DNA from: a virus | Strand: one strand, 5' to 3' | Length of the DNA: 64,000 nt | IMG/VR virus record: IMGVR_UViG_3300046514_000653 | Coordinates: 1-64,000 of that record | Shown: positions 1 through 64,000 of the stretch, one piece after another | How positions within the stretch are numbered: the first letter of the stretch is position 1 | Layout of the letters: each line of letters starts with the position of its first letter | Program-made: the position numbers and the translations under genes | Notes under the pieces: generated by a model | Told to the model about the DNA's origin: nothing | Seen by the model: the letters and a program-made list of their open reading frames with translations, nothing else | Database searches by the model: none

Positions 1-209
1 GAGGTGGATAGATGACGTGACGATCGTAGCGAATTGTACGTCAGCGAATATTTATTTTTGCCGTGATTACATAGACATACACATACACCAGAGACTAGTG
101 GCAAATGAGGAGTTGAACGTATAACAGAGACAGGGTTAGACTATAGCTGCCCCACGTGTTATACGCGTGGGAGACTTACAGCCTGCGAGACAGGCAGAAA
201 GCAAAGGCA

Positions 210-431
210 ATGCAAACACAACAGACACTGATTGGGATACAGGATCGGTATATTCAATCGGTCCTCAGAGCAAAGGAGCGTACGCGCGCCATGGTACGTG
301 GGAAAGCACGCGCTAGTATGGTCCGTTCACTGGCGTCGCTTGGCTTCACGTTCAATCAGATTCAATACGCAATTGACGATGCACGAGACATCGCAACGCT
401 AGAGATGATCGCACGCAAGGCAGGTAACTAA
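210..431 (+). CDS. hypothetical early protein
   Basis: ORF 156..431; ATG at 210 preferred; tightly packed with the following genes. Confidence 0.6.
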   Translation: MQTQQTLIGIQDRYIQSVLRAKERTRAMVRGKARASMVRSLASLGFTFNQIQYAIDDARDIATLEMIARKAGN

Positions 432-434
432 CCC

Positions 435-638
435 ATGATCCAACTGAAGCTAGCTCGACAGTTCGGCATGCTGACAGTCAGCCTGTTGTACAACGGCCAC
501 TGTGCAGTCAAGGTGAGTATGAGAGTACTGCCGTTCAAGACAACTCAACGGATAAGCTCGGATCGCGCGGACCGCGTGCAAAGGGCCATGGATCGGGTGA
601 TGTGGAATGAGCAACAGTTCAACGGAGGTGGCAGATAA
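435..638 (+). CDS. hypothetical early protein
   Basis: 67-aa ORF; TAATG stop/start overlap with the next gene, preceded by GGAGG. Confidence 0.65.
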   Translation: MIQLKLARQFGMLTVSLLYNGHCAVKVSMRVLPFKTTQRISSDRADRVQRAMDRVMWNEQQFNGGGR

Positions 639-2128
639 TGACCACTCTACAAAACAGAATCATCGCGCGGATTGACCAGCATGGAGTTGCAGTACTGGCC
701 ACAAAACAGAATCCGCAGGCATACCGGACCGCGCGCGCGTTGATGAAACACGGTTATACGTACTACGGGACAGGGCAGCATGTGGCCATTGGTACGACTG
801 CCGTAGTCTGTGAGATGGCTGTCACGTGGGCAAACAATCGGCACGAGGTTAGTCGATTCAATGCTAAGAATCCGGAAGTGCCATTGGTAGTCAATCCACC
901 CCACTATAAAGACTTCCCAGGGATTGAGATTCCCGACTTTCTACGTGGGGACGCATGGACTGATCAATCGTGGAAAAATGACGCATGCGCGCATAGTGAG
1001 ATGAGTCTAGAGATTCAATCTCCCTCTGTGGTCGACCAGCTAGACCCGGTATTGACGGTGTGGGTCGAATACGAAAAACCAGAGGACAGAGAGATGACGA
1101 ATCGGTTTGTTGTCGGGTATGCACCGAACCGGGACAGAGACAGCATGGACCATACCCTATACATCGGGGATGATCCGGAGCTAGCCAAACGCGCGGTAGA
1201 TGAATTCCTGGTGCTGTATCGCGCCAAGTGTCCCGTCTGTCATTGCTGTATGTCAATCCGGAATCCGGGGACGTGTCAAGACTGCGATTACATAAAACCT
1301 AAAACGGATCGGGACAAACAAGCGGTCCTGTATTGTACAGGGCAATGGGTGGTAGTGCCATTGGATCATGTGCTAGATGATCGGCGGAATAATGCGGCAG
1401 TCGAGACCGCTCAACATCACAGCAGTGGACTCCGCGCGTTTAAGTGCCAATTGTGCATAGACGGAATTGAACACCCGAACGAAGCGGATATGCAGGAGGA
1501 AGCAAGGAAGGATAAGGCAGCATATCAGGCAGAGGTGTTTACAGTCGATCCGGATCAGTTCGGCGAATCTGAATGGGAAGAGATGTTTAACGCGTGCGAG
1601 TTGATACCGCCGAATGAGGACAAGACGCCAGCGGAGCAAAAACACAGAGCAAAGGCGTTTACCGCCACGAGGGAGGACATCCAGCAAGCGATAGCGAGTT
1701 GTGAGAGCAAAGCCGAACGTGTAAGGGCAGGCGAGTTAGGCAAGACTGACGAAGGGGAAGGAGTTGATATAGACGATTGGGCAAATGATCTAGAGACCGC
1801 TGCTGCTGTCCTCCGTGAACTGATCGGCGAAATTAGACCACTCGATCCTGGTTTCATGCGACCAGTAGACAGCCAGAACACAAAGCACATGGAATTGATT
1901 CGTGATCTGTGGTGGTTTATCGAAAACGTTTCAGAGACGACGCCAGATAGAACGGATCGGTTTTTCGCCTTGCGTGAACGCGTGAGAGGTATGTCTCAAG
2001 ATCTGGTCTCCTGCCCCAAATGCGGTAAACAGATAGCACGCAAGGATGCTGTAACGGATCAGGGGACAGGGGAAGAGACAGGCCGAACGTTCACCTATTG
2101 TTCAGAGTTTTGTAAGGAGACTCATTAA
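638..2128 (+). CDS. multi-domain hypothetical protein with several Zn-ribbon (CxxC) motifs
   Basis: 496 aa; CPVC..CQDC, CQLC, and C-terminal CPKC...YCSEFC. Confidence 0.75.
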   Translation: MTTLQNRIIARIDQHGVAVLATKQNPQAYRTARALMKHGYTYYGTGQHVAIGTTAVVCEMAVTWANNRHEVSRFNAKNPEVPLVVNPPHYKDFPGIEIPDFLRGDAWTDQSWKNDACAHSEMSLEIQSPSVVDQLDPVLTVWVEYEKPEDREMTNRFVVGYAPNRDRDSMDHTLYIGDDPELAKRAVDEFLVLYRAKCPVCHCCMSIRNPGTCQDCDYIKPKTDRDKQAVLYCTGQWVVVPLDHVLDDRRNNAAVETAQHHSSGLRAFKCQLCIDGIEHPNEADMQEEARKDKAAYQAEVFTVDPDQFGESEWEEMFNACELIPPNEDKTPAEQKHRAKAFTATREDIQQAIASCESKAERVRAGELGKTDEGEGVDIDDWANDLETAAAVLRELIGEIRPLDPGFMRPVDSQNTKHMELIRDLWWFIENVSETTPDRTDRFFALRERVRGMSQDLVSCPKCGKQIARKDAVTDQGTGEETGRTFTYCSEFCKETH

Positions 2129-2129
2129 C

Positions 2130-3347
2130 ATGAAACATGTGTACAGCGACAACAAAGAGATAGCCCACCTCTGGTTTCACGAAGCGCAAGGTAACGCGCG
2201 GAATCCCCAGGGGAACTTTTACTACCAGGGAGACACGATCTATAGCTATGGGTCACACTTCCCTATCGCGCGTCTCTGCCAGAATCGCAAGGGTGAAAAG
2301 GCGGTATTGTTCACGACTAGGAAGTATAGGAACACTACCGCCAAGCACATCGGGATTGTGTGGTCTGCTATTCGGAGGTGGGATAAAGACTTCGTTACAG
2401 GGGACGGTCCCTATGATCGTGGTACGTGGGTCGACGCAGGCAGGAAGATATTCTCTGTCTATAACCCTGCCTTGCGTTTCGAGTCCACTAACAAACAATG
2501 GCGCAAGGAAGATTTAGACAAGACTATGAGAGGGTGGAATGGCCGAATCAAGGATGCGCTAGACAATGTCATCACCCCACGCATCAGGAAGGAGACTAAA
2601 GCACGCAACTACGCCAGCGCAGTCGAACTGATCACAGAAGGGAATGAGTTCTGTACTTTCTTCGGGATCAGGAAACGTTGGTCTCTTCCCACCTCGATGG
2701 AAGGTCTCGCAGGCGAACTACAGGAAGCCAAGAAACGCGCGGACGCCAAAGAGCAAAGACAGATAGCCAAGAATACACGAGACCGCATAGCGCGCGGTCA
2801 TACGTTACGGCAGGAGTATGCACGCGCGTTACCGATGTGGCTCGATGGAAAGATTCCGAAACTACCACCTAATCCGGATGTTGAACTGACAGCCTATCTG
2901 CGGATTGTCCCGAAGATTGCTTATGAGACGTTCACGGCAGAGACTGAGCGAGAGGTGGAAACGTCGCAAGGCGCAAGGTTCCCGCTGTCGCATGCCGTAC
3001 GCGCGTTGAGACTGATCCGCGGATTGCAACAATCAGCTGAACGCAGGCTACTCAATGAATCTCGTGAATCTGCCTTTGCCGATCCGTTGTTTGTGCGCAA
3101 CGGCCACTCGATCAAACTAGGCTATTACCAGATTGATCGGATCGAGTCAGACGGGACGATTAAGGCAGGCTGTCATGTGGTGAGTGGGGCGGAGTTTGAA
3201 CGATTCGCCCTAGTGGTCAAAGAATACATGCGGTCTCTGCCGCCTGCTGAATCTGCCGCCGATCCGGAATTTTGTGAATGTGGCCGTAATCCTCAAGACT
3301 GCACAACGTTTGAAGATTCTGAAGCCGAACACGGAGACAGGAGCTAG
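2130..3347 (+). CDS. conserved phage hypothetical protein
   Basis: 405 aa; AAGGAG RBS; N-terminal IYSYGSHFPIA...YRNTTAKH motif resembles a common phage early-protein family. Confidence 0.75.
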   Translation: MKHVYSDNKEIAHLWFHEAQGNARNPQGNFYYQGDTIYSYGSHFPIARLCQNRKGEKAVLFTTRKYRNTTAKHIGIVWSAIRRWDKDFVTGDGPYDRGTWVDAGRKIFSVYNPALRFESTNKQWRKEDLDKTMRGWNGRIKDALDNVITPRIRKETKARNYASAVELITEGNEFCTFFGIRKRWSLPTSMEGLAGELQEAKKRADAKEQRQIAKNTRDRIARGHTLRQEYARALPMWLDGKIPKLPPNPDVELTAYLRIVPKIAYETFTAETEREVETSQGARFPLSHAVRALRLIRGLQQSAERRLLNESRESAFADPLFVRNGHSIKLGYYQIDRIESDGTIKAGCHVVSGAEFERFALVVKEYMRSLPPAESAADPEFCECGRNPQDCTTFEDSEAEHGDRS

Positions 3348-3349
3348 CC

Positions 3350-3883
3350 ATGTCTTACGAAATTGCTGGGGTGGTTGGGGACGTTAACCCCATTCAATAC
3401 GGAGGGTGGCTAGTAGGACTCAAAGCTACTCACGTCGACGCGATTGTAATCGAGCCGATTGATTGGGAAGAAAACGGAAAACGACAGGGAGATGGGGTGG
3501 ATTGTCTCACCTATACAGTTGCTCTGGATCGGTTCAAATTAGTTTGTGATGTCGCCGATCCAATTAACGATGCTGGCTTCCTGGTGCCTGATTCGTGGAA
3601 TAACTCGTGGCCATGGGGGCCGACTAATCATGAGTGGTGGGATGAGCCAGAATTCCACAAGAACTTCACAGAGTCCACTAACCTGCCATGGTCGGATTTT
3701 GTCGAGTCCATCTGTAGCGATGATCCAATCAAACGCGCGTGTGCGTGGCAGGAGATTGCCAGCTATTACGGCATTCAAAATCTCGATGATCAGCCGATCC
3801 GTGAGACTGAAGCGGAGTTAAAAAAGAAGTTTGCTCTGCCGTTCTATCGCGCAAGGAAACGAGGTATAAGAGTCTACCTCTAG
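3350..3883 (+). CDS. hypothetical protein
   Basis: 177-aa ORF with AGGAG RBS. Confidence 0.75.
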   Translation: MSYEIAGVVGDVNPIQYGGWLVGLKATHVDAIVIEPIDWEENGKRQGDGVDCLTYTVALDRFKLVCDVADPINDAGFLVPDSWNNSWPWGPTNHEWWDEPEFHKNFTESTNLPWSDFVESICSDDPIKRACAWQEIASYYGIQNLDDQPIRETEAELKKKFALPFYRARKRGIRVYL

Positions 3884-4011
3884 CCTAGGGACTGCTAGCG
3901 TTCAGCGGTCTCGACTACTTCAGTCTAGATCACTGACCGCTGGGAGACACCTAAGGCTAGTAACTAGAGTTGCTGGCTAGTGAATCCAGAAAGCAAAAGG
4001 AAGATAACCAA

Positions 4012-4308
4012 ATGTCCCAGAACACAAACGGTATGACCTATCAGCAGGCGGCAAAACAAGCATTAGAGATTCAAGATGCATGTAACCTCTCTGGTATCGC
4101 ATTTTCATTCGCCCGCGCGATACAAGCGGTATGCGACGAATCGACCAGATTAGGCAAAGGCACCGATTGGAAAAACACGAATCCGATTGTAACTCTGCAT
4201 TTGCTCAAGATGGCAGAGTTGAACGGATGCGGAAGTACACTCCATTCCAGCTATGATCAGGCGGAAACGGAATGCAGGCAGATTGCAGAATCGGCAGAGG
4301 TGGTCTAG
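4012..4308 (+). CDS. hypothetical protein
   Basis: ATG at 4012 within ORF 3970..4308; AAGGAAG upstream. Confidence 0.7.
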   Translation: MSQNTNGMTYQQAAKQALEIQDACNLSGIAFSFARAIQAVCDESTRLGKGTDWKNTNPIVTLHLLKMAELNGCGSTLHSSYDQAETECRQIAESAEVV

Positions 4309-4310
4309 TG

Positions 4311-4715
4311 ATGACGAAGCAAGAACGGTTTTTTTATGACCAAGCTGGTTACAGCTATGACCCTAAGACGGAGACAGAAAAAACCGGCCGTGAACGTGGA
4401 GCAAAGCATTTAGCCCAAGCGGAGACATACGCGCGGGAACAAGGATGGTACTTTCAATGGGAGCATGAGCAAGAGAGACCGGAAAACGTACTTGGGAAAC
4501 GTTGCACGAAGCGCAAATGCAATGATCCCAAGTGTCCTAACGTTCACTATGGCGCTAACTCCGAGTGGCTATGCTGCATCTTGTTCGATGAACCAGAGGG
4601 AAAGGTACTTAGCTCCCTCGGGATGATAGAAGAGCCAAGTCGAGAGTATCGGCGCGTAGTCGAAGCGGAGTTAGCTTGGGAAGCTATGCCAAATGAAACG
4701 GAGGTGAAAGCATGA
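4311..4715 (+). CDS. hypothetical protein
   Basis: GAGGTG RBS; ATGA overlap with the next gene. Confidence 0.7.
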   Translation: MTKQERFFYDQAGYSYDPKTETEKTGRERGAKHLAQAETYAREQGWYFQWEHEQERPENVLGKRCTKRKCNDPKCPNVHYGANSEWLCCILFDEPEGKVLSSLGMIEEPSREYRRVVEAELAWEAMPNETEVKA

Positions 4716-5383
4716 GTCTCACTCTCAAAGCAATGGAGTCACGCGCGGTCTCCGCCAAATCTGAGATTTTCAACTTTCGCATGGATGGACGCAAAAACTT
4801 TCTCACATGGCACGCGTTCCAACAGGCTGAAATACGCGTGTATGAGGAACAAACCGAACGATACCGCGCGATCGAAGCTAAGACTAAGGACGTGCGACGC
4901 AAGAAACGCGCGCAAAAGGGGTTAGATACCTGCATACGCGCGATAGCTGGAATCATTCGGGACATCCGGTATAACCAGGAAATACGCGCGAAACGCAAGG
5001 AAGATAGAGACGCATGGCAGGCGGAGGGTTGGAGACCGTTGAATGTAATTGACTCTGGTACATTCTCAACACAGCCATGGCCGCTAGAATACGCTGCTAG
5101 CCATGCCAGAAGAGAGCAAGAGACGCTGAAAGCACTAGGGTATGAATCAAGACAGGAATGCCCAGATTATCAAGCGCATCGTATCTATGATTCTTATTGG
5201 GGTACTACCTACAATCAGCCAAGCGGCCATGTGGTCATTCTAGTTAAGGTCGGGACGGAGCTAGAACTAGAATTGGCCAAACGCGCGTACAAACAACAGC
5301 AGGCGGAGTACTGGAAAGCTTTGCACGAAAAGTATAAATGGGATCTGCCGATTCCAGAGACCAGATTAAGAGATTGGAAGTAA
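4712..5383 (+). CDS. hypothetical protein
   Basis: 223 aa; GGAGGTG RBS. Confidence 0.7.
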   Translation: MSLTLKAMESRAVSAKSEIFNFRMDGRKNFLTWHAFQQAEIRVYEEQTERYRAIEAKTKDVRRKKRAQKGLDTCIRAIAGIIRDIRYNQEIRAKRKEDRDAWQAEGWRPLNVIDSGTFSTQPWPLEYAASHARREQETLKALGYESRQECPDYQAHRIYDSYWGTTYNQPSGHVVILVKVGTELELELAKRAYKQQQAEYWKALHEKYKWDLPIPETRLRDWK

Positions 5384-5390
5384 ACAGACC

Positions 5391-5696
5391 ATGAAGCGCA
5401 AACACTTTCTCCAGCTAGCCCATGCAATCCGCCGAATGTTCTCCGATCCGAATGAGGTAAAGTTCACCTCGATGCAACGTACGGCTATCGTCGACAACCT
5501 AGGGTACTTCGCACGCCAGATAACCCCAACATTCGACCAAGTACTTTTTCAGTTCGTTATCGACCATGGAAGAGAGATGAGCGACAACGAACGAGTCAAG
5601 GCAGGGATACCGCCAGCGGGTCGGGACATCAAAGTGCCGATCTATTGCGACTACTGCCAAACAAATCACGTAAGAGACGACAGACACAAAAAGTAG
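5391..5696 (+). CDS. hypothetical protein with C-terminal CxxC..H
   Basis: 101-aa ORF in operon spacing. Confidence 0.65.
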   Translation: MKRKHFLQLAHAIRRMFSDPNEVKFTSMQRTAIVDNLGYFARQITPTFDQVLFQFVIDHGREMSDNERVKAGIPPAGRDIKVPIYCDYCQTNHVRDDRHKK

Positions 5697-5711
5697 AGAG
5701 GACACAAGCAA

Positions 5712-6464
5712 ATGAAACGCGATCCAGTTTTAGCAGTTCGTAACTTTGCACGCGGTAGCAAGTACTTTCATAACCGGGTGCCTTTGACAGTGAGAGTGGA
5801 AGGAGGGCTAGAGTACATCAGAGGTAATGATAAACCCTACTTTACTCTCACTCTTGACATCCACCGAAAAGGTTTTCCCAATCAGTGTCAATCAGGCGGA
5901 TGTGATCACGAGACCATTTTGAAGTACTGGCCTAAGTTCAAGGACCTAGCTATCCTGCATTTAAGCGACATCGAAGGTCGACCAATGCACGGAGCTGCAA
6001 ACGCATGGTTTGACCTAGCTGGCTGTTTACCGGATAACGCAGGTCAGCAATTCCATGTCGGGAATTCCCAAAGACACTTTCCTAAGCCTGCCAACGCTCC
6101 ACGCAAGCATGCGTATGACGACACGGACTATCGGGTGCCGACTCCAGAGGAGTGTTTACAACTATTCGCCAATCACGTTAGGGTACCCCTTGGTATCGCG
6201 CGTCTAGTTCGGCAATTCGTAATCGAGAAAGCTTTGGCAGGCATTGAGGACCGAAAAGCATTAGAGCGGTCCGGATTCGCCTGTCTTGGAATTCATAGCC
6301 CTATGCCCCCATACGATTGGGCAAACGCGCGTACCTGGTTCAATGCATGGATCGAGTCTCAAAGCTTCAGATGGTTGCAGGAAGCAAATGCATGTATCGC
6401 GAAACACAACCTCCGGGTGTTCGGCGACACTTGGCCACCCGAAGTTAAAACAGAGGTGGCCTAA
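5712..6464 (+). CDS. conserved phage hypothetical protein
   Basis: 250 aa; GAGGA RBS; KPYF..GGCDHE..LHLSD..G.PMH pattern. Confidence 0.75.
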   Translation: MKRDPVLAVRNFARGSKYFHNRVPLTVRVEGGLEYIRGNDKPYFTLTLDIHRKGFPNQCQSGGCDHETILKYWPKFKDLAILHLSDIEGRPMHGAANAWFDLAGCLPDNAGQQFHVGNSQRHFPKPANAPRKHAYDDTDYRVPTPEECLQLFANHVRVPLGIARLVRQFVIEKALAGIEDRKALERSGFACLGIHSPMPPYDWANARTWFNAWIESQSFRWLQEANACIAKHNLRVFGDTWPPEVKTEVA

Positions 6465-6578
6465 GTGTACAAACGGATTACTAAAACAGCATGGACGCGC
6501 GCAGGCGGATTGTCTAACCCTAAGCTTTTCAGGCTGTATAAGAATGGGAGGTGGCAGTACTACGAATTCGCGACCTAG
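6465..6578 (+). CDS. small hypothetical protein (37 aa, not in ORF track)
   Basis: GAGGTG RBS then GTG: MYKRITKTAWTRAGGLSNPKLFRLYKNGRWQYYEFAT*. Confidence 0.55.
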   Translation: MYKRITKTAWTRAGGLSNPKLFRLYKNGRWQYYEFAT

Positions 6579-6632
6579 GAGCTAGTCTCCTGCAATGAGC
6601 GTTTGAAACAACGGCAGCTAGACTGCCAGATT

Positions 6633-6690
6633 CAAAAACGCCAGAGAGTCAATCGGGACATCGGTCCTGGTTTCCTCTCTGGCGTTTTTG
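6633..6690. terminator. probable bidirectional intrinsic terminator
   Basis: 16-bp perfect inverted repeat CAAAAACGCCAGAGAG (6633-6648) / CTCTCTGGCGTTTTTG (6675-6690) right after the early gene block. Confidence 0.75.
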
Positions 6691-6703
6691 CGTTTGGACA
6701 CAA

Positions 6704-6730
6704 GGAAGGAGCGGAAGGAGCGGAAGGAGC
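6704..6730 (+). repeat. 3 x 9-bp tandem repeat GGAAGGAGC
   Basis: read directly; followed by degenerate TAGACGGAGC. Confidence 0.9.
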
Positions 6731-7347
6731 TAGACGGAGCTAGGACAGCACAGGGCTAGTTACTAGCTGGTCGCTGGCGTCGCACAACTCGCAGGCCAAA
6801 ACCAACGCGTCTAGCGCGCGGGAATAGCAGGCTAGGAGGTCTCTGTACTTGTCCTCTTCCCATGTGGGGAATTCGGCAAGGCAGTCCGACCAGAAAGCCA
6901 GAGAGGATAGACAGTGTTGAATCAGGGGCATAAGTCTCCCTATCGGCAAGGCAGGAGGAAGTCTTTAGGGTGGTCAAAGGGATGATTCCTATGGGGGTAC
7001 ACTCGATTCCGCGCGGTCCGGAAGATAGCCAGCATGGGGCAGGCTGTCGACGCGTCCTAGCGCGTTTTGAAAATCGGCCTGCCATCCAGCTAGTACTTTG
7101 GACTAAGCCAGTACTTTGGGCTGAAAAGTACTCCAGATTAGGAAAGTGGTTTGTAAAAGCACTTTGGACAATAAAGCGAAGGAAAAGCGAAATTGACGTG
7201 AAGAAAAGGCGAAACCGAGAAAATTCAGCAAAAGTTCGGGTGAGTTGATCTTTCCTGGTGCCTGGATTCTGTCAGAAATGAAAACGGGAAAAGGGACAGG
7301 TCAAGGTCTGATTTGAAGGAGGGTCGGGGAGAGAAGTTGGCTAGTTA

Positions 7348-8655
7348 CTAGCCAAGCGTCGACTTCACTGCTTCTTCAAACGACAGGATGAACCGGGCGG
7401 CGAGTGGCGGTACTATAGCGTTTCCATACCCGCGTAGCTTTCCCAGCCTGGAGGGAACGCCAGCAGCCAGCGGGTGAATTCCGGGTTGAGTACGGCGGTA
7501 CTTTCCGTCGAGACAGGGGAGGAGGGTGAAGTAGGACCAGAAGTCGAAGTTGAAAGCAGCTTCGATACGTGAGTCACGAAGCGGTTGTTTCCCGCCTGAT
7601 GTTTGTCCTTCACTGTCGGAGACGTTGGGGAGTTCCAAAGAGCGATTCGAGATTGGTCGATTAGACTGCTCTGTCGATTGTTGCGGGATTTGCGATGAAC
7701 GTCCGGACCGCTCTGACCGTCGCGGGATTGAGGGCTGACCCAGTTTGCGATTAGATGAGCCACTTGGTTGTTGAGCTGCTCCCCCTTCTTGCCGCCACCG
7801 CGGAGGGAGTAGGGTTTGAGATTGGGGAAGCGGAAGTCGCGCTCGGCTGGAGATGCCCAGGAGGCTAGAGCTACTACGTTCTCCAAGCCCACTTGAATCT
7901 TCTTCCCTGCTTTGGATTTCATTGAGATGGTCTGTTCGTGGCTGATTGATCTGCCTCCTGCTGGAACGTTGACTGTCGGCCAGGAGGCGAGCTGGACCTG
8001 CATTGCTATTGGCATCCCCATGCCGTTGCGATTGATCCCTTTGAGCTTGATGCGCTCGCGCCGGGCTAGGAAGGTCTCTAGTCCTTCGCCGTTCTGCATC
8101 ACTGAGGCGTCCGGACTGGTCCAGCCTAAGATCCGCCCCTCCCCAGTACAACCGCTGCCTGATATGCGGCGCGCCGATGCTGTGTGCGCCCAGAACGGCC
8201 GACCCGCAGGCGTAGTCTTCTTCTTCCAGGTTTGTACAAACTCTATCGAGCCAGTGGTGTCCAATGCTTGCCGCAACTTGCTCCCCAAAGACACGGTGAG
8301 GATGCGAGAAAGCGATGAGGCGGAGGAAGTCTGGCCAGAGATCCCGCGGGTCGGCGTGAGCCCGGCGTTTGCCTGCGGTGGAGTAGGGCTGGCAGGGGCA
8401 GGAGCCGGTCCAGACCTGGCGGTCCTCTGGCCAGTTGGCGAGACGGAGCGCGAGCGGCCAGCCGCCGATTCCGGCAAAGAAGTGGACATGGGTGAAATCT
8501 TCAACATCGGTTGATTGTACTTCCTTGATGGAACGAGAGTCAACGAATCCGGCCGGGAGCCGTTTGGCTTTGATGAGCTGACGAAGCCAGTCGGCGCAGA
8601 AGGGATCGTTTTCGTTGTAGTAGGACCAGTGGCGGGATCGGCGGATGTAGGGCAT
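7348..8655 (-). CDS. DNA (cytosine-5) methyltransferase, alpha polypeptide
   Basis: motif I HFFAGIGG, motif IV GSCPCQPYS, motif VI FGEQV, motif VIII PHIRQRLY, motif X LRGYGNAIVP; motif IX missing from this frame. Confidence 0.9.
   Translation of the reverse strand: MPYIRRSRHWSYYNENDPFCADWLRQLIKAKRLPAGFVDSRSIKEVQSTDVEDFTHVHFFAGIGGWPLALRLANWPEDRQVWTGSCPCQPYSTAGKRRAHADPRDLWPDFLRLIAFSHPHRVFGEQVAASIGHHWLDRVCTNLEEEDYACGSAVLGAHSIGAPHIRQRLYWGGADLRLDQSGRLSDAERRRTRDLPSPARAHQAQRDQSQRHGDANSNAGPARLLADSQRSSRRQINQPRTDHLNEIQSREEDSSGLGERSSSSLLGISSRARLPLPQSQTLLPPRWRQEGGAAQQPSGSSNRKLGQPSIPRRSERSGRSSQIPQQSTEQSNRPISNRSLELPNVSDSEGQTSGGKQPLRDSRIEAAFNFDFWSYFTLLPCLDGKYRRTQPGIHPLAAGVPSRLGKLRGYGNAIVPPLAARFILSFEEAVKSTLG
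7413..8507 (-). CDS. putative methyltransferase beta polypeptide in an overlapping frame (motif IX plus five repeated modules)
   Basis: frame is open 7413..8807; ends LNPEFTRWLLAFPPGW (motif IX-like); start uncertain (ATG at 8507 or 8489, or further downstream). Confidence 0.65.
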   Translation of the reverse strand: MLKISPMSTSLPESAAGRSRSVSPTGQRTARSGPAPAPASPTPPQANAGLTPTRGISGQTSSASSLSRILTVSLGSKLRQALDTTGSIEFVQTWKKKTTPAGRPFWAHTASARRISGSGCTGEGRILGWTSPDASVMQNGEGLETFLARRERIKLKGINRNGMGMPIAMQVQLASWPTVNVPAGGRSISHEQTISMKSKAGKKIQVGLENVVALASWASPAERDFRFPNLKPYSLRGGGKKGEQLNNQVAHLIANWVSPQSRDGQSGPDVHRKSRNNRQSSLIDQSRIALWNSPTSPTVKDKHQAGNNRFVTHVSKLLSTSTSGPTSPSSPVSTESTAVLNPEFTRWLLAFPPGWESYAGMETL

Positions 8656-8800
8656 GGAAAAGGACAGGATAGCACAGAAGTGAGGTTCCACACACAAGCA
8701 CCCGTGATCATCTTTTTAGATGAGAAGAAAGATAGAAGATATAACAATAGAGATAATAGAGGAGTACAGACAAAAGATAAAAGGAGGGTAGGTGTTTTTA

Positions 8801-8829
8801 TTGACACGAATACAGCGGTATGGTATAGT
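8801..8829 (+). promoter_or_regulatory. sigma70-type promoter
   Basis: TTGACA-17 bp-TATAGT with extended TG. Confidence 0.8.
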
Positions 8830-8851
8830 GTTGAGAAAGTGTTTTAAACCA

Positions 8852-9157
8852 ATGAGATACAACGAATACACACATGTTCGACTGCGCTATGATCAGCACC
8901 AGATTATAAAGAGACTCTCCGCATTTTGGCGAAAACCGCTAAATGTCACTATAGCGCTACTTTTGGAGGAGCCTCTTAAAGACGCAGTCAGAGTCATGAA
9001 TCTGTGCCAGGAAATCGACAATTGGCCGGAGCAGACTATTGGGTCGATTACTGTAACAAACCCGGCCGAAGCGTACGAGGTAAATGACACGGAGACGCAG
9101 GAGTTGGAGGAACGGATAAAGCAAACGATGAAGCAGAGGATGAAGGGGTCACAATGA
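8852..9157 (+). CDS. hypothetical protein, possibly ribbon-helix-helix
   Basis: ATG at 8852; YTHVRL strand followed by two helices. Confidence 0.55.
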   Translation: MRYNEYTHVRLRYDQHQIIKRLSAFWRKPLNVTIALLLEEPLKDAVRVMNLCQEIDNWPEQTIGSITVTNPAEAYEVNDTETQELEERIKQTMKQRMKGSQ

Positions 9158-9561
9158 GCAAAGAGAAGCGGAAGCAGGCCGGGCGGATCATCTGGATGGA
9201 CGCGCAGGTCCATGCAGAGCTGAAGGTCATCGCTGCGCACCAGGGGGTGACGATGCAGGATATTGTCAACATCGCTGTGCAGTCGTACGTGAGTGAAGCC
9301 AGGGAAGAGATGTTGAAGGATCTGGCGAAGGAAGCGGCAGCGTCGAGAGTAGTAGCCGCGGCTGAGAAGATCGTGGTGCAAACTGTGACTGAGAGCAAAG
9401 AGGAGAGAAGCGAGAAGTTCAACACCGAGCTGGAACGACGCCGGAGGAATATGATCGAGAAGTTCGCGCAGTTCGCTAAGTTCAGCAAGAAGACTTTTGC
9501 GGATACTGAGGCGGTGTGGGAAGCCAATGAACGGAAACTGATGAAAGAGACCGGCTGGTAA
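9154..9561 (+). CDS. ribbon-helix-helix DNA-binding protein
   Basis: RIIWMDAQVHAELKVIAAHQGVTMQDIVNIAVQSY fits the RHH pattern. Confidence 0.65.
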   Translation: MSKEKRKQAGRIIWMDAQVHAELKVIAAHQGVTMQDIVNIAVQSYVSEAREEMLKDLAKEAAASRVVAAAEKIVVQTVTESKEERSEKFNTELERRRRNMIEKFAQFAKFSKKTFADTEAVWEANERKLMKETGW

Positions 9562-9589
9562 CTAGCGCTAACGTCCGCACGTTTTGTTG

Positions 9590-9619
9590 TTGACAAAATC
9601 ACGAGAACTGGAGTAAGCT
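9590..9619 (+). promoter_or_regulatory. sigma70-type promoter
   Basis: GTTGTTGACAAA; TTGACA-18 bp-TAAGCT. Confidence 0.6.
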
Positions 9620-9682
9620 CTTCCTGTGATCCCAATTGTAGTTCTTGTCAAACGCTACTGAACTGCGGTATGATCTCCACCG

Positions 9683-9976
9683 ATGGGAAAAGAAACCAAA
9701 ATCAAACGAGCGTTGATCCGCAGCCTAGCGGACGGGAAGCGTCGCACCGGAGCGCCGGCAAGTGGATTGTTTCCGGAAGTCAGTCGAGTCGCGCTGGCTC
9801 AAGAGCTGCAGGGGCAGGGGTTGCAGATCGACGAGTCGACCATCTCTTACATCCTCTCTGGCAGGCATAGGCCGAAGTATGATGTGCTGACCCGGATGGC
9901 CGGGCAGTTGGGGGTGGGTGTGGAAGAACTGCATCAGTTGCTCGAATCTAAAAGAGCCGAGCGGCAAAGAAGCTGA
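9683..9976 (+). CDS. XRE/Cro-like helix-turn-helix regulator
   Basis: SRVALAQEL...IDESTISYILSGRHRPKYDVLTRMAGQLGVGVEEL. Confidence 0.85.
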   Translation: MGKETKIKRALIRSLADGKRRTGAPASGLFPEVSRVALAQELQGQGLQIDESTISYILSGRHRPKYDVLTRMAGQLGVGVEELHQLLESKRAERQRS

Positions 9977-10033
9977 AGTTTGGGTAGTACAAGTTCGCAA
10001 GTCCGCAAATCACACAGGGAGAATTGAATTCAA

Positions 10034-11263
10034 ATGAGCGATAAGGAGCAAGCAATGAGCAAAGGCGTCGGAACCAATCCAGTGCCACCGAAAGCAGAAG
10101 AAGATAATCCGCGGTATGTCGACATGGACGTTGATCCAGCAGACGTACTGATCGATCCGGATATTAAGGCGCTGCGTCAGTGGACGGGTGAGAGCAGGCA
10201 GGAAGGCACGATTAAGGAACTGGCTGACTCGATCATCGAGACCGGACAGTTGCAGCGCTGCGTCGCCTGGATGACGCCGGATGGGATTAGTTTGATCATC
10301 GGCAATCGGCGGCTGGAAGCGGTGAAGCTGGCGCGGGAAGAGGGCAATATGGATATCTTCCTGGAGATCAAGATCGACAATGAGGTGCAGAGCAAAGAGC
10401 AGGCCGTGAAGATGGCCATGGATGAGAACCGGCGACGCGAGCAGTTCACCGAGTTCGAGCTTTGCACGCACATCCCGTTTGTACGTACGTTGCTGAAGGC
10501 GGAAGGCAAGAAGGGGACTAAACAGGTCGCGGATTTCATCGGCATCGATCCGGCTACGGTGACGCAGTACGAACGTCTGCTGGCCGCGCCTCAGGAGTTG
10601 CAGGACAGTGTGCGGACAGGGCGGATGACTGTCACGGCCGCGCTGGAGACGTTGACCAGCAAGCCGGAGACGGTCAAGCAGGTGTCGGAGACTGCGCATA
10701 AGGCGGCAGAGGCGCGCGCGGAGAAGCAGACCAAGGAGAAGGAGAAGAAGGAAAAGGAGAAGGCGGCGAAAGAAGGGGCCAAGCCGAAGAAGGTCACTCC
10801 GGTTAAGCCGGTTACTACGACTACGGACGTGCGCCGGGCTCAGCGGAAGGTCGCTGGCGCGTTGAGTAAGCCTAAGGCTCCACGTGGGACCGAGTGGGCG
10901 GACTTCTTCCTGGAACGTAGCGGACCGGCCAATCCGCCGATCCTTGCGCAATTCGCCAGCATCATGGCTGACTGGGGTAGTGCGAAAGCCACGGACGCGC
11001 AGGCGGAGGAAGCCTGGAAGACGATTGTGCAGGCCATGAAGTCGGCGGGGATCGCGGACAAGCCCGCGCCGGAGTTGAAGGAGAAGGGGCCGGAGGGGAA
11101 GAAGAAGGCGGAGAAGGCAGTGAAAGCGCCGAAAGCTCCTAAGGCACCTGCACCTAAGAAGGCCGCGGTGAAGACGGCGGCGAAGAAGGCTCCTGCAAAA
11201 GTGGCGGCGAAGAAAGCGCCTGCGGCCAAGAAGACTCCGGTCAAATCGGCCAAAAAGAAGTAG
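10034..11263 (+). CDS. ParB-like protein (ParB/Srx N-domain, HTH, Lys/Ala/Pro-rich histone H1-like tail)
   Basis: IKELADSIIETGQLQ, IIGNRRLEA (arginine patch), MDENRRRE, HTH TKQVADFIGIDPATVTQYERLL; about 60-aa KAP/AAKK tail. Confidence 0.85.
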   Translation: MSDKEQAMSKGVGTNPVPPKAEEDNPRYVDMDVDPADVLIDPDIKALRQWTGESRQEGTIKELADSIIETGQLQRCVAWMTPDGISLIIGNRRLEAVKLAREEGNMDIFLEIKIDNEVQSKEQAVKMAMDENRRREQFTEFELCTHIPFVRTLLKAEGKKGTKQVADFIGIDPATVTQYERLLAAPQELQDSVRTGRMTVTAALETLTSKPETVKQVSETAHKAAEARAEKQTKEKEKKEKEKAAKEGAKPKKVTPVKPVTTTTDVRRAQRKVAGALSKPKAPRGTEWADFFLERSGPANPPILAQFASIMADWGSAKATDAQAEEAWKTIVQAMKSAGIADKPAPELKEKGPEGKKKAEKAVKAPKAPKAPAPKKAAVKTAAKKAPAKVAAKKAPAAKKTPVKSAKKK

Positions 11264-11353
11264 GGAAAGAACCGGGCATTATACTTATAGATTCCGGCAG
11301 GAGTTCTATGTGTAAAGTTCCAGGGGATTTCAGTCAGCCAGGAGTGTGGCCGC

Positions 11354-12607
11354 TTGCCGTCACACTCCACACCTAAACGACGAAGCGGACGAGGCGCTCT
11401 CCTCTCCGCTTCCAAACTCACTAACCCGGAGACGCCGATCTACCAGTTAGCCGCGAACTTCCAGAATTATATGCACCTGCCTGATCCGAGTCTGTTGTAT
11501 GTAACGCTCGGGACGATGGCGGGGAATATGATTGAGGGGATTCCTATTTGGACGATGTTGATCGGACAATCGGGAAGCGGCAAGACAAAGATGCTCAAGA
11601 GCCTCTTGAAACTGCCGCGGGTAGTGGCAGTTGGAAGTATGAAGGGGGAAGCGAGCTTTCTAAGCGGGACCAGTCGACGTGAGAAAGCCAAAGACGCAAC
11701 CGGAGGAGTGCTCAACAAACTCGGCGACAACGGGTGTATTGCGTACATGGACTTCACCACCTTGATCAGCAAGGGGGAGAATGTCGTGAACGAGATCCTG
11801 GGAGCGCTGAGAGAGTTGTTCGACGAGACGTACCAGAGAGAAGTCGGTACTGAGGGTGGTCGGACGATTGAGCACAAAGGCCGGGTGAATTTAATCGCAG
11901 GATGCACGCCTGCTATTGATCGTGCTGCGGAGGTGAATGGCGAGATGGGGCAGAGGACTCTGTACTATCGATTGCCGAAAACCAGCGGGTATCAGGAATC
12001 GAGCAGTGCGCTCCGCAGTAAGAACATCAAGCAGGACACTGAAGACATGCAGGACATGGTTGCGTCCATGTTCTATGCGCTCGATCTGACTATGGAGAAG
12101 GTCAGTGTACGGCGCGAGATGAACGTGACGGAGGTGGATAGGGTCGTGAGCCTCGCTATGGTCGGCTGTACGCTGCGTGGGACGATCCCAAGACACTGGA
12201 AGAACCGGGAAGTAGATGACGTCGCGGCCGTGGAGGTGGCAAGCCGGTATAGCCAGCAGCTTGGGCAGTTGTTCTTAGGAATGGAAGCGCTGGGACTCGA
12301 TGAGCCCGATTGCTGGGAAGTGTTGGAGAAGATTATTCTCGACGGGATGCCGCAGATCAGACGCGCGGCTCTGCAGGCGGTGATTGACGGGAAAGCAAAC
12401 GGCGGGATGAGGGTGAGCACGGCCGCGGTAAGCCGGGTGGTGAAAGTTAGTGAGAGTGCGGCGAGCAGGACTCTGGAGGATTTGTACATTCTCGGGGTGG
12501 TGGAGAGAATGACCGCGGTGTCCGGGGAGAGCGGGAAAAAGCTTGAGAGTTGGAAATTGACCGACTGGGCGGAAGAGAGATTTAAGAAAGTAGGAGTGGA
12601 GGGATGA
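11354..12607 (+). CDS. AAA+ ATPase, probable replicative helicase (MCM-like) with C-terminal winged helix
   Basis: Walker A LIGQSGSGKT; GGVL..IAYMDFTT; LRELFD; NLIAGCTP; C-terminal HTH; start uncertain. Confidence 0.65.
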   Translation: MPSHSTPKRRSGRGALLSASKLTNPETPIYQLAANFQNYMHLPDPSLLYVTLGTMAGNMIEGIPIWTMLIGQSGSGKTKMLKSLLKLPRVVAVGSMKGEASFLSGTSRREKAKDATGGVLNKLGDNGCIAYMDFTTLISKGENVVNEILGALRELFDETYQREVGTEGGRTIEHKGRVNLIAGCTPAIDRAAEVNGEMGQRTLYYRLPKTSGYQESSSALRSKNIKQDTEDMQDMVASMFYALDLTMEKVSVRREMNVTEVDRVVSLAMVGCTLRGTIPRHWKNREVDDVAAVEVASRYSQQLGQLFLGMEALGLDEPDCWEVLEKIILDGMPQIRRAALQAVIDGKANGGMRVSTAAVSRVVKVSESAASRTLEDLYILGVVERMTAVSGESGKKLESWKLTDWAEERFKKVGVEG

Positions 12608-12849
12608 GTCAAAAAACAGTAGTCAAACAGAGTGAGCATCTTTCATTTATTGTTGGTAATAATGCAACACGACGCATTCTAGCCTCCTTTAAACTTAATA
12701 GAATTCAAACAGTAGAGCTTGAAACTTACTTAACAGAAAACGGCGTATCTCTCAGCGCTATGCTCCGTCGCGTTGTGCAACGGGAGTTGTCGGAGAAATC
12801 GATTCAATATACAAAACCCGACGAAAGAAAAGAGGAAAGCAAGACATGA
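12604..12849 (+). CDS. small RHH-like protein
   Basis: ASFKLN..ELETYLTENGVSLSAMLRRVV; AT-richer than its neighbours. Confidence 0.5.
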   Translation: MSQKTVVKQSEHLSFIVGNNATRRILASFKLNRIQTVELETYLTENGVSLSAMLRRVVQRELSEKSIQYTKPDERKEESKT

Positions 12850-13046
12850 ACGGACAGGACCGTGGACAGCCGATTGAGATCAGTAACGGCGCCAATCTGA
12901 AGACCCGGCATGCAGACGGGAAAGTGTATCTGGAAGTCTGGATGGGCGGCGTGATCGTGACTGAGTATGAGCTGGAGCCAAAGGAAGCGATGCGGCTTTC
13001 TTTGGAGCTGGAGTATGGGGAGTTGGGTGGAGGGATCATTTTGTGA
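12846..13046 (+). CDS. hypothetical protein
   Basis: overlapping start/stop coupling at both ends. Confidence 0.6.
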   Translation: MNGQDRGQPIEISNGANLKTRHADGKVYLEVWMGGVIVTEYELEPKEAMRLSLELEYGELGGGIIL

Positions 13047-13525
13047 AGCTGCGCAAAGGAAACATGTTCGAGTCGCGCGCCGAGCTAGTGCTAGTAACTA
13101 CCAATGCCATGGTAAGAGCCAATGGAAGTCTAGTCATGGGCAGAGGAGCGGCGAAGGAGTTGGTGGATAGGTTTCCAAGGATCGACCGGGACTTCGGGTC
13201 GATACTGCGTATGTCCAGTCTTGTCGGCAAGACTTACGGTGTGATGATTCTCGGAAAAAACTTCCCACTGAAAGATCTAGATTCTATTTTCCACTGCAAA
13301 TTTGGAGTCTTCCAGGTCAAGTATCACTGGAAGGACAAAGCGAGTTTGAACCTGATCCACAATTCAGTCGAGCGGCTGTGTGAATTGATCGACGGAAATT
13401 CGGCACAGAGTTATAGAATCTCTCTGAACTTTCCGGGGATTGGGAATGGAAGGTTGACGAGAGAGCAGGTGATGCCGTATATCGAGAAGCTTCCGGACAA
13501 CGTAACTGTCTGGGAAAAAGAATAA
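13043..13525 (+). CDS. macrodomain (Appr-1''-p processing / ADP-ribose-binding) protein
   Basis: KGNMF, VTTNA, VMGRGAAKEL, FQVKYHWK, FPGIGNGRL. Confidence 0.85.
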   Translation: MKLRKGNMFESRAELVLVTTNAMVRANGSLVMGRGAAKELVDRFPRIDRDFGSILRMSSLVGKTYGVMILGKNFPLKDLDSIFHCKFGVFQVKYHWKDKASLNLIHNSVERLCELIDGNSAQSYRISLNFPGIGNGRLTREQVMPYIEKLPDNVTVWEKE

Positions 13526-13537
13526 GACAGTCAGTCA

Positions 13538-15184
13538 ATGCTTGAAGACCTTACGCCAGCAGACCTAGGATTGCCGAAGAAGTTCACCGAGTTCCGGCCG
13601 ATTCAGGACTCCATGGTCCAGTTCGGGCTCTACGGTCAGAACGACAGGATCAGAAGAGTCCATGCGCTCGGCGTACCCCCTGGAGGCGGCAAGTCGGTGG
13701 GCGCCCACGCAATTGGCCGGCTGAGCGGTGGGAAGTATGCAGTGTTGACGGTCTCACTGAGTCTCTCCGATCAATATCTTGACGACGGGTTTGCGGTGAC
13801 CGACATCCGCGGCAAGAAAAACTACACGTGCTTTGCCGAGCCCGAACAAATGGGCATGAAGTTTACCGAGCCGCTCAATTGTGAGCAAGGGGAGCAGGAG
13901 GATTGTCCTTTTGCCGGGAGCGGGGATTGTCATTATCACGCGTGGGTGGGAGTAGCGAAGGAAGATCAATTCGGAATCAGTTCTAACTATCAGTACTGGA
14001 TGAGCGCCAGAAGAAATCGCGCGGCTCTTGAGGAAGAAGGCGGCGGCAATCCGATTCAAATGTTGATCGGAGATGAAGCTCACCTCATCCCTGGCGAGCT
14101 GAGCAGACATCTCGGCGCTTGGTTCTCCTCCAATACGCTGCAGTCCTTAGGTGGAGAAGCGTACCGGCACGCGCTAGGAGAGACCAAAGGCGGGGAATGG
14201 GGAAAGGTGGGTGTAGGCTGGCTCAACGCGCTGGGCAGCGCCTGTGCAAGAGCGGACAGCATCCTGGCAGAGATTGCGGATGAGTACGGAAGTGTTTATT
14301 TAGCCAATAAGAAGAGCGCGGAGTACAGGAAGCTCGACAAGATCAGGGATGCGCTCATCAGAGTTGTAAGACACGGCGGGGATAACAACTGGATTTGGCA
14401 TTGGGAAGGGAAAGGGATTAAGTTCGATTGCATCTGGCCGCGGCTGTATGCGGAGCAGTATTTGTGGCAAGGGATACCACGGATCGTGCTCATGTCCGCG
14501 ACGCTCCGTCCGAAGACGCTGAACATGCTTGGGATCAAAAGCGGGGAGAGATGGTTTAAAGAGTGGCCGAGAGTGTTTCCTGCGCACTACACGCCGATCT
14601 ACTGGGTGCCGACCGGACGGATGGGGAAGAAGGCGAGTGAGGATGAACGCGGGAAGAGTGTAGAACGGTTTGACGAGATCTTTGCGCTTTGGGGTGAGGG
14701 GGCGGGGAAGAAGGGGATCGTCCACGTGCCGAGCTATGACCTGGCTGTGTGGATGCGGGATCGGAGCAGGTTTGGAAGGAAGATGATTCTCAATGAAAAA
14801 GGGGAGGTGGGCGGGCAGACAAGAGCGGCGACGGAGTACAGAGAGAAGAAAGGTGCGTGTGCTCTTGTCAGCCCGAGCTTTACAACCGGGTATAACTTTC
14901 CTGATGAAGAGTGCGAATGGATTCACATCCCAAAGTTACCCTGGCCGTACAAAGGCGATCCGGTGGTGCAGGCAAGATGCGCGGATGATGAGACGTATTA
15001 CAATTCCGAGACCATGCAGCAATTGGTCCAGAGTTGTTTCCGCGGAACAAGGCACGACCGGGATAAATGCACGGTGATTATCACTGATGACGCAATCGGT
15101 GGATTTAGATGGTATGCGAAGGAGTACGCGCCACAGTATTTCAAGATCATGGAGAGGGCGGAAGTACCGAGACCAAGAGGCTAG
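13538..15184 (+). CDS. DinG/Rad3-family SF2 helicase
   Basis: Q-motif FRPIQ, PPGGGKS, RGKKNYTC with three further Cys (Fe-S), GDEAH, MSATL, VHVPSY, IPKLPWP, QSCFRGTRH. Confidence 0.88.
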   Translation: MLEDLTPADLGLPKKFTEFRPIQDSMVQFGLYGQNDRIRRVHALGVPPGGGKSVGAHAIGRLSGGKYAVLTVSLSLSDQYLDDGFAVTDIRGKKNYTCFAEPEQMGMKFTEPLNCEQGEQEDCPFAGSGDCHYHAWVGVAKEDQFGISSNYQYWMSARRNRAALEEEGGGNPIQMLIGDEAHLIPGELSRHLGAWFSSNTLQSLGGEAYRHALGETKGGEWGKVGVGWLNALGSACARADSILAEIADEYGSVYLANKKSAEYRKLDKIRDALIRVVRHGGDNNWIWHWEGKGIKFDCIWPRLYAEQYLWQGIPRIVLMSATLRPKTLNMLGIKSGERWFKEWPRVFPAHYTPIYWVPTGRMGKKASEDERGKSVERFDEIFALWGEGAGKKGIVHVPSYDLAVWMRDRSRFGRKMILNEKGEVGGQTRAATEYREKKGACALVSPSFTTGYNFPDEECEWIHIPKLPWPYKGDPVVQARCADDETYYNSETMQQLVQSCFRGTRHDRDKCTVIITDDAIGGFRWYAKEYAPQYFKIMERAEVPRPRG

Positions 15185-15194
15185 AGGCTAACAA

Positions 15195-15452
15195 ATGAGC
15201 GACAGAAAACAATACCCGGATGTCAAAAGCTCTGTAGTGAAAGGAGATGTGATCAGTTTATTTCGTGATAACGACACACGCACATACAGACTGTTTGTAA
15301 GTAAGGAATGGAAAGAGATTCCTCCAAATAAATTTTCATTTGACAGATGTGAGTGTTGTGACCTTTCACTTGAGGATCTCCGTCAGTTGTCGGCACGTAT
15401 CGATGAAATTGTTTTAGCACATGAGGAATGGCGTCCTTTAGAAGACGATTGA
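15195..15452 (+). CDS. hypothetical protein
   Basis: 85-aa ORF with GAGG RBS. Confidence 0.6.
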   Translation: MSDRKQYPDVKSSVVKGDVISLFRDNDTRTYRLFVSKEWKEIPPNKFSFDRCECCDLSLEDLRQLSARIDEIVLAHEEWRPLEDD

Positions 15453-15478
15453 CTTTGTTATACGACATACACTATACT
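15449..15478 (+). promoter_or_regulatory. sigma70-type promoter, probably leaderless
   Basis: TTGACT-18 bp-TATACT; ATG 7 nt downstream with no SD. Confidence 0.65.
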
Positions 15479-15485
15479 TCACCTC

Positions 15486-15704
15486 ATGGCTGAGAATCGG
15501 GTGCGGGAATCGCACCGTAAATCAAATGGGAAAAGTAAGCAGCCGGTGGAGAAAGCCGTGAAACCGCGGAATAAGATTTTCGCATTACGGCTCAGTCCGG
15601 AAGAATTCAAGCTGTTGTCTAACAGAGCCAGGAAGAGTCAGTCGAGTAGTCTCTCGGCTTATCTTCGTGGCCTTGCTGGGCTCAGCGAGACGGCGGCGGT
15701 GTAA
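15486..15704 (+). CDS. RHH (MobC/NikA-like) DNA-binding protein
   Basis: RNKIFALRLSPEEFKLLSNRARKS..SLSAYLRGLA. Confidence 0.7.
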   Translation: MAENRVRESHRKSNGKSKQPVEKAVKPRNKIFALRLSPEEFKLLSNRARKSQSSSLSAYLRGLAGLSETAAV

Positions 15705-15816
15705 GAGGCAAGAACAGACAAGGGAGTACCACCCAAGTCAGAGGTTGTAGTTAAGAGTTTGTAGTTGAAAGTAGTTCATTCGTTCGAATTTCAAAACAGG
15801 AGAATCGGAAAGACAA

Positions 15817-16758
15817 ATGGCAAGAGCAGGATTTGCACCAGAACAGACAAAGCTCGGCGGAAGTAATTTCAAATTTGCAGCAGGCAAAGGTGAGATTATC
15901 AACGCCGAGGTTGGACTGGATACAGGCGGCGGCGATGAATTGAAGTGCGGAATGTTCCTCACCTTCCAGCGGCTGGACAAGGATTGGAACGCAACCGAAG
16001 AAGAGCCGGTGACCGAGTTCTTGAGCTTCGGCAAAACGCACTTCATCAAGGACGGGGATGAGGTTGAGCTGTTCCATCCCGGCCAAGCGAAGGGTCCGGA
16101 CGATGATGACCCGAAAGATCTCGGCCGCGAGGAATCGGCGATGGGCAATTGTCTCTGGTCCGGAGACGAGACGTTCATGATCGACAAACGCAGCAAGTCG
16201 GCGATCTTCGGGGAGAGTCTGGTCAAGCACGGCTTCCCGAGCGACAAACTGAACGGGTACATGCCCAATCTGATCGGGATCAAGGCGGAGTTTTACCAAG
16301 CGCCGCAACAGAAGCAAGAGGGGAAAGAGTACAAGAACGACCCGACCTGCATTTCGGTGAAAGAGAAGTTGATTCAGCCCGGCAAGACGGCAGGGAAAAC
16401 TACTGCGGCTGGAAAGACCGCGGCTGGAAAGCCTGCTGCGTCCGCGGCTAGCGGTAAGGTGAATGGCAAGGCGGCGGAGGGTAGCGACGCGGGCGGCAGT
16501 GAGGTTGAGGGCAGGGCTGAAGAGCTGTTGCTGATCCTCAAGAAGAAGCTGTCGTCTGCCGATGACGGTGTTGTCGTGGATCGGGCGAAGGTGAGCACGC
16601 AATTGCTCATGCTCTTCCCGAAGGAGAAGATTGGACCGGCTGTCAGTAAGCCGATCCAGGTGTTGTTCAAGAACGATGCATGGCTCACTCAGATGGCTGA
16701 GAAGCACGGCTTCGGCGTGGACGATACGCAGTTTGCATTCCCGCAGTTGGAGGGGTAG
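15817..16758 (+). CDS. hypothetical protein, possibly ssDNA-binding/recombination protein
   Basis: 313 aa; AGGAG RBS; beta-rich N-domain, AAGK linker, helical C-domain; upstream of nuclease and AAA_24 genes. Confidence 0.6.
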   Translation: MARAGFAPEQTKLGGSNFKFAAGKGEIINAEVGLDTGGGDELKCGMFLTFQRLDKDWNATEEEPVTEFLSFGKTHFIKDGDEVELFHPGQAKGPDDDDPKDLGREESAMGNCLWSGDETFMIDKRSKSAIFGESLVKHGFPSDKLNGYMPNLIGIKAEFYQAPQQKQEGKEYKNDPTCISVKEKLIQPGKTAGKTTAAGKTAAGKPAASAASGKVNGKAAEGSDAGGSEVEGRAEELLLILKKKLSSADDGVVVDRAKVSTQLLMLFPKEKIGPAVSKPIQVLFKNDAWLTQMAEKHGFGVDDTQFAFPQLEG

Positions 16759-16809
16759 GTGTAAGAGCTTGGCCTGGACGGTTAAGTAAGACCAGTCTAG
16801 GTTAAGGAA

Positions 16810-16850
16810 GCGGGCGGCGTGCCTCGAACACTCGCCGCCCGTAACTTTTA
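16810..16850 (+). terminator. probable intrinsic terminator
   Basis: GCGGGCGGCG (16810-16819) / CGCCGCCCGT (16833-16842) followed by AACTTTTA. Confidence 0.55.
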
Positions 16851-16876
16851 GTGAAAGAGCAAGGGAGAGCAGTCTG

Positions 16877-17092
16877 ATGAAGCGGACATTGCGGGAGCAA
16901 TCATTAAAGACGCGCTCCGAACGTTCAGCGGCGGCAATTTACAGGTATAGGAATCTTACGAACGATAAGGATTCCACGTCTATATTTTTCGCGCTTCACA
17001 ATGCCGTTATGGCAGGTTGGCGCATGGCCCAGCGGGACCTAAAGAAAGGCGCTCCTGTAGTCACTACCCTAAAGAAGAATAAGAAAAACTAG
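16877..17092 (+). CDS. hypothetical protein
   Basis: 71 aa; GGGAG RBS. Confidence 0.55.
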   Translation: MKRTLREQSLKTRSERSAAAIYRYRNLTNDKDSTSIFFALHNAVMAGWRMAQRDLKKGAPVVTTLKKNKKN

Positions 17093-17116
17093 TAACTAGG
17101 AATTCAAATCCCACCC

Positions 17117-17806
17117 ATGCCCACTCTCCTCTCCTGTCGCGACATCAAAATATCTTTCGCCGATCTTTACAAACGATCACCAATCACACGACCTAAAGAT
17201 CCACTCGAACGTTATCCCGGTGCTCATCAGTCCGATATCCTTACATACTGCGCGGTCATTGCGAAATACCTCAAGCCCGGCGAGAAGCTGGAAGAGGACA
17301 TGCCAGAGCGAATGCTCATGGGCCTTATGTTCGAGGAGTTCTTTTTCTCGCTACTGCTTGCCATCGTCGAGTTAGAAATGGCTTGGCAACCGGGAGAGAA
17401 AGTAGAGGATGAGATCGCTTGTAACTGCGACGGGATCGGATGGTTGAAAGAAACGTTTGTACTCGAAAAGCCTAAAGACGGAAAGCTTAAATGGCTGATT
17501 GCCGAGTATGCGATTTGGGAAACGAAGTGTACGGAGAAAAAGGCGCGAACGGCTGAAGAGTTTTTGCAGGAGTTCGTGTACATGCAGCAGGGGCGGTCGT
17601 ACTGTAAGACGTACGGCTGTAATGTAGTCCGCTGGATCATCTGGTTTTACCGCGGGAATTACGACGGGAAGGGACCGGTGTGCAGAGAGTACACTGTGCA
17701 TTTCAGTGATAAGGAGATCGAGGATACTTGGACGATGATGAAAAAGAATAAGGACGATGCAATGGAGTACAAGAAACAAATGGAAGCGAAGGGGACTGCC
17801 GCGTGA
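17117..17806 (+). CDS. PD-(D/E)XK exonuclease (Cas4/RecB-like)
   Basis: HQSD, GLMFEE, CNCDG, IWETKCT, QGRSYC. Confidence 0.75.
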   Translation: MPTLLSCRDIKISFADLYKRSPITRPKDPLERYPGAHQSDILTYCAVIAKYLKPGEKLEEDMPERMLMGLMFEEFFFSLLLAIVELEMAWQPGEKVEDEIACNCDGIGWLKETFVLEKPKDGKLKWLIAEYAIWETKCTEKKARTAEEFLQEFVYMQQGRSYCKTYGCNVVRWIIWFYRGNYDGKGPVCREYTVHFSDKEIEDTWTMMKKNKDDAMEYKKQMEAKGTAA

Positions 17807-18042
17807 CTAAAGACGAGATGCTTCGCGCGGAAATCCACCTAAATTCTCCAATCATGTTCTCTGCTGAGAATCTCCATCGTGATTTAAAGCTAGCGATGGA
17901 GTACATCAAAGAACAGCAACAATACATCGACGGTTGCAAAGAGATTCTAATTGAAGCTGGCATTGAACCGCATGCCTTGCTTGCTGTTGTTGTTACGCGT
18001 GCCGCCAACGAGATTAAGACATATAGAAAGAGGACGGCGTGA
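17803..18042 (+). CDS. hypothetical protein
   Basis: GTGA overlaps at both ends. Confidence 0.6.
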   Translation: MTKDEMLRAEIHLNSPIMFSAENLHRDLKLAMEYIKEQQQYIDGCKEILIEAGIEPHALLAVVVTRAANEIKTYRKRTA

Positions 18043-19064
18043 GAACTGTACCAGTGCCAGCGAGTAAAAAACCGGGATCGGGATCGACAGGATCAAGCTC
18101 CTCGTCCTCCTCGTCCTCTTCCACACGTCCTACACCTGCCGGCGACAGGCTCCAGATGGGGCTGGCTGACGTTACCGATGAAGAAGCCACTGGTCCCATC
18201 TGCATCGGAATGTACGCGCCTCCAGGGGCCGGGAAGAGTCGTTTTATCGGGACGGCGAAGGGGAAGATTGGAGTCCTGGCGCTGGAAAGTAAGACGAAGA
18301 AATCTGTGACTGCCTCTGCACGCGAGTTTGGGCGCCGGGTGGTCATGCCGAAGATTAAGGGTGAAGAGGTGAATCTCATCCGCGTCGCCAATCCAGTGTT
18401 GTTCTCCAGCATTCCAAAGACGTGCATTGTCGTCGGCGATTCCGCACACGTCGGTTGGAGCGCGGGGAAGATTCAGGATGAGATGCAGAGGATTGCGGAT
18501 ACAATCACGATTGACGGAGATCCACCGTACTGTTGCCAGCGGCATTACTCGCGGTGGAGTGTGAATCGCGTGAAGTACTTCGGGTACATGATGCTGGAAG
18601 ACCCGGATATCAACACGATCTGCATTGACCCGTTCGGCAGCTTTGTCGAAGATGTGAGCTATGCGAACTACGGGCTCAGTGGTGTGATCGACCCGAAGGA
18701 GTTTGGCTTTGCTCCGCGGGAAGACTTTCTGAAGGAGATCAGAGAGTTCCTGAATGTCATCACACAGAAGCACACGATTCTCACGCATCACGCAAAACCT
18801 CAATGGGTGGATAATAAGCCGACGAGCAAGTGGGAATTGGACGGGAAGTTCTCGAAGATCGGGCATTATGTCAATGTCATGGTCGAGCTGAAGCAGGATA
18901 AGAAGAAAGCGATTGGGGAGGGGAGGTATAGTTTGGTGGTCAATGACTGCCAGGATAATATCGGGTTGATCAGCAAGGACCCGATTCTGTTTGATGAAGA
19001 TATTACGTTCACCAATCTGGCCGTGCAGGTCAGAGAGGGAACAGAACCAGAGGAGTGGGAATGA
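18039..19064 (+). CDS. AAA_24 / Sak4-like P-loop ATPase
   Basis: IGMYAPPGAGKS, VLALE, TICIDP, ILTHHAK; Ser-rich N-terminus. Confidence 0.75.
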   Translation: MRTVPVPASKKPGSGSTGSSSSSSSSSSTRPTPAGDRLQMGLADVTDEEATGPICIGMYAPPGAGKSRFIGTAKGKIGVLALESKTKKSVTASAREFGRRVVMPKIKGEEVNLIRVANPVLFSSIPKTCIVVGDSAHVGWSAGKIQDEMQRIADTITIDGDPPYCCQRHYSRWSVNRVKYFGYMMLEDPDINTICIDPFGSFVEDVSYANYGLSGVIDPKEFGFAPREDFLKEIREFLNVITQKHTILTHHAKPQWVDNKPTSKWELDGKFSKIGHYVNVMVELKQDKKKAIGEGRYSLVVNDCQDNIGLISKDPILFDEDITFTNLAVQVREGTEPEEWE

Positions 19065-19227
19065 ACAAGAAATTGACTATTCTCATGCCGGATGAAGTAA
19101 AAGAACAAGGAGTGCTGACCAAAAAGGATCTGGAGCAGACAATTAAAGCTCTAAGGTATTGTGATCTTGACAGGATTGCAGACAAGTTCGAGATTCAATT
19201 GAAGAAGTTTACAAAAGGGGCGACACA

Positions 19228-19512
19228 TTGAACTTTCGCGCAACTTTACTTGGCCTGCCTGTTAAGGACCCGGCCAATCCACCTAAGCCACAGGTGATTC
19301 ATTCAAACAGCATGGAGGATGTACAGGCGTGGACTAACGCACAACTGGGAATGTTCCCAAAGTGCTGGGTGGTTGTGGATAAGCAGGAGTGGAAGCCGCT
19401 GTTGATCATGCGCGGCGTGGAGGTGTTGTTAGACACAGATACAGGGACGTTTAAGCAGATCCCAGGATTGCCAGGACTTCCACAGAGCCCACAGGTCCCA
19501 AAGATTCCTTAA
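19228..19512 (+). CDS. hypothetical protein
   Basis: 94-aa ORF; coupled to a 56-aa ORF at 19061..19231. Confidence 0.55.
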   Translation: MNFRATLLGLPVKDPANPPKPQVIHSNSMEDVQAWTNAQLGMFPKCWVVVDKQEWKPLLIMRGVEVLLDTDTGTFKQIPGLPGLPQSPQVPKIP

Positions 19513-19589
19513 GCTCCAAATCCAGGGAAGCGCAAGAAGAGGAAGGCCAGAGCACAACAGGCAATGAAGAACAAACGGAAGAAACAGAT

Positions 19590-19754
19590 ATGAAGCGCAA
19601 CGATCCAAACGAACGGTGTGGATACTGCGGCGGTCCGCACGCAGAAGCTGTATGTCCTAAGACCTGGAAGGGTCAAATTGCCGCTCGCGATCTACGCTGT
19701 ACCTATTGCGGCAGCACAGAACATGATTACGACAGTTGTCCAAAGCACGCCTGA
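19590..19754 (+). CDS. double CCHC zinc-knuckle protein (54 aa, not in ORF track)
   Basis: MKRNDPNERCGYCGGPHAEAVCPKTWKGQIAARDLRCTYCGSTEHDYDSCPKHA*; TGATG overlap with the ERCC4 gene. Confidence 0.8.
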   Translation: MKRNDPNERCGYCGGPHAEAVCPKTWKGQIAARDLRCTYCGSTEHDYDSCPKHA

Positions 19755-20686
19755 TGATCTTCCTCGATCGTCGCGAGCCTCCTGAACTAGCCGAAGCCAT
19801 CCGCAAACATGGCGTGGAGGTAGAGCACGGACCGCACATTGAATTCGAGGACGGGGATATAGTCTTTGAAGGGAACGGCGAGAAGGGGCCGGGGGCGATG
19901 ATTGCGATTGAACGCAAGAAACTCACAGACCTGGTCAACTGCATGAAGGATCGGCGGCTCGCCGGCAAGCAACTCCGCGGGCTCCAACGCACGTACGATT
20001 ACATCTTCCTGCTTTGTGAAGGCATGTGGAGATGTGCCGAGGACGGCAGTGGAAGCATTGAGGTGTTTGGCGTCGAGAAGAAAAAGATCAAGGGGAACTG
20101 GGTGAGTAAGCGTGGCTGGGTGCCGTATTACAGTCACGTGGATAAGCGCAGTGTGAATCATCGCCAGATCACCAGCTTCATCCACAGCTTGTCTCTCCGC
20201 GGCCGGACGAAAAGTACAGGTGAAGCGTTCAGGTTGATCAGGACGGCAGGGCTAGAAGAAAGTGCTGCGTGGATTGTCAGCCTCTACTACAACTTCACCG
20301 AGAAAGAATGGGGGCAGCACCACGCACACGATCAGATCTACTCCCCGATCCCGCCAAAAGGGCATGGGTATGAGTGGGGCAAGGTGCATGGACATAACAC
20401 GAAATACAGCCGGGCGGTGATGGCGGCGAACGGAGATCCGACTACAGTGTGGCGAGCCGCAGCGCAGTTGCCAGGGGTGGATAGACGAGCGACGGACGTA
20501 GCGGCTGCGTTCAGGACGATTCGCGGGATGGCATTGGCGGGATTGGAGCCAGGGTTGAGGCGGAGAGTCGAGCGGTGGTTTGCTGACAATCCTAGCGCGG
20601 CCGTGGACGCGTGGATGGAGTTGGATGGGTTTGGGATAGTGAAGGCGGAAGCAGCGGTAAGAGCGATTGCGGTAGAGGGGGCGTAG
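19754..20686 (+). CDS. ERCC4/XPF/Mus81-family structure-specific nuclease
   Basis: LDRRE, GDIVF, IERKKLTDL, FLLCEG; C-terminal HhH-like LPGV and LDGFG. Confidence 0.85.
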   Translation: MIFLDRREPPELAEAIRKHGVEVEHGPHIEFEDGDIVFEGNGEKGPGAMIAIERKKLTDLVNCMKDRRLAGKQLRGLQRTYDYIFLLCEGMWRCAEDGSGSIEVFGVEKKKIKGNWVSKRGWVPYYSHVDKRSVNHRQITSFIHSLSLRGRTKSTGEAFRLIRTAGLEESAAWIVSLYYNFTEKEWGQHHAHDQIYSPIPPKGHGYEWGKVHGHNTKYSRAVMAANGDPTTVWRAAAQLPGVDRRATDVAAAFRTIRGMALAGLEPGLRRRVERWFADNPSAAVDAWMELDGFGIVKAEAAVRAIAVEGA

Positions 20687-20695
20687 GGAGTAAGT

Positions 20696-21088
20696 ATGAA
20701 AGCTAAGACCTGGAGATGTTTCCATTGCAACGAAGTCTTTCGCTCGCGCAAATCTGCATGGCTGCACTTCGGGCCGGATGACGATTGTGAGAAGCTCCCA
20801 CCTGCTTGCATCGATCCTCTGCGTAAGGATGAAAAGACCCGGTTGTCAGAGTTAAGAGAGGCGCAAGATTACGCTTTTCAATGCCAGGAAAAGGCTAGTG
20901 AGTTTGAAGACAAATTGGATGATGCAATGCGCGAGCTGGCTGAGTTCAAGCGCCTCTCCAACTGCTCTTCCTCAAACGAGCTGCGCAACTGGCTAGACAT
21001 TCAAAACGGACGCGTCGCTGTAGCCGATGCGCTCACAGAAGGTTTTAAAAAGGCCGACCCAAGATTGGCTGCGAAGATCATAGGATAG
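20696..21088 (+). CDS. Zn-finger plus coiled-coil protein
   Basis: WRCFHCNEVF....AWLHFG. Confidence 0.7.
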   Translation: MKAKTWRCFHCNEVFRSRKSAWLHFGPDDDCEKLPPACIDPLRKDEKTRLSELREAQDYAFQCQEKASEFEDKLDDAMRELAEFKRLSNCSSSNELRNWLDIQNGRVAVADALTEGFKKADPRLAAKIIG

Positions 21089-21170
21089 TGATAGGTTCAA
21101 ACTAGATGAGTGAGGATAGATACATTTGTGCGACCAACGCACGTTTCGATGAAAGCGGGAAGAATACCCA

Positions 21171-21425
21171 TTGGCAAAGTCAGGAAAACAACTCCTGCTC
21201 GCCCGGATACGCGAGCGGTTGGATGCGCCCCGGCAGGTGGCGCCTGTAACTGAAATTAAACCGAAGCAACAAAGGAAAGTGAGGAAGATTCAGGATCTGC
21301 AGAAGATCATGCCGCTAAGAGCTACGCAGTCTCGACGGCTGACAGAAGAAGAGTTGAAGGAGGTACGGAAGCAGGCGAGAATGGAGCATGATGCGTTCTA
21401 CGGCCTGGAGCGTAAAGTATGGTAA
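21171..21425 (+). CDS. hypothetical protein
   Basis: 84-aa ORF, TTG start. Confidence 0.45.
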   Translation: MAKSGKQLLLARIRERLDAPRQVAPVTEIKPKQQRKVRKIQDLQKIMPLRATQSRRLTEEELKEVRKQARMEHDAFYGLERKVW

Positions 21426-21505
21426 CACAATGCGTAGATTGTGATCATATTGAACTTTCAATAAACCCAGCGTGCGGTTGCGCATGTCATACAAAGGAGA
21501 AACCA

Positions 21506-21703
21506 ATGAAGGAATCAATCTTACAGTTCTTTGCCTATGCTCACTTGCCGGATCATTTGCAGGCAGTCAGTATACACTTCCATGAACTTGCACATAGAAT
21601 TGCGGTTGAGCTACCACGCAATCCTGAGCGCACAGTAGCTCTCCGTAAACTACTTGAAGCTAAGGATGCGGCTGTTCGAGCCGTGCTCTTCAAGGACGTA
21701 TAG
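21506..21703 (+). CDS. small helical-hairpin protein (possible Acb2/Tad1-like fold)
   Basis: AAGGAG RBS; QFFAYAHLP...NPERTVALRKLLEAKDAAVRA. Confidence 0.7.
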   Translation: MKESILQFFAYAHLPDHLQAVSIHFHELAHRIAVELPRNPERTVALRKLLEAKDAAVRAVLFKDV

Positions 21704-21721
21704 TACACATACACTTTGTTG

Positions 21722-21751
21722 TTGACAAACGCCACCCAACTAAGCTAGACT
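21722..21751 (+). promoter_or_regulatory. sigma70-type promoter, probably leaderless
   Basis: TTGACA-18 bp-TAGACT; ATG 7 nt downstream. Confidence 0.7.
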
Positions 21752-21758
21752 TCCTGTC

Positions 21759-22580
21759 ATGGAATCTACAATGACGATGCGGTTGAACCTTAACGATGTA
21801 GTTCGTGTGAAGCTGACCGGCAACGGCATGCTTGGTTGGCTGGCGCACTGGAAGAAAGTGGGGATGACTGCACCAAAGCCGGATGCGTACCGCTACTTTC
21901 ATATGCAGTTCTGGTATCTATGCCAGATCTTTGGTCATGATCTGCAGTCAAGGAAAACACAGCTATTCGTGCAGAACGAGATCTGCGTCGACTACCCGGC
22001 CGAGTTAGTTTCTGCTCCGATGCTAGTAACTAGTGCGTTACAGGAAGTCATTCGCAACTACGACATTCTGGTTCAAAACGACGATGATATCTGCCGCGAC
22101 TTGGATATTGGACAGCACGGCAAGTATTTCATCCACAGTATCGACGAGGCTCGCCGGGTACTAAAAAGTAAAGTGAAGAGTGAGACGGGCAAGAGCGAAA
22201 AAGACACGCTCACTAACACTGTCTACTGCGAACAGCCTGAAGATACACCGCGTAATCCACCTAAATTTACCTGGAGTGGATTTCAGCCTGCAAGCGGACG
22301 TGTAGATCTGGACTCCCCGTACAACACCGATCTGCTCTCCTGTGACTGCCACATCAGTTGCTGGCAGCATCACGCACAGAAGCGTAATTGGCCCTATCTT
22401 ATGGTTTTTGGTCTTCCTGATTTCAGACACCAGGATATGGAAGACATCGTACCGTACGGCGCGTATGTGATGACTAACAACCCTACACGTTACTTGATCC
22501 ATCCGCGGTACTTTCAGAGCGCAAAGGATGGAATGCGAGAACGGCGTCATCGATACGGTAAGTCAGCGGGGAAGCTGTAA
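21759..22580 (+). CDS. hypothetical multi-domain protein
   Basis: 273 aa; N-terminal LNDVVRVKLT..G...MQFWYL..IFG phage-type domain. Confidence 0.65.
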   Translation: MESTMTMRLNLNDVVRVKLTGNGMLGWLAHWKKVGMTAPKPDAYRYFHMQFWYLCQIFGHDLQSRKTQLFVQNEICVDYPAELVSAPMLVTSALQEVIRNYDILVQNDDDICRDLDIGQHGKYFIHSIDEARRVLKSKVKSETGKSEKDTLTNTVYCEQPEDTPRNPPKFTWSGFQPASGRVDLDSPYNTDLLSCDCHISCWQHHAQKRNWPYLMVFGLPDFRHQDMEDIVPYGAYVMTNNPTRYLIHPRYFQSAKDGMRERRHRYGKSAGKL

Positions 22581-22614
22581 GGAAAGAATCAAGGAAAGTA
22601 ATCAAGGATTAGGG

Positions 22615-23034
22615 ATGAGCGACGATTCAAATCTCAACGGGCGCACCACCACTGTCGACGAGGGTGAGCAGTGGGCGTTCAGCCATAACCTCATCCCCTT
22701 CGCGGCTCTCTCTGACGAGTTGCTCATCGATCTCGACGCCGGAGAGGAGTTTGATTCCGTCGCGCTCGACCTGCTTACCGAAAGCGGCGTGGAGATCATC
22801 GACCTGCTAGTAACTACCAGCAAGTCCGGACACCAGCATGTGTACATCCGGCTGAACCACAATATGAACGAGTTGGAGAGAGTGGCGCTGCAGGCGATGA
22901 GCGGCAGTGATCGGAGGAGAGAGGCGCACAGCTACAACCGGATTAAGCGCGGAAGTAAGACGCCGACGATGTTGTTCGAGACACCGGATATGGCTCAGGA
23001 GGTGGTGGAATGGAGAAAGAAGAGAAATCCTTAA
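22615..23034 (+). CDS. minimal AEP (primase-polymerase fold)-like protein
   Basis: LLIDLD (DxD), TTSKSGHQHVYI (S..H), GSD; 139 aa. Confidence 0.55.
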   Translation: MSDDSNLNGRTTTVDEGEQWAFSHNLIPFAALSDELLIDLDAGEEFDSVALDLLTESGVEIIDLLVTTSKSGHQHVYIRLNHNMNELERVALQAMSGSDRRREAHSYNRIKRGSKTPTMLFETPDMAQEVVEWRKKRNP

Positions 23035-23190
23035 AGCCAGATCTGGAGTATTGTGTCAACCGCTGCCAGGAATTGATTTGTGATAATTGCCGTGAAGTCA
23101 TGGGAGCGGTGTACGATTTTGATTTACAGGGGAATGAATTCTTCTGTCTTGAGTGCATGAAACTTTTGGGAAAGGTGGAGGAACTATAAG

Positions 23191-23448
23191 ATGCTGATCG
23201 GAAATAGTGACACCCAGAACTGGATTTTGCCGCCCTGGATAATTGCTCTCCTTATGCTGTTCGGCATTGTGGGAGTCTGGGCTATCTATCGCAGCGATCA
23301 GGATTGGGAGAAGTATTCTAAAGAGCATGGATGCGTGGTTGTGGCTGTAGTAAACGCACAGACCGGCATGGTCGGGGATAAAACGATCTACATTCCTGGG
23401 TCGACGACGTACGCGTGTGATGAAGGAAGAATGAAGGTGACGCGATGA
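23191..23448 (+). CDS. small membrane-anchored protein
   Basis: N-terminal TM helix; two Cys in the soluble part; GGAGGA RBS. Confidence 0.7.
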   Translation: MLIGNSDTQNWILPPWIIALLMLFGIVGVWAIYRSDQDWEKYSKEHGCVVVAVVNAQTGMVGDKTIYIPGSTTYACDEGRMKVTR

Positions 23449-23681
23449 AGATTGACCCAAGTGTCACACCTAGTAAACTACCAGTGAAAACAGAAGAAGA
23501 GATACGCAAAGCGATAGAGATTCTTCGCGCTGGTGCAAAACATTGCATAAGAAAGGGGGATCGGAACAAAGCCGCTATGTCTCTCGCCTCCGCCGACACT
23601 CTTTCCTGGGTATTAGGGGAAGGAAGTAGTGCAATCGTAGCTTTTCTTGAATATAAAGAGCCGTTTAAGCAGAAAAATTAA
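23445..23681 (+). CDS. hypothetical protein
   Basis: ATGA overlap; KTEEEI..LSWVLG. Confidence 0.65.
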   Translation: MKIDPSVTPSKLPVKTEEEIRKAIEILRAGAKHCIRKGDRNKAAMSLASADTLSWVLGEGSSAIVAFLEYKEPFKQKN

Positions 23682-23684
23682 AGT

Positions 23685-25274
23685 ATGACTGCCCGTTGTC
23701 CAGACTGCCCGACCCAGGACTTCCTGCCGATCATCGGTTCTGGCCCCATCCCCTGCCCGATCCTAGGTCTCGGAGAACGTCCTGGCAGACGCGAGATGGA
23801 AAGGAATGCAGTCTTCTGTGGACCGACCGGAGAAGAGCTGGATCAAACCTACCTGCCTCTGGCCAATCTCTACCGCTCCGAGATCCGCATTGAAAACATC
23901 TGCCGCTGCTACGCTCTCGGCAATCGTGCGCCGACTAATAAAGAGATCTTCTCTTGCGCCCGGTTCTTTCTTCCAAATGTACTGAAGCGAGTACAGCCGG
24001 AGTTGATCATCCTCATGGGCGGAAGCGCACATCGGATTGTAGACCAGATCGGAGATAGGAAAGTCAGAGTTGATATGATGCATGGGCGCCCGTTTCAGGC
24101 TAGTCTGCTCGATGGGCTCTGGACTGGCTGGATCTGGTCGAGTTACCATCCGTCTTTAGGGATGCACGATACAAGCAAGATGTCGGATCTCATGGATGAC
24201 TTCCGAAATCTTGCGGGTTGGAGAAGCGGGGAGTGGACGCCACCAGAACCGGGAGAGGTGAAGAAGGATTATGCGCTTATTGAAACTGCTTCTGCACTAC
24301 GAAGCTATCTCCAAGCTGGAACTAATTTCCAGCGAGATCAGGGACATGGGTTTGGAATCCCAGGAGTCATCAGAAGCGCGACAGACACAGAGAGACATGG
24401 ATCTGCCATGTGGTCGACCCAGGTGTCTCTCAGACCTCATAGCGCCCGTCTCTTGCGCTATCTCCCCGGTGATTCCGTCAGCCGCTCCATCTTTGATGAA
24501 TTCCTCCGATGGCAGCAAGAAACGCGAGCGGAGATCGTCCTTCATAACGCACCTCAGGATCTCGACGCAATGGGCAAGATGGGAGTCGAGCCGGACGAGG
24601 ATTTATTCTCGGACACAATGCAGGAAGCATTTCAGCAGGCGCGCCCTCAGGGGTTAAAGACGCTCGCGTACCGGTTCAAAGGCGTCTCGATGCAGAGCTG
24701 GCAGGAAGTAGTTTGGCCAGCTAGTGTGGAAGCGGCCGTGGAATGGCTGGATCGCGCGATAGGTTTAGCAGAGGAGCATCTCAGGACCGATGTGGTCACA
24801 GAGATGAAGACCTGGACGTGCAAGGCTTGTGGACATAAAGCTCATCCGGAGAAAAAGTGTAAGTCTAAAGCCGGTGGAGCGGCGGTTCCATGCGGCTGTG
24901 AAGACTGGGAACGATTTAGTAATCTTGTGCGCAGTACCAAGCCGGGGGCTATGGAGGCAGTGTTGAGGCACGTGCTCGCGCACACAGGGAGAAGCAGCGA
25001 GGACGATAAGCCGTACAATCCCTGGAAGGCGATTAAAAAGACAGTGTTTGAACGCGGCGGGTTACGGGGGAATGTACCTGAACCGTATGAGTGGGAAGGG
25101 CTGGAGGCGGTGTTAGGACCGATGCCGATTCTAGGGATCGGTAACTGTACAATCACGGAGGCAGTTGCGTATGGATGTTCCGACGCAGATCATACCGGAC
25201 AGGTGGCTGAAGAGCTGGCACTGGGGCGGGCGAGCGAAGCGGATTTGGTTCCTGAGGAGGATTGGGATAGGTGA
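23685..25274 (+). CDS. uracil-DNA glycosylase (family 4) fused to a PolA-type 3'-5' exonuclease domain
   Basis: UDG: CPDC, LGERPG..E, FCGPTG, NICRC, YHPS; ExoI TDTE, ExoII HNAPQD, DTM, GLKTLA, ExoIII YGCSDAD. Confidence 0.85.
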   Translation: MTARCPDCPTQDFLPIIGSGPIPCPILGLGERPGRREMERNAVFCGPTGEELDQTYLPLANLYRSEIRIENICRCYALGNRAPTNKEIFSCARFFLPNVLKRVQPELIILMGGSAHRIVDQIGDRKVRVDMMHGRPFQASLLDGLWTGWIWSSYHPSLGMHDTSKMSDLMDDFRNLAGWRSGEWTPPEPGEVKKDYALIETASALRSYLQAGTNFQRDQGHGFGIPGVIRSATDTERHGSAMWSTQVSLRPHSARLLRYLPGDSVSRSIFDEFLRWQQETRAEIVLHNAPQDLDAMGKMGVEPDEDLFSDTMQEAFQQARPQGLKTLAYRFKGVSMQSWQEVVWPASVEAAVEWLDRAIGLAEEHLRTDVVTEMKTWTCKACGHKAHPEKKCKSKAGGAAVPCGCEDWERFSNLVRSTKPGAMEAVLRHVLAHTGRSSEDDKPYNPWKAIKKTVFERGGLRGNVPEPYEWEGLEAVLGPMPILGIGNCTITEAVAYGCSDADHTGQVAEELALGRASEADLVPEEDWDR

Positions 25275-25627
25275 TGTCAAAGCATTTAACAAGCAATTCG
25301 ACGATTCAAGAGATCCAGGAAGCAATGGCCGCACTCCGGAAATCGAGCGATTTCAAACCGAATCGGATGCTCATCCCCATGTCCTTACTGGAGAGCCGGT
25401 ACGGGAAGCCAGGGTTGAAGCTTGAAGCTATGCAGGAGGGCGGGTTGTATCGTTGCTGCATTACCTGTGGGGCCAGGACTATCTTCTGGGGCAAGGATGA
25501 GAAACGGTTCTTGCGCCGGCATCCGAAGTTGTGCAAAGAGCGGGGAGCGTTCATGCGACAACTGGCGCAAGGGGTGAGGAGTGTGGAAAGCGAGCCGCGA
25601 GGAGAGGAAGGAGGAAGTGATGAGTGA
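25271..25627 (+). CDS. hypothetical protein with CxxC
   Basis: GTGA overlap; 118 aa. Confidence 0.6.
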   Translation: MMSKHLTSNSTIQEIQEAMAALRKSSDFKPNRMLIPMSLLESRYGKPGLKLEAMQEGGLYRCCITCGARTIFWGKDEKRFLRRHPKLCKERGAFMRQLAQGVRSVESEPRGEEGGSDE

Positions 25628-25907
25628 TACAGAATTTGATGCCGAGCACATGTTGGATAGAGCGGAATTGTTTACGTCTTTTGACGCCTACAATCCAATC
25701 ACACGCCTACCTCTCTGGATGCAAGAACGATACTTTGAGGATCGCGCGGCCGAGTATCAACGCCTGAAAAACGCGCAAGCCGCGCTCGACATTCTGCAGG
25801 CAGGTGGAGTCGTCAACACTCCAGATCTCTTCTGGTCCGCGGCGAGCGGAGAGACTCTGGTCGATGCGATCAAGCGCATTCACCAGGAAAGACTCTGGCA
25901 CAGATAA
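25620..25907 (+). CDS. hypothetical protein
   Basis: GGAGG RBS before ATG at 25620. Confidence 0.6.
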   Translation: MSDTEFDAEHMLDRAELFTSFDAYNPITRLPLWMQERYFEDRAAEYQRLKNAQAALDILQAGGVVNTPDLFWSAASGETLVDAIKRIHQERLWHR

Positions 25908-26095
25908 TGGGACAGGTGATGTTCGCCCGCGATTACGGTCCTGGAAAGTGCAAGTATTGCGACGTGGACTTCCGGCGTCCTAACGCCCGCAGCAATGGGA
26001 CTGTCTGCAGCAAAGACGGGTGCCAGGACAAAGCGAAGAAAGAAAGGATGAGGGTGACGAATGCCTTACGACCTCGCGTACATCGAAGAGCATAA
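25907..26095 (+). CDS. small Zn-finger protein
   Basis: CKYC...CSKDGC. Confidence 0.6.
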   Translation: MGQVMFARDYGPGKCKYCDVDFRRPNARSNGTVCSKDGCQDKAKKERMRVTNALRPRVHRRA

Positions 26096-26318
26096 CCGAG
26101 CGCACGGCTGCACGGAAATCTGCCCGGCCTGTCATGGCGACGGAGGCAGAGGAGCGCAGCCACATTGCTCGCAGTGCGTCGGTTGGGGCAAGGTCAAGCC
26201 AGGTCTTGATGCAACGTGTGTACACGAAGATGATCGAGGAGAAAATATCGGACGGTGTTTAACGCTCTATCGCTGTACGAAGTGCGGCAGGCGCAGGGAA
26301 GTGGATTCGAGCGATTAA
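26061..26318 (+). CDS. DnaJ-type Zn-finger protein
   Basis: CPACHGDG, CSQCVGWG, CVH..GRCL...CTKCG. Confidence 0.7.
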   Translation: MPYDLAYIEEHNRAHGCTEICPACHGDGGRGAQPHCSQCVGWGKVKPGLDATCVHEDDRGENIGRCLTLYRCTKCGRRREVDSSD

Positions 26319-26333
26319 GATTGAAGCTCGTTG

Positions 26334-26362
26334 TTGACAAACTCTCACAATACACATACACT
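26334..26362 (+). promoter_or_regulatory. sigma70-type promoter, probably leaderless
   Basis: TTGACA-17 bp-TACACT; ATG 8 nt downstream. Confidence 0.75.
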
Positions 26363-26370
26363 TAAATCCT

Positions 26371-26880
26371 ATGAAACCAAGACTCGGCGGTCTCACTCTC
26401 TTAACTATGGCGGCGTCGATGCTGACAGCGGTATCATACGGCTCGTCCATCCAGGACTACACCCCTTGTACACAAATGGGAGACAGCGCGTATTGCAACG
26501 TACTCTTCCCGCAACTCATGGGGACTCTGTTCTACTCTCCGCAAAATCCCATTGGCGGCATCCGGTGGTTATCACATGAAGCCGAGACCGATGCGATTCT
26601 TTACTTCGGTCCAGTAATCGCCCCAAATCCTTCCTGGTTCTACGTCCCTGGACTGGCCGGGTATTTTAGCCTGCAGACCGAACAAACAAATCCGCCGCTA
26701 ACCCTTCCTGCCCCATCTACTGCCGTCCCCGAGCCGTCAATCCGATACATCTTCTCAGCGCTCCTAGGCATCTGGTTCGGAATGTATGTCTGGGATCGGA
26801 TTCGCCAGCGTCAAACGCGCAAGAGGCTGGATCATCTGCGCAATTCCCACCCGGAGTTGCACGATTTAAGCGACAATTGA
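26371..26880 (+). CDS. PEP-CTERM sorting-domain protein
   Basis: N-terminal signal peptide; AVPEPS, TM helix, Arg-rich tail (RIRQRQTRKR). Confidence 0.75.
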   Translation: MKPRLGGLTLLTMAASMLTAVSYGSSIQDYTPCTQMGDSAYCNVLFPQLMGTLFYSPQNPIGGIRWLSHEAETDAILYFGPVIAPNPSWFYVPGLAGYFSLQTEQTNPPLTLPAPSTAVPEPSIRYIFSALLGIWFGMYVWDRIRQRQTRKRLDHLRNSHPELHDLSDN

Positions 26881-26900
26881 ACAGTGAGGTGAACTAGAAC

Positions 26901-27227
26901 ATGGGCGCGATTGTCAATGTCCTGTTAACCATCAGTGGTACGTTGATCAGCATTTGGAATACCGCCAGGGGACTCCTGGAAGAATTGAGAGGACTAAGAA
27001 TGGACTTTACGAAGTTGATTGCGATTATGCAACAGTTGCAGACCGATGTGAGCACGGAAATTGCCGCAGCACAGGCTGCTATTAACGCAGCGAAAGCTGG
27101 CGATCAGAGCCAGTTGGATGCGGCGACAGACAGCTTGACCAAAACGGATCAGGCAATTAAGGATGCCACGACTGCGTTCATTGCCGCGGTTCCTGCAGGG
27201 CCGGCCGCGGAAGCGACGAAGAGCTAA
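26901..27227 (+). CDS. Ala-rich coiled-coil hypothetical protein
   Basis: GAGGTG RBS; possible internal start MDFTK at 27000. Confidence 0.65.
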   Translation: MGAIVNVLLTISGTLISIWNTARGLLEELRGLRMDFTKLIAIMQQLQTDVSTEIAAAQAAINAAKAGDQSQLDAATDSLTKTDQAIKDATTAFIAAVPAGPAAEATKS

Positions 27228-27320
27228 GAAGCTGTAGGAAGGCCGACAGTTCACCTGCGTTAGTGGTGAGGGAAGCCGGGAGCCCATACATCCCGGCAAT
27301 CATCTATAGGAACAAGGGGA

Positions 27321-28544
27321 ATGACGAATATGGCAGCGGCGGCTCCAAATCTCGGCACGATCAAGTGCCCGGCCTGTAAGAACATTATCAAGCTCACAGA
27401 AGCGATGGCAAGTACACTTCTGGAGCAGGAACAGACCAAGCATCAGGCGGAGATGCTGGATGTTGAGAATAAACTCAGGGTCGAGTTTAACGCCAAGTTC
27501 CAAACCACCGTGGACAAGAGCGTTGCATTACGCGTCGCAAAGACCATGGAGATTGCTGACAACACACGTAAGAACGCTGAACAAGCCTTCGCCGACCTGG
27601 AAGTCATGAAAAGACAGCTTGGCGAGGCGCAAAAGGCACAGGCGGCGTCTCTAGCTCGGGAACGGGCATTAGAAACGAAGGAACGGGAGTTGGATTTGAC
27701 TATCCAGCGCCGGGTGAATAGTGAAGCTTCCCAGATCCGTGATCAAGCACGGAATTCAGTCGCGGCTGAATATCAGTTGCAAGTCGCCGAGAAGGACCAG
27801 CAACTCTCCGGTCTGCAAGTTCAGATTGAAGAACTTCGACGCCGGGCGGAGCAGGGGAGCACGCAGTTGCAAGGCGAGACACAGGAGATCGTTCTAGAAG
27901 ATACGCTTCAAGCAACCTGGATGGAAGATACGATCTCGCCTGTTGCCAAAGGTGTCTTTGGCGGCGACTGTCTTCAATCCGTCATGGGTCCGAATCTTCG
28001 CCCGGCCGGATCGATTCTCTTTGAGTCCAAGCGGACGAAGGTGTGGCAAGACAATTGGTTGAGTAAGCTGCGGCTCGACCAGAGGAACGCAAAGGCAGAT
28101 GTGGCTGTCATTGTCACGCAGGCATTGCCGCGCGAAATGGTGGCGAACAATCAATCCTTCATGCTGGTCGAAGGAGTGTGGGTGTGCCAGTGGGCGCTCC
28201 TCATTCCATTCGTCTTCGTCCTTCGCCGCGGGCTGATCGACTTAGCCTCATCCAAAATCGCCGCGGCTGGAGCGGAGACTAAAGCGGAGCTGGTCTACGC
28301 TTATCTATCCAGCCAGTTGTTCAAACAACGTGTGCAGGGGATGCTGGAGTACGTCGCCGGGATGAAAGACCTGCTGGAGAAAGAGAAGAGGCAGATGCAG
28401 GCGGCGTGGGCAGCGAGAGACCGGCAGATCGATGGGCTGGTTACTAGCGTTGCGGGGATGTACGGGGATCTGTCGGGGATTGCAGGCGGCGGGATCGCGC
28501 AGGTGGAAGGGTTGCAGGTGGGAGTGGTGGAGGGAAAGGTGTAA
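27321..28544 (+). CDS. DUF2130-family protein (Zn ribbon, coiled coil, PD-(D/E)XK-like domain)
   Basis: IKCPAC, STQLQGETQE, KG..GGD, ILFESKRTK.W...WL.KL..DQR. Confidence 0.8.
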   Translation: MTNMAAAAPNLGTIKCPACKNIIKLTEAMASTLLEQEQTKHQAEMLDVENKLRVEFNAKFQTTVDKSVALRVAKTMEIADNTRKNAEQAFADLEVMKRQLGEAQKAQAASLARERALETKERELDLTIQRRVNSEASQIRDQARNSVAAEYQLQVAEKDQQLSGLQVQIEELRRRAEQGSTQLQGETQEIVLEDTLQATWMEDTISPVAKGVFGGDCLQSVMGPNLRPAGSILFESKRTKVWQDNWLSKLRLDQRNAKADVAVIVTQALPREMVANNQSFMLVEGVWVCQWALLIPFVFVLRRGLIDLASSKIAAAGAETKAELVYAYLSSQLFKQRVQGMLEYVAGMKDLLEKEKRQMQAAWAARDRQIDGLVTSVAGMYGDLSGIAGGGIAQVEGLQVGVVEGKV

Positions 28545-28546
28545 GT

Positions 28547-28849
28547 ATGAAGACTATCCAAGCAAACTGTATTTCACCAGAAGTAGCACGTGAAATATGT
28601 TCTGTCGGAGTCTTTCCAGAATATACGCCTGCTAGCCCCGATCCTATTCAGGGCATCGGCTGCAAGTTCTTACTCGGAGGACCGCTTACAGGACAGTTAG
28701 TTGTAGTCGTTGGGGAGACAGATCTAGCAGGGTTTAGAGAGGCTGTGGCTATAAGCGACCTGCCTGAACAGTTAAAAGTAATGTTGATCCTTGATCCAAT
28801 GACCAACACACGTTTCTGGAAGATCTCGACGGATTATAACAGGGATTAA
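28547..28849 (+). CDS. hypothetical protein
   Basis: 100-aa ORF in operon spacing. Confidence 0.6.
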   Translation: MKTIQANCISPEVAREICSVGVFPEYTPASPDPIQGIGCKFLLGGPLTGQLVVVVGETDLAGFREAVAISDLPEQLKVMLILDPMTNTRFWKISTDYNRD

Positions 28850-28857
28850 GAACAGTC

Positions 28858-29073
28858 ATGAAGATCAAACTCCCACGTCCGTTCGTTTACTACTGGAATG
28901 GCGCTTGGTACGTGGAATGTTCCAGTTGGCCGGATAGTCCTGTCTCTGGTTATGAGGTATACGGTCCCATTCCCGACCTGGAAACTGCGATTAACGTGGC
29001 TATCGAACGTGTGATGTTTGTTCAAGTCGTCTTCAAGAAAATGCTCATAGAGATAGAGAGTAAATTAGCATGA
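28858..29073 (+). CDS. hypothetical protein
   Basis: 71-aa ORF; ATGA overlap. Confidence 0.6.
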   Translation: MKIKLPRPFVYYWNGAWYVECSSWPDSPVSGYEVYGPIPDLETAINVAIERVMFVQVVFKKMLIEIESKLA

Positions 29074-29402
29074 CTACTGTGATCAACATCACCACCCAGC
29101 GCAACGCGTACTACCACGCACGCAAGGCTGGCACGTATGTTTACATCGGGCGCCATCCACACTCACTCGGTCCGTGGGGAAATAAGTACACGCATGTGCT
29201 GAAGACCGCGGTTCCTGGAGTGGTGAGAGTCAATAACCGGGAAGAAGCGGTGCGCAGGCATCGGGAAGACATGCTCGCCGACCCGGTTATGATGAAGAAG
29301 ATCAGGGAAGAGTTGAAGGACAAGGTGCTCGGATGCTGGTGTCATCCGCTATCTTGTCATGGCCAGACATACGCTGCGATTGCGAATGGAGAATTGAAAT
29401 AA
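29070..29402 (+). CDS. DUF4326-family protein
   Basis: VYIGR..PWGN....REEAV...ELKDKVLGCWCHPLSCHG. Confidence 0.85.
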   Translation: MTTVINITTQRNAYYHARKAGTYVYIGRHPHSLGPWGNKYTHVLKTAVPGVVRVNNREEAVRRHREDMLADPVMMKKIREELKDKVLGCWCHPLSCHGQTYAAIANGELK

Positions 29403-29405
29403 CAC

Positions 29406-29837
29406 ATGAGCGAACAATCGAGAATCATCCTACCTGGAGCACCGGCCAATAATCCCGCGCAGATGTCCGCGGAGCAAGTACGGAAGCTGAATAATGCCCG
29501 GCAGATCAGCGCCTACCTCACGCTTATCATGAACCTTCGCTCCGGCCGCGAGACTGCACAGATTGAAGTAGCTGGGAAGCTATATGATCTGACGGCCGCT
29601 ATCGCCATTCATCCAATCCTGGAGATTCTGGTCCCATTAATAACCATGCAGGAGTTGCTGAACGTCTGCGCTTCTCTCGTCGGAGCGCCTGTCAAGACCG
29701 CGGTAGGAAAGTTCCATCTACATGTGCATCAGGTAAAGCAAACGCCACTGCCGCAAATATCAACAGAACCGGCAGATACAATCACTCATGATCTAGAAAT
29801 TAAGGAGCCCGCAAATGAAACTGATGAACAGAAGTAA
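29406..29837 (+). CDS. hypothetical protein
   Basis: 143-aa ORF. Confidence 0.6.
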   Translation: MSEQSRIILPGAPANNPAQMSAEQVRKLNNARQISAYLTLIMNLRSGRETAQIEVAGKLYDLTAAIAIHPILEILVPLITMQELLNVCASLVGAPVKTAVGKFHLHVHQVKQTPLPQISTEPADTITHDLEIKEPANETDEQK

Positions 29838-30501
29838 GAGCAGTCAGAGCAGTCAGAGCAGTCAGATTGCGTTATTGCTTGCGCTAGTTACTAGTTCAGG
29901 AATGGCGCAACTCGGCCGGGGACAAACGCCGAACGCGACAATTACAGTCACAGCCAGTCCCACGAGCGTGAAGCCGGGTGGACAGACTACGATCACCTGG
30001 ACACTTTCAGGAAACGCAGCACCCGCGGCTCTGCAAGCTCTTCCGTCCATTCCTCTTGGCTGGAACATGACGACGCCGGCCGCGACGCCTGCATTGACCG
30101 CAGTGCCTAAGCAGGTGCAGTGTGGGACAGCGACGTGCGTGATCTATGGACAGAACCTGCTTCCTATTCCGAACGTAGCAATCGTTACGCAAGTCTTGAC
30201 CGTTCCGGTGACGGCTACTACTGGAACACAAACGGCGACAGTGACAGGAGGGCTCTGGTCAAATACTATAGGAGCGTTCCCGACTGCGCTGACTGTAGTG
30301 CCAGTGACGTTGACGGTTCTACCTTCACCGTATGACGTGAATGGAGACGGGCAGGTGACGACGGCTGATATTACAGCTATGGCGCTGCAGGTGGCCAACG
30401 GGAATTGTACAGCGGACCCGAGCGGGCTGGGAGGACCGTGTCAAGTGAATAGGGTTTATGACGAGATCAGCGGTTGGCAGGCTAATGGGAGCAAACCATG
30501 A
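29815..30501 (+). CDS. secreted protein with cohesin-like beta-sandwich and C-terminal dockerin-like repeat
   Basis: signal peptide IALLLALVTSSGMA|Q; SVKPGGQTTIT..PAALQ..KQVQC...CVIYG.N; YDVNGDGQVTTADI Ca-binding loop. Confidence 0.6.
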   Translation: MKLMNRSKSSQSSQSSQIALLLALVTSSGMAQLGRGQTPNATITVTASPTSVKPGGQTTITWTLSGNAAPAALQALPSIPLGWNMTTPAATPALTAVPKQVQCGTATCVIYGQNLLPIPNVAIVTQVLTVPVTATTGTQTATVTGGLWSNTIGAFPTALTVVPVTLTVLPSPYDVNGDGQVTTADITAMALQVANGNCTADPSGLGGPCQVNRVYDEISGWQANGSKP

Positions 30502-31259
30502 AGCCAGGGTTAAGCTACAGATTCAAACGATTTCTGTTCATCTACATATTCTGTTGTCTCACACTTGCGTTTGTATTCTGGCTTATTCGACACAGGATAG
30601 AGCAGACAAAAGCAGAGAAAATAGAACACGTCGAGAAACCTATCGCCGCCTCTCAAGGACCCTGTGATCCCGGCGAGACGCTATTCAGTATTGAGGGTGA
30701 ACCTCTTTGCGGGATTTGGAAAACCGATAGTGTTGTTGCAGTACATAGTCCACACGAGCCCGCGACGAATACAAGCCCCGAGTTTAAGATTGTTGACGCC
30801 AGACCGCCGATCCAGGTAGCGCTCGCGGAAGAGATCGCGCGGGAAGAAGGATGGTATGCCAAAGTCAAATGTATAGAAGATGAACACCGGGTCAATCGAT
30901 CCACTGTATTTTACAAAGACGGGACGTATCCAAATCAAACCTGCATGAATTTGCCGCAGGTGCTACACAACCCTGGATCGTTAGCGTATGCAAAGCAGGA
31001 TGGGGCAGTGGTGTTTTGTACCTCATTGCTTACCGGCGCCGATGAATGTGGTGGGTATGCCAGCTTCAGTACGGATGAAGCCGGGTGGGCGGCATTGCAT
31101 AAAGACATCGAAGCGAAGTGGGCGCATTGGAAGAAATTCCGCATAGAATTAAACGACTTAGACATTGCTGAGATGATCTCCTTCTCGTGGTCAAGCGGAG
31201 GGTATAGGGGTAAGTATGCAGATGACGTGCTCACCCGGCTGCATAAGAGAGGGTTTTGA
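30498..31259 (+). CDS. membrane-anchored protein with lysozyme-like/muralytic-type motif
   Basis: N-terminal TM; IAREEG, HNPGSL, GYASFST.EAGWAAL. Confidence 0.5.
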   Translation: MKPGLSYRFKRFLFIYIFCCLTLAFVFWLIRHRIEQTKAEKIEHVEKPIAASQGPCDPGETLFSIEGEPLCGIWKTDSVVAVHSPHEPATNTSPEFKIVDARPPIQVALAEEIAREEGWYAKVKCIEDEHRVNRSTVFYKDGTYPNQTCMNLPQVLHNPGSLAYAKQDGAVVFCTSLLTGADECGGYASFSTDEAGWAALHKDIEAKWAHWKKFRIELNDLDIAEMISFSWSSGGYRGKYADDVLTRLHKRGF

Positions 31260-31415
31260 AATGACACCTGGACAGTGGAATCTGTTAGTCCGCGTCCTGA
31301 TCTTCCTGGTAGCAGACAAGCTACACTTGGTCACCGGTATCAACGAAGGCGCAGGCGTTATAGGTACGACGATCAAAGGGACTGAACTACTGCAAGACTT
31401 GATAGACGAGGACAG

Positions 31416-31649
31416 TTGACCGCCATGACATTAGAGAAAATCATAAAGCTTAAAGAAGGCACGCGCGTTTGCTACTACCGTCCTAAGAGCGTCGAGCATG
31501 GTGACGAAGGGCAAGTGCTCTTCGGTCTGCCTATGGGGCAGCATCCGGCAAGGATGTACATACGCTGGGACGACGGATGTATTATGGACGATCTTACTAT
31601 TCCCAATCGAGCTTTCCGTTACATCCGCATTCTCTCGCTTCCTAAGTAA
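31416..31649 (+). CDS. small SH3-like hypothetical protein
   Basis: GTRV...DEGQV...YIRWDDG. Confidence 0.55.
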   Translation: MTAMTLEKIIKLKEGTRVCYYRPKSVEHGDEGQVLFGLPMGQHPARMYIRWDDGCIMDDLTIPNRAFRYIRILSLPK

Positions 31650-31658
31650 CCACTCTCC

Positions 31659-33116
31659 ATGGCTCTCTTCGGCGGCATTGAAATCCCCGGTCATCCGGAT
31701 CTTGAAAATATCCGCAAACTCGATCTCCTCCCCATCCCCTTCATCCGTCGCGCAAACCGTCTAGGCATCGGATTCGATCCAGAGTACGCGCATTATCTGA
31801 CCAGCAAGTTCTCGACTGAGATGGACGGGCTTGCAAAAGACATTGCGTCTTACATTCCTAAGCAGAACCTGGAAGAGTTTGCTGAGTCTGTGTCTGAAGA
31901 AGATGAGGAGAGCGGAGAGACAGAGTTCAACGCCGGCAGTCCCGAACAGATCGGAGATTTGCTCTTCAATAAACTCGGGATCGGCAGAGACAAGAAGCTC
32001 AAGAAGACGAAGACTGGGAATCGTATATCAGCCGGGAAAAAGAATCTGGAGTTGATCCGCTGGGAACATCCGGTTGTGCCACTTGTCTTTCGGTACACGG
32101 AGCTGAAGACACTTAAGAAGAACTATACCGTCAAGCTTCCTCTCATGGCTGTGCTGCACAAGCGCGGCTCCTGCTGTCCACGGTGCGAGCTTCCACATCA
32201 GGAAGATCATTACCGCATCCATGGGGAGATGGGGACGACTCGCGCGGTCACAGGCCGGATCAATCACAAGAATCCGAATCTGGGTAATGTCAGTGCGCGG
32301 ACGGAGGACGGGCAGGATGTTCAACGGTGTTTTATAGCACAATGTGGATCGAAGCTAGTTATTAGAGATTTGAGTCAGATCGAATTACGCGGGCTTGCGC
32401 ATCTGTCCATGTGTAAGTCGATGATCGACATTTACGATCAAGACGGGGATCTGCACATAGACACATGCTGGCGGACAGGGCTGTGTCCACAGGGACAGAA
32501 GCCGAGTATTGCTCAACGTATGGGGGCCAAGAGATGCAATTTCGGAATCCAGAATGGGACGACGGAGATTGGACTCTTCCTGCAGCTAGTCTCTGACTTC
32601 GGAGCCCAGAAGATCCCAGTTCCAGATTGGCTGACTGAAGAGTGGTGCAAAGAGTTTATCGCCGCCTGGCTGGAGTCGCGGCCGGAAGTCATGGAGTTCT
32701 TCGAGCAGTGCTGGTACAGAGCACGACGCTACGGCCGTAGCTGGGAGCCCTTCGGACGCTACAGGCCGATTCCTGAGATGCGTAGCTGTCATCCATGGAT
32801 CGTACACTCGGGAATGCGGTACGCGCAGAACTTCCCGGTGACTGCGCTCGCGGCCGAGCAGTTGAAGATCTCGATGGGGCATACGAATCGGCTGCTAGAG
32901 CAAGCTTGGGATAAAGGGAATGGGATCTGGTGCTGGCCGCTCCTGTCTATTCATGACGCCGAGATGGTCGAAGCTGATGAGAAGTATGCGGACGATGTGA
33001 ACGATCTAGTAGGATACGCCATGGACACGTGCATGCAGGATCAGGAGACTGGTGAACACAGATTCAGAACGCCGATTAAGAGTGATGGGAGTGTATGTAC
33101 AAGATGGGAAAAGTAA
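31659..33116 (+). CDS. polA: family A DNA polymerase, polymerase domain only
   Basis: FNAGSPEQI, TGRINHKNPNLGNV, motif A DLSQIELR, DLH, motif B RMGAKRCNFG, NFPV, motif C IHD. Confidence 0.92.
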   Translation: MALFGGIEIPGHPDLENIRKLDLLPIPFIRRANRLGIGFDPEYAHYLTSKFSTEMDGLAKDIASYIPKQNLEEFAESVSEEDEESGETEFNAGSPEQIGDLLFNKLGIGRDKKLKKTKTGNRISAGKKNLELIRWEHPVVPLVFRYTELKTLKKNYTVKLPLMAVLHKRGSCCPRCELPHQEDHYRIHGEMGTTRAVTGRINHKNPNLGNVSARTEDGQDVQRCFIAQCGSKLVIRDLSQIELRGLAHLSMCKSMIDIYDQDGDLHIDTCWRTGLCPQGQKPSIAQRMGAKRCNFGIQNGTTEIGLFLQLVSDFGAQKIPVPDWLTEEWCKEFIAAWLESRPEVMEFFEQCWYRARRYGRSWEPFGRYRPIPEMRSCHPWIVHSGMRYAQNFPVTALAAEQLKISMGHTNRLLEQAWDKGNGIWCWPLLSIHDAEMVEADEKYADDVNDLVGYAMDTCMQDQETGEHRFRTPIKSDGSVCTRWEK

Positions 33117-33307
33117 CAGCAAAACAAAGACTCAAAGAATTGAAAGAGTATTTACAACAGGGTGCTGATCTAGAACCTGAAGAGGTTTCGCTTTGGGCAG
33201 ACGTTCTTTCAGAAACTACCCCAAATCGAACCACCCGGTATAAAGCCAGTCGGCATTTAAAACGAATGGCCTACGCTCTCCGTCTGCTCCGCGGAGACTT
33301 TGACTGA
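33104..33307 (+). CDS. hypothetical protein
   Basis: overlaps the polymerase stop; 67 aa. Confidence 0.5.
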   Translation: MGKVTAKQRLKELKEYLQQGADLEPEEVSLWADVLSETTPNRTTRYKASRHLKRMAYALRLLRGDFD

Positions 33308-33387
33308 TGCCTCCTTGCCCTGCCTGCGGCTTCCACGATCATCAGGTCTGCTTAGTCCTAGGCCACACCTATCCGCTCCACCAGTTA

Positions 33388-33416
33388 TTGACAAACAGAC
33401 CTGATACACATACACT
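33388..33416 (+). promoter_or_regulatory. sigma70-type promoter, probably leaderless
   Basis: TTGACA-17 bp-TACACT; ATG 7 nt downstream at 33424. Confidence 0.75.
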
Positions 33417-33423
33417 TGGAAAC

Positions 33424-33984
33424 ATGGCTAGAGCAAAGTTGGTTTCTACTCCCCCTACATCCGGATACGTGCCGAAGAGAAGGTCACTGACAGTCGTCGC
33501 GCGTCCGACACATCCACCGATCCCGAATTTTAAGAAGCCTCCAAAGTCTTCTGCAGCATCCGCGGCCGCGGAATCCGCGACTGCGCCGGTCAAAGAAAAG
33601 AAGCCTCCTGTCGATCGCAACGCTCTTCCTCTTGTCTCCGTCCTGGGGAAAGATGACATGCGCCGGGCGATTGAGATTCTCAAAGAAGACGCTGAGCTGC
33701 TGGAACAGGAGCAGTTGATTGCTGAAGCGCGGAAGGACATCAAAGACGAATTCGTGAAGCTCTGCTTGCGCAATGACATCCCTGAAGGACTCCGCTACGG
33801 ATCGCTCTCGGGGACGTACGTGCAGATGAGTAGCACTAAACTGGACAAAGGCAAGCTCATGCTTGAAGCCGGTGTCACGGCCAAGCAGATCGCGGATTGC
33901 TACGTTGAAGGAAAGTCCTACTACCGTGTCGACATTATCGACTCCACCCGGCCTAGGAAACAGAAGCCTGCGGAGGATGAGTAA
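33424..33984 (+). CDS. hypothetical protein
   Basis: within ORF 33307..33984; start moved to the ATG just after the promoter. Confidence 0.7.
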   Translation: MARAKLVSTPPTSGYVPKRRSLTVVARPTHPPIPNFKKPPKSSAASAAAESATAPVKEKKPPVDRNALPLVSVLGKDDMRRAIEILKEDAELLEQEQLIAEARKDIKDEFVKLCLRNDIPEGLRYGSLSGTYVQMSSTKLDKGKLMLEAGVTAKQIADCYVEGKSYYRVDIIDSTRPRKQKPAEDE

Positions 33985-34726
33985 GAGGCAGGTTGAGTTG
34001 ACTGGTCTCGACTGAAGCGACCAGCTTGCTCATCGCGGCAACATAGAGCGGCATGTGGTGACGCGCGAACATACCGAGGAGCATGCGCTCGGGAAGAGCT
34101 GGCGCTTGGTCTACGTAGGTGAGAGGACCGGAGTGCTCGTATAGATTCGGTCCTACTTTCCACGGTACATCAGTGACCTTGTCGTGATCGTGCGCCATCG
34201 CCCCGTTACAGTAATTCCCCTGTGGAATATCAGAGAGCACATCGGCCAATTGCTTAAATCCTGGACGTGGCTGGCCAAAGCACACCATCCGAGCTGGTTT
34301 CACCCCTTTTAAAACCATGAGCCCCGCTAATAGGGCGGTCCTGGCAGCGCCGAGGGAGTGTCCAGCCACTACATACGGCCCCGGAAGCCGCAACGCGTCC
34401 TGGAGCACGTCATCCAGACCTATTTTGAAGCCAGCGTGGACTGGACCGAGACCTTTGTTCACGAACGGGTTGCAGAAGGCGTCGAGATCGCGCAGCCAAT
34501 CGAGTAAGCTTTTCGATCCGCGGAGGGCGATGAGAGTAGCTGGGGCGCCGGAAGGAAGAAGGACAGGACGACTGCCCCAATAAACACCATCGTCTCCGGA
34601 GTCGGCAATTGTTGTCCAGTCGCTCATGCTCGACTTACCGTCGCTTAAGTCATACATGTCCTGCAGACTTTGTGCCACGGCCGCGTCGAACTTCAATTCC
34701 TCAACGGATGCTTGCATACTTCTCAT
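33953..34726 (-). CDS. lipase class 3 (alpha/beta hydrolase)
   Basis: IALRGS...DW..D, VHAGF, VAGHSLGAA, FGQPRPG, DKVTDVP, HHMPLY. Confidence 0.9.
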   Translation of the reverse strand: MRSMQASVEELKFDAAVAQSLQDMYDLSDGKSSMSDWTTIADSGDDGVYWGSRPVLLPSGAPATLIALRGSKSLLDWLRDLDAFCNPFVNKGLGPVHAGFKIGLDDVLQDALRLPGPYVVAGHSLGAARTALLAGLMVLKGVKPARMVCFGQPRPGFKQLADVLSDIPQGNYCNGAMAHDHDKVTDVPWKVGPNLYEHSGPLTYVDQAPALPERMLLGMFARHHMPLYVAAMSKLVASVETSQLNLPLTHPPQASVS

Positions 34727-34905
34727 CTCCCCACTTTACTTGGCGGAAGAGTGATGCGTTGTCTCTCCCATTCCCGATGGTAATACGTGTCTTCGGATTT
34801 AAGGCAGATCTTACAAAGAGGACCAGGGGGAGTCTGAGCCTCTTCCACGCGTTGAAACTGATGAGGACTGTGCGCTTTATCCGCCAAGCTGTACTCCCTG
34901 CTCAC
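34723..34905 (-). CDS. small Zn-binding hypothetical protein
   Basis: HQF...CKIC.....H; ATGA overlap with the lipase. Confidence 0.5.
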   Translation of the reverse strand: MSREYSLADKAHSPHQFQRVEEAQTPPGPLCKICLKSEDTYYHREWERQRITLPPSKVGR

Positions 34906-34940
34906 AAGATTACAAACTTACTTCTTCCCTTACTTCTGCT

Positions 34941-35303
34941 CTACTTCTTCCCCTCGTCTACCTTCATTTCAATAATACTCAGCCGCCTGGTTACTTCAAT
35001 CAATTGATCGAGTACCCGGTCGTTCTGAACCTTAGCCACGTCGGCGCGGGCGAAAGAGGCTTGGTCTAATTTCACTTGAGCTAGGGCTAGCTCCAGCGCG
35101 TGTACACGAGAGTCCATCTGCATGTACACCAAAAAGAGACCAAGGATGTAGCCAGCCAGTTTAAGCCAGTTAGAGATAGACATACCTATTGGGGAAGGCG
35201 GGTCGGGAGTGATCTCTACTCTCATCTGCCGCCTGTCTGTCTGTGGCTCGTCTTCATCTGCTAGTGTAGTATCCAACATAGCGAGATCAGCCCCCATTCC
35301 CAT
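34941..35303 (-). CDS. single-TM coiled-coil protein (lysis-cassette-like)
   Basis: TM WLKLAGYILGLFLVYM followed by a coiled coil. Confidence 0.6.
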   Translation of the reverse strand: MGMGADLAMLDTTLADEDEPQTDRRQMRVEITPDPPSPIGMSISNWLKLAGYILGLFLVYMQMDSRVHALELALAQVKLDQASFARADVAKVQNDRVLDQLIEVTRRLSIIEMKVDEGKK

Positions 35304-35304
35304 T

Positions 35305-35589
35305 TTATTTTTGCGGCTCCGAGTGCGTCTCGACTACTCCGGCGAGAGTGCCGCCCGGACCACGTAAAGTGGAGACAATAGACTGACCTGCCTTATCTCC
35401 ACTTGGCGTAAGGTCGTAAGCCTGCAGTCCAATCACCATTTGGTATGCCTGAAAAATCACGGCCAGGAAGGCGGTGACTGCTGTCAATTGCATTGCATTG
35501 AGGTGGCTGAAGGCCGGGAGAAGGTATTGATCCGCTGCACCTAAAGTGATCAGCCCAAGATGAATTGCCAGTGCAACGCTACGACTCAT
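35305..35589 (-). CDS. holin-like two-TM protein
   Basis: two hydrophobic segments; 94 aa; downstream of tail genes. Confidence 0.45.
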   Translation of the reverse strand: MSRSVALAIHLGLITLGAADQYLLPAFSHLNAMQLTAVTAFLAVIFQAYQMVIGLQAYDLTPSGDKAGQSIVSTLRGPGGTLAGVVETHSEPQK

Positions 35590-35695
35590 TTGCAGTTTCT
35601 ACCTCGATATAAGTATAGAACAAACGGAATGGAAATTGATTTGAAGAAAAGAACATGCGCTCCCAAGCTTGGTACTTGCCTGGGAGCGCACCCCT

Positions 35696-35929
35696 CTAAC
35701 TCGCCTTTAAGATGGACGCGGTGACGGGAAGAGGAGCAGTAGAGGAAGGGGCAGTCGGCACGGTAATGCTCTGCAGTCCTTCCAATTTGATCAGCAGACG
35801 ATGCAGAGGATCGGTAAGTTGAATGTACCGGTCCCATAGGATCTGCGCCTGCTCCGGAGTTTGAGATTTGATCAACTCCGCAATCACGCCGGAAAGCGTG
35901 GTGAGAATAGCTAGGATGGTGGCAGTCAT
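35696..35929 (-). CDS. small hydrophobic protein
   Basis: GGAGG RBS; amphipathic N-terminus. Confidence 0.6.
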   Translation of the reverse strand: MTATILAILTTLSGVIAELIKSQTPEQAQILWDRYIQLTDPLHRLLIKLEGLQSITVPTAPSSTAPLPVTASILKAS

Positions 35930-35933
35930 CTGG

Positions 35934-36545
35934 TTAGACGACGCCTCCTTTAATGGGGAGCAGCCATACGCCAGTGCGCTGATTAGGATTCATGAGTTCA
36001 TGTCCCATCAGGTGATACATGTACGCTCCGTTCATGTAGCCTTCATTGAAGTGCGCCTGTGCGCGAGCCGAGAAGACTTCGTAGTTGACACCGTCGACAG
36101 GTTCACTGAAGCACATGTCAACGCCGACAAGCGACGGGTCGAAGGGAGTGGGAGATGGAGGGACCGGAAGGAACGGTGGCCAGTCGTTAATGTTGGACGA
36201 TACACGGACTGCCCCAGCCGGCCAATTTTTGGGGTTAGGGTCCGCGTATGCCGACACATTGCCTGCAGGCTGAAGTGCATTCCACATGGAATGGTATCCC
36301 TGATTCTCCATCGTGATCATCCAGAGCAGAGGGCAGGCGCCCATGCAATCGACATCGAAGTTGAGAAGTATGCGCCCCTTCTGTGCAATTGCCATCATTT
36401 CCAGGAACATGGTCTCGTAAGGCAAAGACGGGTTGTTGTTGATCCGCTTGTTCCATGAAGCTTGAAGCTCCGGATCAAGGGAGAGGATGTAGGCTTTGGT
36501 GAAAGCCGCGATCTCGGCCGCAGTAGCGTTATAAACAGAAGTCAT
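35934..36545 (-). CDS. hypothetical protein
   Basis: 203 aa; AAGGAG RBS. Confidence 0.75.
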   Translation of the reverse strand: MTSVYNATAAEIAAFTKAYILSLDPELQASWNKRINNNPSLPYETMFLEMMAIAQKGRILLNFDVDCMGACPLLWMITMENQGYHSMWNALQPAGNVSAYADPNPKNWPAGAVRVSSNINDWPPFLPVPPSPTPFDPSLVGVDMCFSEPVDGVNYEVFSARAQAHFNEGYMNGAYMYHLMGHELMNPNQRTGVWLLPIKGGVV

Positions 36546-36585
36546 TTTAAGTAGCTCCTTTGTGTGCTCTAGTTACTAGCTGTCC

Positions 36586-37008
36586 TTAGCTTCCCTGTTG
36601 CGACTGCGCCTGCTCCGCTTCGGTCAACTTCTCCAGGATGGACGCATCGGCTTCAAATTGAATGTCGCCGATGTTCGACGCTGCGTTTGCGGCCATGTCT
36701 CCACCCGCGAGGATCGCCGCGATCAGGCCGGGGATGGAGCGGAGATCGTTGGAGGTGGTGAGCATCTGGATGGTTGTAGCTGGGGCTAGACCATCGGGAT
36801 CGGCGCTCGGAGGAAGAAGAGCTACTTTTCCATTGGCCGCTTCAATGACAATGCCTTGGAGCGGATCTCCGTCCTCATCGACGTAGGTCGTCGGTCCGCT
36901 TCCGCCTGGACTCGACGCGCCACTGAGTTGCTCTGCCGCTTTCATTGCGACCAGGAGATCGACTCCGGGTCGCAGTTGATTCACGTCTGTGATAAAGAAT
37001 CGTTGCAT
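36586..37008 (-). CDS. hypothetical protein
   Basis: ATG at 37008 (MQRFF) with AAGGG upstream. Confidence 0.7.
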   Translation of the reverse strand: MQRFFITDVNQLRPGVDLLVAMKAAEQLSGASSPGGSGPTTYVDEDGDPLQGIVIEAANGKVALLPPSADPDGLAPATTIQMLTTSNDLRSIPGLIAAILAGGDMAANAASNIGDIQFEADASILEKLTEAEQAQSQQGS

Positions 37009-37096
37009 TTTGCTTTCCCTTTTCAAAATCCGTGTAATACACACGGTGAATTGTTTTACAGCAACTATGGTAGCTCAAATGAAGAGTAACTTGTGT

Positions 37097-40000
37097 TTAC
37101 TTCTTACGATTCCCTTTGCTGCCGTGGTTGCCTGTGATTGTAGCGTTGTAGCTGAACACTTCGGCCGGGATGCTGGAAGCGTTGCCCATTCCGTTAGTGA
37201 AACCCGGCCATTTGTAAGCGCCGAGAGACACGTTGGAGAATTCACCGGCCTTGTTCACAAAGTTCGGATCGCAGTAGTAGCCAGCACGTGTCATAGAGCA
37301 GTCGCCCCAGATGGCGCCGTAGTATTTGAGGACGAAAGTTTTGGCTGCATTGCATTGAGAAACACCAAGTAGGCATTGAGCCTTTAAGTAAGCGGCTAGT
37401 CCGGTGGTTCCTTCCGCAGTGTTCACGCGCGATGTGAATTCACCTGTGCCGTCACCGAGGGTGGTAGTCAGCCCCATGAGCCCGCATCCAGGTTGCCCGG
37501 TGCTAGAGAAGGCGTGGATGGTGTCGAAGAGATGAACCGCGTTGGGGATTCCAGGTTCTTCGCAATCACCGGAGACGCGGTTATAGTACATGCCTAAGGT
37601 GCCGGGATTGTTGAGATCGAGTCCGTAGGTAGCCATCCAATTCCCCAACTGACCGCTCATCGTTTGATAAGCAGTGGAGATGGTGGAATTGGAATGCTTG
37701 GATGCCCAACGCATGCCGGAGGCTTTGATACCGGTGAGCATAAAGCCCTGGAGTTCAAAGCCAGAAGTTACATAGCTGACCATGTGATTATCAGTAGTGG
37801 TACCGGCCCTCTGATCCCATGGGCGATTGAGTTTGAGCTGTCCAGAGTTGACGTAGTGGCATGCCCAGAAGGGCTGAAGCATCTTGTTATTCGCGAGCCC
37901 GGCCGCAACCGTCACATCCGGCCAGTCAAGGTTGCTGACTCCGATGGAAGTCATGTAGCCACCACCGAGGCTATTGTCTTCCACCATGAAGTGATAGTCG
38001 CCGGCAGTGAGCCCCGGCCAGAGAGCGGCGAGGGTGACGTTGCCGCCGCTGACAGAGAACTGACGAGTGACGACTAGAGGAGGAGAGACGCTGGTGTCTG
38101 TGATCGTGATGCGAGCACCGGGGTTGACCGTACCGCTGACTACTGTAGCGGCCGTCAAGCCAGGGGTGACGTGGATCAGACCTGTGCCGTCGTCGATACC
38201 AGCGCACATACCGGGCTTCACGATTCCGGTTGTTGGAGCTACGTTGGTAGAACCGTTAACGAGAGTCAGCGGGACAGACGCAGGATCGAAAATCGAAGCA
38301 CCCGCCCACGAGTTTGTATAGACATTAGGAGTGCCGCCAGGGACGAAGCCAGCAGCGTATCCATCTACCGCATTACGACGGCAGGTTTCGTCGCGCGTTT
38401 TCCAAGCCAGCAAACCATTCACCCATGCTGTTTGCCGGGTGGGATCGGTATCTCCCAAAGCAGCCAACGCATTCCAGCCTTGCGGATAGCCCTGGTCGCG
38501 CGGGTCGGCAGTGTTGCAGTTAAGTAGTGCGGTCGCGGCTCCGGATGCTGCGAATGGTTGAATGTCCAACCAAGTAAGTGGGGTGGAGACGTTGAAGATC
38601 TTGTCGATGATACTGCCGACAACGCCACCACCGTAATCCAGCACAAGCCCACCCAGAGCCCCGGAGATCTCCGGATCTCGAATGTAGTTGTCATCGATCT
38701 TGTTGGCGCTAATGACAGCCGGTTTATATCCGCTACGATGTTCGAACCGCCGCTCCTGCAAACCTTCTGCATAGAAGTCCGGACCGAATGGACTCCCAGC
38801 ACTGATCAGATCTTTATAGCTGAATTGTCCAACCAACGGCATCAAGTTCAAAGCAGTGATGTCATGAGTCGCGGCACCAAAAGCCGTCGTCTCGGAAGCG
38901 CAACCGGAGAGTTGAGTGAGAGCCCGATAGATGTTGCTGTTGGACGGAGAGGTGTAATCCAGCGAGGCGTACCGCAGGCTGGTGAATACATAGTTGAAAT
39001 TGCCGGAGTCGAAGTTGGTAGGTAGCGGCCGGCTGATAGTGATGGATAGATTGTCGGCGGCGACTGCGGTTACAAATGCCCAAAATGAGAATGGCATGCC
39101 GGTGTCGTGGGTAGCGAAGACCCGGATGTAGACCTGCGCTTGCATGTTATGCATGCAATCAGTGTTGAGAATGCCTAAAGAAGACGGACCCACCCCGCAC
39201 GAAGGAAATACGTTCTGTGTCCATGAAGCGGAATGCGCGGTCAATGTTGTGGACCCGGCCGTGCCGCTCACTGTGCCTGTGAAATAGAAAGCCTCACCTG
39301 GAGGGCCAGGAGCGCCGTTGGGGCAGAGAGCACGTACAGGGTCTGAGACAAAGAGAGTGCCGCTGCCTTGAATCAACATCTCGCCAACGGTAGTGGTAGA
39401 TGGCCACATAGAAGCGGGAGCTATAGGCTGAGCGTTGAGGTAGAATGCTCCGGCCATGCCGCGCCCGTCGTAGCAGGTAGTGAGATCAGCATCACCAGTT
39501 GTGGCTGTGGTGGAAGCGATACAAACTTGCTCCTGTAATCCAACTCCACCTCCGGTAGAGCCATCATTACCGAGTGAATTCCCGATCAAGATCCAGGTGG
39601 GAGTGCCGGGAAGAGAGAGAAGGCCGTGGAGACATTCAGCGTGATGGATATGGATCGTCGTGTCGGTCGACATGATGTCGGCGGAAAGAGTCGCTTTGGT
39701 CCCGCCTGATACACCCGATCCATAACATCCTTGACCTGGAGCTGGTCCGATGCCAGCGATTGTATAAGTCACCGTACCGGTAGCAGGAGTCAGCCAAGTT
39801 GTCGTAGCAAAGTATGGATTGCCTGAAGGCTGGAGCTGATTGAAATTGCAATCCTGGCCGTTGAGCTGCAGCATGACCGCGGTACAGTGCCGCTCGTCCG
39901 CATACCCGTATGGGTTTTGACCGAAGACGATTTGCGGCGCGTAAACTTGTTCTTCCAAATCAGACTGCACTAAAACACCATCGTTGTTGTAGTCAACGGC

Positions 40001-43000
40001 GCCGACTAGAAGTTGCTGATCCGCTGCATTACCTGTTGCGTCGGACGTATGGAGATTGAACGTGTAGGTACCGCGTTGTGTAAGACCGGTAACGTCGGTC
40101 AAGCACGAATTGGGAGACACGATTGTAGGAACTACAGGATCGTCGGCGGTGATATTGCTCCAGAGACAAGTAACGTTCGGCGTCGAATTGCTCTGCGTGT
40201 AGGAAGTGGTCCCATCGAGCTGATTGGTCGAGTTGACCTTGAAGCTGATCCATGGCGTCCAGGAAGGAGTAGCCACACCATTACCAACAATGCCGGTACG
40301 CGGAGTCGACTTTATCAAAGTCTGATATGGAGTCGGGACGTAGGTAGGCGAGCCCGAAGATAGAACCGCCGTCAACATATTTCCGGTTGAGTCCGCGAGC
40401 GTGCCGGTTTGATTAGCGGAATCAAATTTCCATTGGAAGATAGCAGCCGTTTGATCCTGCGCTGTAGTCGGGGGCGTGGAAGTTGCAGGGACGGCGGAAG
40501 AATAGATTCGAGCGTAGCCGTAAGCAATGGGGACAGTGGTACCGCCAATGATAAACCCGGCCGTGGAAGTGGGGCCGGTGATGCTTGTGTAGTTTGTCAC
40601 CAGATTCACATACACGAGACCGTTCTCGTCCACAGCTTGACAAGTGATCTGGCCTGTTGTGCCGCTAGTAGGTTTACGCTGCCAACGAATATCAACTAGG
40701 TTCTTACCGACGAATGGGATTTGGCAGTCCGATGCTCCAACGTTGTGGAGTGGAGAAAGCAGCATCAAGGGCTGTTCTCCAGGATTTTGAATCCAGTAGG
40801 TGTTGATATCGCACGTCGCATTTTGGATCGGGTGCTCAAACTGAACTTGCTGCCCCCAATCGGTTGCGCCCGGTACCGTGTGCATACGAATCTCCATGCG
40901 GCATGTACCGTTGGATGCAATGCCGGGAGTGGAAGTGGATGCTGTCTGAGAGCTGAGCACAATGGACCGGCCGAATTGAGTGGCGGGGACAAGAGTCTTG
41001 AACGCCATGCCGATATCGGAAGCACCTTCCGAATTCATATAGCGCCCGATGTTGGCGAAGTTTGCAATAGAGTACTGATCCACAAAAGAAGTGAAAGGCC
41101 GGATCGTATCTTCCCCACGAATGATTGTCGGAGGGTTGGAAGGAACGATGGTGGTTGGGGCGCCGGCAATAAGCGCGATGTTGATGTCGCCGGGCTCGGA
41201 CGGATATGGGCCGGTGGTAGCAGGAGGACCGCCCGGTCCGCTGACAAAGGATAGGTAGGAGGCACCGGATTCAATCGCACCAAGCCCGCTGTATACAACA
41301 GCAGACATGATCATGAAGTTGGCGTGGGTGTTGGTAAAGGTAACCACCTCATCCACGGCCGTGTCGGATGGTACGACGGTCATCATGATCGCGCCGTTAG
41401 CATCATCGAGATCCGCGAAGGGTCCGGAAGATACACCTTTGACCAGGGTCCAAGTGTAGCTGTGTGTGGTGGTAATGTCGGTGATCTGCGGGATCTGATC
41501 GCCCCAGCGGTTAACGATTGCATTGATATCGTGGGCTATTGCAATGGAGCAAGAAGTGGTATCTCCATTCGGAGTCACACAATCGGCTCCAGCTACACCA
41601 CGCGCGGAAAGAGTGGCGGTCGTGCCGGTACATGCGGAGACGGTGACTTTCTCTACGCGGCCGTAGTTTGCGTAAGTCGCATGCTCATTGACTTTGATGT
41701 CGAATGGTGGAGATGGAAAGTTGGAACAGTTTCCCACCATGCTCATGATCGTTGCCCCGGAAGTCATGGGAGCGGCGAGAGTGGTCTCGTAGACCTGATT
41801 TGTCCCCATAGACGCCTGCAGGATGATTGTCTCTCCGGCTTTGAGCCCGACTCCAGCTACAGCCGGGATTGTCATCGAGAGATTGAACGGCGATCCACTA
41901 CCACCGCTCAACGTAGCGTACTTCTCACAAAACACATTGACTGCTGTAGGTCCTACAACCGTGTGATTGCAAGCACCGGCCGTGTGGACTACGTTCGCGC
42001 TGACTACTGGAGAGACAGCGCTATTGCCCATCGAGTCGGTGGCTTTGACTCGGAACGTATGAATGCCCTCGGGGATAGGACGCACATCGGTGTTGACATT
42101 CCACACACTGCCGCTAAGTAGAGCTAGCGGACCAAACGTTGCGTTGTATGGCCCGCCGTCAAACGACAGATCCATGTTGGTGATCGAGCCCGCGTTGGAG
42201 GTGGCGGAAGCGATGACGCTAGAAAGTTCTGCAAACGCCTCACCTGGCTGCGTGCGCGGGAAGGGTTCGGAGATGAATACCTGAACACCAGATCCGCTGA
42301 TCACAGTGGGATGGAATGCGATGGAAGTCTGGAAGAACCCGTCGACGTTTAAATCGGTCTCGGGCTGTACGGTGCTGGTAGTAGCAGCAAAGTAATTGAT
42401 CTGACCAAAGGGCTTAGAGGTGTCCTCGATTGCTTCGATCGCCGGGCTGATAGGTTTGATCGGCGCCGCGAAAACAGAGGAGACGATCAGATCGCCGACT
42501 GTGACAGAGAATGGATCGACGTAGGCCGGTCCAGGAAGAGTGGTAGAGCCGTCGTTCTGTCCGCCCCAGCCCATCAAGTGTGCGCCGTTGCCGACCGATC
42601 CTACACCAGAGAAAAGAACGCACTGAAGTAGATTAACCTGCCCGGTACCATTGGGATTTTGGGACGTGATGACTTCGTTGGAGCCTGTGGTCGCTGGGAC
42701 GAAAGCAAAGTAATTGCCTATTTGCTCAACGTCGCTGTCCGTCGCACGCGTGCCAATCTCATCATAGAAAGTGAAGGTGTAACCCAGACTATTTGTTAAA
42801 TAGGAAGATTTCCAGGGGTAGTTGCTCTGTCCCTGCACCACACTCCAGTTGCCGACTACTTCACCGGAGACGTGATTGTGACCTACGGCCGTGACTGTCC
42901 AGTCTAGATTACCGGCTCCAGACATAGCGGTAACAGTAACGGTGTCCTCTGGATTGGGAATTTGTGGCGTGCCTGTCCCTAACCCACCCACCGGGCTCAA

Positions 43001-43612
43001 GGTTGCAAAGAACGGCGTGGATGGGAATCCAGCAGAGCTGGTGACGTGAATTAAAGTTGCTCCGGCTGTGACGCCGCTAGAGAGCTGTGTTTCGGGTGAT
43101 GCAGGTACGGACGCCTCCGCTTGACAGAAGATCAATTGGCCGGCCGTCAATCCGCCTGTGAGCGTGACCGAGCGGGCGACGTTGCTACTAGTGCTGATAC
43201 TAGTTACTGCCTGTTCGCAGAATTCTGTCGAGCTGCCAGGGACGGTCGTGTGAGAGCATTGCGGGTTGCTGTGTATGACCGTAACGTTTATCACAGACGA
43301 CACACCGGTATTCATCATGGCGTCGGTCGCTCGAACCTGTAGAGTTGTTGCTCCAACAGTCAAGCTCGATCCTTGCAATGACATGAGCCATTGAGTCGGA
43401 GGCATTCCAAAAAGCGTTGCCGCGCCGGTAAACGATCCACCGTTAATTGATAATTCAACTAGCGTGATCGCTGCGGCTGAAGATGCTACCGGTCCGGAGA
43501 TCTGAATACCACCGCCTCCAATCGTCGCCGTATTGGCTGGATAGGAGAAGGAGACGGTGACTTGTGCCGCTGCGCTGACTGCAAATAAGAGTGCTAGAAG
43601 TGTCTGTTTCAT
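37097..43612 (-). CDS. 2171-aa adhesin/fibre-like protein with signal peptide, Ig-like/PKD-like domains and an internal duplication
   Basis: MKQTLLALLFAVSAAA|Q; LQVRATD and FRVKATD Ig-like strands; LDGTTSY..TCLW..GTYTFNL PKD-like; Thr/Gly/Ser- and Cys-rich. Confidence 0.85.
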   Translation of the reverse strand: MKQTLLALLFAVSAAAQVTVSFSYPANTATIGGGGIQISGPVASSAAAITLVELSINGGSFTGAATLFGMPPTQWLMSLQGSSLTVGATTLQVRATDAMMNTGVSSVINVTVIHSNPQCSHTTVPGSSTEFCEQAVTSISTSSNVARSVTLTGGLTAGQLIFCQAEASVPASPETQLSSGVTAGATLIHVTSSAGFPSTPFFATLSPVGGLGTGTPQIPNPEDTVTVTAMSGAGNLDWTVTAVGHNHVSGEVVGNWSVVQGQSNYPWKSSYLTNSLGYTFTFYDEIGTRATDSDVEQIGNYFAFVPATTGSNEVITSQNPNGTGQVNLLQCVLFSGVGSVGNGAHLMGWGGQNDGSTTLPGPAYVDPFSVTVGDLIVSSVFAAPIKPISPAIEAIEDTSKPFGQINYFAATTSTVQPETDLNVDGFFQTSIAFHPTVISGSGVQVFISEPFPRTQPGEAFAELSSVIASATSNAGSITNMDLSFDGGPYNATFGPLALLSGSVWNVNTDVRPIPEGIHTFRVKATDSMGNSAVSPVVSANVVHTAGACNHTVVGPTAVNVFCEKYATLSGGSGSPFNLSMTIPAVAGVGLKAGETIILQASMGTNQVYETTLAAPMTSGATIMSMVGNCSNFPSPPFDIKVNEHATYANYGRVEKVTVSACTGTTATLSARGVAGADCVTPNGDTTSCSIAIAHDINAIVNRWGDQIPQITDITTTHSYTWTLVKGVSSGPFADLDDANGAIMMTVVPSDTAVDEVVTFTNTHANFMIMSAVVYSGLGAIESGASYLSFVSGPGGPPATTGPYPSEPGDINIALIAGAPTTIVPSNPPTIIRGEDTIRPFTSFVDQYSIANFANIGRYMNSEGASDIGMAFKTLVPATQFGRSIVLSSQTASTSTPGIASNGTCRMEIRMHTVPGATDWGQQVQFEHPIQNATCDINTYWIQNPGEQPLMLLSPLHNVGASDCQIPFVGKNLVDIRWQRKPTSGTTGQITCQAVDENGLVYVNLVTNYTSITGPTSTAGFIIGGTTVPIAYGYARIYSSAVPATSTPPTTAQDQTAAIFQWKFDSANQTGTLADSTGNMLTAVLSSGSPTYVPTPYQTLIKSTPRTGIVGNGVATPSWTPWISFKVNSTNQLDGTTSYTQSNSTPNVTCLWSNITADDPVVPTIVSPNSCLTDVTGLTQRGTYTFNLHTSDATGNAADQQLLVGAVDYNNDGVLVQSDLEEQVYAPQIVFGQNPYGYADERHCTAVMLQLNGQDCNFNQLQPSGNPYFATTTWLTPATGTVTYTIAGIGPAPGQGCYGSGVSGGTKATLSADIMSTDTTIHIHHAECLHGLLSLPGTPTWILIGNSLGNDGSTGGGVGLQEQVCIASTTATTGDADLTTCYDGRGMAGAFYLNAQPIAPASMWPSTTTVGEMLIQGSGTLFVSDPVRALCPNGAPGPPGEAFYFTGTVSGTAGSTTLTAHSASWTQNVFPSCGVGPSSLGILNTDCMHNMQAQVYIRVFATHDTGMPFSFWAFVTAVAADNLSITISRPLPTNFDSGNFNYVFTSLRYASLDYTSPSNSNIYRALTQLSGCASETTAFGAATHDITALNLMPLVGQFSYKDLISAGSPFGPDFYAEGLQERRFEHRSGYKPAVISANKIDDNYIRDPEISGALGGLVLDYGGGVVGSIIDKIFNVSTPLTWLDIQPFAASGAATALLNCNTADPRDQGYPQGWNALAALGDTDPTRQTAWVNGLLAWKTRDETCRRNAVDGYAAGFVPGGTPNVYTNSWAGASIFDPASVPLTLVNGSTNVAPTTGIVKPGMCAGIDDGTGLIHVTPGLTAATVVSGTVNPGARITITDTSVSPPLVVTRQFSVSGGNVTLAALWPGLTAGDYHFMVEDNSLGGGYMTSIGVSNLDWPDVTVAAGLANNKMLQPFWACHYVNSGQLKLNRPWDQRAGTTTDNHMVSYVTSGFELQGFMLTGIKASGMRWASKHSNSTISTAYQTMSGQLGNWMATYGLDLNNPGTLGMYYNRVSGDCEEPGIPNAVHLFDTIHAFSSTGQPGCGLMGLTTTLGDGTGEFTSRVNTAEGTTGLAAYLKAQCLLGVSQCNAAKTFVLKYYGAIWGDCSMTRAGYYCDPNFVNKAGEFSNVSLGAYKWPGFTNGMGNASSIPAEVFSYNATITGNHGSKGNRKK

Positions 43613-43615
43613 TCC

Positions 43616-46336
43616 TTATTGCCTCACGCTCAAGAAATTCCCTGTGTAAGCCTGCCCGGCAGTGCCGGTAGTGTAGATCGAGAATGTATGTGTTCCAGAT
43701 CCCATGGCGATGTTGTTGGAAACTGTCGGGTGGATTGCAAACTGTCCGGTGTTGTCAGTCGCCCAACTTGCGCACGATGCAAGAGTTGTACAGTACCCGG
43801 CCGGTGCCTTCATAGTGATGGTCTGCGCGTTCGTTACACCCGCGTTGTTGCAGTAGGTAAACGTCCTTTGATATGCATACCCAGCCGCAGCAGAGATGGT
43901 CTGTACTTGAAACACGAGGGTGGCATCGACATAGAAGAGAATGTTTCCTGCGGCTGTACCAGTGTTGGTATCGATGCCCATTTCCATGTTCATGCAATTG
44001 CCGGATGATCCACCCGCAGCCATCGCCGGCACTCCGGTTACTTCCATTAAGGGGATTGCTGATCCTGTTTGCGTGACCAACGTATTGCCAGTCGTGGAAG
44101 AGAACGATCCCCCACCCCCACTCATACACCCCATAGTTTCTAAACACACACGACCAGTACCGAGCGCTCCGTTGCTCAAATCAGTCGCCGCCATCTGATC
44201 GCCAGACGCAACGCGCGGCATCGCATGACGGTTAGGAGACGCGTTTCCAAAATAGACCAGGGTATGAGCCGCAGAGTCAAAGCACCAGAACCCCTGGCCG
44301 GAGATGGTGGTAGTCGGGCATGCCATCTCAGGGCCGGTATCTGACTCCCCAGTTAAATCGTTCGTGCATCCGGTACCTCGAATGGTCCCATCCGGCATCA
44401 CCTGCATACCCTGTGTGGTAGTGATGCCGTTAGCTAGAATAATCGATGAGTCGCACGTCGCGACCGCACTTCCACCGAACGCTACGGTGTATGTCGGTCC
44501 CATCGTCGGCTGGATGAAGTTGATATAGAAGATCGCGCCTCCGCCTGAGGGAACGCTTGCAAACGTTACCGAGGTGATGTTAACGGAAAGCGTGCAGCCG
44601 ATCACCGTGGTAGACTTCCCGCCCACGTCGGCCAGAGAGATCGTTGGAGTGGCGCCGCATGCGTTTGTAGCGCCTGTCGATCCAGTAAACACGCTTACTC
44701 CACTACCGCCGCCGCCCGCACCTGCAGCCGCCCATCCGGTGTTGACGGTACAAGCTCCGCTCTCTTTCTTATAGAGCGTGGTATTGGTGCCTCCGTCGAT
44801 CCGCATGTAGATAGAGCCGATGCAACCGGCCTTGCTGCCTTCTGGTGTGCCGCTGCCTGTGTAGATGCCAGGACCGCCGCTCAATTGAAGCTCGGGCGCA
44901 TCGTCGGAAGTATTCACCTTGTCTGAATTGATAAGGTGCTTGATCTCACCGTTGTTCGAAACTTCTCCACTCTGGTTGTTCTTGAATGCCGCGGTGTAGC
45001 CACCAACGTTAACGCCGGTGATCTCCCAATTAGCTAGAGTCCCTCCGCCCGCTTCTTCATAAAGCGCGTAGGTGCCAGAGCCGATTGTGTTGATCGCGGT
45101 GAGCCCATTGACAATCAGATTGAATGGATGACCACCTGAGGATCGAGGAGTGAAGTCGATGACATGCTGGTGATTCGTACTTCCGCTCGTTGCCTCAAAC
45201 TTAGTGTTGATAAACGTCGCAATATTAGACCCTCCAGTGTCTCCAGTATCTTGTACAATCTGGATCGGATTAACGCCAGAGTTGTCGATCTGCGTATCGA
45301 CCATAAGCATCACATTCGCCCCGACCAGATCGTTTAGGAATACCGCGCCTCCATTCTGCCCACCAAAGGTGCAGGAGTAGCAGGAGAAGTTAACCACCTG
45401 GTTGTCGAGTTCAAGACAGAAGTTCTTGCAGTTCTGAAACTGAACATGCCGGTATGTATTTTGATACCCGCCATTCCATTGTTTGACCAAGGACGGAGCG
45501 CTGGCGTTGTTGGTTGCATTCCCGTCCAACGTACAATTCTCCATTTGAAGGAAGTGCGCGTATCCATTCGCCATGAAGTAAGCAGAGGTGAAGGAGAAGA
45601 GCGCGGTGTTGCGCGAGTTGCCAAGCTTGATTACAGAAGCGAAGTTTACACCTTCCGCATTGTCGCCAGAAGCAGCGCAGACGAAGTGAAGATTTGCGTT
45701 AAATTCAATCGGCGTTACAGTCTCAGTAAACGTACCCGGTCCGATGTTCACAGTGCCTGTGTGTGACGGTACTCCGCCAACTGAGAGAGGAAGAGCGGCT
45801 ACGGCCGCGGCGACGGTGAGCTTTGCGGTCGGCCAGGATGTACCAGGGTTGGAATCGTTACCAGAGGCGGATACGTACATGATCGTAGAGTCGACGAGTC
45901 CGCCGGGAGGGCCGGTAGCTCCAGCAAGACCGGTAGCGCCAGCGCCTCCGTTGCTGTTCAGCACGACTAGGACGTTGCTGGAGCTGGAGTAGGTGACGTG
46001 GACAGATGTGAAGGAATCGCGCACGAGCACGCAAGGAAGAGCAGTGAGGTTGCCAGTGATCTCTCCAGTGGTGATCCCAGTGCCTGTCCAGCATTGAGCC
46101 ACAAGAGTGTTGAGCAGGGTTTGAGTGCTAAGAGCAAGAGCAGTGATGTCAATCGCTCCGGAGTTTGTAGCCGGTCCTGCAATAGACGCGTGAACGTTCG
46201 ACGCTCCCACTCCCACCCCACCTCCAGTGGGAGGAAAGGCAAATTGCGCGTGGAGCGCAGAGGAAAGCAGGAGGAAGCAGAAGCAGATGCTAGTAACTAG
46301 CTGGACTACAAACGATCCAAGGCGGCGGCGATTCAT
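43616..46336 (-). CDS. tailspike-like beta-helix protein with signal peptide
   Basis: MNRRR-hydrophobic-ALHA|Q; short GXY collagen run; YVSASGNDSNPG...TVAAAV..GTVNIGPGTF; GSGTPEG....IGSIYMR.DGG..TTLY.KESG. Confidence 0.8.
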   Translation of the reverse strand: MNRRRLGSFVVQLVTSICFCFLLLSSALHAQFAFPPTGGGVGVGASNVHASIAGPATNSGAIDITALALSTQTLLNTLVAQCWTGTGITTGEITGNLTALPCVLVRDSFTSVHVTYSSSSNVLVVLNSNGGAGATGLAGATGPPGGLVDSTIMYVSASGNDSNPGTSWPTAKLTVAAAVAALPLSVGGVPSHTGTVNIGPGTFTETVTPIEFNANLHFVCAASGDNAEGVNFASVIKLGNSRNTALFSFTSAYFMANGYAHFLQMENCTLDGNATNNASAPSLVKQWNGGYQNTYRHVQFQNCKNFCLELDNQVVNFSCYSCTFGGQNGGAVFLNDLVGANVMLMVDTQIDNSGVNPIQIVQDTGDTGGSNIATFINTKFEATSGSTNHQHVIDFTPRSSGGHPFNLIVNGLTAINTIGSGTYALYEEAGGGTLANWEITGVNVGGYTAAFKNNQSGEVSNNGEIKHLINSDKVNTSDDAPELQLSGGPGIYTGSGTPEGSKAGCIGSIYMRIDGGTNTTLYKKESGACTVNTGWAAAGAGGGGSGVSVFTGSTGATNACGATPTISLADVGGKSTTVIGCTLSVNITSVTFASVPSGGGAIFYINFIQPTMGPTYTVAFGGSAVATCDSSIILANGITTTQGMQVMPDGTIRGTGCTNDLTGESDTGPEMACPTTTISGQGFWCFDSAAHTLVYFGNASPNRHAMPRVASGDQMAATDLSNGALGTGRVCLETMGCMSGGGGSFSSTTGNTLVTQTGSAIPLMEVTGVPAMAAGGSSGNCMNMEMGIDTNTGTAAGNILFYVDATLVFQVQTISAAAGYAYQRTFTYCNNAGVTNAQTITMKAPAGYCTTLASCASWATDNTGQFAIHPTVSNNIAMGSGTHTFSIYTTGTAGQAYTGNFLSVRQ

Positions 46337-46436
46337 ATTTGACTCTCCTAGTAACTAGCGCTAATCGAGTCTTCCCGCCGCCGCGAAGAGACCTGGCGTT
46401 CACTTATCCGTACCAGTTTAACGCATCTAGGAAAGA

Positions 46437-56949: not shown

Positions 56950-57087
56950 AGTAAATATCCTTTAGCCAAAGGGCGGCAGGAAGGGTTAGTAGCTGCCGCC
57001 CTCGTCTCTGGCAGAAAGCGAGTCCGGAGGGTGCTCGCTCTCCCGTCTGCGTACTAGGATACCAATTGAGTAAGAACTACGCTCGGA

Positions 57088-57564
57088 TTACGCTCGCTTT
57101 AAAAAGCGCTGCCAATCCTGTTGATTACCACCGAGGACAATCACGCGGCTAGACTTGGTCTGTTGCAGCGTTGCGCGAAGGGCGGCATGAAGAGTCTCAG
57201 TGTCCTTTGGGGAGTCGGCAAGCATCTCTTCTCTGCGCCGGTTGATCGTCGCTTCATCGTTCGCCCGCGCATTAGTAAAGCCGATTGTCACGTGATCCTG
57301 GTCCGCAACTTTCACTTTGAAACTCCCCATCATCGCACCCGACCAGCGCCAGTCTCGAATAGGCGCTCGATTACGAAGAAGTTTACGGCGAGCGTATTTG
57401 TCGATGAGAGCTTTTGCTTTAGAGTCCTGGGAGTTAATCCCTCGTGCGATCCGGTCGGACTTTGTGTCGACCATGACTTGACCAAGCGTCTTCATTTGCT
57501 CAGAGGAGAGCGGAGAGAGCGTGAATTTAAGATCTCGGACGTTGGTCTCGAAGCGCTTGCCCAT
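57088..57564 (-). CDS. tail completion / virion morphogenesis protein
   Basis: basic, 158 aa; RIARG...L...YARRK...DW.WSGAMM.S....IGF. Confidence 0.6.
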   Translation of the reverse strand: MGKRFETNVRDLKFTLSPLSSEQMKTLGQVMVDTKSDRIARGINSQDSKAKALIDKYARRKLLRNRAPIRDWRWSGAMMGSFKVKVADQDHVTIGFTNARANDEATINRRREEMLADSPKDTETLHAALRATLQQTKSSRVIVLGGNQQDWQRFLKRA

Positions 57565-57573
57565 GAGTCCATT

Positions 57574-58068
57574 CTAACGTTTTGCGCGTTCACTAGCTTC
57601 TCTCATCCTTCTCTCCATCTCGGCCTTCTTCCGCTTTGCTTCCGCATCTTCCATCATCCAATTCGAACGTTCAGAGTCAAGTGTATTCAGAGCCCGGTGC
57701 TCTTCCATCGTGATCTCATCAAGCCCTAGATGATAACGCTTAATCAATACGTCTAATTCAAGGACGCGAGTCAACAGACGGCCAGCGCGAGAGAAATTCC
57801 AGTGATGTCGCATGAGTGGCGTGGGACAGGCATCACAAGGGAGGATCTTAGAGTTGGTTGAATCACACACCGGACAGTTTTGTAACGTCTCCGGATCGTC
57901 GAATGTCCATTCTTTACCACAGTCGTTACAGGCCGCGTTTCGCGAGCTGATACACCCCAGCGGACCTTTCTCGCCGCCGCGGCAAAGAACGGATTCACGC
58001 AACAGCCGGTGAAGGAGGAGACGGAACGTTACCGGCTCCGGCCATTCATCCGGCGCGATTAGTTTGGG
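57574..58068 (-). CDS. tail assembly chaperone C-terminal extension (gpGT-like, via -1 frameshift)
   Basis: -1 frame is open from the slippery heptamer CCCAAAC (58068-58062) to the stop at 57574; contains CxxC motifs. Confidence 0.7.
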   Translation of the reverse strand, partial: PKLIAPDEWPEPVTFRLLLHRLLRESVLCRGGEKGPLGCISSRNAACNDCGKEWTFDDPETLQNCPVCDSTNSKILPCDACPTPLMRHHWNFSRAGRLLTRVLELDVLIKRYHLGLDEITMEEHRALNTLDSERSNWMMEDAEAKRKKAEMERRMREASERAKR

Positions 58069-58715
58069 TCGGTAGCGTCCTGCTCTTCAAGCCCAAGCTT
58101 GTACATGAGCGAGTTGATCACTGTGCGTTTGTGGTGGATCGGGACAGCAGTGCCAGGGGCGTATCCTGCGGAGGACTGGATGATGGCATCGAAGAGTTCC
58201 GCGGGGACCTGGACTGGATAGCGCTGTTCCTGCATGCCATCGGGGAGATCGACGGGAGACATAATGAACTTACGATAGCGCTCGGCTTCAGAGGCTTTCG
58301 GCATGCGGAGAGTGTGGACGATGGGGATACGCTCTCCATTGTCGTCTTTGTCATCGAGTGGAGTGGCCAGGGTGACGACGAAGAGATCACCGTCATGGAG
58401 ACAAGAGAGCATGCGGTGGAAGCTGATCTCACCCAGCGCCTTGCGCATTTCCGCTTCGTCAAACTCTTCCCCATTATCGAGACGAAGTAGTTTGAAGAGC
58501 GTCGCTTCAGCCCGGACGTTGTTCTTATCCTCTGACACCGACTTCCCGCGGCCGAGAGTCTTGACAATCGTGCGCTGCGAGTTCAGGAACGGAATGATCT
58601 CTTCACTCGTCGGCAAACGCAGGAAAGCTATTTTCTTCGGATACTTGATGGAGACAGGAAATGCCTCAATCTCCTTACCGTCTTCTGTCTTTACTTTTGG
58701 AAGCTGACCGTACAT
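58059..58715 (-). CDS. tail assembly chaperone (gpG-like)
   Basis: between tail tube and tape measure; ends GAC CCA AAC TAA. Confidence 0.75.
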   Translation of the reverse strand: MYGQLPKVKTEDGKEIEAFPVSIKYPKKIAFLRLPTSEEIIPFLNSQRTIVKTLGRGKSVSEDKNNVRAEATLFKLLRLDNGEEFDEAEMRKALGEISFHRMLSCLHDGDLFVVTLATPLDDKDDNGERIPIVHTLRMPKASEAERYRKFIMSPVDLPDGMQEQRYPVQVPAELFDAIIQSSAGYAPGTAVPIHHKRTVINSLMYKLGLEEQDATDPN

Positions 58716-58794
58716 GTGTTGATTTTCCCCTTAGTGTTATACAAACTTACCGCCGAGTCACTACAGGGAGAGGATAACACAGTAAGCCTAGAGA

Positions 58795-58829
58795 CAAAAA
58801 GAGCAGGTGGCTTTTTAGTTCCACCTGCT
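58795..58829 (-). terminator. intrinsic terminator
   Basis: 9-bp stem AGCAGGTGG/CCACCTGCT followed by CTTTTT on the - strand. Confidence 0.7.
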
Positions 58830-58907
58830 GTTTAAGGTTCCCAAGTGCGAAAGGCTCACAAGAAATACAAGCAGACTTAAGTATACCAGAATTGAAAGCT
58901 GGCTAAT

Positions 58908-59291
58908 CTAGTTACTAGCCATCGAGCGAATCTTGAGATTCACGATACCTGCGTTTGTCACGTAGGCTGTCGTCACGTCGCCGGCAAAGGGACAGCGAGC
59001 GATTGCATCAGTGGCGAGAGTCCAGATCAAGACTTGATTGGCGACGAGGGCAATGGTGTCCTGCGGAGCACTGCCGCTAGGATTGTTAGTGAAGATTGTG
59101 CAAGGACCGTCAGCAGAGATGACGATGCTCTTCAGCTTTGAATGCGTAAAGGCCAGTTGAATCTGAGTGTTCGCGCCGACAGCAACCTGCTTGTCCAGGT
59201 TGTGCGCCACCTCAGAGGTGATTGTTTCGTTAAAGGAGAGACCCGAAGCGCTCTCGTCCTTGTACGTCCTGGTCACTGTGTGCGTCGGCAT
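58908..59291 (-). CDS. probable virion structural protein
   Basis: 127 aa; beta-rich; AAGGAG RBS; after tail tube. Confidence 0.65.
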   Translation of the reverse strand: MPTHTVTRTYKDESASGLSFNETITSEVAHNLDKQVAVGANTQIQLAFTHSKLKSIVISADGPCTIFTNNPSGSAPQDTIALVANQVLIWTLATDAIARCPFAGDVTTAYVTNAGIVNLKIRSMASN

Positions 59292-59319
59292 GACTCAATT
59301 CTCCTTATTGACTAATGGA

Positions 59320-60321
59320 TTACTGGCAGATGTCGGTGAGATCGTTCTTACTGGTGAACGTCAAGATCGTACTGTCGGAAGTCTTGAACTGGATGGCTGC
59401 ATTGACAGAGACTGCGACAAGCCCTTCTTCGCTCGTGCGGTCAACAGAAGCCAGAGAGACCTGAGACAGATCCCATTGAACGAAGTGCGTTGCGTCCTTC
59501 TGCAGTTTCAGCGACGCTGTGCCGGGCGTCTGTGCGATCAAAGCGGCCAGTTCAGGGCTGGTTGCTTTCAGAAAAGCTGTGATCTGCAGAGAAGGGACAC
59601 GAGGACCGAAGAAGATTGTGCTTCCTACAGCCGCGCCGTCCTGCACACCGGAGCCAGGTCTGTACATCAGACGTTCGAGCAGGTTGTTCTTCCACGAGAT
59701 TGTACCGGAGAGGATGGAAGAGTCGGCGACGTAATCATGGCCGAGGAGCGAGAGGGAGAGAGTGGCCGATAGAAGTTCGTTCTCAGCCAGTGCCGCGGGA
59801 AGAGAGACACCGGATGGGAAGACGTGGCGTCCGGTACCGAGCAGGGTGACTGAGGTGGTCGAGTCGTTGCGGGTTGGACCAAAGGAGAAGGTGGTCGAGA
59901 CTTCCTCTACCTGCACGCCGATCAGCGCTTCGTCAACCGCCATCCCTCCACCTTCCGCGAGCTGCGCGACGAAGGAGGTGTAAGGGAGTTCGAGCGAGAC
60001 GCCAGGGTCCTGAGGGACGGCGGTGTAGAGAGACGAGGCGAGCCCCACGTTGCCGAGCGCATAGCACCATGCCAGTGCGGTGAATTCGGCCGTGGTCACC
60101 TTCTGAAACCGGTGCTGGAAAGCCCAGTTATCCAGATAGACCTTGGAGATGAATTCATTCCCTTTACCGATCTCATTCGCATCGGTCTCGGTGACAAGCC
60201 GGATGGTATCGACTTCCTGCGAGAGCTGACGGAATCGCTTAATCCCGGTAGAGATGGTATGGGAGTCGACTTGTTTCGCCGACCCGATTCCGAATGCGTA
60301 CGCTTGTACTCTGTTAGGCAT
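59320..60321 (-). CDS. major tail (tube) protein
   Basis: 333 aa; AAGGAG RBS; high GC3; between tail terminator and chaperones. Confidence 0.75.
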   Translation of the reverse strand: MPNRVQAYAFGIGSAKQVDSHTISTGIKRFRQLSQEVDTIRLVTETDANEIGKGNEFISKVYLDNWAFQHRFQKVTTAEFTALAWCYALGNVGLASSLYTAVPQDPGVSLELPYTSFVAQLAEGGGMAVDEALIGVQVEEVSTTFSFGPTRNDSTTSVTLLGTGRHVFPSGVSLPAALAENELLSATLSLSLLGHDYVADSSILSGTISWKNNLLERLMYRPGSGVQDGAAVGSTIFFGPRVPSLQITAFLKATSPELAALIAQTPGTASLKLQKDATHFVQWDLSQVSLASVDRTSEEGLVAVSVNAAIQFKTSDSTILTFTSKNDLTDICQ

Positions 60322-60377
60322 GGAAGTGATTTCTCCTTAGCAAACAACTAATCAACTGTAGCAGATAGTAAGAACGT

Positions 60378-60872
60378 TTACGAGTCCCCTTGTTCGGGAA
60401 TGGACACGAGAATTTTGAAGTAGTCCTGCTCTTGACTATCTGTCTGCCCCTGGATCGTAGGAGTATCACAAGGGAGAAGTTCAGGGAGTAAAGAAGCTGT
60501 ACGAAAGTTTTGGTTAAATGCACTTGGAACAGTCAATGGGTTATTCATGAGCATCCAAGCAATGTGCAAAGGCGAGGAGTGAGTTTGTGCTACGTTCCCG
60601 CCTTCTGCTGCATTGTTAGGACGAATGAAGATCTCCAGTCGATGCTTCCAGCGGCCGTAACCAGAGATAGAGCCTTCAAGAAGATCGAGATATGCAACCA
60701 TCACTGTACCAGCCGGCTGCTGTTCTATCGCGCGGGTAAGGGAGTTGTCGACACCGTAGAGATACTGATGGGCATAGATATTGTTCACGTCGCCACCAAC
60801 TTCACGCACTACATCATTGATTGACTGTAGAGAAGTGATGACAGAGGCAAGGACAAGATCTGGATCAAGCAT
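60378..60872 (-). CDS. putative tail terminator protein
   Basis: 164 aa; position upstream of tail tube. Confidence 0.6.
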   Translation of the reverse strand: MLDPDLVLASVITSLQSINDVVREVGGDVNNIYAHQYLYGVDNSLTRAIEQQPAGTVMVAYLDLLEGSISGYGRWKHRLEIFIRPNNAAEGGNVAQTHSSPLHIAWMLMNNPLTVPSAFNQNFRTASLLPELLPCDTPTIQGQTDSQEQDYFKILVSIPEQGDS

Positions 60873-60882
60873 GGGAGTCTAC

Positions 60883-61242
60883 TTAATCCCTCCAGATTGG
60901 AACAGGGACTGTCTGTCCGCGGAGTTTATGAGCGCAGTCCATGAGGAATTGGATCTGCCCGTCCTTTACGTAAATGTGACAGATACGTGCCGGGTCGTCC
61001 TTAAAGCAGACGAGTGAAGGCAGGAATGTAGGTTTGGTTAACGACCCATTCCAGGTCCATTGTGGACGTTGTGCCGCGTCTCCGCCGACATGATAGGGAT
61101 GATCAAAGCCGCAGCCGGGACAGTGGAAGACAAAGATCCTCTGCCCTCCATGCTTCGGATATTCGTGTATTACATCCTCTGCGCTTGTCTTCTGTTCTAT
61201 TACTGGTTCCATGGCAGATTCCTTGTCTTCAACTTCATCCAT
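60883..61242 (-). CDS. DUF6527-like Cys/His metal-binding protein
   Basis: FHCPGC...H, WTWNGS..KPTF.PS, CHIYV.DG.IQFL.DC.H.L.GQTV. Confidence 0.75.
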   Translation of the reverse strand: MDEVEDKESAMEPVIEQKTSAEDVIHEYPKHGGQRIFVFHCPGCGFDHPYHVGGDAAQRPQWTWNGSLTKPTFLPSLVCFKDDPARICHIYVKDGQIQFLMDCAHKLRGQTVPVPIWRD

Positions 61243-61556
61243 CCTCCGCCGACCTGATCCGCCACCACCTCATTCACGTCGTAATCTACTCCATTGAGAG
61301 TAGCTGTGTCGCCTTTGCGCGGGCGCCGAGATAAGGCAAGGAATGTAGAAGAAGCAATCCACAAGTGCAAAAGAGCAGACCCAGGATTTGACCCAGGTAC
61401 ATAATCGTCTTGAAATTGCGGGTCAGATTGAGTGGCAATGACATTGAAGTCGGCTCCATTAGGACGCGGGTGGATGATGATGGAGAAGTCCGAAACAGCG
61501 GATTCAATGGCCGCATCCGCATCCTGAAATAATTGTGCGAAGTTGGATAGAGCCAT
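61200..61556 (-). CDS. head-tail joining protein (lambda gpFII-like)
   Basis: P.KGDT.TLNGV.Y.V.EV..D..GG..MKL. Confidence 0.7.
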   Translation of the reverse strand: MALSNFAQLFQDADAAIESAVSDFSIIIHPRPNGADFNVIATQSDPQFQDDYVPGSNPGSALLHLWIASSTFLALSRRPRKGDTATLNGVDYDVNEVVADQVGGGWMKLKTRNLPWNQ

Positions 61557-61595
61557 GGTGTAGCTGCACTCGCGGCTGGTTACTAGCCGCGCAGA

Positions 61596-62027
61596 TTAGT
61601 GGACTCCGTACATCGAGCCGTTGACGAGAGCGGAAGCGTCAACAGACCATTTCATGCCATTGCGGAAACGGGTTTGGTTCAAAGGGATCACCCAGGTTGT
61701 TTTCGCTGCTATAGGTGAAGCGGAGAAGAGCGCGAAAGGCGTCGGGCTCTGCATGTCCTGGATGGTAAGGTTGTGAGAAACAGTATCTGTGTTGGAGATG
61801 ACCAGGACGATGATATCCACGTCTGTGTTTGTCGTGCCGCCTTCAAGGACAGTCGCGAAGCCAAGTGAGGTTGGGATCGTCTGCATCGTCACGTGCATAG
61901 GACGGCCGGAGGTAGCAGCATGAACGGAGAGAGGCGGATTGGATATGGGGAGCACGAAGACAAACAGGGCGCTCAATAAAAGCAGGCCGAAGGCACCTAA
62001 ATAACGTTTGAAAGTCATGCTCTCCAT
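61596..62027 (-). CDS. small beta-sandwich protein with N-terminal signal/TM segment
   Basis: KRYLGAFGLLLLSALFVFVLP...VHA|A; within the head gene cluster. Confidence 0.7.
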   Translation of the reverse strand: MESMTFKRYLGAFGLLLLSALFVFVLPISNPPLSVHAATSGRPMHVTMQTIPTSLGFATVLEGGTTNTDVDIIVLVISNTDTVSHNLTIQDMQSPTPFALFSASPIAAKTTWVIPLNQTRFRNGMKWSVDASALVNGSMYGVH

Positions 62028-62058
62028 TCTCCTCTACCTTCTTAAATTACTGCGCACG

Positions 62059-62541
62059 CTAATTCGTGCATTCCATAAAATACACTTCGATCTCCAGAAC
62101 GCCGGCAGTCAGAGCGGCGACAGCGACAGTGCAGGTGATCTTACCTGCGGCTGTCATCTTGAACGCAGAGCCCGCAGTAAAGACCGGGATGAGTGGAAGG
62201 ATGGCATTGAGCGAGTAGGTCGCAACCGCGGTAGCTGCCTTAAGGGAAGCCGCGGAGGACCCGGCGCTTGTGCCGATGGCAATTGTTGCCGTAGCTCCAG
62301 CTAGAGCTGTCGTAGGGATGGCGAGACCACCAAAGACAATAGCATTGGCTGGGATCACTGCATTACGTACAGGAGTGATCAGACCAATAACTCCGCCGTC
62401 TGCGGCAAAGTTATAGATGGCCTTTGCCTTACGCATAAGACCGACGCCTTCCTGTGAAGCCTTCTGGAAGCGGGTGGCGTTTGCGCCTTGCAGTCCGAAG
62501 AATGGGGCGATGATGGGAGAGCCGGGACGAGTGATTGCCAT
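62059..62541 (-). CDS. probable head decoration/cement protein
   Basis: 160 aa; Ala/Thr/Gly-rich; IPANAIV.GG; AAGGAG RBS. Confidence 0.6.
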   Translation of the reverse strand: MAITRPGSPIIAPFFGLQGANATRFQKASQEGVGLMRKAKAIYNFAADGGVIGLITPVRNAVIPANAIVFGGLAIPTTALAGATATIAIGTSAGSSAASLKAATAVATYSLNAILPLIPVFTAGSAFKMTAAGKITCTVAVAALTAGVLEIEVYFMECTN

Positions 62542-62588
62542 AGGGTGCTATAGCTCCTTTGTTTACGGTCTTAAAAAAGACTCTATAT

Positions 62589-62780
62589 CTACTTCTTATT
62601 TTGGCGCTTCGGCTTATAGCCAGAGGAGCTAACAGGTTCTGGGACTACGGGCTTCTTAACTACTTGCGTGGCGCTACTTGCTACATCGGTCATCGGCTCA
62701 ATATGCCGCTGTTCGTACAGCAATTTCAATCGGCGTGGCGGAAGAGATTCCATTGGGAGTACTGATCCCGCAGGCAACAT
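62589..62780 (-). CDS. small capsid-associated hypothetical protein
   Basis: 3' part of ORF 62589..63107; start uncertain. Confidence 0.45.
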   Translation of the reverse strand: MLPAGSVLPMESLPPRRLKLLYEQRHIEPMTDVASSATQVVKKPVVPEPVSSSGYKPKRQNKK

Positions 62781-62844
62781 CACCCCCTCTCGGAGCAGCG
62801 GCCGGGCGGTCCGGAATTGCGGGACTCCCGCGGCTACTACGTCC

Positions 62845-63204
62845 TTAAACTTTGCTCTCTTTTGCAGCACGTTTCCCCTTCTTCTTGCCGTTCTCGGTCC
62901 CGTTCTCAGACAATGCACTGATGCTATCGCCGATGCCAGTGAGACGCGCGTGACGCATGGCAATGGCCATGGAGTTGGAGACTCCAGACATCCGCGCTCG
63001 CCGCGGAGCAGCAATCCTACGCGCTTCTGCCGCCGCCGCAGCCTGAAGACTTTCTTCCTTCGCCAGATGCTCGATGTGAAGATGCAGAGAATGTTGTGTC
63101 TCTGCAATCACCGTTAGCTCTGCAGGACCAAGGGACCGGTGCTGACAAAAGATGTAATGATCCAGCGAGGCTAGAAGCACGCGAGACTTTTCAAGATCCG
63201 TCAT
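62845..63204 (-). CDS. hypothetical protein
   Basis: ATG at 63204 with AAGGGG upstream. Confidence 0.55.
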   Translation of the reverse strand: MTDLEKSRVLLASLDHYIFCQHRSLGPAELTVIAETQHSLHLHIEHLAKEESLQAAAAAEARRIAAPRRARMSGVSNSMAIAMRHARLTGIGDSISALSENGTENGKKKGKRAAKESKV

Positions 63205-63258
63205 AACCGATCCCCTTCCAAATGATTCAACCAACCTTCACCGAAAGCGCTCTAAGAT

Positions 63259-64000
63259 TTAGCTGACTGCGCCGGAGATGAACGCGCCCATTTCCTTCGC
63301 GGTCTGCTGATAGATGTAGGCCAACTCCATCTCGACGCGAGTGGACTCGTTCTCGTCGATGTAGAAGCTCTTCATGCGGCCACCGAGAGCAGAAGCACCC
63401 AGATAGCCGTTCCAGGAGTAGCAGAAGCCAGAGCCGGGGATGCCGAGCCCTGCGGACTGCGGCGTGTAGACCAACAGCACATGCTTGCCGCCGATGAACG
63501 CATTGGTCTCGGTAGCGTTGATCGAGGTGCCACCCGAGTCCGGACCAACACCCTCTTCGCCGTTGTTGACGATGCCATCCATGACCAGCACTTCTTCGAG
63601 TTCGAAGAGCTGAGCCATGGCGCGTTTCGCCACCTGTGCAGGCGCGTCGTTGGTGCCACCGAACTTGATGCGCTCAATGAAGTCCGGATGATCACAGAGT
63701 TTGTCGAAGACCTGGCGACCGAGAACCATCTTGTTCGGACGCATCAGGCCAGCGAGCTGCACGCGATTCTTGAGATCGCGGATGTCGGCGATGGGAGTGG
63801 ACCCGGTGTAGTCATCCCATTGCTGAACAGAAGTACCTGCGGTCGCGCCGGAGGTAACGCCAGTGATGTCGGTCGTCCACAGGCCGGAGTTGAAGAAGGC
63901 CGTCGCCCACGACTGCTCCTTGTTGATCATGGCCTGCTGGGTCAGATACTTCGTGGCGTCGGCGTCCAAGTTGAACGGGAAGTCGGCGTTGGCACGAGTC
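63259..64000 (-). CDS. major capsid protein (5' end outside the window)
   Basis: W.D...STPIADI, PNKMVLG..VFDKL..HP...ERIK, PGSGFCYSW, GAFISGAV: lambda gpE-like HK97 fold. Confidence 0.88.
   Translation of the reverse strand, partial: TRANADFPFNLDADATKYLTQQAMINKEQSWATAFFNSGLWTTDITGVTSGATAGTSVQQWDDYTGSTPIADIRDLKNRVQLAGLMRPNKMVLGRQVFDKLCDHPDFIERIKFGGTNDAPAQVAKRAMAQLFELEEVLVMDGIVNNGEEGVGPDSGGTSINATETNAFIGGKHVLLVYTPQSAGLGIPGSGFCYSWNGYLGASALGGRMKSFYIDENESTRVEMELAYIYQQTAKEMGAFISGAVS

Follow-up and report, generated by a model that had tools for sequence, protein, structure and literature searches.

A private palindrome dispersed across a soil phage genome, a putative docking site with an orphan ParB-type protein as candidate reader

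Why does an uncultured soil phage (IMG/VR record IMGVR_UViG_3300046514_000653, 76,302 bp in full) carry the same short palindrome, CTAGTWACTAG, from one end of its genome to the other, and which protein, if any, reads it? In the window, the stretch of 64,000 nucleotides that we analysed, a motif scan found 10 perfect copies, against 0 in 100 dinucleotide-preserving shuffles, and 18 copies with at most one mismatch, against 0.31 expected. A preliminary description had listed 10 perfect and seven one-mismatch copies; every perfect coordinate was verified by the scan and all seven others are real, the scan adding 32355. When the scan and the k-mer check were extended to the whole record, 13 perfect copies and a total of 24 with at most one mismatch were found (expected ~0 to 0.3); among the 8- to 11-mers of the genome none was more over-represented than CTAGTWACTAG, and no other 5-N-5 palindrome recurred. 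The sites, which carry no strand of their own, are as follows.

3957..3967, perfect (CTAGTAACTAG), intergenic, between 3350..3883 and 3970..4308
6756..6766, perfect, in a 948-bp non-coding region, beyond a terminator-like hairpin at ~6640-6695
7341..7351, perfect, within the 19-bp palindrome TTGGCTAGTTACTAGCCAA (7337-7355), where the C5 methyltransferase gene (minus strand) has its 3' end
9555..9565, one mismatch (CTGGTAACTAG), covers the TAA stop of the ribbon-helix-helix (RHH)-like gene 9154..9561, ~80 bp upstream of a sigma-70-like promoter (9645-9674) that precedes the XRE and ParB-like genes
13091..13101, one mismatch (CTAC), in-frame L-V-T-T, gene 13043..13525
17089..17099, perfect, covers the TAG stop of 16877..17092, next start codon 17 nt on
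22023..22033, perfect, in-frame L-V-T-S, gene 21759..22580
22807..22817, one mismatch (CTAC), in-frame L-V-T-T, gene 22528..23034
28437..28447, one mismatch (CTGG), in-frame L-V-T-S, close to the 3' end of the DUF2130 gene 27321..28544
29884..29894, perfect, in-frame L-V-T-S, close to the 5' end of 29815..30501
32355..32365, one mismatch (TTAG), within the DNA polymerase A gene 31659..33116
36569..36579, perfect, between genes, 23 nt before the start of minus-strand gene 35934..36545
46290..46300, perfect, in-frame L-V-T-S, codon 13 of 43616..46336 (minus strand)
46348..46358, perfect, between genes, 11 nt before the start of minus-strand gene 43616..46336
49062..49072, one mismatch (CTGG), within 48279..52580 (minus strand)
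54644..54654, one mismatch (GTAG), in-frame L-V-T-T, tape-measure gene 53137..56949 (minus strand)
58908..58918, perfect, covers the TAG stop of 58908..59291 (minus strand)
61576..61586, one mismatch (CTGG), intergenic, within the 21-bp near-palindrome CGCGGCTGGTTACTAGCCGCG (61571-61591), 19 nt before the start of minus-strand gene 61200..61556
69427, 71554 and 76221, perfect, outside the window (full record)
64788, 66775 and 68667, one mismatch, outside the window (full record)

Conservation extends into the flanks: G stands at -1 in 17 of the 24 sites and C at +1 in 17 of the 24, which in effect makes the site the 13-mer GCTAGTWACTAGC. As previously described, the palindrome is longer at 7337-7355 and at 61571-61591, the latter copy with one G/A mismatch. 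Sites occur once per ~3 kb genome-wide, genes included, and are spaced more evenly than chance (CV 0.66 versus 0.94 under random placement, P = 0.03). The central W shows no orientation bias, being A on the coding strand in 14 of 22 cases. This bears on a comparison drawn in the preliminary description, that with the stoperators of mycobacteriophages. As far as PMC4351075 recounts them (L5 gp71, citing Brown et al. 1997), the stoperators of Cluster A are 13-bp sites in some 20-35 copies, genome-wide and often in short intergenic gaps like those of this phage, but they lack symmetry, follow the direction of transcription and bind a monomeric immunity repressor for lysogenic silencing. Since the phage sites are palindromic, and the phage showed neither lysogeny genes nor, among the ORFs scanned, an integrase, the stoperator reading does not fit.

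Thirteen of the 24 sites are not fully inside a gene, though genes cover 90% of positions. The junction bias that had been noted is thus upheld, with p = 7e-8 naively and p = 0.0018 once two closed reading frames are allowed for. Overlaps with stop codons were also verified in 9154..9561, 16877..17092, 58908..59291 and the methyltransferase frame 7348..8697. In the right arm, 9/13 sites lie at late-gene junctions, 11 to 53 nt before start codons, and 6/11 in-gene copies fall within the terminal 10% of their gene. The gene-end bias of intergenic and in-gene copies alike hints at a role in gene expression rather than simple coating. Inside genes, the motif had been expected to read only as Leu-Val-Thr; this holds for all fully in-gene perfect, CTAC/GTAG and TTAG copies, but not for 49062, a CTGG variant whose own frame lacks stop codons and is not the Leu-Val-Thr frame. 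Of the 13 Leu-Val-Thr tripeptides, seven use the spelling CTA-GTW-ACT, where 0.12 would be expected, and one more reads CTG-GTT-ACT-AGC. Selection therefore targets the DNA rather than the peptide, as had been argued.

Would such selection require a protein? That the motif instead works as a hairpin of RNA or single-stranded DNA, in processing, translation control or as a hairpin promoter, is very improbable. Many sites do stand 11-23 nt before start codons, several without a clear Shine-Dalgarno sequence, some are embedded in the longer palindromes noted above, and a G-T wobble is kept on the plus strand in 5/5 CTGG variants. However, for the 3/5 that fall in the minus-strand arm, a C-A mismatch would result in the RNA; the 13-nt stem is weak (-2.0 to -3.5 kcal/mol), and 31-nt windows around the sites average -5.7 kcal/mol, compared with -4.2 +/- 2.7 for random windows. 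Conservation also covers the sequence and not merely its pairing, and neither the in-gene copies nor the presence of copies on both arms requires an RNA role. We likewise see only a slight chance that the motif marks recombination junctions, travels as a passenger of mobile cassettes or serves a host factor. A 3,972-bp cassette (71541-75513) that is missing in strain X5 begins 13 nt from site 71554, and a 61-bp replacement in strain X4 begins 2 nt past site 64788. Given intergenic indels, though, we estimate that two such matches arise by chance about 1 time in 8; the remaining indel ends are not near sites, and ten copies sit in frame within conserved genes. The dispersed repeats of Cluster O mycobacteriophages, discussed below, are also reported to be uninvolved in indels (PMC4351075). 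The occurrence of another private motif at this junction in a relative further speaks against a host factor, the junction being that upstream of TerL described below.

The motif is probably a protein docking site. The following genes encode candidate readers or otherwise bear on the question.

9154..9561, plus strand, candidate reader 3, 135 aa, with an N-terminal RHH-like segment
9683..9976, plus strand, candidate reader 2 or KorA-like partner, small XRE-type HTH protein (HTH_31, E = 7e-7), directly upstream of the ParB-like gene
10034..11263, plus strand, candidate reader 1, orphan ParB/Noc/KorB-family protein, 409 aa
7348..8807, minus strand, C5 DNA methyltransferase in two overlapping frames, 1.2 kb from the ParB-like gene, with perfect sites 6756 and 7341 3' of it
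75493..76167, HTH-bearing small terminase (TerS), site 76221 lying 53 nt upstream

Judged by its sequence, the product of 10034..11263 is a true member of the ParB/Noc/KorB family, in agreement with the earlier ParB-like call. It contains GNRRLEA and ENRRR boxes (GxRRxxA, ENxxR), an HTH and a Lys/Glu linker, and its family profile matches structures of ParB, Spo0J, Noc and KorB over the N-domain and HTH with E = 1e-23 to 1e-9. Its tail is rich in Lys, Ala and Pro and resembles histone H1. No ParA-binding motif was found in the protein and no ParA among the phage ORFs scanned. As a reader of the palindrome it is the best candidate, tied to the motif by circumstantial evidence, and we rate its chance as somewhat short of even. 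The predicted recognition helix is nearly invariant throughout the ParB family, which sits badly with ParB as the reader of private motifs.

Private the motif is among the relatives scanned: no copy occurs in 80 loci of TerL relatives (866 kb) or in the first 16 of 80 zinc-finger loci, drawn from roughly 200 related or comparison viral records. The closest relative found, G001 (a 26.8-kb fragment; capsid protein 65%, TerL 52%), has a palindrome of its own, GTAGGWCCTAC, with five perfect and five one-mismatch copies in 26.8 kb; the two motifs have the frame xTAGxWxCTAx in common. Both genomes bear their own palindrome a few nt upstream of the TerL start, and finding another palindrome of like format at a homologous junction speaks for a protein reader that co-evolves. 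No ParB was seen in G001, in the 56% of that genome available. The preliminary description had proposed to check whether motif and ParB gene co-occur across relatives, and the one case available speaks against it: L022 (9.8 kb), the sole syntenic ParB relative with usable flanks, keeps the order XRE-ParB-helicase and an identical PATVTQ helix, but in its 9.8 kb has no CTAGTWACTAG-like site and no recurrent palindrome, where ~3 would be expected, and carries a clustered iteron array instead. Among other phages, G019 has ~50 copies of TGCAACNNGTTGCA and G020 17-18 copies of TGTAAACGTTTACA, both genome-wide. A ParB_N-fold protein occurs in 3/3 phages with a genome-wide palindrome (G000, G019, G020) versus 2/12 other records searched (Fisher p ~0.02), an association that mixes protein types, since the G019 and G020 proteins have no ParB HTH in Pfam and one of them, in G020, is fused to a methyltransferase. 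ParB types differ among the three. G015 and G024 also encode ParB_N proteins, a ParB HTH being present in one of them, but show no genome-wide palindrome.

The sites may instead be operators for another phage protein, be it the RHH-like, XRE or TerS product or an unrecognised one, acting on transcription at junctions as roadblocks, insulators or late-gene controls; we consider this unlikely, though it has several observations on its side. Each CTAG box is a 4-bp palindrome in its own right, and the centres of the two lie 7 bp apart, a spacing also compatible with two RHH dimers, in the way that the omega repressor occupies heptads. Sixteen unrelated IMG/VR contigs contain the motif inside (CTAGTWA)n heptad arrays, next to small HTH or TerS-like genes. 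Site 9555 runs over the stop codon of the RHH gene itself, the TerS of G001 has an HTH different from that of this phage, and the late-gene junction sites, the TerL junction position kept in G001 and the copies at gene ends would suit such an operator. Against this, the assignment as RHH is weak (Antitox_RHH, E = 0.003, below cut-off), TerS homologues also occur in palindrome-free relatives, and dozens of dispersed sites are known, among such proteins, only for repressors of temperate phages, whereas this phage showed no lysogeny genes. Nor do the sites coincide with sigma-70-like promoters found in the phage, and junction control needs neither deep in-gene copies nor regular spacing.

The closest published case is that of Cluster O mycobacteriophages, which have dispersed 17-bp dyad repeats (TGTTCGGNNNCCGAACA, 34 copies in Corndog) and, without integrase or parAB, encode the ParB-like gp90 (PMC4351075). 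With a probability of 87%, Corndog gp90 aligns to the family profile of 10034..11263. The two cases are alike in being non-temperate siphoviruses with genomes of ~70 kb, over the whole of which some 25-35 invariant repeats of dyad symmetry are spread; ~40-55% of these lie between ORFs and many more at gene ends, mostly away from predicted promoters, and other phages lack the repeat. They also share the lack of integrase and parAB, an orphan ParB-like protein, a C5 methylase whose frame is ambiguous and a large-terminase gene set apart from that of the small subunit. The repeats differ in form (11-13 bp with a single-base centre here, 7-3-7 in Cluster O), no nucleotide or close protein similarity is detectable between the phages, and their hosts probably differ. 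The comparison identifies a type of repeat system rather than a mechanism.

A further idea is that the sites serve DNA modification or anti-restriction, as recognition or loading points that direct the C5 methyltransferase, alone or with the ParB-fold protein, over the phage genome. Resting on neighbourhood and analogy, this seems quite improbable. In its favour are the two perfect sites 3' of the methyltransferase gene with the ParB-like gene nearby, the ParB_N-methyltransferase fusion of the palindrome-bearing G020, and the conjunction in Cluster O of dyad repeat, ParB-like protein and HaeIII-like methylase (PMC4351075). ParB-fold-methyltransferase fusions are moreover reported to be common in phages (PMC12704722). 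There is, however, no known reason why a methyltransferase target should show thousandfold enrichment or be built into genes.

For a ParB-type reader, plasmid and chromosomal relatives offer models. The OB operator is a 13-bp palindrome present in 12 copies on the IncP-1 plasmid RK2. Noc of Bacillus subtilis, an orphan ParB paralogue, marks DNA via dozens of dispersed palindromic NBS sites, not for ParA segregation but for a chromosomal function in cell division, with membrane binding by an N-terminal helix. This phage has likewise an orphan ParB-type protein and palindromic sites dispersed over a replicon; no membrane-binding N-terminal helix or cell-division feature was seen in the phage protein. 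The specificity of ParB and Noc is treated in PMC7383237. KorB is a CTP-dependent clamp that loads at OB operators on RK2 and acts at a distance by sliding (PMC11790492), which we propose for the phage ParB by analogy. Alike are a ParB-family CTPase-fold protein, a palindromic operator at many dispersed sites of one replicon, and a small HTH gene just upstream, KorA for KorB and the XRE gene here. In contrast, the KorB operon includes a ParA (IncC) and KorB has a further role in partition, OB sites are linked to promoters, and the histone-H1-like tail is a feature of the phage protein and not of KorB.

Taken as a whole, the reading of a phage-private docking palindrome whose most likely reader is the ParB-type 10034..11263 product has, in our estimate, a probability of roughly 0.42. 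From protein binding at the site and ParB as the binder to CTP use, sliding and their consequence, we infer the following course. (G)CTAGTWACTAG(C) would be the docking site of a dimeric, sequence-specific, phage-encoded DNA-binding protein, most likely the partner-less ParB/KorB/Noc-type product. Its HTH would recognise the 13-bp palindrome, its CTPase-fold N-domain would turn it into a closed clamp able to slide away from the site, as KorB does on RK2, and its Lys-rich tail may grip non-specific DNA. Phage DNA, and not host DNA, would thereby be coated or marked, and expression at gene junctions, compaction or protection of the phage genome may be affected.

The ten perfect copies of the palindrome CTAGTWACTAG reported in the preliminary description were all recovered at their positions, and no match appeared in 100 dinucleotide-preserving shuffles of the window. 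The one-mismatch copies, of which at least seven had been described, were likewise all found, together with one more at 32355, giving 18 sites with at most one mismatch in the window where 0.31 are expected. The IMG/VR record behind the window is rated complete by CheckV. Over its full 76,302 bp (phage G000), there are 13 perfect copies and, with one mismatch allowed, 24 in all (roughly one every 3.2 kb), compared with the at least ten copies of one short palindrome across a replicon by which dispersed operators of the KorB-OB type are recognized. CTAGTWACTAG is the sole 5-N-5 palindrome that recurs in the genome, and a k-mer enrichment check by order-3 Markov scan agreed, with sub-words of the motif ranking first at each k from 7 to 11. 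As G precedes the motif in 17 of the 24 sites and C follows it in 17, the true site is a 13-mer, GCTAGTWACTAGC; beyond this G and C, no conserved sequence was found around the sites. The mismatches are themselves of recurrent types (CTGG five times, CTAC/GTAG three times and CTAA/TTAG twice). Searching the literature for the motif string returned primers only.

The sites are spread over a genome built of two arms, whose main features are the following.

1-34 kb, plus strand: left arm with early and replication genes (helicase, ERCC4 nuclease, UDG-exonuclease, DNA polymerase A, DUF2130 protein, RHH-like, XRE and ParB-like proteins), with a C5 methyltransferase on the minus strand
9154..9561, plus strand: RHH-like protein, candidate reader of the site
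9683..9976, plus strand: XRE protein, candidate reader
10034..11263, plus strand: ParB-like protein, candidate reader
20696..21088, plus strand: C2HC zinc-finger/coiled-coil protein of 130 aa
33953-34726, minus strand: protein with a class-3 lipase domain, at the arm junction
34-76 kb, minus strand: right arm with a lambda-like head module (HTH small terminase, gpA-type large terminase, lambda-family portal, S49 protease, gpE-type capsid protein), a tape-measure protein and large tail proteins
75493..76167: small terminase (TerS), candidate reader

Pfam and PHROG scans of about 55 ORFs gave no integrase match, and no tRNA was found in the phage genome. In both arms of the window the plus strand has positive GC and AT skew, the right-arm genes being on the minus strand; with skew of the same sign and gene strands opposite, the skew is not simply set by the direction of transcription. 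The lipase-domain protein, at a position expected for lysis genes, is reminiscent of mycobacteriophage LysB esterases, a possible hint that the outer layer of the host is unusual. The first plus-strand operon ends in a hairpin of at least nine pairs at 6640-6695 (GCCAGAGAG...CTCTCTGGC) with a T-run after it. On the 3' side of the hairpin, at 7090-7170, AGTACTTTGG occurs twice along with two related words (AGTACT and ACTTTGGAC), and the 948-bp non-coding stretch with the AGTACTTTGG copies contains two perfect sites. Metagenomes with the phage come from rhizosphere and soil, and public relatives of its large terminase (TerL) carry the labels Bryobacteraceae or Acidobacteriota MAGs. Among cultured phages, the left arm had no megablast match and the ParB-like protein no tblastn match, and the best TerL match is 37% identical. 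Single-protein searches of IMG/VR with the ParB-like protein, the product of 59320..60321 and TerL found no close relatives.

The view that selection acts on the DNA rather than on the encoded peptides was borne out by codon choice and by placement. In the analysed gene set, 7 of the 13 Leu-Val-Thr tripeptides are spelled CTA-GTW-ACT, against 0.12 predicted by codon usage, and an eighth is spelled CTG-GTT-ACT-AGC. Thirteen of the 24 sites do not lie wholly in a gene, whereas 90% of positions are genic (p = 7e-8), and the junction bias is still seen (p = 0.0018) once the two frames, of three, that the motif closes are taken into account. Copies inside genes fall within the first or last tenth of the gene in 6 of 11 cases. 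Site spacing is more even than under random placement (CV 0.66 vs 0.94, P = 0.03), and the single long gap, of 9.7 kb, spans ORFs of 2171 and 906 aa. Overall, we put the probability that the sites form a protein docking system under DNA-level selection at roughly 80%.

Several other roles for the sites were considered and rejected. In a comparison covering sigma-70-like promoters, no site overlaps the matches at 8801, 9645, 15449, 21722, 26334 and 33388; the promoter-like match at 9645-9674 has site 9555 about 80 bp to its 5' side. Start codons follow the sites at distances anywhere from 2 to 53 nt, too variable for a promoter of fixed geometry. Terminator-like hairpins and sites do not coincide, so that a role in intrinsic termination was discarded. 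As RNA, the 13-mer reaches only -2.0 to -3.5 kcal/mol, and the folding stability of 31-nt windows at the sites is barely above that of random windows. N4-like hairpin promoters were dismissed in view of the lambda-like head module, the tape-measure protein and the absence of any match to a virion RNA polymerase. The analogy with stoperators drawn in the preliminary description breaks down on both symmetry and lifestyle. Cluster A stoperators are asymmetric and oriented with transcription, whereas the G000 site is a perfect palindrome without orientation bias, 14 of 22 sites having A in the centre when read on the coding strand. Stoperator phages are temperate, with an immunity repressor and an integrase or parABS, whereas scans of about 55 ORFs of G000 detected neither integrase nor ParA.

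The closest published case is the repeat of the Cluster O mycobacteriophages, itself without explanation, and the G000 sites are of that kind. Cluster O genomes have 34 dispersed 17-bp dyad repeats and a ParB-like protein, gp90, with no integrase or parAB (PMC4351075). In G000, too, an invariant dyad repeat occurs in dozens of copies genome-wide, both between and inside genes, and is private to the phage (compare PMC4351075). The Cluster O repeat differs in sequence from that of G000, and the only likeness by sequence is a remote profile match of gp90, which aligns with the profile of the ParB-like family at 87% probability.

A motif scan of related phages found no copy in 80 IMG/VR loci (866 kb) gathered by TerL alignment. 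The closest relative found, a 26.8-kb fragment (G001) with 65% identity in the capsid protein and 52% in TerL, carries a different word, GTAGGWCCTAC, in five perfect and five one-mismatch copies; the reversed control word occurs once. The two words have the frame xTAGxWxCTAx in common, the differences being at positions 1/11 and 5/7. Each phage has one site in the short gap just 5' of the TerL start (13 nt in G000, 5 nt in G001) and another at the 5' end of the portal gene. An altered sequence at the same position is as expected from a co-evolving protein-site pair. It also speaks against a host factor as the reader. Eleven further relatives in the morphogenesis module, searched as entire records (seven of them at least 90% complete), have no genome-wide palindrome, and none of the left-arm genes of G000 is common to them. 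One of them (G007, 73.6 kb, without a ParB) has GATGCATGCATC eight times within 5 kb (L106 7415-12440), a regional, operator-like cluster that contrasts with the genome-wide pattern.

Strain contigs from four other soil runs revealed variation close to two sites. A variant in run X5 is without 71541-75513 (L021:11541-15514, beyond the window), a 3,972-bp, three-gene cassette between TerS and TerL, which makes this block a recent indel; the missing block starts 13 nt from site 71554. In a variant from run X4, 61 bp of the protease-decoration gene gap (64801-64861; L021:4801-4861) are replaced by 15 other bases, the replacement beginning 2 nt after site 64788. As other indel ends are not near sites, this proximity was not counted as evidence.

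Among the candidate readers, the ParB-like assignment made in the preliminary description was strengthened by a 40-member family profile, which matches the structures of ParB, Spo0J, Noc and KorB (E = 2e-23 to 1e-9). The alignments pass through the GxRRxxA box, the ENxxR box and the HTH, and that with M. xanthus ParB covers positions 63-255. The product of 10034..11263 has GNRRLEA (GxxRxxA, box II) at residue 90 and ENRRR (ENxxR, box III) at 131; with the single sequence, the Pfam matches to ParB_N (E = 0.009) and HTH_ParB (E = 5e-4) were both below cut-off, the latter by little. HMMER against 1.8 billion representatives returned 1149 relatives, 36 of them below 1e-30, and a C-terminal Lys/Ala/Pro tail is common to the protein and its relatives. 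No predicted protein has a deviant Walker A motif (KGGxGK[ST]), Pfam scans gave no ParA family match, and the ParA-binding motif (L/F/I)G(K/R)G(L/F/I) is absent from the ParB-like protein. By its N-terminal ParB fold, boxes II and III and HTH, the protein belongs to the ParB/Noc/KorB family; the ParA and ParA-binding motif of a ParABS partition system were not found. Because the family profile matches and GNRRLEA and ENRRR are present while the ParA-binding motif is absent, the protein is an orphan ParB as PMC12704722 uses the term. Two ParB-family alignments were too diverse for a pattern scan, and a 5-sequence alignment was used; it had no match in IMG/VR or GTDB genomes and, in JGI metagenomes, matched L022 and L023 only. 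Logan/NCBI contigs of 63.7 kb, 74.9 kb and 25.7 kb carry a ParB homologue and a TerL homologue together. GTDB genomes, plasmids and phages gave no match to the homologue on the 74.9-kb contig (P0007), and the contig of another homologue, P0167, is absent from IMG/VR.

This ParB is our best single guess for the reader, a tentative choice, made on circumstantial association, at somewhat less than even odds. With two dozen copies of an odd-centred, 13-bp palindrome scattered over the genome, the arrangement is similar to KorB-OB (PMC11790492), and evenly spaced sites suit a clamp that covers DNA by sliding. The Cluster O combination of dyad repeats with gp90 also speaks for ParB. Among records picked for homology to TerL or the zinc-finger protein, without regard to palindromes, both phages besides G000 that have a genome-wide palindrome encode a ParB_N-fold protein: G019 (L281-L286) has a protein of 242 aa and some 50 copies of TGCAACNNGTTGCA in 110 kb, and G020 (L287-L290) has a ParB_N-methyltransferase fusion and 17-18 copies of TGTAAACGTTTACA in 68 kb. 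Such a protein occurs in 2 of the 12 remaining searched records (Fisher p about 0.02, G000 included); Pfam ParB_N misses the ParB of G000 itself, so that its negatives are weak, whereas the family profile A1 detects it. G019 and G020 are unrelated IMG/VR phages. Against ParB, the ParB_N proteins of these two phages have no ParB HTH in Pfam, one of them being the methyltransferase fusion, and the sole syntenic ParB relative with flanks (L022, a 9.8-kb metagenome locus with the order XRE-ParB-helicase) has no CTAGTWACTAG-like site. The L022 ParB nevertheless retains the PATVTQ helix, and a clustered ACTGGCAC iteron array takes the place of dispersed sites. In addition, the putative recognition helix is nearly invariant across the ParB family, another phage (G015) has a ParB with a ParB HTH yet no palindrome, and no ParB was seen in the 26.8-kb fragment of G001. 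The non-coding block upstream of the L022 ParB relative (L022:588-833) holds two 8-mers, GTGCCAGT and ACTGGCAC, four times each and inverted about the 19-bp perfect palindrome TACACCTACGGTAGGTGTA, and looks like an origin or centromere.

The form of the site would also fit tandem ribbon-helix-helix dimers, with two CTAG boxes 7 bp apart as in omega-type heptads. Scanning IMG/VR for two motif copies 35-65 nt apart yielded 16 unrelated contigs in which the motif lies within (CTAGTWA)n heptad arrays adjoining small HTH or TerS-like genes, and a class of proteins reading CTAG at 7-bp spacing therefore probably exists. In G000, site 9555 contains the end of the RHH-like gene, although the RHH assignment of this gene is weak, and a site lies 53 nt upstream of the TerS gene. 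The arrays of the 16 contigs (L005-L020, GC 28-64%; for example, L014:4446-4502, L013:3436-3520, L009:7033-7204 and L019:12184-12510) are non-coding and often paired around an AT-rich spacer. With small HTH (excisionase or MerR-like) or TerS-like neighbours, they look like operator or pac-type arrays of a CTAG-reading protein. The zinc-finger protein was a further candidate, being the sole non-structural, non-lysis protein common to G000 and G001, with two finger differences between them that both fall at canonical recognition positions. It was set aside as reader because homologues 60-71% identical occur in otherwise unrelated phages without a recurrent palindrome (GC 33-58%). The conservation of this protein (60-72% identity in unrelated phages) is far above that of any other gene of G000.

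In its fullest form, the ParB reading would have a partner-less CTP-switch clamp of the ParB/KorB type, with a histone-like tail, load at about 24 private palindromes and spread over the whole chromosome of a lytic, non-plasmid phage. The phage would so mark itself against host DNA for compaction, protection, methylation or timed late-gene expression, and reader and sites would co-evolve fast enough that the closest relative found has a different word at the same junction. We regard this complete scheme as rather unlikely. Dispersed dyad repeats of lytic phages were described in the Cluster O paper of 2015 and have stayed without an explanation, and orphan ParB-CTPase proteins are common in phages, with no assigned job. 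The pairing in G000 is compact, with one 13-bp site in 24 copies and three or four candidate readers no more than 2 kb apart, and G001 provides a natural relative whose site at the corresponding junction is altered. Should the ParB link prove true, CTP-dependent clamp loading would extend from plasmid and chromosome maintenance to viral whole-genome marking. The value of the finding lies in the class of phages combining a palindrome with a ParB-fold protein more than in G000 alone.
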